From positions 672,001 to 736,000 of the forward strand of contig CAWELD010000010.1 in NCBI GenBank assembly GCA_963809895.1: a DNA stretch of 64,000 bases, given 5' to 3'. Positions 1 to 64,000 of the stretch are shown piece after piece. The position numbers and the translations under genes are program-made. Under the pieces are notes generated by a model. That model was not told where the DNA came from and did no database searches. It worked only from the letters and a program-made list of their open reading frames with translations. Each line of letters starts with the position of its first letter. Position 1 is the first letter of the stretch. This DNA is from an uncultured Gemmatimonadales bacterium. GTDB taxonomy: Bacteria; Gemmatimonadota; Gemmatimonadetes; Longimicrobiales; Gaopeijiaceae.

Positions 1-1256
1 GGGCGCGCTCCCCGGGCTCCACGCGGCCCAGGTACCCTCCCAGCGTCGCGGCGTAGAGGAAGCCGAGGCCGGGGGTCACCACCGAAGAGCCCATGTTGGG
101 CCCCAGGGTCTGGGTGAGGGACACGTACATGCCGTCCGCGTCGGCCGCGGTCATGTGCGTGGTGTGGCCGTGGTCGTCGGGTGCGGGCGGCAGAGGGGAC
201 AGACCCAGTCCGGGTGTGCCGGGGTGCCCTGAGGGCCACGAGGCCCGCGGCCATCCGCGCGGCCCACGCCTTGGAGGTGGCCCGTGCCGCGGCGCTATCC
301 GTTCCCAGTCCCCGGAGCTCCCGGGCCGCGATCCCCAGTACCTGTCCCTTCACCGCCCCCCACTGGGCCGGCGTCATGGAGTGGGGATCGAAGTTCTCCA
401 TGATCTGGAGGGCCTGGATCGCCACCACGCCCGCCGAAGGCACGTCCATGCCGACGATCTCGTAGCCGCGGTAGGTGCCGCGCACGATATGCGCATCCTC
501 GGCCTTGTAGTTGGCCAGGGACTCGTAGGTCACGGCGCCGCCGTGGGCCTTCATGTCGTCGGCGATCTCGTGGGCGATCTCCCCCCTGTAGAAGACGTCA
601 GCGCCACCGGCCGCGATGGCCCGCAGTGTCTTGGCGTAGTCCTTCTGCACCAGCATGTCGCCGGCCTGCGCGGCGTGCCGTCGTGTTTCAGGTAGATGGC
701 CGCGCGTTCCGGGAAATTCCGCGCTGTGCGCGGCGTTTGCGGCCTCGCGGGCCGACTCGCCGGGGTAGACACGGTATCCGTTCTCCGCGTAGTCGATGGC
801 GGGCGCCATGACCGTGGCCAGCGGCAGCTTCCCATACTCCTTGTGCAGGCGCAGAAGCCCCGCCGCCGCCCCCGGGATGCCGATGACGGCATAGCCGTAG
901 GAGGCCTGGGGCGCCGTGTCGGGGTCGTAGGTGTCGGGAGCCTGCGTGGTGGCGTCGATGCCCCGGATGGTTCCGTCGGGAAGCCGGACGAGGATCTGGT
1001 TGCGCCCGCCGATGCTGTTCATCGTGGGCTCCACGACGGCGATGGCGAAGGCCGTGGCCACCGCGGCGTCGGCGGCGTTGCCGCCGAGCTCGAGCATGCG
1101 CACTCCGGCCTCCGTGGCCAGTGGATGCGCCGAGGAGACGGCGCCGGCGTGGGAGCGCGTCGTCTGGAGAACGCTCTGGGCGCGCGTTGGTGAAGGAACG
1201 AGCGCTACTACGGCGGCAGCGGTGACGAGAGATCGCAGTGTGATCCGGGGACGCAT
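1..1256 (-). CDS. ggt: Gamma-glutamyltransferase, 5' part (runs off window start; contains frameshifts)
   Basis: Manual minus-strand translation from ATG at 1256: signal peptide ...PTRA-Q, then GAVSSAHPLATEAGVRMLELGGNAADAAVATAFAIAVVEPTMNSIGG, the GGT N-terminal motif; part of the true frame (RNFPERAAIYLKHDGTP) appears in ORF 551..892, implying indels. Confidence 0.88.
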   Translation of the reverse strand, partial: MRPRITLRSLVTAAAVVALVPSPTRAQSVLQTTRSHAGAVSSAHPLATEAGVRMLELGGNAADAAVATAFAIAVVEPTMNSIGGRNQILVRLPDGTIRGIDATTQAPDTYDPDTAPQASYGYAVIGIPGAAAGLLRLHKEYGKLPLATVMAPAIDYAENGYRVYPGESAREAANAAHSAEFPGTRGHLPETRRHAAQAGDMLVQKDYAKTLRAIAAGGADVFYRGEIAHEIADDMKAHGGAVTYESLANYKAEDAHIVRGTYRGYEIVGMDVPSAGVVAIQALQIMENFDPHSMTPAQWGAVKGQVLGIAARELRGLGTDSAAARATSKAWAARMAAGLVALRAPRHTRTGSVPSAARTRRPRPHHAHDRGRRGRHVRVPHPDPGAQHGLFGGDPRPRLPLRRDAGRVPGPRGARGAR

Positions 1257-1425
1257 GAGCTTCGTGTGAATCGCGGGTAGGGATGGTGGAGACCGCGAAG
1301 AGAATAGGGGAGGGACGGGCGGCGGACCAATGCACGCCGAACCCGCGTGCTGGCGCAGCGTATGCGGGCTCTCCGGCCTGGTGCATCGCCGCCATTGCGA
1401 GGCGGTGTGCCGCGAGGCTCACGCG

Positions 1426-1736
1426 CTAACCCCGATCCCACTCCAGTCGACCCCCGCTGAACAGAAGCTTCCGGTGGGAAGCTCCTCGGGCGCTTCCCGG
1501 AGGATCTCTCGAAGCTCCTGGGTTCAGAGCCTCGAGCTCCTCGCAGAAGACATCGGGACTTGCTCCGACGCCTGCGGGCCGTCCAGCGCATGGCCGAACT
1601 ACCTTAGACGCCTTGGCCAGGGTCTCGACGAACAGCTTGACCGCGGAGTTCGAAGTGTGAGCCGAACATGAGTCCGGCCACTCGGATCATCACCAACAGG
1701 ATCCCGAAGATCGGGACCAGCATTCTTCAGGTCCAT
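1426..1736 (-). pseudogene. Small membrane-anchored protein with coiled-coil-like tail, frameshifted
   Basis: Minus strand gives MLVPIFGILLVMI.VAGL, then after shifts AVKLFVETLAKA and a charged helical tail; several indels. Confidence 0.5.
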
Positions 1737-1926
1737 CACGGCGCCTCCCGGCTTTTGGTTCCATGCCATGCCTTAGGTACGGGCTGCTCCTGAGGTTCAC
1801 ACAGTGCGTGCATCGCCTCACCTTCTTGCCGGATCCCCTTTCGTATGTATGTGAGAGGTCACGATATATCGGCACTCGTCCCGTCAGGGTGAGCAGTAGA
1901 GACACGGTCAGGACGGCAGGACGGCG

Positions 1927-3153
1927 GTGGAGCGGATGCGGCAGATCAGGCGATTCCGGGGGGTCGGACCGGTGCGTGGGCCCGGGTGGAGCCTGATCGC
2001 CGCGCTCCTGCTCGCGGCCTGCCAGGGTGACGCGAGCCCTGGACACGCCGGTCAGCCCATCGTTCTGTCGGCGGTCGACGTCCACGTGGTGGCCACGTCC
2101 GATGCGCTGGCTCGCATCGTGGACGTTCAGCCTGCCGGTGACGGACGCGTGTGGGTGCTCAACTCCACCGAGCCCTTCTTCGTGGCCGTGGGAGCGGACG
2201 GACACGTGGAGCGCGCCTTCGGAAGGGAAGGAGGAGGGCCGGAGGAGTTCGGTGGACCGGTGGAACTGGCGCGCGGCCCCGCGGGCGAGGTCTGGACCTA
2301 CGACGTCCCCCGCAATGCGCTTCGTCGAATCTCCGACGAACGGCCACGCGACCTACGGTTGCCCTCCGACTCTCTTCCGCCCGGGAAGCTCGTCTCTTTT
2401 CAGGACGCCGGGATGCGGCCGGCTCCTCCCTGGATCCAGAGCCGGGGCACGGGCTTCCTCGTCGGACGTAAGAGACCATCCGCCCCTCCGGCCGGCGGGC
2501 TGGGCATCTGGCGCGCGGATATCGTATGGCTCGGTCTCGACGCGCCAGCAGTGTCGCTGGAGCCGTCCACGCCGGTAGCTGACCTCCTGGGCGATCCGAC
2601 CCAACGCTACCCCGGCGCCACGTTGTTCCTGCCCTATCCGATCTGGACCTCGTGTGGAGACGGGTCGTTGGGCATGTATGATCCCCTCGCGAACACGCTC
2701 CGACGCCTCGCACCGGACGGAGGCGAAGAGCAGCCCATAGCCCTTCCCGAAGAGCGCAGGGAGCCGGTAACGTTCGATCGCTTCTTCGGGATGGTGTATC
2801 GGCAACTCAAAGAGCAGGTGCCGAGCTCGCAGCTTCCCGACAGCGCGCACACGCGGAGCATCCTCCAGGAGCAGTTCCGCCGATCCGACGGCACCCTCGC
2901 CGACGTGTTTCCCGAGTACGCCGATCTCCGCTGCACCGACGGCGGCACGTTGTGGCTTCAGCCGTTCGACGTCGCTGGCGGGCGGTTCGGGAGGGGTTCC
3001 GAGTGGATCCGGTTCGACGCGGACGGTTCACGCACCACCATCGTCCTTCCCGACGCGTTCACCGTCCATCGTATCGAAGACGATCGGCTTTGGGGTGCGG
3101 TGGTTGACTCGCTTGGGGTGCCTGCCGTCGCCTGGGTACGGGTGGAAGGATGA
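1927..3153 (+). CDS. 6-bladed beta-propeller-like lipoprotein
   Basis: Lipobox LLAAC, GREGGGPEEF motif, C-terminal DSLGVPAVAW. Confidence 0.8.
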   Translation: MERMRQIRRFRGVGPVRGPGWSLIAALLLAACQGDASPGHAGQPIVLSAVDVHVVATSDALARIVDVQPAGDGRVWVLNSTEPFFVAVGADGHVERAFGREGGGPEEFGGPVELARGPAGEVWTYDVPRNALRRISDERPRDLRLPSDSLPPGKLVSFQDAGMRPAPPWIQSRGTGFLVGRKRPSAPPAGGLGIWRADIVWLGLDAPAVSLEPSTPVADLLGDPTQRYPGATLFLPYPIWTSCGDGSLGMYDPLANTLRRLAPDGGEEQPIALPEERREPVTFDRFFGMVYRQLKEQVPSSQLPDSAHTRSILQEQFRRSDGTLADVFPEYADLRCTDGGTLWLQPFDVAGGRFGRGSEWIRFDADGSRTTIVLPDAFTVHRIEDDRLWGAVVDSLGVPAVAWVRVEG

Positions 3154-3209
3154 GCGCGTCGCGGCCTGGCAGCAAACGAGCAGAGGTCGGCATGTTGCTC
3201 CATGCTTGA
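3150..3209 (+). other. 19-aa mini-ORF (MSASRPGSKRAEVGMLLHA) linking two genes
   Basis: ATGA overlap with stop at 3153; its TGA (3207-3209) overlaps ATG at 3202. Confidence 0.4.
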
Positions 3210-3344
3210 ACCGACTGCCGAAGCCTTGAGAGCCTTGGAGCTCACCAACCGCGACAGCCTTGCCCTGGTCATCGTCGATGTTCAGGAAGCCGTCGTCGCC
3301 GCCGGGCCGTTCGAAGTGGAGCGCGTGCTACGGGGAGATGAAGC
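3202..3344 (+). pseudogene. Isochorismatase/cysteine hydrolase N-terminal remnant
   Basis: ALVIVDVQ matches the family's first strand motif; the rest of the domain is absent and the frame runs out of register into the next gene. Confidence 0.5.
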
Positions 3345-3962
3345 ATGGGACTGTATTCCAGGTATCTGCTCCCCCGGATCATCCATTTCACCTGCAGCGC
3401 GAACTCAGCGATGCGGCAGCGGCAGAAGTTGGTGCCGTTGGCAGAGGGGAGGGTCCTGGAGGTCGGGATCGGCTCGGGCCTGAATCTGCCGTTCTACGAT
3501 CCCGAGCGGGTCACGGAGGTGACGGGTCTGGATCCATCGTCCGAGATCACCGACCTGGCTTGGGAAGCGGCGGAGCGAGTTCCCTTCGATGTCGAGTTCG
3601 TGTCGGTGGGAGCGGAGGAGATCCCGTTCGGTCGTGACCGCTTCGATACCGTTCTCCTGACGTACACCCTCTGCTCCATCGCCGATTCGGCGCCGGCGCT
3701 GGGAGCGATGGCTCGGGTGCTGAGGCCCGGTGGCCGGCTCCTCTTCTGTGAGCACGGGGTCGCGCCGGATCCCGGCGTGCGCCGCTGGCAGAATCGAGTC
3801 AATCCGGTCTGGCGGCGCTTCAGTGGCGGTTGCCAGCTTAACCGGGACATTCCGACGATCATCCGTGAGGGTGGCTTCGAGATTACGGGAATGGAGACCA
3901 TGTACATTCCAGGGTGGCGGCCGGCCAGCTACAACTACTGGGGGAGCGCCGAGGCTCGGTGA
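3345..3962 (+). CDS. Class I SAM-dependent methyltransferase
   Basis: VLEVGIGSG motif I, FDTV, RVLRPGG. Confidence 0.92.
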   Translation: MGLYSRYLLPRIIHFTCSANSAMRQRQKLVPLAEGRVLEVGIGSGLNLPFYDPERVTEVTGLDPSSEITDLAWEAAERVPFDVEFVSVGAEEIPFGRDRFDTVLLTYTLCSIADSAPALGAMARVLRPGGRLLFCEHGVAPDPGVRRWQNRVNPVWRRFSGGCQLNRDIPTIIREGGFEITGMETMYIPGWRPASYNYWGSAEAR

Positions 3963-3966
3963 CCCC

Positions 3967-4566
3967 ATGTACCCGCGGGAGATCATGCACGCACGGCGTC
4001 TTCTGCCGCTAATGTTACCGGGGCTCATCGCGATGGGCGCTGCTGGCCTTGGCGTCGCGTGCGGTCCGGAGCCGATTCCGATCCCTGATTCGGAGCCCTT
4101 TGGGGAACTCGCTTCCCAGGTCCATTTCGGGATGATGGTCGCGGACCTGAGAGAGATCCGGCCCAACGTCTACATCGCGAAGGATGGGACCTACGTTGAG
4201 GAGTTCATGACCCACGATCTGGCGTACCTGTTCTCGCCCAAGGCAGAGGACCGCCCGCCTCCCCCCACTGCCCGACTTCTGGCAGTCGAGAGTCACAGAG
4301 AGTACTGGGATACCCTGCGTCTCTGGCCGAGAGTGGAGTCACCTGGTCGCTGCTTCCTTAGCAGACTTCCCGTCGGACTCCGCGGTGCGCGGACCTCGGC
4401 GATTGCCCGGGTCGCCTCTGACGCGGGCGCAGTCTTCTCGGGTCCACTGACGCGCCCGGTGACCGCGGAGATCCACACCGCGAGTTACGACGGCGGAGCT
4501 TTTCGATTCGTTGCCTCGTTTCCCAGAGTCAGAATCAAGTGCAGGAAGGGTCCTGGAGAGAAATAG
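3967..4566 (+). CDS. Hypothetical lipoprotein (3' half may contain indels)
   Basis: Hydrophobic stretch ending LGVAC within ORF 3730..4566. Confidence 0.5.
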   Translation: MYPREIMHARRLLPLMLPGLIAMGAAGLGVACGPEPIPIPDSEPFGELASQVHFGMMVADLREIRPNVYIAKDGTYVEEFMTHDLAYLFSPKAEDRPPPPTARLLAVESHREYWDTLRLWPRVESPGRCFLSRLPVGLRGARTSAIARVASDAGAVFSGPLTRPVTAEIHTASYDGGAFRFVASFPRVRIKCRKGPGEK

Positions 4567-4569
4567 CTC

Positions 4570-5340
4570 CAGTGGCGCTGCGCGGAGTGTACGGGGCGCA
4601 CGCACCGGTGACTCGAGGGTGGCTTGAATCTCGTGATCGGCCGCAAGGTCGAGGCCCAGGTGAGTTCGTCTCGCCTGTCGCCGCCGCTGTTCTCGCCGAC
4701 GGCGCCTGGCGGTGCCTGACGTGCTCCTCCAGCGGATGTATTTCTTCGACGAGGAGGGGGAATTTCTCCGGAGTAGGTCCCGCTCCGGTCTTTCCGTCGA
4801 TGGCCTGGCGTCGTTGTCCGACGGAGACCCGTTTCGGTGAGTCGTCGCTCGACACCACGCTGGCCGCGGTGACGGGAGGCGTCCTGCTCACGATTCCATG
4901 ACGAGCAACGTCGCTCGCTTCGTGGTACCTGAGCTCGGACCGGGTCTGGAGTGGCACGCTTGCGCAAGGCTTCTACCGACCGTCCAGTGGACGCTCCGGC
5001 CAGGGCTCAAGGATGCTGAACAGTGAGGAGTGGCTCCGCAGCCCGATGATCGCGTCCAACGTCGCGGGATTGGGCGACGGGTCTTTCGCGGTGGGATTCC
5101 GGGAATGGCCCGACTCGGTTCAGGCGGACACTGGTAAGTCGGTACTCGTTGGGTCTTCGTGCGGCCTGGTCTTCCGCCGATGGGGTCTCTGACAAGACCG
5201 ATTTTCGTCCGACGTCGTGCGACATAGCTCCATGTACTCGACCCACCAACGAGTCAATGGAGAGGTGGAGGTGTCGTGGGCCCGGTTCTGGCGTCCAGGC
5301 GTTGAGGAGATCTGGACCCCTGGCCCCGCCGCGCCTGACG
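4570..5340 (+). pseudogene. Beta-propeller paralog, multiply frameshifted
   Basis: GRGPGEFVSP in ORF 4539..4901 and PDVLLQRMYFFDEEGEFLRS in another frame; ends uncertain. Confidence 0.55.
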
Positions 5341-5410
5341 TCGCATCTTCGACCGCCACACGTGACCGAGGGCCCTCTCCACCTGCCACCATCTGATGGG
5401 ATGCCATTCC

Positions 5411-5789
5411 GTGAAGTCCCGGACCAGACTCGTCTGGAACCTGCTCCCGCTGCTTCTCGTCGGCTGCGCAACCGCACAGCCAGCCGAGAACACCGCCGAC
5501 CCCGCCGAGGGACTGGCCCGCATCAGGCCAACCCCGCGCTCGCATGGGCGTGCCTGCCCGGGCTCGGGGCATGGGGACCATGAAGGTACCGATGGGGGGC
5601 ACCGGGGGCGGCTCCGCGTCACCTTCGTTGTGGACGGACGGCCGGCTCGTCGATTCCCGCGGCCTTCAGTGGTGCCCACGCCGCCCGACGTCGAGGAGTC
5701 CCGAAGAGCTCGCCAACTCACGGTACTTTCCAGAGCACGTCGGTGACTACCCTGTGCCGGCCAGGGTCACCGTGCGGATTCGAAGCTAG
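5411..5789 (+). pseudogene. Small TonB C-terminal-like lipoprotein, frameshifted
   Basis: Lipobox LLVGC; LRVTFVVDG and SRYFPEHVGDYPVPARVTV lie in different frames. Confidence 0.5.
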
Positions 5790-5808
5790 AAGGCGAGCGC
5801 CAAGCGTC

Positions 5809-6962
5809 GTGAAACCAATCCTGCTGAAGCTGGGGCCCCGGCTGCTGTCCCGTGCCTCCCGCTGGTCCTCGGGCCAGCCCACGCCCTCGGCCAGGACGCC
5901 CCGCGGCTGCAACTCGCGGAGCCTGATTTCCAGGTGGGCGGGGTCGCCGGAGCGCGGACTACCGCTATGGCAGCTCGGTGGGTAGCGTATGCTCCCCGAC
6001 GGAAGCGTCGTGGTGGGGGACCGGGGAGCCAAGCTCCTGAAGCTCTCCAGCCCAGACGGCACCTTCGTTCGCGATGTCGGCAGACGGGGCAGTGGCCCTG
6101 GCGAGTACCAGTACGTCTTCGAGATGGATTGGTGCGCGCCCGAGAGCTCAGCGTCTTCGACGCGGACGCGCGCGTGCATCGGTATGATGTCGATATGGAG
6201 CTGATTTCGACCGCGCTCTACTCGCTGGACGCCGTCGGTGGAGGCAGAGGTTACCAGCGGGACTGCAATCCCCAGGGGTACGTCGTGGCCACGGGATGGG
6301 GGGATCCCCGGGCGCAGTCCAAGCCCGGCTACTTCGTCGCGACCGCTCCGGTCGTCCTCTTCCGAGGCATGGAGGTGGTGCACGACTTCGGTGAGCGGCT
6401 CAGCAGCGAGCGGGTAGGGACCACGGCGCCGGACGGCACCCTCACGGGGAGCGGACCGCATCCCTTCGGACGGGAAACCGTGGTCGCCCTCGGGCACGAC
6501 CGCGTCTACCTGGGCTCGGAGGAGTCGTACGAGATCGAGGTGTACGATCTGACGGGCGCTCCCTTGGAGCCGATCCGCTGGAGCGGCCCCGCCCTGGACT
6601 ACGACCACGACCTGATCGATCGCCTGACCGAGGCCGCCATCGACCGGGCCCCCGAACGATCCAGACGGGCCGTGCGGACCTGGTATCGGGATCTGCCCGA
6701 GTTGGACCAGGTGCCGGCGTACGACCGGATCGTGGTGTCGGACGAGGGGCAGGTCTGGGTACGCCAATTCGTCCGCCCGGGATCCTCCGGCGTGACCTGG
6801 GTGATCTTCAGCCATGCTCAGGAGCTCATCGGACAGCTCACGCTCCCCCCGCGTTCCACGCTCTGGGAAGTGCGCGGAGACCGTGTGGTCTACTCGACAC
6901 CCGATGAATACGACGTGCCGGTGGTCCGTATCAGTCGGGTAGAGCGTGCGGGCGGCCCCTGA
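5809..6962 (+). CDS. 6-bladed beta-propeller protein, frameshifted
   Basis: GRRGSGPGEY in ORF 5989..6204; C-terminal DEYDVPVV in ORF 5934..6962. Confidence 0.75.
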
Positions 6963-6973
6963 GGAGGCTCTCG

Positions 6974-7435
6974 GTGCCTCGATATCGGACGAACCGCGGG
7001 ATCTGGAGGAGGGCATGGATCGGCATTCCGACGATGGTGGCGTCATGTGCCACGGGCCCGTCCGGGTCCATGGCGGACGCCTACCTCAATCCCCCCGAAT
7101 GTTCTGCGGTGGTGCAAGCGCACTCGGCGGATGCCGGTCTGACGGTGGACTCCCCTCCGGTTCCACGCGGCGCCTGGAAGATGCCGGAAGTTTCCAGTTC
7201 GCCGCCGGTGGCCGTCACAGTCCATGTGACCGTGTCAGAACTGGGGGAGGTCGTCGCGTCGTCGATTCAGATCGACGGCGTGCGCACTTCCGCAGAGCGG
7301 GCCGCGGTCCGCGAGGGCGCCGAGAAATGGACGTTCCGCCCGGCGCGGCACGATGGCTGCTGGGTGCCGGGCATGTTCGAGACCCGCATCGAGCTCGGTG
7401 AATCCCCCGAGCGCGAACGCGATGAAAGGGGGTGA
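6974..7435 (+). CDS. Small TonB C-terminal domain protein
   Basis: RBS GAGGAGG; V.V.VTVSELGEV...AVREGAEKWTFRPARHDGCWVP is TonB-C-like. Confidence 0.7.
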   Translation: MPRYRTNRGIWRRAWIGIPTMVASCATGPSGSMADAYLNPPECSAVVQAHSADAGLTVDSPPVPRGAWKMPEVSSSPPVAVTVHVTVSELGEVVASSIQIDGVRTSAERAAVREGAEKWTFRPARHDGCWVPGMFETRIELGESPERERDERG

Positions 7436-7980
7436 ACATGGATGAGGAATCGAGGGACGCGATTCACGCGGACGCCGGCGTCGAGCGGCCCGACGACTAT
7501 CCTCCGGACGTGCCGTTCCTGCCTGGTACGACCGTGGTCTTCCAGCTCGAACAGACGATGTGGATCGTCACGGCCCCGGATCTCGCTGCGCGCATCGAGC
7601 GGCTAGGCGAGGCGACGGAGGCCTGGCAGGATGATCCACGGGTGGCTCCCCTGTGGGATCTCGTACGTACCGGTGAGGAGTCTCCAACGCCCCGCCACGA
7701 GCTCATGGCGCACGTGAAACGGGGGCTCGAAGGCCTGGACGTGGCCGACAAGGAGGAGCTCATGGCCGCGATCGGCCCCGCCTTCGGCACCTCCGACGTG
7801 GGTCAGAAGGAGCTGGAGGCGGCGCTCGCGTTCTTCCGTGCCCAGGGATGGCATGCGGAGGCCACGGAGACGCAGGATGGCCCGGTGGGTTCGACGACAT
7901 GGCGACTCACACGTGGAAACCAGAGGCGGACGCTCTCGTTGGTTCGCTTCGTCGGCACCGCCGTTCTCGGGTTCGGGTGA
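7432..7980 (+). CDS. Hypothetical protein
   Basis: GTGA overlap with upstream stop; plausible coding composition. Confidence 0.65.
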   Translation: MNMDEESRDAIHADAGVERPDDYPPDVPFLPGTTVVFQLEQTMWIVTAPDLAARIERLGEATEAWQDDPRVAPLWDLVRTGEESPTPRHELMAHVKRGLEGLDVADKEELMAAIGPAFGTSDVGQKELEAALAFFRAQGWHAEATETQDGPVGSTTWRLTRGNQRRTLSLVRFVGTAVLGFG

Positions 7981-7984
7981 TGAA

Positions 7985-9331
7985 TCACCCTTCGGATCGC
8001 GGCAGCACCTGTTCCTGTCCGTCGGCTCCGAGCACGACGATCGCATCTACCCGACCGGCCGAGTCGCGCCGGAAGCGCATCACGGTCCCACTGGCTGGGA
8101 TGTAGTAGCGCTGTCCAGCGATGGGATAGAACTCGTTGTCGCCTCGGAAGAGCATGCCGTCGACCAGCCTGATCACGGCCGGACCGAAGGTGCCCACGAG
8201 CGTGGCGGGGTCTTCGAAGTCGGCTGCGACGGGCGGCGGGAGAGGTACGGCCGATGGGTCTTCCCCGGTGAGAAGGCCCTGGATCTTCTCCCGCAGTTGC
8301 CAGTTCGCAGCGGACTGCAGGTTGCTCAGGAGGACGAACACGAGCCGTGACTCGGGTCGCACATCGACCGAGGCCTCGTAGCCGTTCGTTCGGCCGAGCC
8401 AACCGCGCCAGGACGTTGAGTCACCCCCGAACGTCTCGTCCCGCAGGGTGGCTCCGAACACGCCGTCCTCGAGGGCCTCGACGAAGTGCAGGAGGTCGTC
8501 CGCCGTGGCATACACCGATCCGGCGCCGGTGAGAAAGCGGAGGTCCTTGTAGGGCACGTGCTTGGCGACCACGCGCCCACCGGTGGCGCCAAGACGGTGG
8601 GGCAGTCCGCGGTTCCGCATCAGGGTCTGTCCGGTTTCCCCGACCGCGTTTGTCATGCCCGCGGGGTCGAAGACCATATCCTGCATCACGGCTTCGAACG
8701 GTCGCCCTTCGACGACCTCGATGATGCGAGCGAGACAGGTGTAGCCCGCGCTGCTGTAGAGCCTCTGGCTTTCTGGCTCGAACAGGAGTCCACGAGACTC
8801 GACTCTGTGTACGATCGCTGCGGCATCGAGGGGTTGAGTTTCGTCGAGCGCGTCGGTCACCCGGTGGGGGACGCCGGCGCGATGCTCGAGGAGCTGACGC
8901 ACGGTGGGCACGCCACCCTCCGGTCCACGGGGGAAGCCGGGGAGATACTCTTCGACGGGCGAATCGAGATCCAACCGCCCATGGCTCGTCATGACGCGCA
9001 CCAGGACCTCGGTCATCGCCTTGGTCACCGATGCGATACCGAATCGGGTGTGGGCGGAGTTGGGCACGCCGAGCTCCCAACTGGCATATCCGTAGCTCCG
9101 CTCGAAGAGGATCTGGCCCGCTCGCGCGACGAGGATCGTGCCGCTGAACAGTCCGGCATCGGCCTGGGGACGAACGAGGGCGTCGATTCGGGTGGACACG
9201 TTGGCCAGGTATGGCTCGGTTCTCGCGCCTTGAGCCATGATGGTGCCCGGCGTCGCGAGGATGGTCAGACAGCTGAGCGCACTCAGGTGGCGATGGCCGC
9301 GACGAAGATCTGAGAGTCCACCCATCATCAT
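7985..9331 (-). CDS. Serine hydrolase, beta-lactamase (class C-like) family, secreted
   Basis: IASVTK (SxxK), LLEHRAG, YSS motif, signal peptide IMA-Q. Confidence 0.9.
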   Translation of the reverse strand: MMMGGLSDLRRGHRHLSALSCLTILATPGTIMAQGARTEPYLANVSTRIDALVRPQADAGLFSGTILVARAGQILFERSYGYASWELGVPNSAHTRFGIASVTKAMTEVLVRVMTSHGRLDLDSPVEEYLPGFPRGPEGGVPTVRQLLEHRAGVPHRVTDALDETQPLDAAAIVHRVESRGLLFEPESQRLYSSAGYTCLARIIEVVEGRPFEAVMQDMVFDPAGMTNAVGETGQTLMRNRGLPHRLGATGGRVVAKHVPYKDLRFLTGAGSVYATADDLLHFVEALEDGVFGATLRDETFGGDSTSWRGWLGRTNGYEASVDVRPESRLVFVLLSNLQSAANWQLREKIQGLLTGEDPSAVPLPPPVAADFEDPATLVGTFGPAVIRLVDGMLFRGDNEFYPIAGQRYYIPASGTVMRFRRDSAGRVDAIVVLGADGQEQVLPRSEG

Positions 9332-9345
9332 ACCCCTCTCGTAGC

Positions 9346-9384
9346 TATATCTGTCGAAAATATATCAACAAGTAATACAACTTG
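9346..9384. promoter_or_regulatory. AT-rich divergent promoter region with short inverted repeats
   Basis: TATAT-N9-ATATA (9346-9364) and CAAGT-N6-ACTTG (9369-9384) between divergent genes. Confidence 0.4.
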
Positions 9385-10230
9385 ATCGTGCTCGGCTGCG
9401 CAACCCTGGTAGCGACGTGCCGCCGTCCAGCCGCATGTTGTCTCATGAGCTTTTCCCGATCGAGACGCCTGGTCCCGTGGCGCGGGGCGCTGTGCTGCCT
9501 CGCCCCGATCCTCGCGGGCTGCGGCGGATCGCAGCCTGCCCAGCTCCAATACGAAATCGTGGCGGCGGTCCCCCACGATCCCGAGGCCTATACCCAGGGG
9601 CTTCTCGTGGACGGCCGGACGCTCATCGAAAGCACCGGGCAGTACGGCGCGTCATCCCTCCGGCGAGTGGACATCGCCTCGGGCCGGGTACTGGCCCAGG
9701 TACCCCTGGACTCCGCCTATTTCGGTGAAGGTGTGGCGCGGGTGGATTCGACGCTCATCCAGCTGACGTGGAAGGCCGGGGTCGCCTTCGTCTACGACCT
9801 GGCGTCTCTGACACGGGTCGGTGAGCGCCACTACCAGGGCGAAGGCTGGGGACTGTGCTTCGACGGAGACGTGCTCTGGATGTCCAACGGATCGAGTGCG
9901 TTCACGCGGCGAGATCCGGAGAGCTTCGAGGCGTTGGACACCCTCGACGTTCGCCGTGCCGGCGAGCCCGTGCCGCAATTGAACGAGCTCGAGTGCGTAG
10001 GCGAATACATCTACGCCAACGTCTTCCAGTCGGACCTGATCCTCCGGATCGACAAGGCCACGGGCGCGGTCGTCGGGGAGTTGGACGGCGCGGAGCTCTC
10101 TCGAACCGCCCCCCGGCCGCCCGATCCCGAGGCCGTCCTGAACGGCATCGCGTACGTGCCCGAGTCCGGCCTGTTCCTGATGACCGGAAAGCGCTGGCCG
10201 ACCTTGTTCGTCGTGCGAATCACCGAGTAG
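9382..10230 (+). CDS. Glutaminyl-peptide cyclotransferase (plant/bacterial type), lipoprotein; true start probably 9445
   Basis: YTQGL, ESTGQYG, FGEG, QLTW, EGWGL, LNELE, VLNGIA motifs; lipobox LAGC. Confidence 0.93.
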   Translation: MIVLGCATLVATCRRPAACCLMSFSRSRRLVPWRGALCCLAPILAGCGGSQPAQLQYEIVAAVPHDPEAYTQGLLVDGRTLIESTGQYGASSLRRVDIASGRVLAQVPLDSAYFGEGVARVDSTLIQLTWKAGVAFVYDLASLTRVGERHYQGEGWGLCFDGDVLWMSNGSSAFTRRDPESFEALDTLDVRRAGEPVPQLNELECVGEYIYANVFQSDLILRIDKATGAVVGELDGAELSRTAPRPPDPEAVLNGIAYVPESGLFLMTGKRWPTLFVVRITE

Positions 10231-10240
10231 GGAGACGGAG

Positions 10241-10816
10241 ATGCGGGTGACGTGCGTGAGACACGGGGAGACCGAGCGCAATCGCCAGGGGGTGTTCTCC
10301 GGGGTGGGCTCCGAAGGGATTTCCGATACGCAGCGACAGGCGCTCGTGGGACTGGCGTTCGACGCCACTCCCTACGACGCGTTCTTCTGTAGCCCCGCGG
10401 TCCGGTGCCGGGAAACGGCCGCTGCCCTGGGGATTCAGGATCCGGTGATCGACCCGCGACTGGCGGAGCGCGAGTTCGGTGTGTTCGAGGGACTCACGGT
10501 GGAGGAATGCCGGACCCGACATCCCTCCTCGTTCGAGGCCTTCCGTCGCCTCGACGCCGAGTTCGTGATTCCCGGAGGCGAGAGCCGGGCCCAGCACCTG
10601 GAGCGCGTCATGGGATGGCTTCAGGGGGTCGTCAGGCACCGACACGTCCTCGCCATCACCCACGGCGGTACCATCGACTTTCTCTACCGCATGGGTGCCG
10701 GAGAGCCGATGCACGGCGGACCGACGGTGTTCGCCGGGCCGAACGCGGCGCGATCGACTTTCGAGGTCGACGGTCTGCGGGTTTCGGTCCTCGAGCACGG
10801 GGTGCCGCTGCTGTGA
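10241..10816 (+). CDS. Histidine phosphatase family protein
   Basis: RHGET, SP..R, L.E..FG.FEG, GGES, THGG. Confidence 0.92.
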   Translation: MRVTCVRHGETERNRQGVFSGVGSEGISDTQRQALVGLAFDATPYDAFFCSPAVRCRETAAALGIQDPVIDPRLAEREFGVFEGLTVEECRTRHPSSFEAFRRLDAEFVIPGGESRAQHLERVMGWLQGVVRHRHVLAITHGGTIDFLYRMGAGEPMHGGPTVFAGPNAARSTFEVDGLRVSVLEHGVPLL

Positions 10817-11146
10817 GCGGGGAGAGGGCCCCCATCCTCATCGGCTACTTTCCCAAGCGTAGCACCCTGCGCCCGGAGGGGTTCGAGGGTCGCCGCGATC
10901 CGGGAGATCTGCAGCGTTGGTCCGACCTTCGCCATGCTGGGCTACGACATCGTGGGCCGGGGCACGGACGCCTTCGAGTGTTCTCCTCTTTCGTGCAACG
11001 GGTGGGCGAGGGAAATCCCCACGAACCAATGGTGCCTCGTAGACGATCTGGACGAGGCCCTCCGGTTGGCATCCATCGCCGAGGCGAGCGGCTGTGAGCC
11101 GGGCGACTACCTGGTGGTGCAGGTGTGGCGGGAATCGGCGCCGTAG
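10813..11146 (+). pseudogene. Conserved hypothetical protein, frameshifted and probably internally deleted
   Basis: GTGA-coupled start, LIGYFPKR, then IREICSV-GPTFAMLGYD...FECSPLSCN after a frameshift near 10890. Confidence 0.55.
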
Positions 11147-11152
11147 CGCGTG

Positions 11153-11617
11153 TCAGCGGATGATGCGCGCCATGACGCGACCCTCGGTCCGGTGACCGTC
11201 CGCGTCGGCGAACGACACCGTGACCGGCCAGGCGGATTCGGCCTCGATCGCGGCGTAGAGGGCCGGGTCGTCGGAGGCGTCGATGGCGGTGCCGAACGTC
11301 TCCTCGACGCCGGATCCGGCCAGGTCGTCCTGGACCGTGATGGCAGCGCCGCCGCACTCGAGATCCGGATACACACCGATGGTCTGCACGACGTCGAGGA
11401 GGTTGTCGGTGCCCTGGGGATCGGTCGCCGTGGCGAACACCACCACCCCGTCGGTCTGCAACTCCAGTCCCACGTCCGTCACCACGGGTCCGTCGGCCTC
11501 CCCGATGAGCGGCAGGGACTCGGTCATGCAGGGGTCCTCGCCGGGGCCGGTGCTGTCGCCGCAGGCGGCGAGGGGGACGATGAGGAGAGCGGCAAGGGAC
11601 ACAGCGCGGAATGTCAT
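11153..11617 (-). CDS. Hypothetical lipoprotein
   Basis: MTFRAVSLAALLIVPLAAC lipobox; acidic beta-rich body. Confidence 0.75.
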   Translation of the reverse strand: MTFRAVSLAALLIVPLAACGDSTGPGEDPCMTESLPLIGEADGPVVTDVGLELQTDGVVVFATATDPQGTDNLLDVVQTIGVYPDLECGGAAITVQDDLAGSGVEETFGTAIDASDDPALYAAIEAESAWPVTVSFADADGHRTEGRVMARIIR

Positions 11618-11831
11618 GGTGCCTCGGGGTAGACGCGGGATGGCGGTTCGAGGATGAGTACGACGGATACCCCTGCAAGTGACAGACCAACCTCGGCCGC
11701 CGCCTGGCCGGCGGAGCGGGCGATCCTGACTCGGGCTGGCGCGCGGGGGCTGCCCGGGCGCATCTTGTCGCGTAGCAAAAGCGCCATCCCTCGCGCCTCG
11801 TTGGAGGCCACCCCCCCGGGAGGTTCCACTC

Positions 11832-12224
11832 GTGTCCCTGTCCGCCATCCGACATGAACTCGGCGTTCTGGCTGCATCATGCGTCCTGCTGTCCGCCTGC
11901 TCCACCACTGGCCGGACCGTGATGGGACCGCCGGCGCGGCCCGGAGCCGTGCTCACAGGCTTCAGCGAGCCCACGCGGGACCGGCCGGGCTTCGAGTTGT
12001 ATCTTCGGAACAACCTCGAGGAACCGGTCAAGGTGACCAGTATCACTCTGTACGAGTGTGAGAACGTGAAGGGGGGCTGTTTCCAGTGGGACCCCGAGCT
12101 CACGCTCGAGCCCGGTGAGGCGAAGCGAATCAAGGTGGTCGAGCCCGCTCTTCGCAACCGTGGCTTCACATATCGATGGCGATGGACGTATCGTCGGATG
12201 GGTGGGTCCGGTCCAGGTTCCTGA
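11832..12224 (+). CDS. Hypothetical lipoprotein
   Basis: Lipobox LLSAC; YECENVKGGC Cys pair. Confidence 0.72.
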   Translation: MSLSAIRHELGVLAASCVLLSACSTTGRTVMGPPARPGAVLTGFSEPTRDRPGFELYLRNNLEEPVKVTSITLYECENVKGGCFQWDPELTLEPGEAKRIKVVEPALRNRGFTYRWRWTYRRMGGSGPGS

Positions 12225-12257
12225 CGGCGGCCCTGCGACACCTTCGAAGAGGGTTGG

Positions 12258-13085
12258 ATGGCAGACCGAGATGATGAGGTTCTGAGCGAGGAGGAGGCGG
12301 CTCGGGTCTGGGGGATTTCCGCGCGGCTCCAGGCTGAGGCAGGAGACCGCGCCGAGGTGCAGGAGATCCCGGCCGCCGCCGACACCGAGCGGCCCGGGTA
12401 TGCCATCGAGCAGGTGCGAGCTGCCGCCCAGGAGGCCGGCATCGGTGACGAGTTCATCGACGCCGCCCTCGTGGAGATTCGCGCCGACCGGGCGCTCTCG
12501 CACCAGCGAGGGGGCCACTGGCTGGCGCGGAAGTTCCTGAAGGATCCACCGGACGCGATCACCGTCAGGCGAGTGATCGACGCCCCGCCTGAAGACGTCT
12601 TCGAGGTGATGAAGACCGTACTTCCGGCCGAGCCGTTCCGGCTCACCCTGACCGATCAGGAGGGCGATCCCCTGGACGGCGGATTCCTGCGCTTCGACCT
12701 GCCCGGCATGAAGGGGCCGTTCGAGCGGGGATTCGCGTTCGAGACCTCAGAGGCCGGGCTCCGAGAGCTCTTCGTCTCGCTCCGTGGCACCGGAGGGACC
12801 GAGGCGGCGTGCGAGCTCACCGTCCGCAGCCCCGTCACGTCGCACAATCTGGGCCTGGGCGTCGGAGTGGTGGCCACTGCCCTGGGCGCCGCGGCCGTGG
12901 GCGCGATCGGGCTCGCGACCGGGCTCGGCCCCATCGTGATCGTCGGCGGCGGTGTCGTCGGTGCGGGTCTCGGCGTGCGGGGGTTCCGAGGGCTGTACGG
13001 ATACGCCATGCGACGAGCTCGCAGAGCGCTGGAAGGGCTCGTCGGTGCGGTGGCGACCCGGGCCACGGGGACCTGGCATGGATAG
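12258..13085 (+). CDS. Hypothetical membrane protein (family with three copies in the window)
   Basis: N-terminal LSEEEAARVW...AAAQEAGI helical motif; C-terminal glycine-rich TM hairpin. Confidence 0.8.
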   Translation: MADRDDEVLSEEEAARVWGISARLQAEAGDRAEVQEIPAAADTERPGYAIEQVRAAAQEAGIGDEFIDAALVEIRADRALSHQRGGHWLARKFLKDPPDAITVRRVIDAPPEDVFEVMKTVLPAEPFRLTLTDQEGDPLDGGFLRFDLPGMKGPFERGFAFETSEAGLRELFVSLRGTGGTEAACELTVRSPVTSHNLGLGVGVVATALGAAAVGAIGLATGLGPIVIVGGGVVGAGLGVRGFRGLYGYAMRRARRALEGLVGAVATRATGTWHG

Positions 13086-13099
13086 TCGTCGACGGAAAG

Positions 13100-13115
13100 C
13101 GTTTCAGCTGAAACG
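13100..13115. promoter_or_regulatory. Perfect 16-bp palindrome, parS-like
   Basis: CGTTTCAGCTGAAACG; the palindrome is certain, the function is not. Confidence 0.4.
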
Positions 13116-13188
13116 TCCGCTCGCACGCGCATCGACCGCAGCGCGCGCGGAGGTCGGCGGTGGCCAGCCGTGCAGCCGGAGGAGAGAC

Positions 13189-13321
13189 CGAGTCAAACTA
13201 TACCACTGGAGCGGGGCTTTCGAACGGTTCGTCGACAAGACTCGCTGAGCGAGTTGAACTCGTCTAATCGAGGTTGGCGCCGGACACCCGTTGTCGACTT
13301 TGACTCGCTCAGCGAGTCGAA
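13189..13321. repeat. Two palindromic operator-like direct repeats plus one half-site
   Basis: ACTCGCT-G-AGCGAGT (13240-13254), GACTCGCT-C-AGCGAGTC (13302-13318), each preceded by GTCGAC; half-site CGAGTCAAA (13189-13197). Confidence 0.7.
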
Positions 13322-13523
13322 TCGGCAAATCGTCGCTGAAAGGGGCTCCAATGGAACCGGAGCGACATCCGCCTCCCGTTGCGGGTGGCGTCTCGTCCGG
13401 TGCTGCCCCCTCCTGGCATCGGCCACATGGCGCTCACCTTGCGGAGCGTGCTGCTCACGCCGATGGTGGTTCTCCACGGCTGCGGCACTTTGAAAGACCT
13501 GCATCTCGTGATGGAGAAGGACG

Positions 13524-14771
13524 ATGTCACGTCGCCCTCGCAGGAACCAAAGCCCCCTTCAGCACACGGGGATCGTCGCCGTCCTGACGGTTCTGGCTGT
13601 CGTTGGATGCGAGTCAGATACCCGCCTGGGCGACGCCGGGCCCGTCACCCTGGCCGCCGCGGACGTGCACGTGCTGGGCACGTCGACGGCCATCGCCGAG
13701 GTGCGAGATCTCGCCGCGCTGCCGGATGGCTCGACCTGGGTGCTCAACTCGGTGGCGCCCTTCTTCGTCGGCTTCGATGGGGAAGGGGAGCTCATCGATG
13801 CCTACGGGTCGGCGGGCGGTGGTCCCGAGGAGTTCCGCATGCCGGCGGGATTCCTGGAGGGCAACCTCGATGGCCAGGCGTGGGTCTTCGACTTCCTCCG
13901 GCACGCCTTCATCCGGATTTCGGAGCCCGGTGGCGAGCGGACCGAGATCGACCTCCCGCGACAGGAGATACCGGCAGGCACGGTCCGTGGCGGGATGAGT
14001 CTGTTGAGCAACACCGTGCGGACGGCGCGCCTGGGAGACGAGATTGTCATCCCGTGGAGCACCGGGACCATGAGCGAGGGCGTCGCTGCATACCATCTTT
14101 CGCTCATGAAGGCCCACCTCGCGGCTCTGGATCCCGGCACGGGCTCGGTGCGGCAGATCGTCTCGCTCGGCGACGCGCTCGAGGACCCGTCCGACGACTT
14201 CACGGCCCTCGACGGGGGCTTCCCGCTCTGGTACCGGTTGTGGGGGGTCTGCGGCGACAGGGTCCGCGTGTACGACCGCGTTCGAAATCAGTTGCGGGGC
14301 TTCACGGCCTCCGGCGATGAGGTGGATGCCGTCGAACTACCTCCGCCGCCGTTTACCGGAGTGACCCCGCACCAGTTCGCGCTGGCGGTCTTCCCGCTGC
14401 GGCAGGCCGAGGTCACGGGCGCTGTCGGAGAGCGGATGTCCGAAGCGGACAGCGTGCGCCTCCTCAACCGGATGGCGCAGGGCTTTACGGCGAGCCCCAG
14501 CGAGCTCGCCGCCTACCTGCCTCTGTACGTGGACTTCAGATGTTCGAGCGACGGAACCATGTGGCTGCAGCCGCTGGACCCGGACATCGGGGCCCTGAAG
14601 GGCGCGCGTACATGGCTGCGGCTGACGCCCGACGGCGACCTGCGCCGGGTTCAGTTCCCGGAGCGCTTCGACCCCATGCGCTTCAGCCCGGACCGGATCT
14701 GGGGGATCCAGCGCGACGAGCTGGACGTGGCGTCGGTGGCGTGGATCGACCTGTCACAGGATCTCCCGTGA
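13524..14771 (+). CDS. 6-bladed beta-propeller-like lipoprotein (close paralog of 1927..3153)
   Basis: Lipobox VVGC, GSAGGGPEEF, RDELDVASVAW. Confidence 0.82.
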   Translation: MSRRPRRNQSPLQHTGIVAVLTVLAVVGCESDTRLGDAGPVTLAAADVHVLGTSTAIAEVRDLAALPDGSTWVLNSVAPFFVGFDGEGELIDAYGSAGGGPEEFRMPAGFLEGNLDGQAWVFDFLRHAFIRISEPGGERTEIDLPRQEIPAGTVRGGMSLLSNTVRTARLGDEIVIPWSTGTMSEGVAAYHLSLMKAHLAALDPGTGSVRQIVSLGDALEDPSDDFTALDGGFPLWYRLWGVCGDRVRVYDRVRNQLRGFTASGDEVDAVELPPPPFTGVTPHQFALAVFPLRQAEVTGAVGERMSEADSVRLLNRMAQGFTASPSELAAYLPLYVDFRCSSDGTMWLQPLDPDIGALKGARTWLRLTPDGDLRRVQFPERFDPMRFSPDRIWGIQRDELDVASVAWIDLSQDLP

Positions 14772-14824
14772 TGCCCTCAGTGGTCGCGTACGCAGTGCGC
14801 AGCGGAGGTGCCCATGGGTGGTGA
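14768..14824 (+). other. 18-aa mini-ORF linking two genes
   Basis: GTGA overlap with stop at 14771; carries GGAGG RBS and overlaps ATG 14814 by 11 nt. Confidence 0.45.
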
Positions 14825-15221
14825 TGCAGTGCCTCGTCCTGGACGGCTCGAGGCCGTCCACCCCGTCCTCATGTGTCGTGACGTCAGCCGCACCATGGAG
14901 TTCTTCCAGCGGCTCGGGTTCAGGGTCCGGTTCATCGACGACTCCGGGGACCCGCGCTACGCCGGGGTCTCGCGCGACGCCGTGGAGCTTCATCTCCAAT
15001 GGCACGACGACAGCCAGTGGGACCACGAGGGCGACCTGCCCTGCTACCGATTCCTGGTGCGGGACATCGATGCGGTGTTTTCCGAATTCGAAAGCGAGGG
15101 GATCGCTCCGGGCGCGCCGAAGGGCCCATGGTGTAGGCCTGCCGACACCCCCTGGGGCACCCGCGAATTCCACCTTCACGACCCCGACGGCAACGTCCTG
15201 CAGTTCTACCAGTCGTCATGA
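14814..15221 (+). CDS. VOC (glyoxalase/bleomycin resistance) family protein
   Basis: FFQRLGF, DIDAVF, TPWGTREFHLHDPDGNVLQF. Confidence 0.9.
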   Translation: MGGDAVPRPGRLEAVHPVLMCRDVSRTMEFFQRLGFRVRFIDDSGDPRYAGVSRDAVELHLQWHDDSQWDHEGDLPCYRFLVRDIDAVFSEFESEGIAPGAPKGPWCRPADTPWGTREFHLHDPDGNVLQFYQSS

Positions 15222-15259
15222 TCGTCACTGCCGTGGCCCTCGTTCGGAAGCCGACGTGA
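15218..15259 (+). other. 13-aa mini-ORF (MIVTAVALVRKPT) coupled at both ends
   Basis: ATGA overlap with stop at 15221 and GTGA overlap with start at 15256. Confidence 0.5.
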
Positions 15260-15864
15260 AGGATTCCATCATCGAGCTGTACGAGCGCAATGCAGCGGCG
15301 TACGACCGCGACCGGGGTCGAGGTCTCCAGGAGCGGGCCTGGCTGGACCGCTTCCTGGACCACGTGAGGCCTGGTGGCGCCGTGCTCGACCTGGGGTGCG
15401 GGATGGGAGAGCCCATCGCTCGCTACCTGATCGAGAGCGGGTACGAGGTAGTAGGGGTCGACAGCTCATCCACCATGATCGAGCTCTGCCGCCAGCGCTT
15501 TCCGGCGGCCGAGTGGCATGTCGCAGACATGCGCCAGGTGGACCTGGCACGGCGATTCGACGGCATCCTCGCCTGGGACAGCTTCTTCCACCTGGGCCAC
15601 GATGACCAGCGGGCCATGTTCGCGCGATTCGCGTCGCACGCGAAGCCCGGCGCGGCGCTCATGTTCACGAGCGGCTCGGAAGAGGGGGAGGCCATCGGGT
15701 CGTACGAGGGCGAACCGCTCTACCATGCGAGCCTGAGCACGGAGGAGTACCGGCGGCTGCTGGAAGCTCACGGCTTCTCCGTGAGGGCGCATGTGGAGGA
15801 CGACCCCGCCTGCGGGGGGCACACGATCTGGATCGCGAAGCACGCGGGAGCGGCCGCCTCGTGA
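15256..15864 (+). CDS. Class I SAM-dependent methyltransferase
   Basis: VLDLGCGMG, FDGILAWDSFFHL. Confidence 0.92.
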   Translation: MKDSIIELYERNAAAYDRDRGRGLQERAWLDRFLDHVRPGGAVLDLGCGMGEPIARYLIESGYEVVGVDSSSTMIELCRQRFPAAEWHVADMRQVDLARRFDGILAWDSFFHLGHDDQRAMFARFASHAKPGAALMFTSGSEEGEAIGSYEGEPLYHASLSTEEYRRLLEAHGFSVRAHVEDDPACGGHTIWIAKHAGAAAS

Positions 15865-16016
15865 GGGATGGCGTAGTGCGACGCCGAGGTGCTGTGTCCG
15901 TCCTCGCGTGCGCCACGGCGCTGCTGAGCCTGGCCTGCGCTGACTACCGCTACACCCTCCGGTGCTCCGCGGACTGTGCTCTGCTCGGACGCGCCGGCCC
16001 GGGGTTCCTCAACTGA
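15861..16016 (+). CDS. 51-aa putative micro-lipoprotein
   Basis: GTGA-coupled; RRR, hydrophobic core, LSLAC lipobox; below the ORF-track cutoff. Confidence 0.45.
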   Translation: MRDGVVRRRGAVSVLACATALLSLACADYRYTLRCSADCALLGRAGPGFLN

Positions 16017-16048
16017 TGGGCGTTTTCACCGCACGCGAGCGAACGCTG

Positions 16049-16077
16049 TTGCATATTTAACTGCGCTGTAGTACAAT
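16049..16077 (+). promoter_or_regulatory. Sigma70-type promoter for padR
   Basis: TTGCAT-N17-TACAAT. Confidence 0.7.
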
Positions 16078-16100
16078 CGCCGCACCCCCGATTCTACGAG

Positions 16101-16448
16101 GTGTCTGCGATGGAATCCCTCGGTGCCTTCGAGCAGTTGGTGCTCTTCTGCGTGCTGCGGCTCGCCGACGATGCCTACGGCGTGACGATCCGTGAGACGC
16201 TGGAGGAGCGGACCGGACGCGTGGTGTCGTCGGGCGCCATCTACACGGCGTTGGCGAGGCTCGAGGAGCGCGGGCTGGTGACCTCGTGGGTGGGGGAGCC
16301 CACGCCCGGCCGCGCGGGCCGTCCTCCGAAGTACTACCGCGTGGAGCCGCCCGGCGCCCAGGCTCTGCTCGCTGCCTACGAGGACCTGAAGTCGGTGGCC
16401 GGCGGGGTCGAAGCAGAGCTCTCGGCGCTGGCAGAGGGAGGATCGTGA
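16101..16448 (+). CDS. PadR family transcriptional regulator
   Basis: LGAFEQLVL, AYGVTI, GAIYTALARLEERG, GRPPKYY. Confidence 0.92.
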   Translation: MSAMESLGAFEQLVLFCVLRLADDAYGVTIRETLEERTGRVVSSGAIYTALARLEERGLVTSWVGEPTPGRAGRPPKYYRVEPPGAQALLAAYEDLKSVAGGVEAELSALAEGGS

Positions 16449-19129
16449 GACCCGGGCCCGGACGAGCACTCCGCTGGCTCGCCTCCGTTCTGATCCGGGG
16501 TCCGGGCTCGCGCTTCGTGCTCGGGGACCTGGACGAGGCGATGCAGCGGGATCTCGAGCGGGGCGTGCCGTTGGGGCAGGCTCGGGCACGATACCTGGGA
16601 AACACGCTGGCTTCGGCCTCGAGCCTTGCTTGGGCCCGCGTGTGGCGGCGAGTAGGGTCCCTGCGCGTACCCGGCCTGTCCTGGGTGGACGTGAAGCTCG
16701 GGTGGCGCGTGCTCTGGAAGCATCCGGTGCTCTCGGGAGTCTCGGTCCTGTCGCTGGCCGTGGGGATTCCTCTCGGCCTGGTTCCGGGGCGCGTCATCGA
16801 TGCCCTGGAGGCGCCGCTCCCGGTGGATCACGGCGAGCGCGTCGTGGGCCTCCGCTACTGGAACGTGGAACGATCCGGGCCGGCCCCTGCCACCCTGTAC
16901 GATCTGTCGGTGTGGCGTGAGGCGCTGACCTCGTTCGAAGATCTCGGGGCCGTCCGCGAGGTCCAGGTGAATCTGGACACGGGCACGGACGGCGGACGCC
17001 TGGTCCAGGGCGCACAGGTGACGGCGTCGACCTTCCGAGTCCTGCGGGCGCGACCCTTGTTCGGCCGGATGCTCGACGCGGGAGACGAGCGCCCTGGTGC
17101 CCCGCCCGTGGTGGTGCTGGGCTACGGAATCTGGCGCGGGCGCCTGGGGGCGGATCCTGGGGCGATCGGCGCCACCGTCCGGATCGCGGGCGTGCCCCAC
17201 ACGGTGGTGGGCGTGATGCCCGAGGGATTCCGTTTTCCCCAGCATCAGCAGATGTGGGTGCCTCTGCCGCACGCGTCGGTGGGTGCGGAGGCCCGAGGCC
17301 CGGATGTCCTCGTCTTCGGCCGCCTCGCGGACGACGCGACCCTGGCTGCGGTCCGGGAAGAGTCCGCGGTCGTGGGCCATAGGCTGGCCGCCGATCATCC
17401 GGAGCAGTATCCCCGGCTGCGTGCCGAAGTCGTCTCGTTCGCCGCGGCTGCGCTCGGTTGGCCAGCGGGCGGGCTGCGCGAGGTGCCCGCGGTCCGGCTG
17501 ATTCAGGGGCTCGCCCTGATCCTGCTGCTGGTGGCCTGCGTGAACGTGGGCCTGCTCGTTCTGGCGCGTGCCGCGACCCGGTCCGCGGAGCTCGCGGTGC
17601 GCACGGCGCTGGGAGCGAGTCGGATGCGCATCGTCTCGCAGGTATTCACCGAGGGCCTGGTGCTGGCCGTGCTGGCTGCAGGGCTCGGCGTGGTGCTCGT
17701 GTTCGGGACGATCGGCCGGCTGATGGACGCGGTGTGGGCGTCGGGGCTCCCGAGAATCCCGTATTGGGTGGAGTTGGGGTTCAGCGCGAAGACCGTCCTG
17801 CAGGCGCTCATCCTGGCCGGTATCAGCGCGGCGGCGGCTTCCGTGCTGCCGGCGCTGCGGGTCACCCGCGAACGCAGCGCCGGAGACATTCGCCGTGCAG
17901 GCGGCCCGGCGTGGTCCGGCGTCCGATTCGGGCTCGGAGCCACGGCCTTGATCGTGGCTGACGTGGCCATGGCCGTGGCAGTGACGGGGGCCTCGATCGG
18001 CGCCGGCTATCGGTCCCGCACGGCCCTGTCGAGGCAGGGCGTCGGGAGCTTTCCTGCCGACGAGTACCTCATGGTGGAGGTGCGCCTTCCCGAGAACGGA
18101 CTCTTTACGACCGAGAGAGACACGCCACAGGCCCTCGCCAGCCGCCGCCGGTCGCTGGAGGAACGACTCGTCGCACGCCTACAGGCGGAGCCCGGGGTTC
18201 GAGGCGTGGCCATCGCCAGCGCCCTACCCGGCATGGACCATTCGCGACGGTACGTCGAGGTTGACGGGCGCCTCGACGCCATCGACCGAGCCTCGGTCCG
18301 GCTCGGCTTCTTCCGTGTCTTCGATCGCCCGGTGGTCGCGGGCCGCGATTTTCGACCCGACGACCTCGAGGGCGATCGGCAGGTCGTGATCGTGAACCGC
18401 GCCTTCCAGAAGGAGTTGATGGGCGGGCGGAATCCCCTGGGCCAGACGCTGCGCTACCCCAGCGACGGCGAGTCGGCCCCGTCGTACGAGATCGTGGGTG
18501 TCGCGCCGGATCTCGGCGCGGATCCGCTGAATCCCAGCGGGGGCGCGGCGGTGTATCACGTGGTGGGCGCCGGTGAGCTCAATGCCCTCCTCATGGCCAT
18601 CCACCTGGGTCCCGACCCCACATCCTTCACGCCCCGCATCCGTGCGCTGGTTGCCGAGACCGACCCAGCGGCCATTCTGGGCGGGCCAGTGCGACTCGAT
18701 CGCGTGAGCGTCGAGGCGGCGGGCGTCCTCATTGCCGCTACGACGGGGCTCGCAGTCCTGGCGGGCATCCTCCTGGCCCTTGCAGCTTCAGGCGTCTACG
18801 CCATCATGTCGCACACGGTGTCCCGTCGGACGCGCGAGATCGGCATCCGCGCGGCGCTGGGAGCGAGACCAGCCAGGATCGCCGTGACCATCGGTCGCCG
18901 GGCGGCACTGCAACTGGGTGCCGGCGCGCTGCTCGGCTCACCGTTGGCCGGTTGGCTGTACTTTCTCGTACAGGACGATCCAGGGACCGCGCGGGCGGCC
19001 ATCGCCACCGCGGCGCTCGGTCCGGGCCTGGCTGTGACGCTGCTGGTGGGCACGGCGGCGTGCACTCCCCCTCTGCTCCGGGTCTTGCGCTGCACCCCGA
19101 CCGAGGCCATTCGGGGGGGTAGGAGATGA
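16445..19129 (+). CDS. ABC transporter permease, duplicated MacB/FtsX (ADOP-type)
   Basis: VVGVMPEGF, VACVNV.LL.LAR, ELAVRTALGA, RTREIGIRAALGA; GTGA-coupled to padR. Confidence 0.92.
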   Translation: MRPGPGRALRWLASVLIRGPGSRFVLGDLDEAMQRDLERGVPLGQARARYLGNTLASASSLAWARVWRRVGSLRVPGLSWVDVKLGWRVLWKHPVLSGVSVLSLAVGIPLGLVPGRVIDALEAPLPVDHGERVVGLRYWNVERSGPAPATLYDLSVWREALTSFEDLGAVREVQVNLDTGTDGGRLVQGAQVTASTFRVLRARPLFGRMLDAGDERPGAPPVVVLGYGIWRGRLGADPGAIGATVRIAGVPHTVVGVMPEGFRFPQHQQMWVPLPHASVGAEARGPDVLVFGRLADDATLAAVREESAVVGHRLAADHPEQYPRLRAEVVSFAAAALGWPAGGLREVPAVRLIQGLALILLLVACVNVGLLVLARAATRSAELAVRTALGASRMRIVSQVFTEGLVLAVLAAGLGVVLVFGTIGRLMDAVWASGLPRIPYWVELGFSAKTVLQALILAGISAAAASVLPALRVTRERSAGDIRRAGGPAWSGVRFGLGATALIVADVAMAVAVTGASIGAGYRSRTALSRQGVGSFPADEYLMVEVRLPENGLFTTERDTPQALASRRRSLEERLVARLQAEPGVRGVAIASALPGMDHSRRYVEVDGRLDAIDRASVRLGFFRVFDRPVVAGRDFRPDDLEGDRQVVIVNRAFQKELMGGRNPLGQTLRYPSDGESAPSYEIVGVAPDLGADPLNPSGGAAVYHVVGAGELNALLMAIHLGPDPTSFTPRIRALVAETDPAAILGGPVRLDRVSVEAAGVLIAATTGLAVLAGILLALAASGVYAIMSHTVSRRTREIGIRAALGARPARIAVTIGRRAALQLGAGALLGSPLAGWLYFLVQDDPGTARAAIATAALGPGLAVTLLVGTAACTPPLLRVLRCTPTEAIRGGRR

Positions 19130-19185
19130 TCCCCGACTCGACCCCTTCCTCTCACACCCGGCTGGAATCGAATGTCGGATCCTGA
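19126..19185 (+). other. 19-aa mini-ORF linking two genes
   Basis: ATGA overlap with stop at 19129; 14-nt overlap with ATG 19172. Confidence 0.4.
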
Positions 19186-19858
19186 TCTTTGGAATGCCGT
19201 CGACGAGTACGTCGTCGACGTCCTGGGGCTCGAAGACTCGGTGCTCCGAAACACCCTGGATCGCAGCCGGGAGGCTGGCCTCCCTGACATCCAGGTTTCC
19301 GCTGCGCAAGGGGCGCTGTTGGGGATTCTGGCGCGGGCCGTCGGTGCGCGCCTGGTGCTCGAGATCGGGACGCTCGGGGGCTACAGCACGATCTGTCTGG
19401 CCCGGGGCCTCATGCCGGGCGGCCGAGTGCTGACGCTGGAGGTGGATCCCACCCATGCCGAGGTGGCGCGGACCAATCTGGCCGCGGCGGGCCTCGAGGA
19501 TCGCGCCCAGGTTCTGGAGGGCCCGGCGCTCGAGACCCTGGCTCGATTGCGCACGGAGCTGCAGGAGCCCGTGGATCTGGTCTTCATCGATGCCGACAAG
19601 CTCGCGTACGCAGACTACCTGGCCGCCGTGCGGCCCATGTGTCGGCCCGGGAGCCTGATTCTGGCGGACAATCTCGTGCGAAAAGGCGCGGTCGTGGACG
19701 CGTCGAGTGAGGATCCGAGCGTGTTGGGCGCACGCCGCTACAACGAGGCCGTAGCCAGAGATCCCGGGCTTCGCGCCACCGTGATCCAGACCGTCGGGAG
19801 CAAGGGGCACGACGGCCTGGGCATCGCCGTGGTGACGGAGTCGACGTCAGACCGTTGA
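19172..19858 (+). CDS. O-methyltransferase (caffeoyl-CoA/COMT-like family 3)
   Basis: LEIGTLGGYS, DLVFIDADK, ADN, KGHDG. Confidence 0.93.
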   Translation: MSDPDLWNAVDEYVVDVLGLEDSVLRNTLDRSREAGLPDIQVSAAQGALLGILARAVGARLVLEIGTLGGYSTICLARGLMPGGRVLTLEVDPTHAEVARTNLAAAGLEDRAQVLEGPALETLARLRTELQEPVDLVFIDADKLAYADYLAAVRPMCRPGSLILADNLVRKGAVVDASSEDPSVLGARRYNEAVARDPGLRATVIQTVGSKGHDGLGIAVVTESTSDR

Positions 19859-19897
19859 CCTCCACGAGCGGCGTCCCGGACGACGGACCCCGTTTCT

Positions 19898-20215
19898 GTG
19901 GAGTGGATCTTGGCTGCGGCCGCGGCACAGCGCCGTGCGGCCGTCGCCGGATCCATTGATGCCCAGAGTGCCCACCTGACGACCGTGGCCGCACTGGGAA
20001 TCCTGCTGGTGCTGCTCGGGTTGTTGGGGGGATCCAAGATGCCCGGGTGGAGACCCGTCTCGTGGATCGCAGCCGGCCTCGCATCCGTCTTCGCCCTGCA
20101 ATCCTTGCTGTTTCCAGCCACGCTGTCGTCGCTGGGCGCGGGGTGGGCCGTCGCGACGTTGGCCTGGGCTGCCGCCTTCGTGGTGGTGGCGGAGTGGAGA
20201 GCGCGAGGCCGGTAG
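19898..20215 (+). CDS. Small membrane protein (start may be TTG 19855 with a frameshift)
   Basis: Three hydrophobic segments. Confidence 0.55.
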   Translation: MEWILAAAAAQRRAAVAGSIDAQSAHLTTVAALGILLVLLGLLGGSKMPGWRPVSWIAAGLASVFALQSLLFPATLSSLGAGWAVATLAWAAAFVVVAEWRARGR

Positions 20216-20339
20216 CCGCGCTGGCCCGGGGCGCGACCGCGCCGGCTGTGGCTGGACAGGAGCATGGCGGTGCAGGCATCCCCCTGGGCATGTTGGGGCG
20301 ACAGGAAAAGCGCCTGGGGCGCCCAACGCGGAGTGATCC

Positions 20340-20933
20340 ATGGGTCATCGCCAGACGGTTGCAGCGGCGTTTCTCGCACTCGGCTTCGCGACAGTCTCGG
20401 CCATCTTCATCCTCGTCGAGCCGGGGATGGGGTTCGCGGGCTTCGCGGACTATTTCGACCCCGCGAAGGTCATCGACGCCGCACCTTCCGTGGCGTGGAT
20501 GCTCGGGGACCTGATCTACCTCGGCTTCGGGGTCGCTCTGTTCGTGCTCGCCATCTCGGCGGCCGAGCCGGCGCGGCGGTCCAGCGCTCTGATCGCAGCG
20601 GCCCTCTTCTTCTTCATCGGCTGCCTGGGGCGGATCCTGGCGGTGCTCCCTTCGATGATCGCGGACAAGGCGGATCTCGAAGCCGCGGTTCTGGGCCTTC
20701 TGCCAGTGAGATTCGCTGCGCTCAGGGTGACGGTCTTCGCCCTCGGCGTGTACGCATGGAGAACCACTGTGGAGCCCGGCGCTGGTCTGCTCTGGCGGGG
20801 CCTGGGCCTGCTGGTGCTCGTGGCCGCGGTGGTCTTCCTCTTCCGTTTCATCCCGGTTCCTCTCCTCTTCATGGTGTGGGCGCTGGTGTTCGCCGTTCGC
20901 CGCGGCGGTGCGACGGCGGCATCGGCGTCCTAG
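20340..20933 (+). CDS. Polytopic membrane protein
   Basis: About six TM segments. Confidence 0.75.
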   Translation: MGHRQTVAAAFLALGFATVSAIFILVEPGMGFAGFADYFDPAKVIDAAPSVAWMLGDLIYLGFGVALFVLAISAAEPARRSSALIAAALFFFIGCLGRILAVLPSMIADKADLEAAVLGLLPVRFAALRVTVFALGVYAWRTTVEPGAGLLWRGLGLLVLVAAVVFLFRFIPVPLLFMVWALVFAVRRGGATAASAS

Positions 20934-20984
20934 CGTCGCGCGGGCTGGCGCAGCGAGAGAACGCATCTCAACAGAGGAGGGCGG

Positions 20985-21437
20985 GTGGAGATTCGAAGGG
21001 CGGGAGAGGGAGATGCCGCGGAGCTCACGCAGTTGGCACGCACTGCCAAGGCTTCGTGGGGCTATCCCGAGGCGTGGCTGCGCGAGTGGGAGCCCGAGCT
21101 GACGATCTCGGCGGAATACATCGCCGCGAACGCCGTCTTCATGGTCGATGATGGGGATGGCCCCGTCGGCGTCGTCGCCGTGGGTGAAGGGCCGGACGGC
21201 CCCGAGATCGCCCACCTCTGGATTGCGCCGGACTGCCAGGGCCAGGGATTGGGCCGTCGACTCGTGAACCACGCCCGCCAGGTCGCGAAGGAGCACGGCT
21301 GGAGCTCGCTCCGGATCCTCTCCGATCCCTACGCACAGCCCTTCTACGAGCGCCTCGGCGCGGTCCACACGGGCGACGAGCCGGCCCCGGTCGCAGGCAC
21401 GCCGCGGACGCTGCCGGTCATGAGGTTGCGCGTGTAG
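20985..21437 (+). CDS. GNAT family N-acetyltransferase
   Basis: HLWIAP..QGQGLGRRL, SDPYAQPFYERLG; RBS GAGGAGG. Confidence 0.92.
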   Translation: MEIRRAGEGDAAELTQLARTAKASWGYPEAWLREWEPELTISAEYIAANAVFMVDDGDGPVGVVAVGEGPDGPEIAHLWIAPDCQGQGLGRRLVNHARQVAKEHGWSSLRILSDPYAQPFYERLGAVHTGDEPAPVAGTPRTLPVMRLRV

Positions 21438-21481
21438 TGGGGCCGTCGGATGGCGCGGGGCAGTCCCGTGGGCCGGTGCCC

Positions 21482-21506
21482 GCAACCCTCTCTCGACCGA
21501 GCCGTA
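21482..21506 (+). promoter_or_regulatory. Putative ECF sigma promoter
   Basis: GCAAC-N16-CGTA upstream of RBS GAGGAGG and ATG 21544. Confidence 0.4.
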
Positions 21507-21543
21507 TCACAGGATAGAAGTGGGCCCATTCGAGGAGGACACA

Positions 21544-21797
21544 TGATCCGGCATGATGACCTGGTGGCCATGGCATCGATCGGACTGGGCGCAATCGGTG
21601 GCTCGGTCCTGACGCTGGCCGCCGTCACGTCCTTCAGCGTCGGCGATGCACCGCCCGAACGTGTCGCCCCGCGCCCTCGAGCCGTGATCGTGGAGGCGCC
21701 CGCCGTCTTCGACTTCGCGATCATCCGGGATCACCGGAGAGACGTCGTCGTGCCGCCTCGACCGGCCTCGAGGCGGGGCAGCCGGCCTGCCGGCTGA
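21544..21797 (+). CDS. Small hypothetical single-TM protein
   Basis: Strong RBS; hydrophobic N-terminal segment. Confidence 0.6.
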
Positions 21798-21875
21798 CGA
21801 GAAGCTTGCGGTGCTACGGAGTCGGGTCCAATCCTGCATGTCCTGCTGTACCAGACCCCCCACCGGAGGCTTCTC

Positions 21876-22169
21876 ATGGCCATCTACGTCACCCTGTACA
21901 ATCTCACCGACCAGGGCATCAGGGCGGTGAAGGACTCCCCAGACCGTCTCGATGCGGGCATCGCCCAGGCCGAGGCCGCGGGCATGAAGGTTCTCGGCGC
22001 CTACTACACCCAGGGTCCCTACGACCTGGTCATCATCTCCGAGGGTGACGACGAGGACCGCGCGGCGGCGTTCAACCTGGGCACAGCAGCCCTGGGGAAC
22101 GTGCGCACGCTGACCATGCGCGCCTGGGACCGCGACGGATTCGCGAAGATCGTGTCGATGATGCCGTGA
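21876..22169 (+). CDS. GYD domain-containing protein
   Basis: TDQG...KDSPDR, YYTQGPYD, GNVRTLT. Confidence 0.9.
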   Translation: MAIYVTLYNLTDQGIRAVKDSPDRLDAGIAQAEAAGMKVLGAYYTQGPYDLVIISEGDDEDRAAAFNLGTAALGNVRTLTMRAWDRDGFAKIVSMMP

Positions 22170-23335
22170 GTTGTGCTGGCGTCGGCCGGGCCACCGTTCT
22201 GGCGACGGTCCTGGTGGTCTGGGCCGGCGCCTGCAGGCCATCCCCCGAGAATCGACCGACCGAGCCCGGGCTCCTCTCCTTCGACCGGACACTTCTCCTG
22301 GAGGACAGCGGGGCGACGTCGGCCAACGTGAGCCTCGGCGACCTGAACGGCGACGGCCATCTGGATATCGTGCTCGTGAAGGGCCGCCACTGGCCGTTGC
22401 TGGACCTGATCCTCATCGGCGACGGCACGGGCTCGTTCGAGCCGGCCCGCGCGCTGGGCGACGTTCCGGATCGCTCGTACTCCGGTCTCCTGGTGGACAT
22501 GGACCTGGATGGCGACCTGGACGTGGTCATCAGCAACGACGACCCCGATCCCAAGCTCGTCTATCTGAACGACGGGACCGGCCATTTCACGGTCGGCTCC
22601 ACGTTCGGGGAGCCGGAGTGGCCGACACGGTACGTGAGCGTCGGCGACCTCAACGGTGATTCGCTTCCCGATGTGGTACTGGCCAACCGCACGGGTGACG
22701 ACAGTGGCTTCGACTACGTCTGCTTCGGGGCCGGCGCGGGGCGCTTCGCATCGGAGTGCACGGGCTTCGCGCGAGAGTCGGCGACCACGATCACGCTGGC
22801 CGACTTCAACGGCGATGGATGGACGGACCTGGCGGTGCCGCACCGGGAAGGGGGCCAGAGCCACATCTACCTGAACGATGGCGCGGGCGGGTTCGAGGAG
22901 AGCCTTCCGTTCGGTCCGCCCGACGCCGCGATCCGCACGGCCGCCGCTTCGGACCTGAACGGCGACGGCGTACTCGATTTCGCCGTGATCGACGAGCGAA
23001 AGGGCCCCGCCATATACGCCGGAACAGCCGACGGCAGCTACGAGGTCGCGGCCTCGCTCGGAGATCCCGAATCCACGCCGTACGCCATCAAGGTCGCGGA
23101 CATGGACGGCGATGGACGCGACGACCTGATCGTCGGATACATCGAGGACCAGCCGGTGGTCTACTTCAATCAGGGCGCCTTCACGTTCACCGCCGTGCCC
23201 TTCGGTGATTCCCAGGGCAATGCCTACGGCTTCTCGGTGGGCGACGTGGACGAGGATGGGGTCCAGGACATCGCCATGGCGCGGAGCGGTGCGCCCAACG
23301 TCCTGTACTTCGGCGCGCGGCCCGGACCGCGGTGA
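22166..23335 (+). CDS. FG-GAP/VCBS repeat lipoprotein
   Basis: Seven DxN/DxDGxxD repeats (GDLNGDGHLD etc.); lipobox AGAC. Confidence 0.9.
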   Translation: MSCAGVGRATVLATVLVVWAGACRPSPENRPTEPGLLSFDRTLLLEDSGATSANVSLGDLNGDGHLDIVLVKGRHWPLLDLILIGDGTGSFEPARALGDVPDRSYSGLLVDMDLDGDLDVVISNDDPDPKLVYLNDGTGHFTVGSTFGEPEWPTRYVSVGDLNGDSLPDVVLANRTGDDSGFDYVCFGAGAGRFASECTGFARESATTITLADFNGDGWTDLAVPHREGGQSHIYLNDGAGGFEESLPFGPPDAAIRTAAASDLNGDGVLDFAVIDERKGPAIYAGTADGSYEVAASLGDPESTPYAIKVADMDGDGRDDLIVGYIEDQPVVYFNQGAFTFTAVPFGDSQGNAYGFSVGDVDEDGVQDIAMARSGAPNVLYFGARPGPR

Positions 23336-23883
23336 GTGAGCGGGCCGCGGTGCTCCTGGTTCCCGGCTTCACCGGGTCCGGACCCCGGCACTGGCAGTCA
23401 TTGTGGGCGGCGGATGATCCCCACATCCACCTTCTCCAGCAGACCGACTGGGACCGCCCCGATCGCGTCGAATGGAACCGGACCTTGGTCGACGCGGCCG
23501 GAGCCCTCCACGGACCGTTGGTTCTCGTGGGCCACAGTCTGGGCTGTGTGACCATCGTGGATTGCGCGGAGCCGCTCGCCGACCAGGTGGTGGGCGCCAT
23601 GCTGGTGGCGCCGAGCGACACCGAGAGCCCGGACGCGCCGAGCGAGTTGCGGGTGTACGCACCGTTGCCCGGCGACCCGCTGCCCTTTCCGTCGCTGCTC
23701 GTGTCGAGCGACGATGATCCCTATCTGAGCCCGGCACGGGCGCGGGAGCTGGCGCAGCGTTGGCGCGCCCGTATCATTTCGGTCGGGCGCTGCGGGCATC
23801 TGAATTCCGCGTCGGGACACGGGCCCTGGCCGGCGGGCCGCACCATTCTGGAGGACTTCCTGACCGAACTGTCGGTGGAGTGA
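23332..23883 (+). CDS. RBBP9/YdeN family alpha/beta hydrolase
   Basis: PG..GSG..HWQ, GHSLG, S.DDPY, GHLN..SG.G.W. Confidence 0.92.
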   Translation: MSERAAVLLVPGFTGSGPRHWQSLWAADDPHIHLLQQTDWDRPDRVEWNRTLVDAAGALHGPLVLVGHSLGCVTIVDCAEPLADQVVGAMLVAPSDTESPDAPSELRVYAPLPGDPLPFPSLLVSSDDDPYLSPARARELAQRWRARIISVGRCGHLNSASGHGPWPAGRTILEDFLTELSVE

Positions 23884-23892
23884 GGCAGGACC

Positions 23893-24765
23893 ATGGCAGA
23901 CGACATCATCATACGCCACATGACCCGTTCCGAGGCGGCTGAGCTCGTCACTTGGGCCGCACGGGAGGGGTGGAATCCCGGCCTCCACGATGCCGACGTC
24001 TTCTGGGCGACCGACCCGGGGGCGTTCATCGGCGCCGACCTCGACGGCGAACTCATCGGCGGTGGCGCCATCACATCGTACGGCGGCGAGTTCGGGTTCA
24101 TGGGACTCTTCATCGTGCGCCCGGAGTTCCGGGGGCGCGGGTTCGGCAACGAGCTCTGGCACAGGCGCCTGAAGAGACTCCGCGCGCGCCTTCGGCCCGG
24201 CGCGACCATCGGCATGGACGGCGTCTTCGAGATGCAGAGCTACTACGCCAAGGGTGGCTTCGTCTTCTCGCATCGCACTCTGCGATTCCGGGCCGAGATT
24301 CCGGACGCTGCCGCGGATGCGCTCGAATCCCGCGAAGTGGTCGTACCTCTCGCCACGGTCCCGCTCCAGCGCGTTCTCGACTACGACCGGCGCTGCTTTC
24401 CCGCCGCCCGCGAGGCTTTCCTGGAGGCCTGGGTCGGCCAACCCGACGCCGAGGCGTTGGCCTGCCTGCGCGACGGGGCGCTGGCGGGCTACGGTGTGGT
24501 GCGGCGCTGCGGCGAGGGGTGCAAGGTCGGGCCCTTGTTCGCCGATGACGCGAGCGTGGCCGAGGCGCTCTACACCGAGCTCGCCCGCTTCGCCGCCGCC
24601 GGTCCGCTCTTTCTCGATGCGCCCGAGAACAACTCCGCCGCCATGGAGCTCGTGCGCCGGCACGAGATGACCGAGGTCTTCGGGTGCGCTCGCATGTATC
24701 TGGGTCACGCACCGGAGCTCGATCACGAGCGCGTCTTCGGCATCACGACCTTCGAACTGGGATGA
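23893..24765 (+). CDS. GNAT acetyltransferase, two-domain (YitH-like)
   Basis: AAREGWNPG, FIVRPEFRGRGFG, KVGPLFAD. Confidence 0.88.
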   Translation: MADDIIIRHMTRSEAAELVTWAAREGWNPGLHDADVFWATDPGAFIGADLDGELIGGGAITSYGGEFGFMGLFIVRPEFRGRGFGNELWHRRLKRLRARLRPGATIGMDGVFEMQSYYAKGGFVFSHRTLRFRAEIPDAAADALESREVVVPLATVPLQRVLDYDRRCFPAAREAFLEAWVGQPDAEALACLRDGALAGYGVVRRCGEGCKVGPLFADDASVAEALYTELARFAAAGPLFLDAPENNSAAMELVRRHEMTEVFGCARMYLGHAPELDHERVFGITTFELG

Positions 24766-25670
24766 GCTCCGAGCGCGATCTGGTCGGGTACGCGGGACGT
24801 CCGCCCCATGCCGATTGGCCCGGCGACGCCCGTGTGGCGGTGCAGTTCGTGCTCAACGTGGAGGAAGGCGCGGAACGCACCATCCTCAACGGCGATGAGA
24901 CTTCGGAGGAGTATCTGCACGAGCTCTCCGGTCGCCCGGCGCGGGTGGGCGAGCGGGACCTGAGCGTCGAGGGGATGTACGAGTACGGATCTCGCGCCGG
25001 TGCGTGGCGGGTGCTCGAGCTGTTCGAGGAGCGGGGGCTATCGCTGACCGCCTTCGCTGTCGGGCGTGCGCTGGAACTCAACCCGGACCTCGGACGCGCG
25101 CTCCGCGCTGCCGGACACGAGGTGGCCGGACATGGCTACCGCTGGATCGACTACCGACAGGTCCCGGAAGCCGAAGAGCGCCGGCACCTGCGGCGCACGA
25201 TCGAGATCATCGAGGCGACGTGCGGCCGGCGCCCGGTGGGCTGGTACACGGGGCGGGTGAGCGCCAACACGCGGCGCCTGCTCCGCGAGGAGGGGGGATT
25301 CCTCTACACCTCCGATGCCTACAATGACGACCTGCCCTACTGGCTGCCGGGCGGGCCTCGGCTGCTGGTGATCCCCTATACCCTGGTCAACAACGACGCT
25401 CGCTACCTGCTGTCCGACGGCTTCGCGAATGGCGATGACTTTCTGCGACTCCTGAGAGACGCGTTGGACCTGCTGTGGCAAGAGGGCGCGACGTCGCCCA
25501 AGATGATGAGCGTGGGACTCCACGGTCGCATCAGCGGGCACCCCGCCCGCGCCATGGCACTGGCGCGCTTCCTGGACTATGTGCAGGCGCATGAGCGCGT
25601 CTGGGTGTGTCGGCGCGAGGAGATCGCGCGGCACTGGATGGAACGACACCCCCCCGGCGATCGGGCGTAG
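24762..25670 (+). CDS. puuE: Allantoinase PuuE (polysaccharide deacetylase fold)
   Basis: RDLVGY...P.A.WP..ARVAVQFVLNVEEGAE, YEYGSRAG.WR, HGYRWI, GWYTGR, MMSVGLH.R. Confidence 0.9.
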   Translation: MSSERDLVGYAGRPPHADWPGDARVAVQFVLNVEEGAERTILNGDETSEEYLHELSGRPARVGERDLSVEGMYEYGSRAGAWRVLELFEERGLSLTAFAVGRALELNPDLGRALRAAGHEVAGHGYRWIDYRQVPEAEERRHLRRTIEIIEATCGRRPVGWYTGRVSANTRRLLREEGGFLYTSDAYNDDLPYWLPGGPRLLVIPYTLVNNDARYLLSDGFANGDDFLRLLRDALDLLWQEGATSPKMMSVGLHGRISGHPARAMALARFLDYVQAHERVWVCRREEIARHWMERHPPGDRA

Positions 25671-25718
25671 GAAGAGGGCGAGGGCGTGGACTGAGCGACT
25701 CCGACCTGGAGAGATGAG

Positions 25719-26240
25719 ATGGGACTACCTCGCGACCGCGTGTATTTTCACTACAGCCACTTCCACAATGCCGCGACGACGGATCGAATCGAACAGGCGT
25801 TCGGTCGCGTATCGGCCGCCACACCTCGTCGTGTGCCCCTCGCCCGGTCATCGTTCACGAGTCGGACGGATCCCAACCTCCACGATCCCGCGTCCCGGCA
25901 GGTGATCAGGGTCGTCCTGAGCGCTTCATCCGCCTCTCGCGATCCCGGGGTCCGCGTCGCCACGTCGATCCAGCAGATGGCGAATGCCCTTCTGCAGGAC
26001 GGACTCGGCGTAGGGTTCGATGGCGTATTCATGATCGAGGACGGGCGGCACCGAGCCGGTGCGTCCGTCCCGGGGGGCCGGGCCGTGCCGAGCCAGATGC
26101 GTGTCATCTTGCTCGCCCCTGCGGTGGCGACTCGTCTGACCGCGACGGCATCACCGGACGCCCGGTCGATCCAAACCGGACTTCTCGCCGCGGGCTTCAC
26201 CCGGGCGACCTTCGTCGAAGTAGGCAAGACGGCCCGCTGA
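25719..26240 (+). CDS. Hypothetical protein
   Basis: ORF with RBS GGAGAG; no recognised motif. Confidence 0.55.
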   Translation: MGLPRDRVYFHYSHFHNAATTDRIEQAFGRVSAATPRRVPLARSSFTSRTDPNLHDPASRQVIRVVLSASSASRDPGVRVATSIQQMANALLQDGLGVGFDGVFMIEDGRHRAGASVPGGRAVPSQMRVILLAPAVATRLTATASPDARSIQTGLLAAGFTRATFVEVGKTAR

Positions 26241-26246
26241 GCGATC

Positions 26247-26864
26247 ATGAGCGGCCGTAGTCGATCCGAGCCATTCTGGGAGCGGACGTACGGCGAGACC
26301 GGTGCCGATACCTTCGGGCCACCCGCCGAAGAGGTTCTTGCGCTGATCCCCCGCCTTCCTGCGGGGGCGTCGGTCCTCGATCTGGGGTGTGGGGATGGCC
26401 GTAACGCGCTCCCGCTGGCCGCGGCGGGATTCCGCGTGACGGCGGTCGATAAGTCGGTGACGGGCATCGAGCAGCTTGAGCGGGCAGCCGCGGAGCGAGG
26501 CCTCGATCTCGACGCCGTCATCCAGGATCTCCGGGACTACCGCCCGACGGGCGACTTCGACCTCGTCATCACCCACGGCGTGCTGCATCTACTGACGCCG
26601 GAGGTCGGCAAGCGCCTTCTCGCCGACGTGAAAGAGGTGACGCGGAAGGGGGGCTGGAACGTGCACGCCGTGTTTACCGATCGTCTGCCGCAGCCGGCCG
26701 ATCTCGCGCCGTTCGTGCTGTGTCCCTTTGCCCAGGGTGCCCTCGCGAGGGCGTACGAGGACTGGGCGATCGAGCTGGCCGAGTCCTACATTCTGGAAGA
26801 CGAGCACCCGGGTGGAATCCGGCATCGTCACGCCATCGACAAGATCGTGGCCAGGCGGCCGTGA
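26247..26864 (+). CDS. Class I SAM methyltransferase (TehB-like)
   Basis: VLDLGCGDGRNALPLA..G..VTAVD. Confidence 0.88.
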   Translation: MSGRSRSEPFWERTYGETGADTFGPPAEEVLALIPRLPAGASVLDLGCGDGRNALPLAAAGFRVTAVDKSVTGIEQLERAAAERGLDLDAVIQDLRDYRPTGDFDLVITHGVLHLLTPEVGKRLLADVKEVTRKGGWNVHAVFTDRLPQPADLAPFVLCPFAQGALARAYEDWAIELAESYILEDEHPGGIRHRHAIDKIVARRP

Positions 26865-26874
26865 AGGAGGTGCC

Positions 26875-27303
26875 ATGCGTCACCTGATCCCTCTGATGAT
26901 CCTGCTGGCCCTGGCCGTGCCAAGTCGGGTGTCGGCGCAGGAGCATCGTCCGCGTCCGAATCTCGGCTCCGCATGCTTCGATCTTGCACTGAGCGCGGAG
27001 GGCGGCGACGCGATGCACGAGGCCGTCGAATTCATCTTCGCCCCGTCGGTGTCGCCGACCCAGGCCGAGAACCAGGTTTGGAAGCTGCACGGGCCGATCC
27101 GTGCGGACCGGGCGGTGCTCTGGTGGCCGCTCCCCCTGGATTCGGTCGGCGCCCTTCTCCTCCGGGACGGGGGTGTGCTGTGGGAGCTGAGGCTCGATGC
27201 ACGCCCGGCCGTCATGAGGGGACAAGCGCGACAGGTCTTCCCAGAGGCCAGGGAGTCGGCCCCGCTGCGGGCCGACGCGACACCGATCTCCTGTCCTCGG
27301 TGA
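26875..27303 (+). CDS. Secreted hypothetical protein
   Basis: AAGGAGG RBS; signal peptide VSA-Q; Cys near both ends. Confidence 0.7.
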   Translation: MRHLIPLMILLALAVPSRVSAQEHRPRPNLGSACFDLALSAEGGDAMHEAVEFIFAPSVSPTQAENQVWKLHGPIRADRAVLWWPLPLDSVGALLLRDGGVLWELRLDARPAVMRGQARQVFPEARESAPLRADATPISCPR

Positions 27304-27326
27304 CGATTCGCGGAGGGTCGACGTGA
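27300..27326 (+). other. 8-aa mini-ORF (MTIRGGST) coupled at both ends
   Basis: GTGA overlap with stop at 27303 and GTGA overlap with start at 27323. Confidence 0.45.
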
Positions 27327-27989
27327 TCGCCGACATCGTCGCTGCCGTGCATGCGGCGCCGGATCAGCGCGTCCCGACGTTGCGAGCTATCCGGCGTCGC
27401 GTGTCGCGCGACATCGAGAGCGAGCCGGCGGCCGAGGTCCTGGCGTTGGCCGACGGGCTCCTCCAGGACGGGCGCGTGTCCCGGTGGATGATCTACGAGC
27501 TGGTGCACTTCCATGAACCCGCCATGGCAGCGCTCGATCGACGCTGGCTCGAACGGTTGGGCGAGGGAATGGCCTCCTGGGGCGAGGTCGATCCGTTCGC
27601 CACGTATCTCTCCGGGGTCGTCTGGCGAGAGGGAAGGATCGAGGACGCAGACGTGCATGCATGGGCCCGATCAGCGAACCGTTGGTGGCGCCGCGCGGCC
27701 CTCGTGAGTACCGTGCCCCTCAACGTTCGGGCCCGCGGTGGTTCGGGGGATCCCAACCTCACGTTGGCCGTCTGCGAGCTGCTGCGCTCCGACCGGGACG
27801 ACATGGTGGTGAAGGCCCTCTCGTGGGCGCTGCGAGCGCTCGCGCCCCAGTGGCCCGATGCGGTGAGCCGGTATCTGGATCGCCGGCGTCGGCGAATTGG
27901 CACCGAGGGTCGTGCGCGAGGTGACCAACAAGCTCGAGACCGGCCGGAAGACGCCCCCAGTGCAGCCTCGTCAGGGAGGGCCTTCGTGA
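27323..27989 (+). CDS. DNA alkylation repair protein (AlkD family); frameshift near 27890
   Basis: SWGEVD, WARS.NRWWRRAALV, DDMVVKALSWALR; corrected tail RVVREVTNKLETGRK ends at TGA 27989. Confidence 0.85.
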
Positions 27990-28679
27990 AGGTGTGCGTC
28001 GTCGGTGCATTCGGGAAAGCTGGGTCGCTACATGGTGCAGCACGCCCTCGATCGGGGATACGAGGTCGTGGGCGTGTGCCGTGAGCAGAGCTTGGAGAAG
28101 CTCGCCGACTTCGGCGACCGCATCACGATCGTTCCGGGCCGGACGAACGATTCGTCGGTCATCGCGCGCGCCGTGAAGGGATGCGACGGCGTGCTGACGG
28201 TCCTGGTTCCGTGGGGCGTCCACGGGTACTCCTCGGGTACCGCACAAGCCGTGCTCGACCATGCCGAGCCGGGCGCTCGCCTGATCTTCTCGTGCGGGTG
28301 GCACATCACCCGCGACGGCAAGGACCGCTACTCCTGGAAGCTGAAGTGGCTGGTCCCGGTCGTGGGATGGGTCGCTCGCATGCTCCGCCTCGTGGACATC
28401 GATGATCAGGTCGAGGCCACCCGGCGCGTCTTCGCCAGCGATACGCGCTGGACGGTGGTGCGGGCGAGCGATCTCGAGGAGGGTGAGAGCCAGGGACTGC
28501 CCGTGTGGAGCCGACACGTGGGGGACCCGATCCTGGAGAGCAACCTGACCCGCCGCATCGATTTCGCGCTCTTCATGGTGGACGCGCTCACGAACGACGA
28601 CCTGATTCAGGAAGCACCGGCCATCGTCGGCCGCCTGAGCCCGTCGGCCCTCGCCCACGCGGAAAAGGCCGGCGCTTGA
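27986..28679 (+). CDS. NAD(P)-binding oxidoreductase; one-base insertion near 28010
   Basis: MKVCVVGA-SGKLG Rossmann motif split across frames; WTVVR. Confidence 0.85.
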
Positions 28680-28687
28680 AGGGAGCG

Positions 28688-29551
28688 ATGCGGATGGCGT
28701 CGGGGTGGAGGATGCTGGGGATGGCAACCGCCGTGGCTGCGACGTGGGCCTGCGCCGGGCGGTCCGAGGAGGGGGGTGCGGGGTTGCCGTCGCGATGGAC
28801 CGCTCCGTCCGACTCCATGGAGTTCGTCCTGATCCCCGCGGGCTCGTTCCGGATGGGACTCCTCCATCCCCCGGACGACCTACGGCCGGCGCCCGTTCAC
28901 CCGGTCACCATCGGCGCGCCGTTCTACCTGGGCACGCACGAGGTCACGCAGGGGGAGTGGCTCGACCTCATGGGCTCGAATCCGAGCCAGTTCGCCGAAT
29001 GCGGCCTCGACTGTCCGGTGGAGAGCGTATCCTGGCACGACGTGCAGGAGTTCCTGGCTCGCCTGGGCAGTGCGAATCCCGGAGAGACGTTTCGCCTGGC
29101 CACCGAGGCGGAGTGGGAGTACGCGTGCCGCGCCGGAACGGAGGCGCGATACGGGGGCGGCGTGGATACCCTGACCGCAGACCTCGCGAACTTCGACGGG
29201 CGCATACCCTTCGAGGGACGGGTCACCGACGATTTCATCGGCCAGCCGACGCCCGTCGGGCAGTATCCTCCGAACCCGTGGGGACTCCGGGACATGGCCG
29301 GAAACGTCTGGGAGTGGGTGGCGGACGAGTACTGTCCGTACGCGGCGGGCGCGGCCCGCGACCCCGTTCAATCCTGCGGCACCGACACGATCCCCATCCG
29401 CGGTGGGAGCTGGTACTTCAGCGCCAACGCCGCGCGCTGTGGACGACGCTACACCCACGACCGCGACGACTCCGGCTTCAGCCTGGGCTTCCGGGTGGTG
29501 CGCGAGGTGCCGCCCGAACACGCGCTTCCCGATGGGGCGCGCGCAGGGTAG
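28688..29551 (+). CDS. Formylglycine-generating enzyme (FGE-sulfatase) domain lipoprotein, lacking the canonical catalytic Cys pair
   Basis: RLATEAEWEYACRAG, PNPWGL.DMAGNVWEW, RGGSW, LGFRVV; lipobox TWAC. Confidence 0.9.
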   Translation: MRMASGWRMLGMATAVAATWACAGRSEEGGAGLPSRWTAPSDSMEFVLIPAGSFRMGLLHPPDDLRPAPVHPVTIGAPFYLGTHEVTQGEWLDLMGSNPSQFAECGLDCPVESVSWHDVQEFLARLGSANPGETFRLATEAEWEYACRAGTEARYGGGVDTLTADLANFDGRIPFEGRVTDDFIGQPTPVGQYPPNPWGLRDMAGNVWEWVADEYCPYAAGAARDPVQSCGTDTIPIRGGSWYFSANAARCGRRYTHDRDDSGFSLGFRVVREVPPEHALPDGARAG

Positions 29552-29554
29552 GCG

Positions 29555-30757
29555 TCATCCCCCCGAACCCAGCTCCTCCACCTTCTTTTCGATGTCCGCG
29601 TTGCCGGGGCTCTTCGCGAGCGCCTGCTCGTAGTACGCCCGGGCTCGGTCCACCTCACCCCGGGCCGCGGAGATATCCCCCAGGAACACGTACGGGCGGT
29701 AGTTGTCCGGGTAGAGCTCCGTGCTCATGTCGGCGAAGGCGACGGCGTTGGTCGTGTCCCGGGTCAGCGCGATCCGGGTCAACCAGCCCAGCAGTCCATC
29801 CGATGGACGGAACGTCTTGCCGAGGCGCTGGGAGACCTGCTCGAAGTGATCCAGGAGTAGCGGAGGATCGGCGATGACGCGCTGAAGCGGGATGTGATAC
29901 CCGTCGAAGATGAAGCGCAGTGCGTCGTACTCGGCGATCAGCGGCACGGACCCGTGGTCGTCGTCGTCGTAGTAGTGGAAGGCGTAGCGGATGCCGCTCC
30001 GGTCGTACGCCCGCATCACGGCGTCGAAGCGGGTGATGGCCGAGAAGTGGCGGTTCGGAACGGTGTCGTCGGGCTGCGTCGTGTTGGCCTGGGCCACGTA
30101 CAGCACCTTCCCATCGAGGTGGGCGGAGCTGAAATAGGGCTTCGCATGACGGAGCAGTGTGTCGTGGTCCCACCAGAGGCTGGGGTCGATGGCGACGTAG
30201 GCGTCGAACGTCGCGGGAATCGTGTAGAGCGCATTCAGCGTCGTGATCCCCCCGAAGGAATGGCCCACGAAGACGCGGTAGGGCATCGTCCGATACTGGG
30301 CCTCGATGCGCGGGATCAGCTCGTCCCGGAGGAAGGTGAAGAAGGCGGCATTGCCCCCGCTGCTCTCGAAGGCGGGATTGGGCTCGCCCCCGGGACCGGC
30401 CACCGAGTGCGTCGGCGTCAGGTCGCGTGTGCGGTCCGTGTTGGGGATCGCGACCACGATCATCTCCGGGATCACGAAGGCCCCGTTGACGCCGGTACTC
30501 AGGATCTGGACCAGTCCGCTCACCGAGTGGAAATGCGCCTCGCCGTCGAGGAGATAGAGGACGGGGTAGCGCTGCGGCGTCGACGTGGTGTCGTGGTACG
30601 ACGGAGGCGTGTAGACCAGGTACGGTCGGCTCTCGTCGAGCGTCGCCGACCAGATGGAATCCACCGTGCCGATGTGCACGTCCTGATCGAAGCGGCCCTG
30701 CGCGAGCACGGGCAGCGGAAGCGCCAGGAACAGCAGCAGGTTGGTCAGGGCGCGCAT
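29555..30757 (-). CDS. Secreted alpha/beta hydrolase (IroE/YbbA-like esterase) with C-terminal TPR
   Basis: YPVLYLLDG, RTRDLTP, GHSFGG, DPSLWW, DHGSVP; TPR-like tail. Confidence 0.9.
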   Translation of the reverse strand: MRALTNLLLFLALPLPVLAQGRFDQDVHIGTVDSIWSATLDESRPYLVYTPPSYHDTTSTPQRYPVLYLLDGEAHFHSVSGLVQILSTGVNGAFVIPEMIVVAIPNTDRTRDLTPTHSVAGPGGEPNPAFESSGGNAAFFTFLRDELIPRIEAQYRTMPYRVFVGHSFGGITTLNALYTIPATFDAYVAIDPSLWWDHDTLLRHAKPYFSSAHLDGKVLYVAQANTTQPDDTVPNRHFSAITRFDAVMRAYDRSGIRYAFHYYDDDDHGSVPLIAEYDALRFIFDGYHIPLQRVIADPPLLLDHFEQVSQRLGKTFRPSDGLLGWLTRIALTRDTTNAVAFADMSTELYPDNYRPYVFLGDISAARGEVDRARAYYEQALAKSPGNADIEKKVEELGSGG

Positions 30758-30926
30758 GGGCGGGGCCGGGAGTGGGGGGTGGTTCAAGGGGTGCCGCAAG
30801 ATGCCGGGGGCTATATGCGTCTCGCCAGCGTGCCGCTTCCGCCGCCACTGCGACGCCTGGCGCCTTCACCAGGCTCCATGGCATCTTGAGGCTCCCGCTT
30901 ACGGCTGTCACCGGGAGTCGCACCCG

Positions 30927-31334
30927 ATGAGGCTCACCGTACAAGACGATCCTCAGACGATCGCCAGATACCGCCACATCAAGGCGGCCCGGAGAGGCGC
31001 GGCGCGTTGCACCGTTACCGAGCCGGGCACTGGGCGCGCGTGCACCCGCGCTCGTGGACACACGGGGCCGCACGTGCGGCACGGCGTCTTCGGGAGGGTC
31101 CTGGCGGTCTGGGATTCGGCCGTCGAGGTGCGTATGTCGGCGCAGACGCGCAAGCGAGCGTCAGAGGCACGCGCCGGAAGTGGCCTGCTCACGCGCCGTC
31201 GCCCCTGGGGATTGGCTGCGCTGCGCGGGCGGCTGGCTCGGGTCTTCTCGTCCGTCGAGGAGACGGTCTTCCTGGTCCTCTTCCTGGCCTTCATGGGATT
31301 CGCTGTGGACTGGCTCCTGAGGATCCTGGGGTAG
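30927..31334 (+). CDS. Hypothetical protein with Cys/His motif and C-terminal TM
   Basis: C-x10-C-x5-H-x3-H-x2-H; hydrophobic tail. Confidence 0.65.
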   Translation: MRLTVQDDPQTIARYRHIKAARRGAARCTVTEPGTGRACTRARGHTGPHVRHGVFGRVLAVWDSAVEVRMSAQTRKRASEARAGSGLLTRRRPWGLAALRGRLARVFSSVEETVFLVLFLAFMGFAVDWLLRILG

Positions 31335-31368
31335 GCGAGTTGCGCGCCGCGCGCGGAGCCTCGGGCCG

Positions 31369-32583
31369 TTGACCGCCAGACAGGCCACCTGGTTGGCTGT
31401 ACTGGGATGTGTTCTAGCCGTCGCACGCTGCGGGGGCGAGCCGCAGAGACCCGATTTGCTCGTCTCCACGTCCGACAGCGCCGGGATCCCCGTGTATTCT
31501 CTGGCGTCCATCCCCCCGTGGGACGCCCCGGCCTTCGCATGGACGCTGGAGCTCGAGCGTGCGGTGGCGACGGATCGGCCGGGGTCGGGGCGCGCGCCCC
31601 TGCTGTACCGCCCCGAAGGCTACGCGCGCATGCCGGACGGCACGCTGGTGGTGTTGGATTCGTGGGAACGTCGCCTCGCCGTGATTCCCCCTGATCGGGA
31701 CACGGTCATGGCGCGATTCGCACCCACAGGGCAGGGACCGGGCGAGATCTGGAGCTCCAACGCGGTGCTGTGGCCCGCCGACGACACGAGCGTCTGGGTG
31801 CTGGATCCGGGCAACCAGAGGCTGGACCGTTTCGCGCTGAGCGGTGCCCTCCTGGAGGAGTCACCGGTGGTGGTCGGAGGATCGGCCGGATTCGTGCTTC
31901 AGGACCCGGTCACGCACGCGCCCTGGTTCTGGAAGGTGTTCTTCGAGGACTACGAGCACCGGACGCTGACCGACAGCGTGGGGCGTCTGGATCCGGAAGC
32001 CGCCAGGGTACACTTCATCGCGGCCCTGCCCCCTCGCGTCGAGGCCCGAGTGACGAGCACCGCGCCGATCCCCCTGTTCGCGCCCAGGAGCTGGTTCGCG
32101 CCCATCGGCGCGGGTGGGGTGGTGGTCGGCCGGAGCGACCGTGCTCGCTTCACGTATGTCTCCGACGCCGGCGAGCCGGTCGCGGTCATCGAAGCCCCCA
32201 TGGAGCCGGCGCCCGTGCCCGAGAGTGACGAGCCGGGAATCCTCGAGGAATTCCACGAAGAGGCGGGCCCGGGCTCGGCGGCCGCGGGCACGCGGATCGC
32301 CGACCACTATCCGGTGTGGGATCTGCTCTGGCCGCTGGGGGATTCGCTCTTCGCACTCCAGCAGAGCCGCCGCAGCACGCCCCTGGGCGAGCCCCCGATC
32401 CCGTCCGGCCAGCTCGTGTGGCGCATCTTCGCCGTCGACGGCCGCTACCTGGGAGCCGCCATCCTGCCGCCGGGATTCGCGCAGCCCTACTGGATCGAGG
32501 GCGAGCGCGTCATCGGCACCCGCCGCGATTCGCTGGGTGTGGCGACCATCGAGGCGTACCGGCTGAAGCGGCCGGCGGGGTGA
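31369..32583 (+). CDS. 6-bladed beta-propeller protein
   Basis: DSAGIP, GQGPGEI, RDSLGVATI. Confidence 0.82.
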   Translation: MTARQATWLAVLGCVLAVARCGGEPQRPDLLVSTSDSAGIPVYSLASIPPWDAPAFAWTLELERAVATDRPGSGRAPLLYRPEGYARMPDGTLVVLDSWERRLAVIPPDRDTVMARFAPTGQGPGEIWSSNAVLWPADDTSVWVLDPGNQRLDRFALSGALLEESPVVVGGSAGFVLQDPVTHAPWFWKVFFEDYEHRTLTDSVGRLDPEAARVHFIAALPPRVEARVTSTAPIPLFAPRSWFAPIGAGGVVVGRSDRARFTYVSDAGEPVAVIEAPMEPAPVPESDEPGILEEFHEEAGPGSAAAGTRIADHYPVWDLLWPLGDSLFALQQSRRSTPLGEPPIPSGQLVWRIFAVDGRYLGAAILPPGFAQPYWIEGERVIGTRRDSLGVATIEAYRLKRPAG

Positions 32584-32586
32584 GGG

Positions 32587-33679
32587 ATGAGGCTGCAGCT
32601 CGTTGCGGGGTGGGCGTGGGTCACCGTCCTGCTGCCGGTGGGCCCGTCGCGGGGCAGGAGGCCACGGCCGCGAGAGATCTCTGGTGGAGCGGGTCTCGCT
32701 GGGTGCCGGTGCCGCGCCGCGGTCATCTTCGATCGAGTGATGGACGGGGCGTTCGATGCCGGCGGCTTCTGGGTGCTGGAGCGGATCAGCTGCGGGCGTT
32801 CGGCGGGGACGGGACGGTGCGCGCGCAGCTCGGGAGGGCAGGGAGCGGGCGGGGGAGTTCCTGACCGCGGCTCGCCTGCGGATCGACTCGCTGATCGACG
32901 TTTACGATCCGCAGCTCTCGCGAGAATCGGTCTTCGCCCGCACCGGCGAGTTCGTCGCGACACGCTCAATGCCGTCGTTGGGAGGCTTCGGCTCCGCCCT
33001 GCGACTTCCTCTCGCGGGCGGGGCGTTCCTCGTCGTCACCACCCCACGCTTCTCGATGTCGCCCGCCGGTCACGATCCGTATTCCCGCGTCGCTCTGGCG
33101 ATCGGGGAACGGCTCGACACGGTGGCGTCGATCCGATCCAGCGGAGGTCTCTGGCAGCACGGCTCGGCATACGGGGTGTTCGAGACGGATCTGGGAGACG
33201 GTGGCGCGTGGGCGCTCGCCGCCGACTCGGTGCTCGCGCTGGTGGATGGCTATGCGGGGCAGGTGGAATGGCGTTGTGCCCCGCGGTTCGACGTGTGCGC
33301 CAGACACGAGTTGGCCGAGCCGGCGGCCAACCGGCGAGCGGTCGATCGTGCCGCACTGGTCCAGCGAGCGACGGAGCAATCCCGCCGGCCACTCCGGAGC
33401 GATGAGGTGGTGGACGCGCCAGTCCGTCGGTCCGGCGCCACCGGGGCAGCCCTGTCGTCCGACGGGCGGTGGCTTTGGGTGCAAAACGACGGCGACTACC
33501 GAGGCGGCGAGCGATACACGGTGGTGGATCGGGAGCGAGGCCCTGCGGGCGTGGTCACTTTCGCGACACCGACGCGCTTGCTCGCCGTCTCCCCCGACGG
33601 CCTGCTGATTCGGCGCCAGGGCGAGTTCGAAGAGACCATCGTCGAGTGGCTCGATTGGCGGCGCTGGCCTCCGTTCTGA
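32587..33679 (+). CDS. Beta-propeller-like protein, 5' part frameshifted
   Basis: Garbled GREG..GEF near 32830-32860; C-terminal RQGEFEETIVEW. Confidence 0.6.
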
Positions 33680-33774
33680 GCCGCGCCGGACCGAACGCCC
33701 GAGCATGGCGCGGCCGGGTGGGTGCGGACATCTTGGGCGGACCCCCGCCACGGAGCCGCCGGAGGACGCATCTG

Positions 33775-34515
33775 ATGACGCAGCGTGCCGTCGACACATC
33801 ACCCATCATTCACGCGCGGCTTGCCGGCCTCGGGTATCTGATCATCATCTTCGCGGGGATCTTCGCGGAGTTCTTCGTCCGCTCGAGCCTGATCGTGCCT
33901 GGCGACGCCACCGCCACGGCTGCCAACCTGATGGCGTCCAACTCGCTGTATCGAGCCGGAATCGCCAGCGAGTTCGTGATGCTCCTCTGCGACGTCTTCG
34001 TCGCGGGGGCGCTCTACGTGGTGTTCCGATCGGTGAACCGGAACCTGGCGCTGCTGGCCGCGTTCTTCCGGCTCGCCCACGCGTCCATCGTCGCCGTCAA
34101 CCTGCTCAACACCTGGGTGCCGCTGCTTCTCGTGGGCGATGCCGGGTATCTCGCCGTCTTCAGCACCGAGCAGCTCCACGCTCTGGCCCTGCTCCTGCTG
34201 GAAGCGCACAGCTACGGATACGTGATCGGTCTGGTGTTCTTCGGTGCCCACTGCGTGTTGCTGGGCTATCTCGTGATCCGATCCGGCTTTCTTCCGAAAG
34301 GGCTCGGCTTCCTGCTGTTGGTCGCCGCGGGGGGCTATCTCGCCGACGGCTTCGGCCGCACGCTGCTCGCCGACTACGCCCGCTACGAAAACGTCTTCTT
34401 GCTGGCGGTGTTCGTGCCGGCGTTCATCGGCGAGCTCTCCTTCTGCCTCTGGATGCTGTTCAAGGGGATCGACGTCCGGCGGTGGCAGCTGCGGTACCAG
34501 AGTGCGCAATCTTGA
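33775..34515 (+). CDS. DUF4386 family membrane protein
   Basis: ARLAGLGYL, LIVPGDATATAANL, IGLVFFG.HC, GELSFCLWML.KG. Confidence 0.88.
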   Translation: MTQRAVDTSPIIHARLAGLGYLIIIFAGIFAEFFVRSSLIVPGDATATAANLMASNSLYRAGIASEFVMLLCDVFVAGALYVVFRSVNRNLALLAAFFRLAHASIVAVNLLNTWVPLLLVGDAGYLAVFSTEQLHALALLLLEAHSYGYVIGLVFFGAHCVLLGYLVIRSGFLPKGLGFLLLVAAGGYLADGFGRTLLADYARYENVFLLAVFVPAFIGELSFCLWMLFKGIDVRRWQLRYQSAQS

Positions 34516-34535
34516 TCTTCGTGTGGAGGTGACAA

Positions 34536-34964
34536 GTGAAGAAAGTGACTGGTCTGGGAGGGCTGTTCTTCCGGAGCGGGAATCCCAAGGAACTGGTGGA
34601 GTGGTATCGCGCCCATCTGGGTATCGACGCGGCTCCCTGGGGTGGATTCGCCTTCCAGTGGCGCGAGCGCGAACAGCCGGAGCAGGTGGGATACACCGTC
34701 TGGAGTGCGTTTCCCCAGGACACCGACTACTTCGGGTCCGGCGCGCACGAGTTCATGATGAATTTCCGGGTCGACGACCTGGACGGGCTCCTCACGGCGC
34801 TCCGGTCCGAGGGGGTCGAGGTCGTGGGCGACGTACAGACCGAACCCAACGGTCGATTCGCGTGGATCCTGGACCCCGAAGGCCGCAAAATCGAGCTGTG
34901 GGAGCCGGTGCCCTCGGCCGAAGACCCCTACCTCGGGGGAGAGTCGGCGGGAGGTAGGGATTGA
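34536..34964 (+). CDS. VOC family protein
   Basis: KVTGLGGLFF, MMNFRVDDL, GRFAWILDPEG.KIELWEP. Confidence 0.92.
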   Translation: MKKVTGLGGLFFRSGNPKELVEWYRAHLGIDAAPWGGFAFQWREREQPEQVGYTVWSAFPQDTDYFGSGAHEFMMNFRVDDLDGLLTALRSEGVEVVGDVQTEPNGRFAWILDPEGRKIELWEPVPSAEDPYLGGESAGGRD

Positions 34965-35197
34965 GCATCGCCATCGACGAGGCCCGCCGCGGCGAGCTCG
35001 TGAGGCGGCTCCGGGGCTTCTTCATCGAGGAATTCGACGAGGAGCTGAGCGTGTTCCGCGCCGAGCAGATCCTCGACTTCATGGCCGAGGCGCTGGGCCC
35101 GGCCGTCTACAATCAGGCGGTACAGGACGCCCGCAAGTTCATGCAGGAGCGCTTGGACGACCTGGCGGGTGACGTGTACGAGCCCGAGGTCGTGTAG
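34961..35197 (+). CDS. DUF2164 family protein
   Basis: FF.EEFDEEL..F.AEQILDF....LGP..YNQAV.DA. Confidence 0.88.
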   Translation: MSIAIDEARRGELVRRLRGFFIEEFDEELSVFRAEQILDFMAEALGPAVYNQAVQDARKFMQERLDDLAGDVYEPEVV

Positions 35198-35204
35198 GGT
35201 GCGC

Positions 35205-35600
35205 ATGGACTTCGACCTCCACCGGAGCGTGGCCGTGCTCGAGCGGCGCCTCTAAACTCTCGAATTTTGCCCCCGCCGCTTCCCGCCCTTCGACCGCTTT
35301 CGCCACCTGGAGGCCAACCAGGGAAAGACGCTGAGTGACCTGCTCGAGCGTTTTGCCCAGCTCCGGACCCGGAATCTCGAGGAACTGGCCGAGCTGGAGA
35401 TCGGACCGGCCGAGCTTCGCCTCACCGGTGTGCATCCAGAGTTCGGAACCGTGACCCTGGAGCAGCTTCTGGCGACCTGGGTGGCCCACGACCTGGGCCA
35501 CATCGCCCAGATCGCCCGCGTGATGGCGAAGCAGTACAAGGAGGCGCTGGGCCCCTGGGAGGCCTATCTGCCGGTGCTGCACCGGGACCGCCGCGGACGA
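35205..35600 (+). pseudogene. DinB-like family protein with internal deletion and in-frame TAA
   Basis: MDFDLHRSVAVLER-RL*TLEFCP-RRFPPFDRF...HPEFGTVTLEQLLATWVAHDLGHIAQI, all in one frame; 3' stop not seen. Confidence 0.75.
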
Positions 35601-35769
35601 GCCGGCCCCGATCGGGCCCGAGCGTTCCAGGCGGGTGGGGCCACGCTTCTGTGCCGCGCGTCCACTCCGGGATCGTTCTCGACCGGTAGTGGCGCAGCAG
35701 TGCGTGGGTCGTACCGTGTCGGACGCCGACACCCCCCCACCCGGTCTGATTCCGGAAGGCACCTCCATT

Positions 35770-36722
35770 TGAGCCTCCAATACCTGACACTCCTCGCGCT
35801 CCTGATAACGGTGGCGCAGGCGTATCTCACGGTGAACAAGCTCTGGATCCGCAAGCACGAGCCGGCCGTGGCCGAGAGCGTCTCGATCATGGGCGAAACA
35901 CTCGGGCTGGCACCCACGGCGATTCTCGCGGTGAACTTCACGGTCCATGGGAGCTGGGAAGGAGCGATGGACGGCCTGGTCTGGACGGTGGTGGGCCTGG
36001 TCACGCTCCTGATCGGCACGGGACGGTGGGTCGAGGGCAAGCGCCGCCGAAGCTTGTGGACCTTGATCCGTCAGGCCCTCTCCGTGGAGAAAGACGAGGT
36101 CGGCGACCTCGCCCGGAGCTTTCTCCGGCCCTCCGGGGCCCGACAGATTCTCCGGATCCTCGGGCAGGTGGCTTTGATCGACCAGGATCTGGACGAGCGC
36201 GAGCAGTCCTTCATCGAGGCGTTCGCCGAGAGCTGGGGACTCCGGTTCTCCTGGGACGAGCTGCGTGGGGAGGTCGAAGGCGGGCAGCTCGATTTCGTGA
36301 CCCTGCGTCGCGCCCTGGAGGAGTACCTGCACTTGTCGCCGCCGCCGGCTCAGGCCAGCCAGTTGGGGGACGTGCTCGGGGCCCTGGTGGCGATCGACGA
36401 GCAGACCACGGGACAGGAGGAGCTCATCCTGGCCGAGCTCCAGGGGATGCTTGCGGGATACGTGAATCGAGACGATCCGGAGCAGGGATGGGGCGTTGCC
36501 ATCGTGCCGCAGGATTCGGCGCAGGACACGGCCATCGCCACCCTGCTTCCAGGCGTTTCCAAGCGAAAGGTGGAGGGTGGGAGCGCCTTCGTGCTCGGTC
36601 CGTATTATTCGGCTCGCTACGCTGACATGATCGGTGATCAGTACCGCTCCCTGGATTTCTTCGCCACGGTGGTGCGCGTGCCACACGACGAACCGGGAGG
36701 AACCCGATCCCATGCGGCGTGA
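35770..36722 (+). CDS. Membrane protein with TerB-like repeats (start uncertain, 35716-35770)
   Basis: Three TMs, then VALIDQDLDEREQSFI and LVAIDEQTTGQEELIL. Confidence 0.72.
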
Positions 36723-37515
36723 GCGTCTTGTCCTGACGGGTGTCCTGTGCGCACTCCTGATGCCTTCACCCGCCCGTGCCCAACTCGGTGCCATCGAGGC
36801 TTTTGCGCGCCGGGTTTCCGACCTGTCCTTCTATTTTGCCACGGGGGGACTCGCCGGCTCACAGTCAGCCCTGGAACGGAAGGCGGGTGGAGTCACCGCG
36901 TTCGGTGTGGAGCTCCTTTTCGAGGTAACGGAGATCGATCGCCCGGTGCCCGGAGCCGCGACGCCGTCCCAGCCGGATTCGGTGCGCCGGGTCTGGACCA
37001 CCATGGAGGTGACCCACTCGGCGGATGGTGTGGATACCGTCTACACGTACGAGGTCGAGCGGTTGCCCACGCCAGTGGCGCCTACCGAGGCCGTGTGGGT
37101 CGTGGAGATGGGGCTCGGCTATGGCCAGCTGCAGGGATACGAGCTCGAGGATCCGTCGCTCGACATGAACGTCGCGGTGCGGGATCTACCCTCGGTGACG
37201 CTCTATGCCAGCTACGAACCGTGGGGCAACTATTTCGGGCTGCGTACCGGCTTCATGCGCACCCAGGCGCTCCAGGTCATCGACCAGGTCGGCGAGGGCT
37301 TCACCGGTGACGTGGACGCCTTCCTGTTCGGAGGCCTGGTTGGTTACGCCTTCGCCTTCGAGAACCTCTGGGCCTTCATCGAGACGGCCTACACGCTCCG
37401 GAAATTCCCGAGCGTGGAGTGGCGCGGGTCGGCCCCCTTTCCGCCGGGACTGCCGAGGGAATTGAACATGAGCGCGTGGTCGGTGAGCGCCGGGATCCAG
37501 GTTCCCTTCCGGTAG
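36712..37515 (+). CDS. Outer-membrane beta-barrel-like protein
   Basis: Signal peptide ARA-Q; alternating strands; C-terminal WSVSAGIQVPF. Confidence 0.7.
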   Translation: MRRERLVLTGVLCALLMPSPARAQLGAIEAFARRVSDLSFYFATGGLAGSQSALERKAGGVTAFGVELLFEVTEIDRPVPGAATPSQPDSVRRVWTTMEVTHSADGVDTVYTYEVERLPTPVAPTEAVWVVEMGLGYGQLQGYELEDPSLDMNVAVRDLPSVTLYASYEPWGNYFGLRTGFMRTQALQVIDQVGEGFTGDVDAFLFGGLVGYAFAFENLWAFIETAYTLRKFPSVEWRGSAPFPPGLPRELNMSAWSVSAGIQVPFR

Positions 37516-37582
37516 CGCATAGGCTAGCGTGCAAGTTGCCCCGATACGACATTGGCGGCAGCGGACCGGAAAGGGAGTCTTC

Positions 37583-38086
37583 ATGAACGCACGATATTTC
37601 GCGCTCGCGATCCTGGGGTTCGTGATCGGTTGTGCCTCGACGCCGATCGGGGATACTGCGCCCCTCCCGGCCGAAACGCCTCAGGACGTCGTTCGATATC
37701 CGGCCTGTGACCCTGCGCCGTGGGGCCGGGAGGATGCTCCCCGGCAAGGCGGCGAGGCTTCGGCCGAGGTGACGCTCTGGCCCAGGCTAGAGAATCAGAT
37801 GCAGGTTCGGTTCGCGATGGAGCACGCCTTCACCCGGGCAGTCATGGACTCCATGAGTGCGGGTGGCCCGAAGTCGATGACGGTGAGGGTGGTCTATGAC
37901 GTCTACATCGACCCGACGGGTGAGGTCACGGACATACAGGTGGCGGAAAGCACCGGCGACGAGGCGCTCGACGCTGACGGCCTCGAGGCCGCACGAAGAG
38001 CCAGGTTCACCAGGCGCTGCAGGGGGATGCGGGGTCGGCGTGTGGATGCAACTCCCGATGATGCTCCGAGTGGGTGTCGGGGGTGA
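37583..38086 (+). CDS. TonB C-terminal domain lipoprotein; frameshift near 38010
   Basis: Lipobox VIGC; YIDPTGEVTDIQVAESTGDEALD..GLEAARRARF. Confidence 0.78.
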   Translation: MNARYFALAILGFVIGCASTPIGDTAPLPAETPQDVVRYPACDPAPWGREDAPRQGGEASAEVTLWPRLENQMQVRFAMEHAFTRAVMDSMSAGGPKSMTVRVVYDVYIDPTGEVTDIQVAESTGDEALDADGLEAARRARFTRRCRGMRGRRVDATPDDAPSGCRG

Positions 38087-38096
38087 GGCTCCGGGA

Positions 38097-39317
38097 TCAG
38101 CGCGTCAACGATTCCGGGAGCTCTCCACGCACGACCGTGGGCACGTCGAGCGAGTCCAGAACCAGAGCGTAGATCCGATTGTGCCGGACGCGGATGGGAA
38201 AGTAGGCCGACGGCGTGAAGGCCAGTTTCGCGGAGCCCTGGTAGGTACCTGCCGTGTCGAAGACGTCGTAGCGCGGCGGCGCGTCCTGGTCATGACTTCG
38301 TTCGACCCACAAGCGGCGCTGATCGTCCATGAAGAGGTGGGCGAGCGCGGGCTTGGTTTCGGGCGACAGCGCTACGATCTCTTCGGCGGCACGCCGGGCA
38401 TCGGGCGTCCGTTCTACGAGTGCGTCGACCCATCCAGCCCGGTCCTCGGCGGTCACCGGGAGCGACGGCACGTCGGCTTCGATGATCAACACCGTGTCAC
38501 CTTGCTCGTCCAGGCGAGCGATGCGGTAGGTCGTGTTGTCGGTGGTCCAGAATCCCCCCGCGCGATCCACGAGGGTGATGGGGTGCGCGTCGAAGGGGAT
38601 CCCGTAGTATCGATATCCGTTCGAAGTTCGCGATATGAACGACCGATACGTCTCGGGGCCGAGATAGACGGAGTCCTCCACCTCCGTGGTCGGGTCGTAG
38701 CTCTTCAGAAAAGCCTGAGCAGGCGCTTCCTGAAGCCCCTCCTCTGGCGGATAGACTCGCTCGGCGTCCGAGTAGGAGTCGGGCTTCCAGATGCGGCCCG
38801 CGTCGTCGACGGTGCCACTCCAGATATAGCCATACGACCGCACATGCATGGGAATCCGCCGGGACTCGCCGCTTCTGAGATCGATCCCCATCATCACCCA
38901 CTTTCCGTAGTCCTGGACCCAGAGCAGGGTGTCGCCAGCGAGGATCATCCCGTTGGCCTCGCTGAGCTCGCCGGGTCCTTCGCCCTTGGATGCCACCGTG
39001 CGGACGAAGGCGCCGTTCTCGTCGAACGCCCAGATCTCCGGGCCCTGGTAGTCGAGGACGTAGATCGTGCCGTCGCTCGTCGCATCGATGCCGCGGATAT
39101 CACCGAAGAGCCGCTCCGGGTCTCCGCTCGCATCTGGGAGTACCAGGTCCTGCTCGATCACAGGGATGTCATCGTCAGGAAGCGCGGCGTAGTGCACCAC
39201 GACGGTCCCGTCGGGAAGCGTCTCCCGGCTCGCCCCCGCCGCGGGCTGCGAGTCGCGCGGGGCGCATGCAGCGATGATCAACGGGACGGCGACCAGGGCA
39301 ATCCATCCGCCTCGCAT
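38097..39317 (-). CDS. 6-bladed beta-propeller lipoprotein
   Basis: Lipobox IAAC, KGEGPGEL, LDSLDVPTVV. Confidence 0.85.
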   Translation of the reverse strand: MRGGWIALVAVPLIIAACAPRDSQPAAGASRETLPDGTVVVHYAALPDDDIPVIEQDLVLPDASGDPERLFGDIRGIDATSDGTIYVLDYQGPEIWAFDENGAFVRTVASKGEGPGELSEANGMILAGDTLLWVQDYGKWVMMGIDLRSGESRRIPMHVRSYGYIWSGTVDDAGRIWKPDSYSDAERVYPPEEGLQEAPAQAFLKSYDPTTEVEDSVYLGPETYRSFISRTSNGYRYYGIPFDAHPITLVDRAGGFWTTDNTTYRIARLDEQGDTVLIIEADVPSLPVTAEDRAGWVDALVERTPDARRAAEEIVALSPETKPALAHLFMDDQRRLWVERSHDQDAPPRYDVFDTAGTYQGSAKLAFTPSAYFPIRVRHNRIYALVLDSLDVPTVVRGELPESLTR

Positions 39318-39489
39318 GAGAGCTCCTCGTGAGGGGTGCGAGCACAGGTCGACACGATAAGGTGCGACCGACGAAATCGACAAGTGTAGGAACTGGAGGG
39401 GCAGGCGCGCGTGGCCGCGCGAGCGCCGCCGACGCATGTTGAGGCGCTGGAACGGATCGATCCAGGGAGGAGAAGTGGCGAGACGGACG

Positions 39490-40686
39490 ATGGCGAGTTG
39501 GGCTCTGGTGGGATGCGGGTCGTGGGTGCTCGTCGGCTGCAGCGATGCCGGAGATGGGGCCCCGACCTCGACTCTCGCGCATCGCACGGACACGGTCGGG
39601 GGGATTACGGTCATGCACAGCTCCGGGCGTGCCCCGGAGTGGACCCTGGAACCTCTCCTGTCGCTGGGCTCCGAAGCCGCGGTGGGTGACCCCGCGCCCG
39701 ACGAGTTCGGACAGATCACGAGCGTCGTGACCGACGACGACGGTGATCTCTGGGTCGCCGACGCGCAGAACCACGAGATCCGCGTGTTCGCACCCGACGG
39801 TGCGCTACTCCGGCGCATCGGCCGGGAAGGGCAGGGGCCCGGCGAGTTTCTGTCTCTCTACTCGCTGGCGTGGGTGGGTGATACGCTGCTCGCTCTGGAT
39901 TTCGGAAACGGCCGGATCGGTGAGTTGTCACCGCAAGGCGAGTGGCTGGGCACGCGGCCTGCACCCGGACGGGTCTCGGGTCCGGCGTCGATGCTCCGCC
40001 TCTATGCCGTGAGCGACACCCAGGTCTATCAGTGGTCCATCAAGCAGGTGGACGGGCAGGTGCGCCGCACCTGGGTCGAGCAGGGCATCGACGGCGTGGG
40101 CGAGGAGTGGGTGCAACAGACTCCGACCGCGCCTGAACCCACCACCGTGGTGTGCGACCGGCCCGACGGTGCCATCAGCTTCTTCGACGTGCCGTTCGGA
40201 GGGAAGATGCTGGAGCACCCGGCGGGGGCGGGGGACACCTGGGTGGCATGGTCGCCGGACTACCAGCTGGCGTTGGTCGCTCCGGACGGGGACACCCTAC
40301 GCCTCGTGGAGCGGGCCTGGGACCCCCTGCCGATCCTGGATGCCGAGTGGGACAGTGCCACGGTGGAGTTCGAGGACTTCCGTGAGGAGTGGCCCGACGC
40401 GGGCTGCCGGCCGTCGGCGCCTCCGCGCCCCGAGATGAAGACGGCCCTGCGGAACCTGCTCGTCGACACCGAGGGCCGGCTCTGGGTCGAGATCTACACC
40501 GAGACGGGGACGGCGTGGGAGGTGTTCGATCCCTCGGGCGCCCTGCGCGGTCGGGTCGAGGGATTTTCGTACGACGAGCGCGTCGCACCTTCGATCCGAC
40601 AGGGGCTCGTGGCCTGGGTGTCGAGAGACTCGCTGGGCGTGCAGCGTGCCCACACGGCGCGGGTGCGGGAGTCCGGGCGAGAGTGA
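39490..40686 (+). CDS. 6-bladed beta-propeller lipoprotein (start 39436-39490)
   Basis: Lipobox LVGC, GREGQGPGEF, RDSLGVQ. Confidence 0.85.
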   Translation: MASWALVGCGSWVLVGCSDAGDGAPTSTLAHRTDTVGGITVMHSSGRAPEWTLEPLLSLGSEAAVGDPAPDEFGQITSVVTDDDGDLWVADAQNHEIRVFAPDGALLRRIGREGQGPGEFLSLYSLAWVGDTLLALDFGNGRIGELSPQGEWLGTRPAPGRVSGPASMLRLYAVSDTQVYQWSIKQVDGQVRRTWVEQGIDGVGEEWVQQTPTAPEPTTVVCDRPDGAISFFDVPFGGKMLEHPAGAGDTWVAWSPDYQLALVAPDGDTLRLVERAWDPLPILDAEWDSATVEFEDFREEWPDAGCRPSAPPRPEMKTALRNLLVDTEGRLWVEIYTETGTAWEVFDPSGALRGRVEGFSYDERVAPSIRQGLVAWVSRDSLGVQRAHTARVRESGRE

Positions 40687-41174
40687 GCTGGGTCGTGGGA
40701 ACACTGGGGCTGACCGTCATCCTGGGGATCAGCCTGCTCACGTCTCGGGCCCGGCCTTTCGCTCGGCTCGAGGAGCCTGCCCGCAAGCGCCTGAGGGTCG
40801 TGGCCGGGGTGGCGGTCGCCATGCAGGCAGCCCATTTCGTCGAGGAACTCCGTACCGGGTTTCCACAGGCCTTTCCGTCGATCCTGGGGCTCCGACCCTG
40901 GAGCACGGCTCCCTTCGTAGTCTTCAACGTCGGTTGGCTGGCGATCTGGGTTGTGGCGCTCCGCGAGGCGCCGCGGGGCCGCCGCCTGGCCGAGTGGCCG
41001 CTCTGGTTCCTGGGTCTGGCGATGACGGTGAATGGCGTCGCGCACCCACTTCTGGCGGTGCGGGCCGGCGGCTACTTTCCGGGGCTCTGGACGTCGATCC
41101 CGTCGGCCGTCGTGGGCGTGATGCTCTTGCGGGAGCTGACGAGAATCAGTGGTCCCAGAGGCGCCCTGCCGTGA
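40683..41174 (+). CDS. HXXEE domain membrane protein
   Basis: HFVEE, NGVAH, YFPGLWT; GTGA-coupled. Confidence 0.85.
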   Translation: MSWVVGTLGLTVILGISLLTSRARPFARLEEPARKRLRVVAGVAVAMQAAHFVEELRTGFPQAFPSILGLRPWSTAPFVVFNVGWLAIWVVALREAPRGRRLAEWPLWFLGLAMTVNGVAHPLLAVRAGGYFPGLWTSIPSAVVGVMLLRELTRISGPRGALP

Positions 41175-41185
41175 TGCAGCGCTGC

Positions 41186-41722
41186 TCAGGCCTGGTAATT
41201 CCAGGCCGTTGGAGGGAGGGAGCGCACGGCGGCACGAATGTCGAGAACCCTCGCATCGGCGAGGGTGCGAAAGGCACGGCCGCTCAGGGTGCACACCAGC
41301 CCGCTGTCCAGCACCGCGGATCGACCGTAGAGCCTCCCGTTTCCCGGAGCTCCGGCGATGGATCCCTTCAGGTAGACCCCACCTCGTTCCCGCACCCGGT
41401 CGGCTACGAACGCCAGCAGACGGAGTGCCACGGCCCGCCCCCTGAACGGCGGCTCGACGTAGAGATCCATGACCTCGGCGCCCCAGATGCAGTGATGCAG
41501 GTCGTAGGACGGGGACCACGACACGAAGCCGATCGCCCGCTCATCGATGTGCGCGACGGCAAGGGTGAGGCGACGGACGGCGAGCGCGCGCTCGAGTAGG
41601 CCGGCCTCGCCCGACCAGGGCAAGGCGTAGGTCTCCTCCATGTAGGCGCGGATCATGCGGACGGCGGATTCGATATCGGCTTTCTGGGCCAGGCGCACGC
41701 TGACCTCGAGTTCAGACGGCAT
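41186..41722 (-). CDS. GNAT family N-acetyltransferase
   Basis: DLYVEPPFRGRAVA. Confidence 0.8.
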   Translation of the reverse strand: MPSELEVSVRLAQKADIESAVRMIRAYMEETYALPWSGEAGLLERALAVRRLTLAVAHIDERAIGFVSWSPSYDLHHCIWGAEVMDLYVEPPFRGRAVALRLLAFVADRVRERGGVYLKGSIAGAPGNGRLYGRSAVLDSGLVCTLSGRAFRTLADARVLDIRAAVRSLPPTAWNYQA

Positions 41723-41751
41723 CTGAACGGGCTCTCTCTGGTTGAAGGCTC

Positions 41752-42285
41752 CTATCGTGCCGGCGTCATCGTGACGGGTTGCACGAGATGGACGGGAGCC
41801 GGGAAACGTTCGTCCGGCAGCCAATGGTACCGGAGGTCACGCGCGAGGCCTGTCATGACATCGTCGACACACGGCACTCCCGTGCGTTCGGTGATCTTCA
41901 CCACGTTGGAATCCCCCGTTCCATCGACCGACAACTCGACCCGCCCTTCAAGAGCAACCGGCGAGTTTGTGCCGAAGGCCGTACACCCGGACGGGAGCTT
42001 CACCGCGAGGGCCTTCTCCAGTCTGCGGGCCTCGACGTGCGTGGTCCCGTCGGGACCGGTAATCGTGGGCGGGCCGAAGAGCACGTCCAGAAAGGTGGGG
42101 ACGGCGTCGGAGGGGCGCACAACGTCGGGCGTTCGACCAGAGCCGTCCATCGGTTCGGCTTCGAAGGTGGGTGAGAGAGCGAACACCGCGGCGTGCACGC
42201 CGATGGCGATCCCGAGGGACCACATCAGGATCTTGCGGTGACGTCGGCGAAGCTCCGTTGCCCGTGTCTTCATGGCTCGAGCCAT
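41752..42285 (-). CDS. TonB-like protein
   Basis: N-terminal TM with SLGIAIGVH (TonB S-x6/7-H type); C-terminal V.LSVDGTG..VKI...TG...D. Confidence 0.62.
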   Translation of the reverse strand: MARAMKTRATELRRRHRKILMWSLGIAIGVHAAVFALSPTFEAEPMDGSGRTPDVVRPSDAVPTFLDVLFGPPTITGPDGTTHVEARRLEKALAVKLPSGCTAFGTNSPVALEGRVELSVDGTGDSNVVKITERTGVPCVDDVMTGLARDLRYHWLPDERFPAPVHLVQPVTMTPAR

Positions 42286-42495
42286 GGGCGTTCCGGAAGT
42301 GGGAGGCTTGCTGACTCCGAGCGGGTCGAGCATCAGTGTGCGATACGCTGGACCCACCCATGGGGTGACAGGAGTGGTCGCAGACGATGGTGGCGGCTCC
42401 GCCGGTGAGATCGCATCTTGCAAGCGGGCCCGGCTCCGGAGCCTCGGGACCCGGGTAGTCGGCTATCGGCGTGGAGAATCGTGCGGAGGTGGATC

Positions 42496-42956
42496 GTGAG
42501 ACGCTTTGCAGCAATCGGTGCGGTGGCGGCCCTGGTGGCGTGCAGCACGGGTACCGAACCCGACGACGCCAATCGCTCTCCGGCCATCATCCAGGCCGGG
42601 GAGCTCGAGCTCCTGGTCACGGTGCCGGTGTCGGTGGCGGCAGGGGAGAGGAGTTCACGGTCGTCGTCCGCAGCTACGGGCTCGATTCGTGCTGGGCTCA
42701 GGGCACCACCGACGTGTTCCTCGATGCCGACGGCGCCGTCCTGAAGCCCTATGACCGACCGCCCGACCCCTCGGCGCCCACGGGCTGTCGGCCCGCGGTC
42801 CAGGACTTCGACCACACGGTCTCCCTGAGCTTCGCCTCGCCCGGCGTGAAGACCATCGAGGTCTGGGGATACGACCTCGCGGCTCGCGAGACCGTGCGCC
42901 CTCGTTTCGAGGTGATGGTGGTCGGAGCTACTCCACCACGATCGGCCGGCTCGTGA
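42496..42956 (+). CDS. Hypothetical lipoprotein; frameshift near 42648
   Basis: Lipobox LVAC in ORF 42418; body with a Cys pair in ORF 42471. Confidence 0.68.
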
Positions 42957-44742
42957 ACACGGGCTCGCGCCCGGGTAGCTCCAGCTTGAGGTGCAGCGTG
43001 TAGAGACCGGGCTCCAGCGCGGGCAGTTCGAGGCCCACCGACCGGAACACCGATTGGATCTGGTCGGGGCCGGTGTCCTGGAAGGTGACCGACACGGAAC
43101 GGTCGAGGTCGAGAGTCCCCTGGAACTCGCCCACTGGCGCCAGGAAATCCGGGTGCCCGCGGGTGAATCCCAGCGTCACCTGAACGGGCTCCCGCACCTG
43201 GAGACCGTAGACCTCCCACACCACGTTGAAGTGCTCGCCCTGTCGAATGCGCACCCCGGGACGGATCAGGGGGATCGCCTGGTCCATGGTCTCGGGCAGC
43301 GGCGCGTCCGGCTTCAGGATCATCAGGTCCGACACCGCGATCAGCCCCGGCGTGAGCGGGGTCTGGCGCACCCCCTGGCGAGCGCGCCAGGCTCGGCCCT
43401 CCGGTGCATCCAGGACTTCGAGGCTGCTCACGTAATCACCGGGAGTCGTGGTGAGCGTGAACACGCCCTCGGGCACCGTATCTCGCACTTCCTGGATCTG
43501 TCCGTCGTCGACGGAGACCAGGAAGAGGCCCGCCTGCACCGGCGTCTCGATGGGCTGCGCGAGGGCGTCCCGCTCCGTCTCGCCGAAGGTGCTGTCGTTG
43601 GGCGCGGGCGGGGGTGCCGGCTTGTACGCGCCCACCACCAGCATGTCGTCGCCGCGGCGGAAGCGACCCACCTGGGTCTCGAGCCCCGAGAAGAACGGTG
43701 CGTACGGCGGGGCGTACCAGGTGCGGGCGATGCGCGGTGGTGTGATCCAGCTTTCGGGCGGAATCCGCGACGGCGCCTGGAGGAACTTCTCCGGGAAGAG
43801 GTAGCCGCGGCTCTGGGGGTGGTGGTGGCCGACGATCCGGCGCGTGTCCTGGGTCGCGGGATTCACCCCCTGAAGGATGGACTGGGGCGAATACTCCCGG
43901 CTGTACCCCCGAATCCTGCCGTAACGGATCAGGCTCTCGTCGAGGTCCGCCTCCCAGACCCACAGTCGGGGGTTGGCGGCGTCGCGCTCGTTCACGGCCT
44001 GGACCCATCGTGCGAAATGGTCCGTGAGCCGGTCGTTGCCGTCGACGAGGTAGAGCGGGTCCGATAGCTCCCAGAAGAGCGCCCGCTCCTTGGCGCGCGC
44101 CTCGGGAGCCATCCCGTCCAGCGTCTTCTCGGCGCCACCCGACACGATGTATCGGAAGCTCTGCCACTGCTGGCGCTCCTCGGCGGGCATGCCGTCGAGA
44201 GCCTTCTGGAATTCGGTGTCCGCCTCGATCCACCGGTTCTGCAGATGCAGCACGTACCCGACCAGGGCCGAGCACCACCAGGCTTCCGACGGCGCCAGCC
44301 CACAGTCTCGGGCCGTCTGCTCCGCCCGGGGCATGCTCCCGTTCTCGACCAGGTAGCGCACCAACTCGCCGGTGATCCACGGGTCGTGGATCTCGCGAGC
44401 GGCTTCGGAGAGCATGGAGAGAAGCTTGTGACGGGCCAGTTGGACCTCGGGCCGCTCTTCGGGGAAGATGGCCTCGGCTTCGCCTCCGTACCACACGCAG
44501 ATCCGTCCGATCTGCTGGTCGCACCGGCGCTCGTCGGGCTCGGCCTGCACGGGAATCCTGCTCTCGCGGAAGGCCTCGAATCCGCGCTGGGCCTCTTGCA
44601 GGTCTGCTACGATCTGTGCGGAATCCTCGGCCGAGACGCGGGTCTGCTGCGCCAGGGTCGGTCGAGGCGTCACCACCAGCAGCCCGACCACGAGGGCCGC
44701 GTACGGCTGGAGACGGGTCGGTGGCGCGGTCACGAATCCCAT
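42928..44742 (-). CDS. Secreted GWxTD-like domain protein
   Basis: FWELSDPLYLVDGNDRLTDHFARW...WEADLDESLIRYG; TPR-like helix; Ig-like tail LEPGLYTLHL. Confidence 0.7.
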   Translation of the reverse strand: MGFVTAPPTRLQPYAALVVGLLVVTPRPTLAQQTRVSAEDSAQIVADLQEAQRGFEAFRESRIPVQAEPDERRCDQQIGRICVWYGGEAEAIFPEERPEVQLARHKLLSMLSEAAREIHDPWITGELVRYLVENGSMPRAEQTARDCGLAPSEAWWCSALVGYVLHLQNRWIEADTEFQKALDGMPAEERQQWQSFRYIVSGGAEKTLDGMAPEARAKERALFWELSDPLYLVDGNDRLTDHFARWVQAVNERDAANPRLWVWEADLDESLIRYGRIRGYSREYSPQSILQGVNPATQDTRRIVGHHHPQSRGYLFPEKFLQAPSRIPPESWITPPRIARTWYAPPYAPFFSGLETQVGRFRRGDDMLVVGAYKPAPPPAPNDSTFGETERDALAQPIETPVQAGLFLVSVDDGQIQEVRDTVPEGVFTLTTTPGDYVSSLEVLDAPEGRAWRARQGVRQTPLTPGLIAVSDLMILKPDAPLPETMDQAIPLIRPGVRIRQGEHFNVVWEVYGLQVREPVQVTLGFTRGHPDFLAPVGEFQGTLDLDRSVSVTFQDTGPDQIQSVFRSVGLELPALEPGLYTLHLKLELPGREPVFTSRPIVVE

Positions 44743-44880
44743 GGAGTCCCTCTGCGGCGATCTCGAAAGGGTGCGCGGGGCTGGCGAGCCGTATGGCCCG
44801 GTGGCGACGGCGCGAAACGAACGAACTCGACGTGGATACACCGTCCGAGCCTGCGGCGGTCCTGTCGCGATCCCCTGACG

Positions 44881-44920
44881 AACGAAAGGGCCGCCCCGCA
44901 AGCGCGGGACGGCCCCTCGT
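44881..44920 (-). terminator. Intrinsic terminator after the csp gene
   Basis: GGGCCG-CCCCGC/GCGGG-A-CGGCCC hairpin followed on the minus strand by TTTCGTT. Confidence 0.7.
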
Positions 44921-44941
44921 TGTGTGCCGTATGGCGGCGGA

Positions 44942-45151
44942 TCAGACCGTCGTCACATTCTCGGCAGCCGGGCCCTTGGGGCCGTCGACGACATCGAACT
45001 CCACGCTCGCGCCCTCGGCGAGGCTCTTGAAGCCCTCGGCCTGGATGGCGCTGTGGTGGACGAAGCAATCCTTGCTTCCATCCTCAGGCGTGATGAATCC
45101 GAAGCCCTTCTGATCGTTGAACCACTTCACGGTTCCCTTGGTACGCATCAT
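44942..45151 (-). CDS. cspA: Cold-shock protein (CspA family)
   Basis: [43 protein letters not shown]. Confidence 0.96.
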
Positions 45152-45465
45152 TGCGCTCCTCGGTTGTGCGAGTCGGAGCCACGTTGACGCGTACTTACCG
45201 ACTGCTGTGTGTGCGCGGTACCGCCGCGCGGCGTGCGGCCACTCTGGCCACACAACTGAAAAGGCGCCGATCTCCAGCCAGGAGACCGCCGCCTCGAGAA
45301 TGGTTGGGGCGCACCATCTTCGCGCCCGACACACGAAGGGTCGCGGATTCGGGGGGCGACGTCAATGGATGCCCGTGCGATCTTGCGACGCACCCGAACC
45401 GGGACCGACCCCGGGAGCCGGCGCGCCGCCGTCATTTCCGACGCCCGCAACAAGGAGAGAAGGCC

Positions 45466-46230
45466 ATGCCCGACCCAGCCCCCAGGATCGCCCTCGTCAC
45501 CGGCACCACGTCGGGCATCGGTGAGGCCACGGCGCGGGAGCTCCTCGCCCGGGGATGGCGCGTCGTCGGCATGGCTCGACGGGACGGGGTGATCGAGGAC
45601 GGGAGCTATCGCCACGTCTCCGTCGACCTGGCGGCGGTGGCCTCGTTCGAGTCCACGCTGGGCACCGTGTTGGAGGAGTTGGCCACGGGTGGTCCGTGGG
45701 CACGCGTCGGCCTCGTCAACTGCGCGGCCGACCCCGGACTGATCGGCACCATGGACGCCCTCGATCCCGGCGAGATGCTCCGGGTTCAGGCGGTGAACGC
45801 CGTGGCGCCCGCATGGCTCATGGGTCGCATCGGCCGCGTCGCCGGTTCGGACACCCCGGTCCGGGTGGTGAACGTGTCGTCCGGCGCCGCGAGGGACCCG
45901 TATCCCGGCATGGTCGCGTACTGCACGTCGAAAGCCGCCCTCCGGATGGGGGGACGCGTGCTTGCGAAAGAGGTCCAGGCCCCGGGCCGTACGGATGAGG
46001 GTCCCACGGATGTCACGGTGCTCTCCTACGAACCGAGCGTCGTCGATACGCCGATGCAGAAGGCCGCCCGCACGACCCCGAGAGAGAAGCTCCCCATCGT
46101 GGACTTCTTCAAGGGACTGGTCCGTGACGATCGCCTGGTGGAGCCTTCGGCGCCCGCGCGCGAGATCGCCGATTACCTGGAGACGGACGGACACGAGCCG
46201 TTCGATGAGCGGCGCTTCGGCGTGGAATAG
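45466..46230 (+). CDS. SDR family oxidoreductase
   Basis: TGTTSGIG, NVSSG, YCTSK. Confidence 0.92.
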   Translation: MPDPAPRIALVTGTTSGIGEATARELLARGWRVVGMARRDGVIEDGSYRHVSVDLAAVASFESTLGTVLEELATGGPWARVGLVNCAADPGLIGTMDALDPGEMLRVQAVNAVAPAWLMGRIGRVAGSDTPVRVVNVSSGAARDPYPGMVAYCTSKAALRMGGRVLAKEVQAPGRTDEGPTDVTVLSYEPSVVDTPMQKAARTTPREKLPIVDFFKGLVRDDRLVEPSAPAREIADYLETDGHEPFDERRFGVE

Positions 46231-46288
46231 CGTAGTTTCGCCGGCAGTGCTCGACGAGAAACACGGCGAGGTGAGGAGGAGTGAGGCC

Positions 46289-47026
46289 ATGCGCGTGGCT
46301 GCGCTGTACGACATCCATGGGAACCTTCCCGCCCTCGAGGCGGTGCTCGCGGAGGTCGCGGAGGAGGGCGTGGACGAGGTGGTGATTGGCGGAGACGTCA
46401 TACCTGGTCCGATGCCTGGCGAGTGTCTCGACGCCCTGCTGGCCCTGGACGTGCCGGTGCGAGCCATCTTCGGCAACGGTGAGCGCGACACCCTCGTCCT
46501 GCATGCCGGCGAGGAGCTCACGCGGGTCCCGAAGCAGTTCCACGAAGTCATGCGTTGGGTCGAGGGTCGCCTCACGCCCGAACACCTCGCCGAGCTCAAG
46601 TCGTGGCCGCTCCGCACGAGGCTCGAGATTCCGGGAGTCGGTGACGTGCTGTTCTGCCACGCCACCCCCCGCGACGACAACGAGATCTTCACCAGCCAGA
46701 CGCCCGAAGAGAGGCTGAGGCCGATCTTCGACCCCACACGCGCCGACGTCGTGGTCTGCGGGCACACCCACATGCAGTTCGACCGCATGATCGGTGAGGT
46801 GCGGGTGGTCAACGCGGGCAGCGTCGGCATGCCGTTCGGAGATCCGGGTGCGTTCTGGGTGATGCTGGGGCCCGATGTCGAGCTCCGCCGAACCGAGTAC
46901 GATCTGGATGCCGCCGAAGAGCGCGTCGCGGCCGCCGGATACCCGTCGGTGGCGCCGTTCGAGATCCGGAACCCGCCGCCCGCCGCGCAAATGGAGCAGG
47001 TCTTCGAAGCGGCGGCGTTACGGTAG
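46289..47026 (+). CDS. Metallophosphoesterase
   Basis: DIHGN, GD, GNGE, CHA, GHTH, NAGSVG. Confidence 0.93.
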   Translation: MRVAALYDIHGNLPALEAVLAEVAEEGVDEVVIGGDVIPGPMPGECLDALLALDVPVRAIFGNGERDTLVLHAGEELTRVPKQFHEVMRWVEGRLTPEHLAELKSWPLRTRLEIPGVGDVLFCHATPRDDNEIFTSQTPEERLRPIFDPTRADVVVCGHTHMQFDRMIGEVRVVNAGSVGMPFGDPGAFWVMLGPDVELRRTEYDLDAAEERVAAAGYPSVAPFEIRNPPPAAQMEQVFEAAALR

Positions 47027-47039
47027 GAGGAATCGTGCG

Positions 47040-47663
47040 ATGAAATCCCGCCTTCCGCTGTACATGCTCCTGGGTCTCGTGGCGGTGGGGGCCTTGGGAT
47101 GGTTCCTGTTGCCAGCCGGATTTGCCAGGGGCGTCATCATGGGATTCGTCGCGGGTCCACTCGCGATCCTCGGGGTCCTCACCATCGTGGGGCGCCGGAT
47201 GCGAAAGGGCCTCGGCGAGCGTCTGCGGCCTCCGACGCTCCCGACCGCAGCTTCCTGGGACTACGCATGGACCGTCTCGGACCTCGAAGGTGAGTCGGTC
47301 GACCCGGAGCAATACCGTGGTCGCGTCTTGTTGCTGAACGTGTGGGCCACCTGGTGCGCGCCGTGCATCGCGGAGCTTCCCAGCCTCGAGGCGCTGGCGG
47401 ACGCCGTGACCGAGCTCGAGGTGGACTTCGCCTGCGTGACCAGCGAGCCTGCCGACACGGTGCGCACCTTTCTCGCCAAGCGGCCTGTCGGGCTGCCGGT
47501 CTACACGGCCGCCGAGCTCCCGGACATCTTCCGGAGCGGAGCGATTCCCGCCACGTACGTCATCGACCGCACAGGCACCATCGCCCTCCGCCACACCGGC
47601 GCCGCACGCTGGGACGATCCCGGTGTGGTGAGCTTCGTGCGGGGGCTGGCCGTGATGCCGTGA
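47040..47663 (+). CDS. TlpA-type thiol-disulfide reductase, membrane anchored
   Basis: LLNVWATWCAPC, IPATYVIDRTG. Confidence 0.92.
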   Translation: MKSRLPLYMLLGLVAVGALGWFLLPAGFARGVIMGFVAGPLAILGVLTIVGRRMRKGLGERLRPPTLPTAASWDYAWTVSDLEGESVDPEQYRGRVLLLNVWATWCAPCIAELPSLEALADAVTELEVDFACVTSEPADTVRTFLAKRPVGLPVYTAAELPDIFRSGAIPATYVIDRTGTIALRHTGAARWDDPGVVSFVRGLAVMP

Positions 47664-47773
47664 GTCGTCGCGGGACTTGCCGTGGGCGCCATCTTCCGTG
47701 ACTCTGGCATCCGTGGTCTGACCGTGATCCTCAGACTGTTCTGACGCGCCCGAGTCCCGGAGACGGCACATGA
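47660..47773 (+). other. Chain of four mini-ORFs tiling the intergenic gap
   Basis: 47660-47701, 47698-47721, 47724-47744, 47741-47773 (last has a CTG start); NTGA overlaps at four of five joints. Confidence 0.35.
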
Positions 47774-48294
47774 TCCCCAACCTGCGAGCCATGGTATCCC
47801 TCGCGGCGGCGAGCCTCCTGATTCTCGGCGGGCTCGCGGCGTGCGCGCCGCCCGCAGAGGCGCCCCTGTCGGACGCCCGGGTCCAGGCGATCCGAGACAC
47901 GATCATGCAGCTCGGCGAGGCCGCCGACGCGAGCGTGGATCGGTTGGACTGCGGACCGGCGATCCAGAGCTTCGCCGACACGGAACCGCTCTTCGTGAGC
48001 GGTGGGCGCGTCATCCGCACCCGCGACGAGCTGGCGACCATGTGCGAGCAGCTCATCTCCAATCGCACCGGCGCCGAGTACGACGTCGAGCGGACGACGG
48101 TCCACGTCCTGTCGCCGGATGCCGCCTACATGGTGCGCGAGGGCCCCTACACGATCCACTTCGACGATGGCAGCGACGTCACGGAGTACCTGGTCATCAG
48201 CGATGTGTGGCAGCGTCTGGACGGCACGTGGAAGCGTGTCCACTTCCACGAGTCCGCGCGCGACCGAGAGACATCGCAGGAGACAGGGAGTTGA
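47770..48294 (+). CDS. NTF2-like (SnoaL/DUF4440-type) lipoprotein
   Basis: Lipobox LAAC; VLSPDAA, VWQRLDGTWKRVHFHES. Confidence 0.82.
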   Translation: MIPNLRAMVSLAAASLLILGGLAACAPPAEAPLSDARVQAIRDTIMQLGEAADASVDRLDCGPAIQSFADTEPLFVSGGRVIRTRDELATMCEQLISNRTGAEYDVERTTVHVLSPDAAYMVREGPYTIHFDDGSDVTEYLVISDVWQRLDGTWKRVHFHESARDRETSQETGS

Positions 48295-48836
48295 GTAACG
48301 AATCGGGGGCGTTCTCCAAGCCCGAGGCCGATCGGATCCTCCGGCGCGCCGCCGAGATCGAGGGGTCTGTCGAGTCGGGCCCGCTCTCTGCGGCCGAGCT
48401 GCGAATCATCGCGCGTGAAGCCGGGTTCGGAGCCGAGGCGGTGGATCGCGCCATCGCTGAAGTCCGCGACGCGGAGGCGGCGCAGCCCCGGTGGCCGCCC
48501 GTGCAGAAGTGGGGCGTGATCGTGACCCACCTGTCGGCCATCCGCGAAATCCCCGTGGAGATCAGCTCGGACGCGCTCATGAGGGCCGTCCGCCTGGCTC
48601 AACCCTACCGCGACGGCCCTCCTCAGGTCGGTCTCGACGAGCGCGAGGTGACGTGGCGCGACCGCAAGGGTCTCAAGTTCGGGATTCGCTCCGGTGGAGG
48701 CGTCACCGCCATTCGCGTGACGGTGTCCAAGCTGCTCGTCCGTCGGGGCCGTTGGATGGGGTGGGTTCGCGCCGCCGCCGACCGGCTCGAGACGCTGGTG
48801 GCGCTGGTGGCCCTGGAAGAGGACACGAGACGCTGA
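48291..48836 (+). CDS. Hypothetical protein, paralog of 12258 and 61120
   Basis: FSKPEADRILRRAAEIE...LSAAELRIIAREAG; TTGA-coupled. Confidence 0.75.
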   Translation: MSNESGAFSKPEADRILRRAAEIEGSVESGPLSAAELRIIAREAGFGAEAVDRAIAEVRDAEAAQPRWPPVQKWGVIVTHLSAIREIPVEISSDALMRAVRLAQPYRDGPPQVGLDEREVTWRDRKGLKFGIRSGGGVTAIRVTVSKLLVRRGRWMGWVRAAADRLETLVALVALEEDTRR

Positions 48837-48913
48837 GCAGGCGGCGTGAGTCGAGGTCGTGGTCGTAGCGGGCCCCGGCCGCGCCTGAGCGGCCTCGAGC
48901 CCCGGGAGAGCGC

Positions 48914-49459
48914 ATGCAGCGGGTGCTGGTGATCGGATGCGGGGGCGCCGGCAAGACCACCCTGGCCGTGTCGCTCGCTCACGCCACCGGGCTGCCGCTG
49001 ATTCACCTGGACGAGCTCTACTGGCGCCCACGGTGGGAGGCCACGCCCGCGGAGGAGTGGGAGGCCAGGGTGGACGAGCTGATTGCACGGCCCCGGTGGA
49101 TCATGGACGGGAACTACGGAGGCACCCTCGACCGCCGATTGGAAGCGGCGGACACCGTCATCTTCCTGGACATGCCTCGACTCGTCTGTATGCGACGCTT
49201 GCTCCAACGGCGCCTACGCTACCATCATCGATCGCGGCCGTCGCTACCCGCGGACTGCCCGGAGCGCCTCAGCCTGGAGTTCCTGTGGTGGGTGTGGACC
49301 TATCCCGAGCGGCGCCGGCCGGGGATCCTGGAGAAGCTGAGTGGCCTCGGGCCTGGAACGCGCGTGGAGATTCTCCGCGGCGAGCATGACGTGAAGCGGT
49401 TCCTGGGCGGCGAATGCAGACCCCGCAAGGGACGGCGAGGGGAGGCGAGCGGATCATGA
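48914..49459 (+). CDS. P-loop kinase-like protein (FlaR/topology modulation family)
   Basis: GCGGAGKTT, HLDELYW, WIMDGNY, ADTVIFLD, CPER. Confidence 0.88.
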   Translation: MQRVLVIGCGGAGKTTLAVSLAHATGLPLIHLDELYWRPRWEATPAEEWEARVDELIARPRWIMDGNYGGTLDRRLEAADTVIFLDMPRLVCMRRLLQRRLRYHHRSRPSLPADCPERLSLEFLWWVWTYPERRRPGILEKLSGLGPGTRVEILRGEHDVKRFLGGECRPRKGRRGEASGS

Positions 49460-50628
49460 CTGTGAAGAACTCCCGGCTCCGCGCTCTCGCACTGGGGATT
49501 TCCGCTGCCTCCGGCCTCACCCTCGCTTCCTGCGACGTGCCTTCCGGGGACGGCCCCGCCCGCTTCTCGCTCACCCCGGTTGCCCGCTTCGGAGACCTGG
49601 ACCAGGGCCTGCAGCTTCAGCGCATCCTCGACATCACGCTCAGTGAGTCCGGCGACACGGTGTTTCTGGTCCAGTGGACTCGTCCTTTCGTGCTCGCGGT
49701 GTCGGCCAGCGGCGATTCTCTCTTCACCGTGGGTCGCGGCGGGGGCGGACCCGGAGAATTCGGGTTCATGCCGGGGGCCGTCTCGGTTTCGGGGGACACC
49801 GTCTTTGCCGCCGACCAGAACTCGAGTTCGTTGATGGGCTTCGTCGGGGACCGGATGGTGGCCAGGGTCCAGCGGAAGCTGGCGCCGCTGGGCGACTTCC
49901 AGAGAGCGCCGTCCATCGTAGGTCGGACGCCGACGGGCGACCTCGCCTTCGCCGCGGGCTTCTCCCTCACGCCGGCATTGTCTGGCCAATTGGACCGGAT
50001 ACCCTGGGTCGTTGTTGGTCGGGCGGACGGCGCGGTTCGCGACACTGTGCTATGGAGTTCCCTCGCCGGCGGATTCTACCAGCTCACCTTCGACGATGGA
50101 GCCGTCATCATGGGGGCACATCCTATCGGGATGCCCGAGCGGGCAGCCGTGGACCCCAGCGGCCGAGGCCTGGTGAAGGCTCGCAGCGTGGAAGCGCCCG
50201 GCGGCGCCCCCGGGGTCGCCCTGACCTGGTACGGATGGTCGGGGGACTCGCTCGCAGCGATGGAGTTTCCGGCGGTGGCCGCATCGTCCGACGCCGCGAA
50301 AGAGCGCTTCGTGCAGGGGATGGCCGGCGACGCCCATTCCGAGGCGGCGGTGGCACGTGCCGTAGACGAGCAGATGGACTGGCCCGCCCTCCTGCCCGGC
50401 GTCCTCTCCGTCTTCATGGACCGGAATGGTCGCACCTGGGTGCAGAGTCCTGCCGCCAGCCCCGACTCTGCGCGCTGGTACCTCGTGGACCGGGACCGGA
50501 CGTTGGCCGGCTACGTCGTGCTACCCGAGCGTCTGAAGCTCATGGCCGCGCTGGACGACGACGTCTGGGGGTGGCTACCCGGAGCGTACGACGAGCCCAT
50601 CGTGATGCACTTCGTGCTGGGGCGCTGA
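49456..50628 (+). CDS. 6-bladed beta-propeller lipoprotein
   Basis: Lipobox LASC, GRGGGGPGEF, GAYDEPIV. Confidence 0.8.
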   Translation: MTVKNSRLRALALGISAASGLTLASCDVPSGDGPARFSLTPVARFGDLDQGLQLQRILDITLSESGDTVFLVQWTRPFVLAVSASGDSLFTVGRGGGGPGEFGFMPGAVSVSGDTVFAADQNSSSLMGFVGDRMVARVQRKLAPLGDFQRAPSIVGRTPTGDLAFAAGFSLTPALSGQLDRIPWVVVGRADGAVRDTVLWSSLAGGFYQLTFDDGAVIMGAHPIGMPERAAVDPSGRGLVKARSVEAPGGAPGVALTWYGWSGDSLAAMEFPAVAASSDAAKERFVQGMAGDAHSEAAVARAVDEQMDWPALLPGVLSVFMDRNGRTWVQSPAASPDSARWYLVDRDRTLAGYVVLPERLKLMAALDDDVWGWLPGAYDEPIVMHFVLGR

Positions 50629-51105
50629 CGCGGCTGCCGACTCGCCCGCTGAGCACTGCGCTTCCACGGTGAGCACGTTGCTCTGGATGATGTTGCCGGC
50701 GTCGTCCACGTAGGTGGGCTGCTCCCACCGGATCACACAGACCGTCGAGCCCTTTCGGATGCCGTAGATGCCCGAACCTGGACCATCGGCGAGGATCCCG
50801 GCTTCGGGCCGCCAGCCGGTCAGGTACAGGGTCGTCCCTGGCTCGGCCGTGAGATTCGGGACGCTGTCGCCGGCCAGAATGCTGTCACTGGTTTCCAACC
50901 GAAGCTGGCAACCCACCTTCGTGGAGCCATCCCAGAGGGAGTCGAACCTTCCGTCGCTCCGGAGCAGCGAGCCGTGCGGGACCGGGTCGAGGACCTCGTA
51001 CAGATCGTCGCAAGGGCTCTGGGCCGCGGCAGATCGGGGCGAAGTGCCGATCAGGACCGCGCCGACAACGAGTGTGGCGAAGGCAGGTCGCGCGGCCGGT
51101 CGCAT
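50575..51105 (-). CDS. Secreted hypothetical protein with four Cys
   Basis: Signal peptide AAA-Q; ADGPG motif. Confidence 0.65.
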   Translation of the reverse strand: MRPAARPAFATLVVGAVLIGTSPRSAAAQSPCDDLYEVLDPVPHGSLLRSDGRFDSLWDGSTKVGCQLRLETSDSILAGDSVPNLTAEPGTTLYLTGWRPEAGILADGPGSGIYGIRKGSTVCVIRWEQPTYVDDAGNIIQSNVLTVEAQCSAGESAAASAPQHEVHHDGLVVRSG

Positions 51106-51116
51106 CCCTCCCCACC

Positions 51117-51752
51117 TCACCGCGCAGCCCTGAGCGCTTCCAGATCCCCCGAGCAGATCGCCTTCATGTTGCGGGTGATCTTGTCGGCATCCCAATCCCA
51201 CCAGGCGATCTCGAGCAGGGCGGCCCGTACCTGCTCGTCGAACCGGTACCGCACCACCTGAGCCGGATTTCCCGCGACGATGGTGAAGGGCTCCACGTCA
51301 CGGGTGACGACCGACCCGGTGGCGACGATGGCACCGTGTCCGATCTCGACCCCGGGCATGATGGTGGCGCCGTATCCGATCCACACGTCGTGTCCGACGA
51401 CGGTGTCCCCCTTGTAGGGCCAGGACTCGGGCGCTGCGACTTCCCATCCCTCTCCGAAGATCGGGAAGGGGAAGGTGGTGAACCAGGTGGTGGCGTGGTT
51501 GCCGCCGTTCATGATGAAGCGCGTCTCGGCGGCGATGGAGCAGAAGCGGCCGATGATCAGGCGATCCCCGATGAAGTCGAAGTGGTAGAGCACGTTCCGC
51601 TCGAACTGCTCCGGCCCCTTGGGATCGTCGTAGTAGGTGTAGTCGCCCACCTCGATGGTGGGGCGCGTGATGAAGTTCTTGAGGAAGCCGAGGCGATCCG
51701 CGCCCTCGATCGGGTGGCGCAGGGAGGGGGAAGGGCCGTGCACGAGCATCAC
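51117..51752 (-). CDS. Vat/CatB-related hexapeptide O-acetyltransferase (streptogramin A acetyltransferase-like)
   Basis: VGDYTYYDD, NVLYHFDFIGDRLIIG.FCSIA, MNGGNH, KGDTVVGHDVWIG, WWDW. Confidence 0.9.
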   Translation of the reverse strand: MMLVHGPSPSLRHPIEGADRLGFLKNFITRPTIEVGDYTYYDDPKGPEQFERNVLYHFDFIGDRLIIGRFCSIAAETRFIMNGGNHATTWFTTFPFPIFGEGWEVAAPESWPYKGDTVVGHDVWIGYGATIMPGVEIGHGAIVATGSVVTRDVEPFTIVAGNPAQVVRYRFDEQVRAALLEIAWWDWDADKITRNMKAICSGDLEALRAAR

Positions 51753-51897
51753 CTCTGGCCGGTGTGGGGTAAGGGGTCGTCAACAGGCACACCAAAGTAA
51801 TGCCCAGGAACGGCGTCGCCCCCGTCCTTGTGCGAACAGCAGGGCGCGTGTTCGGTTTGGGGCTCGTCGCTCCCGGTCACTAGACATTCCGACAGGC

Positions 51898-52095
51898 ATG
51901 CCCTCCCTCTACTTCGCCTACGGCTCCAACCTGTGTCTGCCGCGCCTGGGACACCGCCTGCCGGGAGTGCGCGCGCGTGGCGTGGCTGACGAGAAGCCGC
52001 TCCTGGACCGGGTCGAGGAGCTGGGGACTCCGGTGCGCGCCCGTCGGGAACGCGCGTTTCTCGCCAACCTCTCCGGAGGTGGCGTTCGTCCATGA
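51898..52095 (+). pseudogene. Gamma-glutamylcyclotransferase remnant (65 aa, internally deleted)
   Basis: YFAYGSNL and LDRVE motifs present with intervening regions missing; stop overlaps the aph start (ATGA). Confidence 0.72.
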
Positions 52096-52892
52096 CGGAC
52101 ACTGTCCCGGCGAGCCCCCCCGTCCCGGACGCGGTGGCTGCACGCTACGCCGACTGGACGTTCGGGGTGGCATATCAGGCCGTGCCGCAGGCGATCACCT
52201 ATCGGCTCGTCGACGCATCCGGCGAGACGCGGTACCTGAAGATCGCCCAGGTCACCTGGACGCCCAGCCCCGAGGACGAGGCCGACCGCATGCGCTGGGC
52301 GGCACGGTACATCCAGGTTCCGGAGGTCCTCGAGGCGGGGCGCGACCAGGAGGTGAGTTGGCTCGTCACCCGAGCGATGCGTGGGCACGACGCCACCTGG
52401 GAGGGATTCCGGTCCGGCCCGGAGGCGCTGGTGGTGCACCTGGCCAGGGGACTGCGGCGCTTCCACGAGATCCCGGTGGCGGCGTGCCCCTTCGACTTCA
52501 CCCTGGACGCGGCGCTGGCCCTCGCGCGGCGGCGCCTCGCCAACGGCCAGATCGATCCGGAGCGCGACTTTCACCGAGAGCACGCCCATCTGGGCGCCGC
52601 CGAGGCCGTGGAGACGCTCGAACGGACGCGGCCCCCGTCGGAAGACCTCGTGGTATGTCATGGGGATTATTGTCTGCCCAACGTCCTCCTGGAGGGTGGC
52701 CGGGTGACCGGATACCTGGACCTCGGCGAGCTGGGGGTCGCGGATCGCTGGTGGGATCTGTCGGTGGCGAGCTGGAGCGTCACCTGGAACCTCGGATCGG
52801 GGCTGGAGGATCTCTTCCTCGACGCGTACGGGGCCCGCCGCGACAACGGTCGCCTCGCGTTCTTTCGCCTGCTGTACGACGTCGTGTCCTGA
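52092..52892 (+). CDS. Aminoglycoside 3'-phosphotransferase-like protein
   Basis: YLK, E..RMRW, LRRFH.IPVAACPF, VCHGDYCLPN, DLGELGVADRWWDL, FFRLL. Confidence 0.9.
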   Translation: MTDTVPASPPVPDAVAARYADWTFGVAYQAVPQAITYRLVDASGETRYLKIAQVTWTPSPEDEADRMRWAARYIQVPEVLEAGRDQEVSWLVTRAMRGHDATWEGFRSGPEALVVHLARGLRRFHEIPVAACPFDFTLDAALALARRRLANGQIDPERDFHREHAHLGAAEAVETLERTRPPSEDLVVCHGDYCLPNVLLEGGRVTGYLDLGELGVADRWWDLSVASWSVTWNLGSGLEDLFLDAYGARRDNGRLAFFRLLYDVVS

Positions 52893-53019
52893 CACTGCGG
52901 GCCGCATCCTCTCACTCGAGGACGGGCTGCATCCGAGGGAGGGGTGGCGAGCCCGAATCCGGACGCGCATGTTCGAGCCGCAGTAAAATCGCACTGGCTA
53001 CGATTCGCAGGGGACGGCG

Positions 53020-54201
53020 ATGCAGCTTCGGGGACTGGTGGGATTGGCGGTGGGCTTCTGCCTCACGGCGTGCACGGCCGGTGGTGACGCGGGGCAGCCT
53101 GCCGCCCTGATGAGGGATTCGGCGGGAGTCCGCATCGTCGAACATCCTCCGGGCCCGACCGACACGGTGACGACACCCGACCTCACCATCGGCGAGGAAG
53201 GGGATACCCTCTACGAGTTCTTCAACGTCATGGGCGTGCAGGGGCTTGCATCGGGCAACATCGTGGTGGCCAACGGGGGCACGGCAGAGCTCCGCTTCTA
53301 CGACGCCGACGGACGCTATCTTCGGGCCGTGGGTGCTCAGGGGGACGGCCCCGCCGAGTTCGGGTTTCTCAACGGTGTGACCGTGCTGGACGCCGACACC
53401 GTCTTGGCGCGCGATCCCCGCCGACGCAGGATGGTCTTCTTCGACTCGGCCGGGACTTTCCTGCGCGGTCAATCGGTGGCCGCGGACCTGGGTGTGGAGA
53501 TGCCTACCGGACGCCCGATCTGCGCGGTCCCCTCGTTCATCGGCCGATTGCGCAACGGTGCTCGGCTGGTGAGCGGTTGGAGCTGCTACGACCTGAAGGG
53601 GTCGGACGGGATCCGGTCCCTCGACTACCCGCTCGCTCTGGTCCGGGACTCGGCGCGCCAGCCGCTACGGGTCCTCGCCATCCGAAACGTCTGGGAGCGG
53701 GGCGACGCCGATGATCCCCGAAGACAGGTGGAGTTCATGCCCTTCGGGGGCGTGCCGACCTTCGACGTGCACGGCGATTACATCGTTCTGTCTGAAGGCG
53801 TGGCCTACGCCGTCGAGGTCTACGACGATGCCGGACGGCTCGTCCGGATCCTGCGGGAGGACGAAGATCCTCCGGCGGTGACGGACGAGGACCGGGACCG
53901 GTACGTGGCGGCACTCGGGGACGAGGGGCGGACGCATCCATCCGACGTTCCCTTTCCCGAGACCTTCGGGGCCTACAGCGAGTTGCACATTTCGTACGAG
54001 GGCGACATCTGGGCGAGGAGAATGGCGCATCCGGGTGCCACAACGGGCCAATGGGCCGTCTTCTCTCCGGACGGGATGTCGATCCGCAGGATCGTGCTGC
54101 CCGACGCGCGCCTCCAGGGCGTCCGCGGCGGCTTCGCCTACATGGTGCGCACCGACTCGTTGGGGCTGCAGACTGTGGAGCGATACGAGGTGGGACGATG
54201 A
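53020..54201 (+). CDS. 6-bladed beta-propeller lipoprotein
   Basis: Lipobox LTAC, RDSAGVRIVE, GAQGDGPAEF, TDSLGLQTV. Confidence 0.85.
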   Translation: MQLRGLVGLAVGFCLTACTAGGDAGQPAALMRDSAGVRIVEHPPGPTDTVTTPDLTIGEEGDTLYEFFNVMGVQGLASGNIVVANGGTAELRFYDADGRYLRAVGAQGDGPAEFGFLNGVTVLDADTVLARDPRRRRMVFFDSAGTFLRGQSVAADLGVEMPTGRPICAVPSFIGRLRNGARLVSGWSCYDLKGSDGIRSLDYPLALVRDSARQPLRVLAIRNVWERGDADDPRRQVEFMPFGGVPTFDVHGDYIVLSEGVAYAVEVYDDAGRLVRILREDEDPPAVTDEDRDRYVAALGDEGRTHPSDVPFPETFGAYSELHISYEGDIWARRMAHPGATTGQWAVFSPDGMSIRRIVLPDARLQGVRGGFAYMVRTDSLGLQTVERYEVGR

Positions 54202-55415
54202 GGATCCAGGCGCCGTGCCTTCTGATGGCCTTGCTGGCGGCCGGTTGCTCGGATGCCCCGGTCGGGACTCCCGAGGCGCTCCGTCGGGACAGCGCCGCCG
54301 TGCAGATCGTGGAGCACCCGCCCGGTGCCGTCGACGCCCTTCCGACGTGGCGCCTCGCCGACACCCCCGCGGTGCGGATCGGCGCGCTCGAAGGTGCCGA
54401 GGAGTACCGCTTCTATCGCATCGGAGGCTCCCTCGAGCTTCCCGGTGACACGCTCCTGGTAGTGAACGCCGGATCGCAGGAGCTCCGCTTCTACGACGGA
54501 GAGGGGCGCTTCGTGCGGAGCGTGGGCGGACGAGGCGAGGGGCCTGGCGAGTTCGCCGTCCCCACCGTGGTCTGGGAGCGCGCCGACTCTCTGGTGATCT
54601 GGGACGCCCGGCTGCACCGCCTGTCGTATTTCGATCACGCGGGCCGCTTCCTGCGCCTGGTCACCCCCGGGCGGGCCAGTGCCAACCCCGAGCTGTTGGG
54701 CGTGTTCGAGGATGGCTCCTTCCTGATCCAGGACCTGTGGCTGTCCCAGGTCAACGATGACATGAATCCCCAGTACCTCCACTTCGCGCGTTTCGGGGCC
54801 ACCGGGGAGTTCCTGGATTCGCTGCCGACGAAGACGTGGGGTCTCATCGGACGGCTGGGGGACTCGGGGCTGGTGGGCGGACCGCTCTTCGACAGCAAGA
54901 CCGTGACGGCCGGCGACACGCGGTCCTACTGGACGAGCCCGGGCGACGCACCGGAGGTGAGTCGTCACGCGCCCGACGGCAGTCTCACGCAGATCGTGCG
55001 CTGGTCGGAGGAGCCCCGGGCGGTCACCGACGCTCAGATCGACCGTTACTGGGGTGAGCGCATGGCGGCTTTCCAGGACAGCGAGAATTCCAACGCGCTC
55101 CGGCAGACCGAGGAGCTGCGGCGCTCCATGCCCGTCGCCGAGACCTTTCCGGTCGTGTCGGCGCTCCAGACCACGCGCGAGGGAGGGTTGTGGATTCAGC
55201 GCTACCACGCCCCGGTGGACGAGGGTCCCGAGGAGTGGCTGATCGTGGCGCCCGACGGTACCCTGTCCGCCCGGATCTTCCTTCCGGAGAACTTCCGCAT
55301 CCTCGAGGTAGCCGGAGGCTCGGTGGCCGGCGTGGAGACCGACGAACTGGACGTGGAGCGCTACGTCCGCTATCCGGTCGTGACGTCCGAGGTTGGAGGA
55401 GGCAGGCCAGGATGA
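54198..55415 (+). CDS. 6-bladed beta-propeller lipoprotein
   Basis: Lipobox AAGC, RDSAAVQIVE, GGRGEGPGEF, TDELDVE. Confidence 0.85.
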   Translation: MRIQAPCLLMALLAAGCSDAPVGTPEALRRDSAAVQIVEHPPGAVDALPTWRLADTPAVRIGALEGAEEYRFYRIGGSLELPGDTLLVVNAGSQELRFYDGEGRFVRSVGGRGEGPGEFAVPTVVWERADSLVIWDARLHRLSYFDHAGRFLRLVTPGRASANPELLGVFEDGSFLIQDLWLSQVNDDMNPQYLHFARFGATGEFLDSLPTKTWGLIGRLGDSGLVGGPLFDSKTVTAGDTRSYWTSPGDAPEVSRHAPDGSLTQIVRWSEEPRAVTDAQIDRYWGERMAAFQDSENSNALRQTEELRRSMPVAETFPVVSALQTTREGGLWIQRYHAPVDEGPEEWLIVAPDGTLSARIFLPENFRILEVAGGSVAGVETDELDVERYVRYPVVTSEVGGGRPG

Positions 55416-55951
55416 ACATCCGTGATGCCCAGCGCGAGCTCCGCTCGGCCTTTCTGGGTGGGTTCGTCGGACAGCTCGTGTCGGCGGTTCTATGGCTCGG
55501 TTCGGCCGCGCTCGCCGTGTGGAGCACCCCCCGGAACGCCATTCTCTTTCTGGTCATCGCCGGCTTCTTCATCTTTCCCCTCACGCAGCTCGGCCTCCGG
55601 TTGATGGGTCGGTCGGGCCGCGTCGGCGGCGAGAACACCCTGGGCGCCCTGGGGGCGCAGGTGGCTTTCGTGCTGCCTCTGTGCCTTCCGCTGGTGGCGG
55701 CGGCGGCGCTCTACCGCCTGGAGTGGTTCTACCCGGCCTTCATGATCGCGCTGGGCGCCCACTACCTGCCGTTCGCCTTTCTCTATGGAATGCGCATGTT
55801 CGCCGCGCTGGCCGGCGTCCTGTGGGTCTCCGGCGTGCTCCTGGGCACCCGGCTCGACCTCGGCTTCTCGGCCGGCGCCTGGTGGACGGGATGCGTGCTG
55901 GTGGTCTTTGCCATCCTCGGGCGGGCGCTGGTCCGGCGGGAGGAGGGGTGA
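55412..55951 (+). CDS. Membrane protein (DUF7010-like)
   Basis: GFVGQLVSA.LW, WFYPAFMIALGAHYLPF.FLYG. Confidence 0.8.
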   Translation: MNIRDAQRELRSAFLGGFVGQLVSAVLWLGSAALAVWSTPRNAILFLVIAGFFIFPLTQLGLRLMGRSGRVGGENTLGALGAQVAFVLPLCLPLVAAAALYRLEWFYPAFMIALGAHYLPFAFLYGMRMFAALAGVLWVSGVLLGTRLDLGFSAGAWWTGCVLVVFAILGRALVRREEG

Positions 55952-56038
55952 GGTCAGTCGAGTGCCACGGGCTCTTGCCGTTGCGCGGAGGCCCGCGGTA
56001 GGGCGGCGAACACACTCAAACACGGGAGCAAGAGGGCG

Positions 56039-57184
56039 ATGTGGTCGAGTGGATCGATCCTGGGGATCACCGTGGTGGTCACGGGCTTGGCGGGATGGTT
56101 GCCGCGTCCTGCCCCGGTGTTCAAGTGCCAAGGGCCGGGTGGCGACCCGCTGGCGGCCATCGACGGCGAGCTCTCGGATCTCGGCATGGAAGCGCTCGCG
56201 GGCGGCGAATTCATCCGGATCGAGGTCGTGTGCTTCGATCCGCGTGACTCGACGTTCAACTCGGACACTGGCCTCGATGTCGTGTCCGCCTGGACACGGA
56301 CCGGGCCATACTCGCAGCTCGAGCCGGCGTTGTCGGCGGTGGTGGAGGCCCAGGACAGGTATCTGCGGGCGCAAGGTCACTACGCCGACAAGTTGGACGC
56401 CCTTGATCTTCCGCCGGTCGCGGGCAGCGTGAGCCTTCGTCTGGAGGCGACTCCCGAGGGCTGGACGGGCACGGCCGGGCTCGCCCGTCTCTTCATGACC
56501 TGCTACGTCTTCGACGGCGCCGCGGCTCCACCCACCGCGGGCCTCACGCCCCGGGTGCCTCAATGCGTTCCCACCCGGGAACCGATGACGGCCCAGCGCC
56601 TTCCGGCGAACCCCGAAGCCGACTTCCGTGCGCTCGAGGAGGCACTGCTCTCGCCGCGTGTGGTGCGCATGGACTTCCACGTCACCGCCACGGGGGCAGC
56701 GGAGATCGAGGTGCGGGGGAGTCTCTCCGTCGACGCTCAGGGCGAGATCGAGCTCACCGCTCAGGGCGAGTTCGGCGGTCAGCCGGTGGACCTGGCCCTC
56801 CAGACCTCGGGAGAGGAATACGAATTCGGGAACGGTCCAGACCGGGTGCGCGAGCCACGACCTCCGGAGCTGCGCCAGGCATTGATGCTCGGGTTGACCC
56901 GCATGGGAATCCTGCACAACCTCGCGCGGCTCACGGGCAACGCGGCGCCGGATCACGCCGACGGGGGTGCGGACGACTGGGTACAGGCCCACGGCTTCGA
57001 CCAGGGCGAAACGCCGGGGTCGGTGGCCTTCGAACTCACTGTCGCCGGACAATCCTCGGGATCAGCAGAGCTCCAGTTCGATGCCCAGGGCCGTCCCGTG
57101 ATCCGCCATCAGACGGTGAACTTCCCGACGGGTGTGATGAATGTGGTCGAGCGGTACGAGAATGTGGTGATCCGGCGTGACTGA
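56039..57184 (+). CDS. Hypothetical exported multi-domain protein with pilin-head-like segment
   Basis: N-terminal hydrophobic segment; AQDRY...YA..L..L...GWTGTA...C...C; distinct C-terminal half. Confidence 0.65.
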   Translation: MWSSGSILGITVVVTGLAGWLPRPAPVFKCQGPGGDPLAAIDGELSDLGMEALAGGEFIRIEVVCFDPRDSTFNSDTGLDVVSAWTRTGPYSQLEPALSAVVEAQDRYLRAQGHYADKLDALDLPPVAGSVSLRLEATPEGWTGTAGLARLFMTCYVFDGAAAPPTAGLTPRVPQCVPTREPMTAQRLPANPEADFRALEEALLSPRVVRMDFHVTATGAAEIEVRGSLSVDAQGEIELTAQGEFGGQPVDLALQTSGEEYEFGNGPDRVREPRPPELRQALMLGLTRMGILHNLARLTGNAAPDHADGGADDWVQAHGFDQGETPGSVAFELTVAGQSSGSAELQFDAQGRPVIRHQTVNFPTGVMNVVERYENVVIRRD

Positions 57185-57635
57185 TGCGGCGCCCGACGCG
57201 GACGGCGTCCTGACTCTCGAATCCCGGAACACGGGCGAGCGGCTCCAGCTGCGGCGTCATGTCACGGTGCCGGCCGGAGGGTCGGTGGCGTTCTCCAGGG
57301 GAAGCGCCCACCGCTGGTGGAACGAGGGTGACGAGACGCTGGTCTTCGAAGGTCGGGCGTCACCGGCCGACGACCTGGACCGATACCTCCAGGCCGTCTT
57401 CGAGGCCTTCAACGCGGGGCCGGCCGATCGGCCTCCGCTCTTCTACATGGCGCACGTGCTGCACCGGCACCGGAAGACGCAGATCGCGTTGGTGGTGCCG
57501 CCGCTCGTCCAGCGACTCCTGTTCCCGTTGGTCATCGGGGTCGGACGGCTCCTGGGCAAGTACCGCGGGACGGATTGGCCGGGGTGCCCGGCACGCTGCG
57601 GCGGAGCGCCTACGCCGAGCACGGACGCCCGGTAG
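57177..57635 (+). CDS. Cupin-domain protein lacking cupin motif 1 (probable internal deletion)
   Basis: Motif 2 G.SV.F.RG.AHRWWN present; no HxH...E motif 1. Confidence 0.68.
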   Translation: MTDAAPDADGVLTLESRNTGERLQLRRHVTVPAGGSVAFSRGSAHRWWNEGDETLVFEGRASPADDLDRYLQAVFEAFNAGPADRPPLFYMAHVLHRHRKTQIALVVPPLVQRLLFPLVIGVGRLLGKYRGTDWPGCPARCGGAPTPSTDAR

Positions 57636-57640
57636 CGAAA

Positions 57641-57673
57641 CAGGGGGGCGGCCCGCCGGGACCGCCCCCCCTG
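57641..57673. terminator. GC-rich hairpin between convergent genes
   Basis: CAGGGGGGCGG...CCGCCCCCCCTG; TTTCG follows on the minus strand. Confidence 0.7.
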
Positions 57674-57681
57674 ATCATCGA

Positions 57682-59280
57682 TCAGTTGCCGACGCGCTGG
57701 ATGCGCTCGAACTGGGCGATGGCGTTGAGATGCTGGATCAGCGCTCGCAGCTCGGACAGCCGCGACGTGGTCAGCGAGTTCTGGGCCGTCACCACCTCGT
57801 AGTTCGTGGCGGCGCCGACCTCGAAACGCGCCAGCTCCGCCTCGACGTTCTGCTGGGCCGCGTCGCTCGCCCGCTGCGCGGCCTGGTACTGCAGGAGCGT
57901 GTTGTTCACCGAGAGGCCGGCGCTGGTGACCTGCGTCACCACGGTCAGCTCCTGTGCTTTCAGCGACAGTTGCTGCTGGCGGGCCTGCAGCCGCGCCCGC
58001 TCGAGATTGATCTTGTCCGAATTGATCCCGAGCGGATACGAGGCGTTGAGCGTGAGGCCCCACGTCGGCGTGTCGAAGTCGGCGATGGACTGGAGGCCGT
58101 CCAGGTAGCCGCCCCGCTGGACGAGCACCGGATCGCCTCCGAGCTGATCGCGCTCGAAGAGGTTTCCGCCGACTCCCTGCAACGAGTACGACGCCGTCAG
58201 GTTCAGGCTAGGCAGCCGGTTCGACCGGGATACCTCGAGGTTCACGTCGGTGATCTGCTGCTGAGCCTTGATCTGCTGCAGATCGGTACGCTCCCGCAGC
58301 GCGACCTCGATGGCCTGCTGGATGTCCACGGCCTGATCGGCCAGCTCGGGCTGATCCGTGGGGTTGATGGTCTCGGTCAGGAGCGTGTCGTCGGCGCCCG
58401 TGAGCAGGAGTTGTTTGAGAATGAGCTCCTGGTTGCGCCACTGGATCTGGGCGTTGAGCAGGGCCTGCTCGGAGCTGGCCACCTGGGCCTCCGCCTGGAC
58501 GACCTGATACTCGGTGCCGCGGCCGAGCCGCGCACGCACGCGGTTCTGGTCCGCCAGCTCCCGGGCCTGCGCCAGGCTGCGCTGCTGGATCTCGATCTGT
58601 TCGATAGCCGCCCGAAGTCCCCAGTACGCCTCGCGCACCTGGCCCACGACGTTCTCGACCTGCGACCGAACCTGGAGATCGGTGATGTGCGTCTGGATCT
58701 CCTGCGTCTCCAGCGAAGCCCGCTGGTTGTCCATCTTGAACCCGGCCAGCAGGGGCTGGGTGAAGCTCAAGCTCACCGACGACGAGTAGCTGGGATTGCG
58801 CGTCGAGAAGGCGTTGTTGGACTCGGTGCGGCGGTTGTTGAAGTTGGCGTTGAGGCGTGCCCCGTACCACGGAAGCTGCTCGGACAGCGACGAGTTGAAC
58901 GTGTGTTGCTTGGTCGTGGTCCTGCTGCCACCGTCCAGCTGGCTGGTAGATTGATTCACAGAGTTGTTGTAGCCGAACGTGCTGCTCAACGTCGGCGTGA
59001 AGGCGGCGCGGGCCGCCCGCAGGGCGTATTCCTGGATCGCCGGGTTGAGCCTGGCGCTCTGGAGGTTCAGGTTGGCTTCCAGCGCCCGGGAGACGGCGTC
59101 TTCGAGCGTCATGGAGACCATGGTCTGGCCTTCCTCGAGCGGCGGCAGGGCTTCGCCCACGACGTAGGGCTCCAGCCGTTCGATGGGCTTCTTGGCCTCT
59201 TCCTGCGCAGAGGAAGACATGGGGACGGCGAGCGTCGAAAGAACGACAAGCGCGCCGAGTCCTCGCGTGCACCTCGTCAT
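57682..59280 (-). CDS. TolC family outer-membrane efflux protein
   Basis: MTLEDAVSRALEANL, FTQPLL, V.EAYWGL, RLPSLNL, RFEVG..TNYEV; signal SSA-Q. Confidence 0.93.
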   Translation of the reverse strand: MTRCTRGLGALVVLSTLAVPMSSSAQEEAKKPIERLEPYVVGEALPPLEEGQTMVSMTLEDAVSRALEANLNLQSARLNPAIQEYALRAARAAFTPTLSSTFGYNNSVNQSTSQLDGGSRTTTKQHTFNSSLSEQLPWYGARLNANFNNRRTESNNAFSTRNPSYSSSVSLSFTQPLLAGFKMDNQRASLETQEIQTHITDLQVRSQVENVVGQVREAYWGLRAAIEQIEIQQRSLAQARELADQNRVRARLGRGTEYQVVQAEAQVASSEQALLNAQIQWRNQELILKQLLLTGADDTLLTETINPTDQPELADQAVDIQQAIEVALRERTDLQQIKAQQQITDVNLEVSRSNRLPSLNLTASYSLQGVGGNLFERDQLGGDPVLVQRGGYLDGLQSIADFDTPTWGLTLNASYPLGINSDKINLERARLQARQQQLSLKAQELTVVTQVTSAGLSVNNTLLQYQAAQRASDAAQQNVEAELARFEVGAATNYEVVTAQNSLTTSRLSELRALIQHLNAIAQFERIQRVGN

Positions 59281-59399
59281 CTTCACCCTCGGGTTGCAGA
59301 GGTTCGGGTCCGTGGTGTGGGGTCGACGCGCCTGGCGCGCCGTCCACTTCTCTCGCAAAGACAGCTTCGTCCCCGTTTTCGTTAGCTAAGGGAGATCCG

Positions 59400-59942
59400 A
59401 TGCCGCGTCACGTCGCTTTTCTCAGAGGGATCAACGTCGGTGGCCACCGGGTCAAGATGGCCCGGCTCCGCGAGATCTTCGAAGAGGCCGGCTGCCGACA
59501 CGTCGCGACCTTCATTGCGAGCGGCAACGTGGTCTTCGAGGGTGGTGTCGAAGATCATGAGCGCCTGGAAGCGGCGCTTGAGGCGCGATTGGAGGCTGCC
59601 CTGGGCTTCGAGGCGGCGACGTTTCTACGGCCTCTGGACCGGCTCCGGGAGATCACGACGACGGAGTTGCCACCGGCCTCGGACGACGACGCCTTCAACG
59701 TCCACGTCTTCTTTCTCCGCACCGAGTCGGATGACGACATGAAGCGACGGCTGAAGGAGTTGGAGTCGCCGGAGGACGTCTTCCACGCCGTCGGGCGGGA
59801 GGTCTTCTGGCATCGGCGAGGACGGATGACGGACTCCCCCATATCGACGGCTGACCTGACGCGGGCGCTCGGGGGCCCGGACCAGACGTCGCGGAACATG
59901 AACACGCTGAGGCGCATGGTCGCCAGGTTCGGGGACGAGTAG
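59400..59942 (+). CDS. DUF1697 family protein
   Basis: VAFLRGINVGG..VKM..L, TFIASGNVVF, TSRN.NT. Confidence 0.92.
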   Translation: MPRHVAFLRGINVGGHRVKMARLREIFEEAGCRHVATFIASGNVVFEGGVEDHERLEAALEARLEAALGFEAATFLRPLDRLREITTTELPPASDDDAFNVHVFFLRTESDDDMKRRLKELESPEDVFHAVGREVFWHRRGRMTDSPISTADLTRALGGPDQTSRNMNTLRRMVARFGDE

Positions 59943-59944
59943 CG

Positions 59945-61140
59945 ATGAGAGACGCCTGGCGAACGCTGGCCGCGATCGCGACCGTGGTCGCGTTCACCGG
60001 CCCAGCCGCCTGTGGCGAGGTCTCGCGCGATTCGGGTGGCGGACAAGCGCGTGACAGCGCCGGCACGCGTGTCATCGAGCTGCCCGAGCCCGAGGAGACC
60101 CCGGAGCGCGTGCTCGCACTGGATACCACCTGGTCTGCGCGTCCGGCGCTCGAGCTGGGCGACCTTTCCGACGTGGACGTGACCCCAAACGGCGGCGTGC
60201 TGCTCCTCGATCGGCTCGCTGCCCAGGTCATTCGTCTGGACGCTGAGGGCGCGGTGACCGCCCGCTTCGGGCGAGCCGGCGCCGGCCCCGGCGAGTTCGA
60301 CCCGCGGGGACTGAGCGTTCTGGTCGTCACCGACTCGAGCGTGCTCGTGCCGGACCTCTTCCAGCAGCGCGTCACCGAGCTCTCACTGGTTCTGGCGACG
60401 TCCTCGGAACCAGGCCGTACCCGGAGTCCGGCAGCTACGCGGTGGACTGGCGGAGACACCCCGAAGGGGGATTGGCGTATCGGGTCCTCGCCGAGTCCGG
60501 CGACCGCCTCCTGCGCTGGGATGGAGCCGAGTTGGACACGCTCCTGACGCTGCCGCCCGAAGGCGCCGAGCCCAACACGTTGCTGCCGCCCGTTCCGCTG
60601 TGGGACATCACCGCCGGCGGGGATCTCGTGGTGGGCTCGTCGGCATCCTCGAGCGTGGAGCGCCGGCGCGGCGCGACGGGCGAGGTCGTGTGGATCTCAC
60701 GCCACCGGGAGACCCCGCCGCCGCTGTCCGATCAGGGCCGGTCCCACCTGGAGGACGTGCTGGTGGCCTCGGTGGAGCAGCGCAGTGGCGCGGCCGTGCC
60801 ACGAGAGGCCCGGGCGCAGCTGCTGGCGCAGATGACCTTTCCCGAACGGTCCCCGGTGCTGGCGGACCTGCGCATCGCTCCCGATGGCCGCATCTGGGTT
60901 CGGCGCGCCCGCCCTGTGGAGGACATGGATCGCGAGGCCCTGCGCGTGGGCAGCGCGGCGGGCTTCGGAGGCGAGCACTGGGAGATCCTCAACGCCGACG
61001 GACGGCTGGAGGCGCGCGTGCGCATGCCCCGGCGCTTCGTCCCCCGCGCGTTCCATGGATCGTGGCTCTACGGGATCCTCACGGACGAGCTGGGAGTCCA
61101 GCACCCCGCCCGGGTCGGCTCAGGAGTCCTCGGCCCCTGA
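59945..61140 (+). CDS. 6-bladed beta-propeller lipoprotein; frameshift near 60390
   Basis: PAAC, RDSAG, GRAGAGPGEF in ORF 59945; TDELGVQ in ORF 60442. Confidence 0.82.
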
Positions 61141-61836
61141 GCTGTCGGAGCGGCCGGCGGGCAGGGTTCCGGCTCGCTGCACCAGCCGCTGCATGAGGGC
61201 GTCGACGCGTGCCTGGCTGCGAGCACACAGGGCCCTCCAGAACACCCGCCCTACGCCGAATCCCACGGCGCCACCCGTAACCGCGGCTGCGAGGAGCGGG
61301 AGGCCGAGCAGACCCGCGGGCCCGCCGAGACCCACGCCGAGCATGGCTCCCCATGCGGTGGGAAGGAGGGTCGCGATGCGGCGGACTCTCGGCACGAAGC
61401 GTTCCTCGACCCGCAAGACGGTCTCGTCGGCCTCGGGGCTCACGGCCACCTGCGCGCTGTGGAAGCGGTCCCGACCGGTCCAGCGAACCTCGCCCAGCGC
61501 TTCGGTGACCGTGCCTTGTAGCTCGGCGGCGCCGTCCACGACCCGGATCATCTCCAGCGTCCTCTCGCGGTCGACCGGCCCGCCGAGCGCATGGATGGCC
61601 TTGGCAACGCCCGGGGGGCCGAGCAACCCCCGGGGCGCGGACAGACGGGTCGAGGCCAGCTCCGCGACGGCTCGATCCACCAGCCCCGGCGCGATGCCCA
61701 CTTCGCCTGCGATCTCCTTGAGGTCGGTCAAGGTCAGGCCGCGAGCCCGCGGCGTCTCACCGGTCTCGACCTCCAGGCTGGAAGCCCGCTGAAGGACCTT
61801 CGCCACCTCCTGGTCCGTGAACCGTCGCTCACTCAT
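61120..61836 (-). CDS. Hypothetical membrane protein, paralog of 12258 and 48291
   Basis: RFTDQEVAKVLQRASSLE...GLTLTDLKEIAGEVGI; C-terminal Gly-rich TM hairpin. Confidence 0.8.
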   Translation of the reverse strand: MSERRFTDQEVAKVLQRASSLEVETGETPRARGLTLTDLKEIAGEVGIAPGLVDRAVAELASTRLSAPRGLLGPPGVAKAIHALGGPVDRERTLEMIRVVDGAAELQGTVTEALGEVRWTGRDRFHSAQVAVSPEADETVLRVEERFVPRVRRIATLLPTAWGAMLGVGLGGPAGLLGLPLLAAAVTGGAVGFGVGRVFWRALCARSQARVDALMQRLVQRAGTLPAGRSDSSGAEDS

Positions 61837-61988
61837 GGGTGTGGGCCTCCTGTGCGCCCGATCGGGGTGGACGCGGACGAGGGTCTCGCAGGGAACCTCG
61901 ACAGAGTAGGCGTGGCGGCGTGCCCCCGACAGCCGCGGCCACGCCGGCCTTCCTTGCGGTGTGCAGCCGTCCGGCGTGATCGTGTGCC

Positions 61989-62537
61989 ATGAACCTCTAT
62001 CCCATGATCATTCGAACGTTGGGCGCGCTGGCGCTGGCGGGGGCCGTCGGGTCTCTGCTGATGCTGGCCGCCACCGCGCTGTCTTCCGGCCGGGCGTGGC
62101 TGCGCGAGAACCTCGAGCCAGGTGGAACGGGCCCGCTCGCGGGTGCCTGGGCCGTGGCGATCCTGGCCATGGCCTCGAGCCTGTACCTGTCCGAGGTGGT
62201 CGGCTTCGTCCCCTGCGAGCTGTGCTGGTTCCAACGCATCGCCATGTATCCGCTGGTGCTGGTTCTGGGCGCCGGCCTCGTGCTCCGCGAGCCGGGCGTG
62301 TGGCGCTTCGCGCTGCCCCTCTCCGTGGTGGGACTCCCGATCTCGATCTACCATGTGATCATCCAGTTGCAGCCGAGTCTGGACATCGTCTCGTGCGAGG
62401 CCAGTGCCCCCTGTACGAGCCGTTACGTCGCCGTCTTCGGGTTCCTGTCGATTCCGGGGATGGCCGGCGCCGCCTTCCTGCTCATCACGGCGTTGCTGCT
62501 GACTGTGGGGGTGGTGCGCGGCAGCGCTGAAGGCTGA
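61989..62537 (+). CDS. Disulfide bond formation protein B (DsbB/BdbC-like)
   Basis: [14 protein letters not shown], second pair [13 protein letters not shown]. Confidence 0.92.
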
Positions 62538-62546
62538 GGAGGTCTC

Positions 62547-62825
62547 GTGGGGGCGCTGATGAGGTTGCCGGCGTTCAGGAACGCCTATCTCGTGCGCGGC
62601 GCGATGGTGTGGGTCGCCCTCCGCATGGGCGCCGCCTTCGTCCGGATCTCCGATCCGAACCTCGCCCAGGAGCTGCTCATCTGCGTCGGCGTGATGCTGG
62701 CCGTGCAACTCGACGCTCGCCGCCGCCACGAGGACGCCTTCCTGGCGAATCTGGGGATCTCTCCCTGGGCCATTGCCGCGTGGAGCGCGCCGGTGGCGAT
62801 CGTGCTCGAGATCCTGGTGCCGTGA
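62547..62825 (+). CDS. Small three-TM protein with ABC coupling-helix-like motif
   Basis: RRRHEDAFLANLGIS between TMs; coupled to the ATPase. Confidence 0.68.
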   Translation: MGALMRLPAFRNAYLVRGAMVWVALRMGAAFVRISDPNLAQELLICVGVMLAVQLDARRRHEDAFLANLGISPWAIAAWSAPVAIVLEILVP

Positions 62826-63535
62826 CGCGCGATGACGTGGTGCTCGAGGTCGACGGCGTGGGCAAGCGGTTCGGACGCCGCGATGTGCTGAAGGCAGCCT
62901 CGTTCCGGGCCCGCGTGGGTGCGATCACGGTCCTCATGGGCAGGAACGGCACCGGCAAGACCACATTGATGAGGGTGGCCGTGGGACGGGTGCGACCCGA
63001 GCGCGGCCGGGTGCTGTACGATGGCCTCTATCGTCCCCGTCCGGCGCTTCATCGCCTCGCCCGCGCGGGGCTCATGTATCTGGACCAGGAATCGGCGTTG
63101 ACTTCACTGTTCAGCGTCCGGGATCATCTGGCCAGCGTTGCGCGCACCTTCGGGTCCGGGGCGCGCATGCAGGAGGTGGTGGACCGCCTTGCTCTGGGCG
63201 AGTTTCTGGGCCGCCGCCCCGGCGACGTCTCGCGTGGAGAGCGGCAACGGGCCGCGCTGGCCCTGTCCATGCTTCGCTCACCGCGCTGTCTCCTGATGGA
63301 CGAGCCGTTCGCGGGGGTCGCTCCTCGAGATCGTCCGCTGGTGGCTCACGGATTGGAATCACTCCGTGAGGCAGGCGCCGCCGTGGTCGTCTCGGGCCAC
63401 GACGTGGAGGACCTGCTCGCCGTCGCCGACGACGTCATCTGGGTCGTGGCAGGGACCACGCACTGGCTCGGCACCCCGGCCGAAGCGGCCGCGGACGAAG
63501 GTTTCCGGCGCGACTACCTCGGATCTCGGGCGTGA
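62822..63535 (+). CDS. ABC transporter ATP-binding protein (LptB-like)
   Basis: GRNGTGKTT, VSRGERQR, LLMDEPFAGV, GHD, C-terminal RRDYLG. Confidence 0.9.
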   Translation: MTRDDVVLEVDGVGKRFGRRDVLKAASFRARVGAITVLMGRNGTGKTTLMRVAVGRVRPERGRVLYDGLYRPRPALHRLARAGLMYLDQESALTSLFSVRDHLASVARTFGSGARMQEVVDRLALGEFLGRRPGDVSRGERQRAALALSMLRSPRCLLMDEPFAGVAPRDRPLVAHGLESLREAGAAVVVSGHDVEDLLAVADDVIWVVAGTTHWLGTPAEAAADEGFRRDYLGSRA

Positions 63536-63575
63536 CGAACGAAGGCCGCCGCCCCCGGAACCGGGAGCGGCGGCC
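63536..63575 (-). terminator. Hairpin terminator between convergent genes
   Basis: GGCCGCCGC...GCGGCGGCC stem; TTCGTTCG follows on the minus strand. Confidence 0.68.
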
Positions 63576-63629
63576 GCAGGTCGTCGAGGCATCTGCCTCG
63601 AAACGGGTCAACTCAGGGTGTCAGGGCGC

Positions 63630-64000
63630 TCACCCGGAAAAGTGGAAGTGGGCGCCGAGATCGATGATGAAGTAGCTGAGATCAGCGCCGTCGGTGGAAT
63701 AGGTGTTGAAGCGGAGGGCCGGCACCAACACCAGGTTGGGCGTGGCTTGCCAGTCGATACCGACTCCGGAATCCAGCCCGAGATGCCAGTCGCCGCTGAC
63801 GCCGTCCACGTCGGGCTTGTGCAGCATGAGACCGCCGCGAACCCAGGGCATGGCGCCGTTGTCCTGGCCGAACAGCAGCTTGACGCCGCCATCGAGCCCG
63901 GTGGTGGTCACGTCGGCTTCGCATCCGTCGCAGGTGAAGCGGTGATGCCCCACGCCTCCGTACACCGTGAAATTGGTGCTCAGCGTGTACATGAGGTCGG
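63630..64000 (-). CDS. Outer-membrane beta-barrel protein, 3' part
   Basis: Amphipathic strands (VYGGVG, PWVRGG, GVGIDW, LVPALRF) ending DLGAHFHF. Confidence 0.82.
   Translation of the reverse strand, partial: DLMYTLSTNFTVYGGVGHHRFTCDGCEADVTTTGLDGGVKLLFGQDNGAMPWVRGGLMLHKPDVDGVSGDWHLGLDSGVGIDWQATPNLVLVPALRFNTYSTDGADLSYFIIDLGAHFHFSG

Follow-up and report, generated by a model that had tools for sequence, protein, structure and literature searches.

A co-oriented, attC-free gene array that probably forms the distal end of a sedentary chromosomal integron in an uncultured Gemmatimonadales bacterium

The window (the whole stretch of DNA that was analysed, 64 kb) holds 66 well-scoring genes according to the gene caller, 54 of them on the plus strand, together with gene fragments. 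The plus-strand run is broken 12 times by minus-strand genes, and no family of repeats linked to cassettes emerged from a repeat search within it. The main features are as follows.

1927..63535, plus strand: gene array, probable distal attC-free portion of an integron cassette array
1..1422, minus strand: broken gamma-glutamyltransferase-like gene, widespread in the genus and absent from the sibling contig C9
10813..11146, plus strand: pseudogene with both ends present, about 75 aa lost and a frameshift relative to full-length homologues
35205..35600, plus strand: broken DinB-like gene, with a 16-aa N-terminal ORF, a stop and a C-terminal piece
44942..45148, minus strand: cold-shock protein gene, not a recent cassette, since relatives keep it close to the end of the tail
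57177..57635, plus strand: gene with a net in-frame loss of 48 aa relative to its full-length homologue
57682..59220, minus strand: outer-membrane efflux protein gene, a core anchor in the window, found in 18/19 genus relatives
62547..63535, plus strand: small membrane protein and ABC ATPase pair, which also closes off attC-free tails in the relatives G004, G008 and G009

Neighbouring genes often meet in an NTGA start/stop overlap (-4 overlap), which was counted both in a list curated by hand and in a second set taken from automated gene calls. An earlier note on this DNA had reported at least 15 such overlaps. NTGA is indeed present at 16/16 of the overlap positions listed there and at 7/7 mini-ORF positions, and the curated list, with 16 overlaps at 52 co-oriented plus-strand junctions, comprises 15 of these 16 positions plus 28676. 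Three of them are weakened: 15861 opens merely a weak 51-aa ORF, 27986 counts solely if the upstream gene is given a frameshift, and at 7432 contig C9 favours an ATG two codons downstream as the start. The array shows the -4/-1 overlaps between co-oriented genes expected of a translationally coupled operon, at a density that is normal for the genome, without enrichment: 16/52 versus 599/2765 in the curated set (p=0.13), and 11/48 versus 647/3074 with automated calls (p=0.72). For ATGA termination-reinitiation, passages of PMC6728339 give about 15-30% overlapping co-directional pairs in most prokaryotes; this genome, at 21%, lies within the usual range and the window rate is no different. The tail of a second array in the same genome has -4 overlaps at just 7/93 junctions. 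Homologues of 22166 and 27986 in G004 and G009 stand beside different neighbours, with gaps of 64-252 nt, so these overlaps of unrelated genes arose locally.

The window is attC-free, as had been claimed: two pattern scans were negative and the best covariance-model score over the 64 kb was 11.5 bits. A strict canonical attC pattern was set aside, as it overlooked even the intact sites upstream. Although the mostly plus-strand array is real, it is not the stand-alone, attC-independent system proposed earlier, because it prolongs a true integron whose integrase gene lies upstream on the same contig.

G000:C10:600921-601910: intact integrase gene, outside the window, about 70 kb upstream
C10:603421-628253: intact attC sites

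The integrase scores 388 bits against TIGR02249 (cut-off 265) and, when aligned with two other IntI, shows the IntI-specific insertion. Its gene and the cassettes share one direction of transcription, and 1.5 kb separates the gene from the first attC. The covariance model finds 21 attC sites of at least 39 bits within the first 27 kb and a further four of 31-40 bits at 32-43 kb, beyond which scores are at most 17 bits; 13 of the sites served as the training set, which inflates the proximal scores. The sites are directly oriented, with TAAC...GTTA ends and bottom-strand folding (z <= -2.96 for 5/6 tested). Location is chromosomal, on a 1.23-Mb contig with 20 tRNA calls. With no attC inside and intI upstream, the window is not a CALIN (at least two attC, no nearby intI). 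The strength of the attC sites falls with distance from the integrase, down to faint remnants at the start of the window.

3164..3201, plus strand: remnant of an attC of the long subfamily, of which the middle and the right part are left (p=0.003, the floor of the null)
11733..11791, plus strand: probable attC right-arm remnant, hairpin folding lost (z=+1.0)
52938..52993, plus strand: probable attC right-arm remnant of a short subfamily (p=8e-7 per position; p=0.013)
13175..13373, no strand: dispersed palindromic repeat, not attC, with many 69-85% copies genome-wide

The remnant at 3164 is kept in contig C9. The hairpin at 13224-13333, within the dispersed repeat, was once an attC candidate and was discarded. 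Remnant signals at p<0.05 occur in 7/34 gaps on the array strand, one of them being the dispersed repeat, and also in 7/34 on the opposite strand, with combined p values of 2e-4 and 0.12, respectively; position weight matrix (PWM) counts barely exceed chance. As no window gene is followed by an intact attC, and the remnants do not fold, the window genes are at most former cassettes.

Several properties change with distance from the integrase. Gene GC climbs from about 0.62 to 0.69 (rho 0.62, 141 genes) and GC3 rises likewise (rho 0.51, 141 genes), where random 135-kb stretches give a GC3 |rho| of 0.35 at the 95th percentile and 0.64 at most. The median intergenic gap drops from 183 to 5.5 nt along the array. 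Toxin-antitoxin (TA) families are restricted to its proximal part, and none was found among 82 window proteins. In the second array of this genome, attC decay and the rise in GC recur (rho 0.56); the gaps of its tail do not shrink (rho -0.11). In relatives, the attC arrays of G004:C68, G004:C76, G008:C42 and G008:C4 give way to co-oriented tails that are poor in attC, and some of these tails hold homologues of window genes; G107 has two arrays, neither with a long tail. Stretches from G059, G076, G115, G138, G144, G006, G012 and G022 are too short or fragmented to show tails. Those G107 recombinases that lack the IntI insertion are identical at two loci, one of them beside an IntI fragment; they were therefore excluded as support for the second array.

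Homology to the attC-adjacent DNA of relatives places the window 3rd of 79 windows, behind the array itself and the second tail, with matches for 9/66 window genes versus 107/4102 (p=4e-5). The matches of 57177 and 61120 are strong, seven more are weak (four of the nine homologies are paralogous beta-propellers, 26-41%), and 57/66 genes have none. At G004:C68:8690-9292, the full-length homologue of 57177 (45% identity) forms a cassette with an attC on either side. With 84 stretches and 94 kb, this cassette pool is small, and the lack of a match carries little weight; a distant pool (62 stretches, 22/80 loci) gave merely three weak matches. In relatives, the efflux gene usually faces a run of accessory genes, which is also present where no integron was detected. 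The PadR-ABC permease pairs, like the beta-propellers, are represented by paralogues throughout the genome. Since core genes are interleaved, not all window genes entered as cassettes.

The cassette-like cargo, the turnover of genes and the loss of gene middles described earlier are supported. Contig C9 joins C10:667157 straight to window position 1510, and the gene loss seen there took away the start, leaving no relay ORF. The gene at 1..1422 is presumably gamma-glutamyltransferase-like, judging by its motifs; the piece of it that was scanned has no Pfam match. Missing middles hold for 10813, 57177 and 35205, and 51898, the first 30 residues of which match the GGCT family weakly (E=0.4), is at most a candidate. 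Full-length homologues of 10813 occur in 4/400 genomes of the phylum. The C-terminal piece of 35205 is 59% identical to a relative, with homologues in G003, G014, G017 and G008; we take the family to be DinB, and the size of the gap depends on the DinB length thus assumed. Two of these three genes also contain a frameshift or stop. Among 106 conserved genes elsewhere, none has an internal loss as large as these (about 48-75 aa); outside the tails, frameshifts affect 8/106, with 11 events over 36,659 aa. Near-identical contigs of other runs, which are short and cross neither 27986 nor the junction at 35250 with its odd AT-rich filler, do not share the single-base differences at 21769, 21822, 25213 and 25689. 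Single-base frameshifts may be assembly errors.

The earlier note had also seen short ORFs spanning many of the remaining gaps and had taken them to relay ribosomes from gene to gene. Six such mini-ORFs exist (offsets are relative to the adjoining genes).

3150..3209, plus strand: 19 aa, 5' -4 and 3' -8, the next gene being a fragment
14768..14824, plus strand: 18 aa, ending 11 nt within a glyoxalase gene (-11)
15218..15259, plus strand: 13 aa, -4/-4
19126..19185, plus strand: 19 aa, 3' end -14 relative to the next start, across a strain-variable junction
27300..27326, plus strand: 8 aa, -4/-4
34512..34532, plus strand: 6 aa, ending 3 nt ahead of the next start (+3)

"Many gaps" amounts to 6/21 gaps of 15-130 nt, and the chain said to begin at 47660 stops short of 47770 under the chain rule applied. 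The 3' coupling, put forward as the informative half of a bridge, also tells rather little: where the next gene begins with NTGA, it provides the stop itself, so a -4 relay leaves only the gap length modulo 3 and an open frame to be explained. With an acceptance range of -14 to +3, chosen to admit these six cases, 6/9 start-capable gaps are bridged, versus an average of 2.6 under the null (P=0.011) or 2.65 in matched genome gaps (P=0.022); comparison with the genome rate gives P=0.09, and same-length shuffles lead one to expect 4.7 (P=0.21). Bridging at the shuffled level had been named as grounds for dropping the relay idea; the outcome is a modest, post hoc excess (P 0.01-0.09), which the same-length shuffle does not show. 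A first test on automated calls covered only 14 gaps and gave no excess. A frame-jitter null (P=0.005) was set aside: open in-frame cases are under-represented among real gaps, which makes this null too lenient, and the later null corrects for it. Genome-wide, out-of-frame gaps are bridged in 77/197 cases where the stop offers a start and in 103/454 otherwise (p=2.6e-5), a 1.7-fold excess of about 32 gaps; the pooled relatives give 11/32 and 16/92 (p=0.08), and the second tail 3/17. Coupled bridging is a tendency of the whole genome and is not specific to the window.

The proposal that mini-ORFs are shrunken genes found no support: none was matched to a full-length gene, and two of the six have contrary evidence. 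The ORF at 3150 reads through the 3164..3201 attC remnant, and its start codon is missing in C9 (the stop there is CTGA); at 19126, a 98% identical contig agrees from 19130 onward and differs over its first 135 nt. A coding signature is absent from the mini-frames (p=0.41). They are neither repeats nor junction duplications of the MIRU kind: duplication as their source was rejected, with a lag identity of 0.35-0.50 in the six window cases and 0/45 genome cases reaching 0.8. The downstream starts at relay junctions agree with those of relatives, where testable. The relay ORFs amount to no more than a weak side effect.

The window is best read, with a probability of roughly 0.7, as the old distal end of a sedentary chromosomal integron, made of former cassettes with eroded attC. 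This reading builds on the observed integrase, attC decay, gradients, shared gene families and gene turnover. The integrase would insert new cassettes beside itself, displacing older ones outward, which would give the array its direction of time. Over time, attC hairpins would mutate or be deleted, and distal cassettes would no longer be excisable; worn of their attC, once-mobile cassettes would become ordinary chromosomal genes. They would then be sorted like any gene, with TA and backward cassettes being lost, useless genes decaying by deletion and base composition nearing that of the host. Deletion of spacers, the presumed mechanism, would draw the survivors together, often in the genome-typical -4 overlap, while other insertions and core genes became intermixed. 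The mini-ORFs would mostly be junction by-products, in which a stop offers a start by chance and the frame runs through old spacer or leader; selection on junctions may mildly favour them for keeping ribosomes in motion, and the array is presumably expressed.

A less probable alternative is a long-standing hotspot of accessory genes, which has core genes (efflux, cold-shock) as its anchors and merely adjoins an integron. Only the first few kb would then consist of ex-cassettes, and most genes would have come in otherwise, off-target cassette insertion being one of the ways. The efflux gene with its variable accessory flanks in relatives where no IntI was found, the genome-wide paralogues of the permease pairs and beta-propellers, and the 57 genes without a cassette match all suit this alternative. 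However, the GC, GC3 and gap gradients run smoothly from the integrase through the window, the 3164 remnant is conserved in C9, cassette homologues occur at the far end (57177, 61120), and the pool behind the missing matches is small.

The original idea of an attC-independent array, held by translational coupling and losing genes by in-frame shrinkage to relay peptides, appears improbable. It draws on the bridging excess in the window, genome and pooled relatives, and on internal deletions that look real and are unmatched in size elsewhere. Against these stand an acceptance range fitted to the six cases, the shuffle, genome-rate and automated comparisons, the lack of a coding signature, the poorly bridged second tail, a mini-ORF at 3150 that is an attC remnant and is not conserved as an ORF, another at 19126 that is a junction chimera, a gene loss in C9 that left no relay, and a frameshift or stop in two of the three deleted genes. 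Long-read assembly errors behind much of the decay and some of the relays are very improbable: frameshifts in conserved genes, the four single-base differences and the filler at 35250 speak for them, but by our own arithmetic about nine such errors would fall within the opening 130 nt of the -4 genes taken together, which does not suffice for the roughly 32 bridged gaps in excess across the genome. Errors are also unable to create an integrase, attC sites or GC gradients, and the downstream starts at relay junctions match those of relatives where testable. A bolder extension of the preferred reading, the sedentary integron, can be offered tentatively: integrons of this lineage may work like a conveyor belt on which, over a distance of more than 100 kb, cassettes become permanent members of operons, with the deletions of attC sites and dead genes filtered for an unbroken ribosome path. 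A junction would pass if its genes overlap directly by -4 or if a disposable relay ORF, made of spacer or attC remnant, lies between them. If true, the same filter would account for the 1.7-fold genome-wide excess, and position in the tail would be a clock of gene domestication.

Among known systems, the Vibrio cholerae superintegron, as described in passages of PMC11023631, shares the integrase, a long, mostly co-oriented array, related attC and TA cassettes. Here, in contrast, attC sites cover only the first 27-43 kb, followed by at least about 90 kb of attC-free genes and core genes, and TA cassettes are limited to the proximal part. Treponema and other inverted-integrase integrons have intI in the cassette direction, as here, according to parts of PMC4889954 and PMC3607928, whereas the present phylum is another one, Gemmatimonadota. 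Sections of PMC8876359 describe cassettes fused through attC loss (blaGES-1/aacA4, blaOXA-10/aadA1), and parts of bioRxiv 10.1101/2022.09.11.507474 propose cassette domestication by attC deletion; in both, partial or total attC loss yields permanent operon-like pairs, expressed by translational coupling. Those are single pairs in mobile integrons or proposals for isolated cassettes, whereas here dozens of genes follow a distance gradient. Short ORFs are likewise known, with ORF-11 in attI1 and others within attC (passages of PMC8876359 and PMC11511950), and a short ORF or MIRU can pass ribosomes to the next gene (parts of PMC12548453). The likeness is that the 3150 ORF sits in an attC remnant; the window mini-ORFs differ in being mutually unrelated, unconserved where testable and free of junction duplications, and are candidate relays only.

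The locus is a large natural example of the cassette domestication already proposed. What had been proposed, and seen for single pairs, is here ordered along 130 kb, twice in one genome; among the open papers searched, no description of a long attC-erosion gradient was found. Along a single axis, one could time how attC sites decay, composition drifts, TA cassettes are lost and operons form. Tools that recognise cassettes by their attC would overlook much of the gene content derived from integrons. Resistance-like genes are part of it, and the window holds an APH(3') family gene that passes the NCBIfam cut-off and a Vat-like one that falls short of it.

The window lies in the distal, attC-free tail of an integron cassette array that starts about 70 kb upstream on the same contig (C10). 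The earlier note, which had described an attC-free array of cassette-like genes, spotted the right anomaly but missed this cause. The locus can be placed among the sedentary chromosomal integrons, and its window genes are not cassettes now but are probably, for the most part, former ones (probability of about 0.7). The Atlas clusters nearest to a window protein come mostly from Gemmatimonadota, so this is probably the phylum of the host. Within the assembly (5.33 Mb, 69% GC), the window (C10:672001-736000) is atypical, with 54 of 66 genes on the + strand, a gene median of 209 aa, and a coding density of 0.79; the 64 kb before it are more atypical still (GC 0.649, coding 0.56). The array's integrase is the following:

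C10:600921-601910, pointing towards the array, integron integrase (TIGR02249 388 bits, for a cut-off of 265; IntI insertion present)

This orientation is that of the inverted-integrase group, as outlined in PMC4889954. Behind the integrase lie direct repeats of 100-116 nt with ends TAAC to GTTA, and bottom-strand folding turned 5 of 6 into long hairpins (z <= -2.96). With a covariance model trained on 13 of the array's own sites, 21 attC sites scoring at least 39 bits are found within the first 27 kb. Four more, at 32-43 kb, score 31-40 bits, and three weaker matches near 39 kb score 13-17 bits; a match 1 kb short of the window has 12.6 bits, and another, at window positions 3130-3205, has 10.5 bits. 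The score declines with distance (rho -0.68, n = 30 array-strand matches, weaker ones being excluded), the training sites inflating scores at the proximal end. TA families (BrnT, PemK, MazE, PIN, and HigB) occur among 34 proteins scanned, all proximal, and none was found among 82 window proteins.

In the attC family at C10:603421-628253, the spacer that precedes the GTT core is apparently longer than in the canonical pattern, forming a 4-5-nt bulge beside the R box; a strict scan for the canonical pattern missed every site of this region. IS110-family transposase genes sit within attC sites at C10:605411-606780 and 624450-625540, where they replace the left arms. Elsewhere on this contig, 18 tRNA genes are clustered in 3.3 kb (355200-358464).

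Gene GC climbs with distance (rho 0.62) across the 141 genes that lie between the integrase and position 740 kb of C10. GC3 rises from 0.79 to 0.85, approaching the genome mean of 0.88 (rho 0.51), and the median gap separating + strand genes shrinks from 183 to 5.5 nt (rho -0.34, 91 gaps). Strong as it is, the GC3 trend is not unique, since random 135-kb stretches reach |rho| 0.64 (95th percentile, 0.35). A contig of the same bin, C9, links window and array and demonstrates whole-gene turnover: in this sibling (72-90% identical), the counterpart of C10:665977-667157 is joined directly to that of window 1510-7915, without the subtilase gene and the broken minus-strand gene that C10 has at this join. 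Contigs C1, C2, and C9 are small, syntenic copies of main-contig regions (72-96% identical), so the bin contains a second strain or species.

Inside the window, the remnant signal is faint. Total counts in a position-weight scan are near chance, but two array-strand matches, at positions 11764 and 52972, score above nearly every one of 1.39 million control positions. When 34 gaps were aligned locally, p<0.05 was reached by 7 on the array strand (combined 2e-4), of which one is a dispersed repeat, and likewise by 7 on the opposite strand (combined 0.12). The strongest remnant, 3164-3201, is attC-like and kept in C9; on folding, the window remnants no longer form hairpins. A hairpin within 13175-13373 was ruled out as an attC remnant, being a dispersed, palindromic, MITE- or REP-like repeat of about 200 nt, with copies at at least a dozen loci (69-85% identity).

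Other genomes offer further comparisons. In a survey of 41 genomes, including the source assembly, IntI was found in 9 and the C10-type attC family in 12. One contig of G004 (C68) carries attC sites across 11 kb, followed by an attC-free tail with homologues of window genes 22166, 20985, and 27986; G009 has a matching tail (no attC detected there), and the layout is similar at G004:C76, G008:C42, and G008:C4. Neither of the two arrays of G107 has a long tail. A cassette pool of 84 attC-adjacent stretches from relatives contains matches to 9 of the window's 66 genes (genome-wide, 107 of 4102), placing the window 3rd of 79 windows. Two of the matches are strong: that of 57177, to a G004 cassette with an attC site on either side, and that of 61120, to a cassette in G144. 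Not everything in the window is ex-cassette. The efflux gene 57682 is present in 18 of 19 genus relatives. In most cases an accessory-gene run of variable content lies opposite it, frequently including the cold-shock gene along with homologues of 3345, 33775, or 48914, and this layout also occurs in genomes without detected IntI. Old tail and backbone are, therefore, mixed in the window.

A second locus of the source assembly, C3:3211342-3340000, is also a cassette-like array and has at its head an IntI-like tyrosine recombinase without the IntI-specific insertion; its 210 bits fall short of the TIGR02249 cut-off, and its 227 bits pass that of NF040815. Its own family of ~160-nt TAAC...GTTA repeats drops from 98-162 to 13-29 bits and is gone beyond 65 kb. 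The enzyme acting on these repeats would be either this recombinase, despite the missing insertion, or, in trans, the C10 integrase; in the single copy folded, the ends did not pair with each other (z -1.9). GC climbs as in the C10 array (rho 0.56), gaps do not shorten with distance, and 4-nt start/stop overlaps occur in just 7 of 93 junctions. Lone intact attC sites, one per family, lie far from both arrays at C3:653418-653519 and C3:1892759, and are candidates for off-target cassette insertion.

Parts of this scheme have precedents. PMC8876359 and PMC11511950 review how attC loss leaves permanent coupled gene pairs, and how short ORFs within attI or attC can hand ribosomes onward; ribosome delivery by short ORFs is also treated in PMC12548453. 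Cassette domestication via slippage deletion of attC (bioRxiv 10.1101/2022.09.11.507474) and hairpin deletion (PMC8946536) have been proposed, and PMC8618304 already includes Gemmatimonadota among phyla with integrons. No 100-kb attC erosion gradient was found in a literature search of partial coverage.

Pfam confirms the types of cargo genes, namely methyltransferases, GNAT, glyoxalase, APH, hexapeptide acetyltransferase, and beta-propellers. At 51117-52892, within the tail, 340 nt separate a minus-strand gene for a Vat-like acetyltransferase, which scores below the family cut-off, from a gene of the APH(3') family, which passes its own; two further APH-domain genes lie directly upstream of the window. 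Every position listed in the earlier note does read NTGA, but the rate of 4-nt start/stop overlaps is the genome's own: 11 of 48 same-strand pairs versus 647 of 3074 genome-wide by automated calling (p = 0.72), and 16 of 52 hand-curated window junctions versus 599 of 2765 (p = 0.13). All genome-wide counts are limited by the imperfect start calls of the purpose-written hexamer caller (4531 genes). Overlapping pairs make up ~15-30% across prokaryotes, according to Huber et al. (PMC6728339). Some window overlaps arose locally, as homologues of 22166 and 27986 in G004 and G009 have different neighbours and gaps of 64-252 nt.

Genes said to keep both ends without their middle include two that do so, 10813 (~75 aa missing, plus a frameshift, relative to the full-length versions that 4 of 400 genomes carry) and 57177 (48 aa, in frame); 35205 is split by a stop, and 51898 is a candidate. 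Assembly indel noise put frameshifts in 8 of 106 conserved genes elsewhere in the genome. The largest genuine gap in these genes is 15 aa and occurs once (the other case flagged is an artefact of a repeated domain), and four small indels of the window are absent from near-identical contigs of other runs. The large deletions are, therefore, probably real, and the single-base frameshifts suspect.

The model of short ORFs relaying ribosomes across gaps (3150, 14768, 15218, 19126, 27300, and 34512) is only weakly supported. Among 21 window gaps of 15-130 nt, 6 are bridged, all among the 9 whose stop offers a start. Expected numbers are 4.7 from same-length shuffles (P = 0.21), 2.6 when randomising between the two out-of-frame classes (P = 0.011), and 2.65 from length-matched genome gaps (P = 0.022), with P = 0.09 against the plain genome rate; these P values overstate significance, because the originally reported cases were used to set the acceptance range. 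A cleaner internal control is stop type genome-wide: 77 of 197 out-of-frame gaps are bridged after ATGA, GTGA, or TTGA stops versus 103 of 454 after others (p = 2.6e-5), with a like trend in pooled relatives (11/32 versus 16/92, p = 0.08) and no coding signature in the mini-frames. Continuous frames may, therefore, be mildly preferred, yet this is not special to the C10 array (3 of 17 gaps are bridged in the second tail and 0 of 5 in mid-array). Gaps after these three stops, core operons included, also favour the frame ending in a 4-nt overlap (132 versus 65; other stops, 232 versus 222), for which selection, missed small genes, or, in part, assembly errors are candidate explanations.

The view of these mini-ORFs as vestigial genes fails where it can be tested. 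The 3150 frame runs through the attC remnant and its start is absent in C9. Since a contig 98% identical to the window diverges upstream of 19130, the 19126 frame is composite, with a start supplied by the stop of one gene and a body supplied by the leader of the following gene. Of the gene lost in C9, nothing but the last codons remains, with no relay. An origin of the mini-ORFs as junction duplications was rejected by test. A second possible strain-variable gene boundary is 31364, up to which a contig from a public sequencing run (X3) matches the window before differing for 60 nt.
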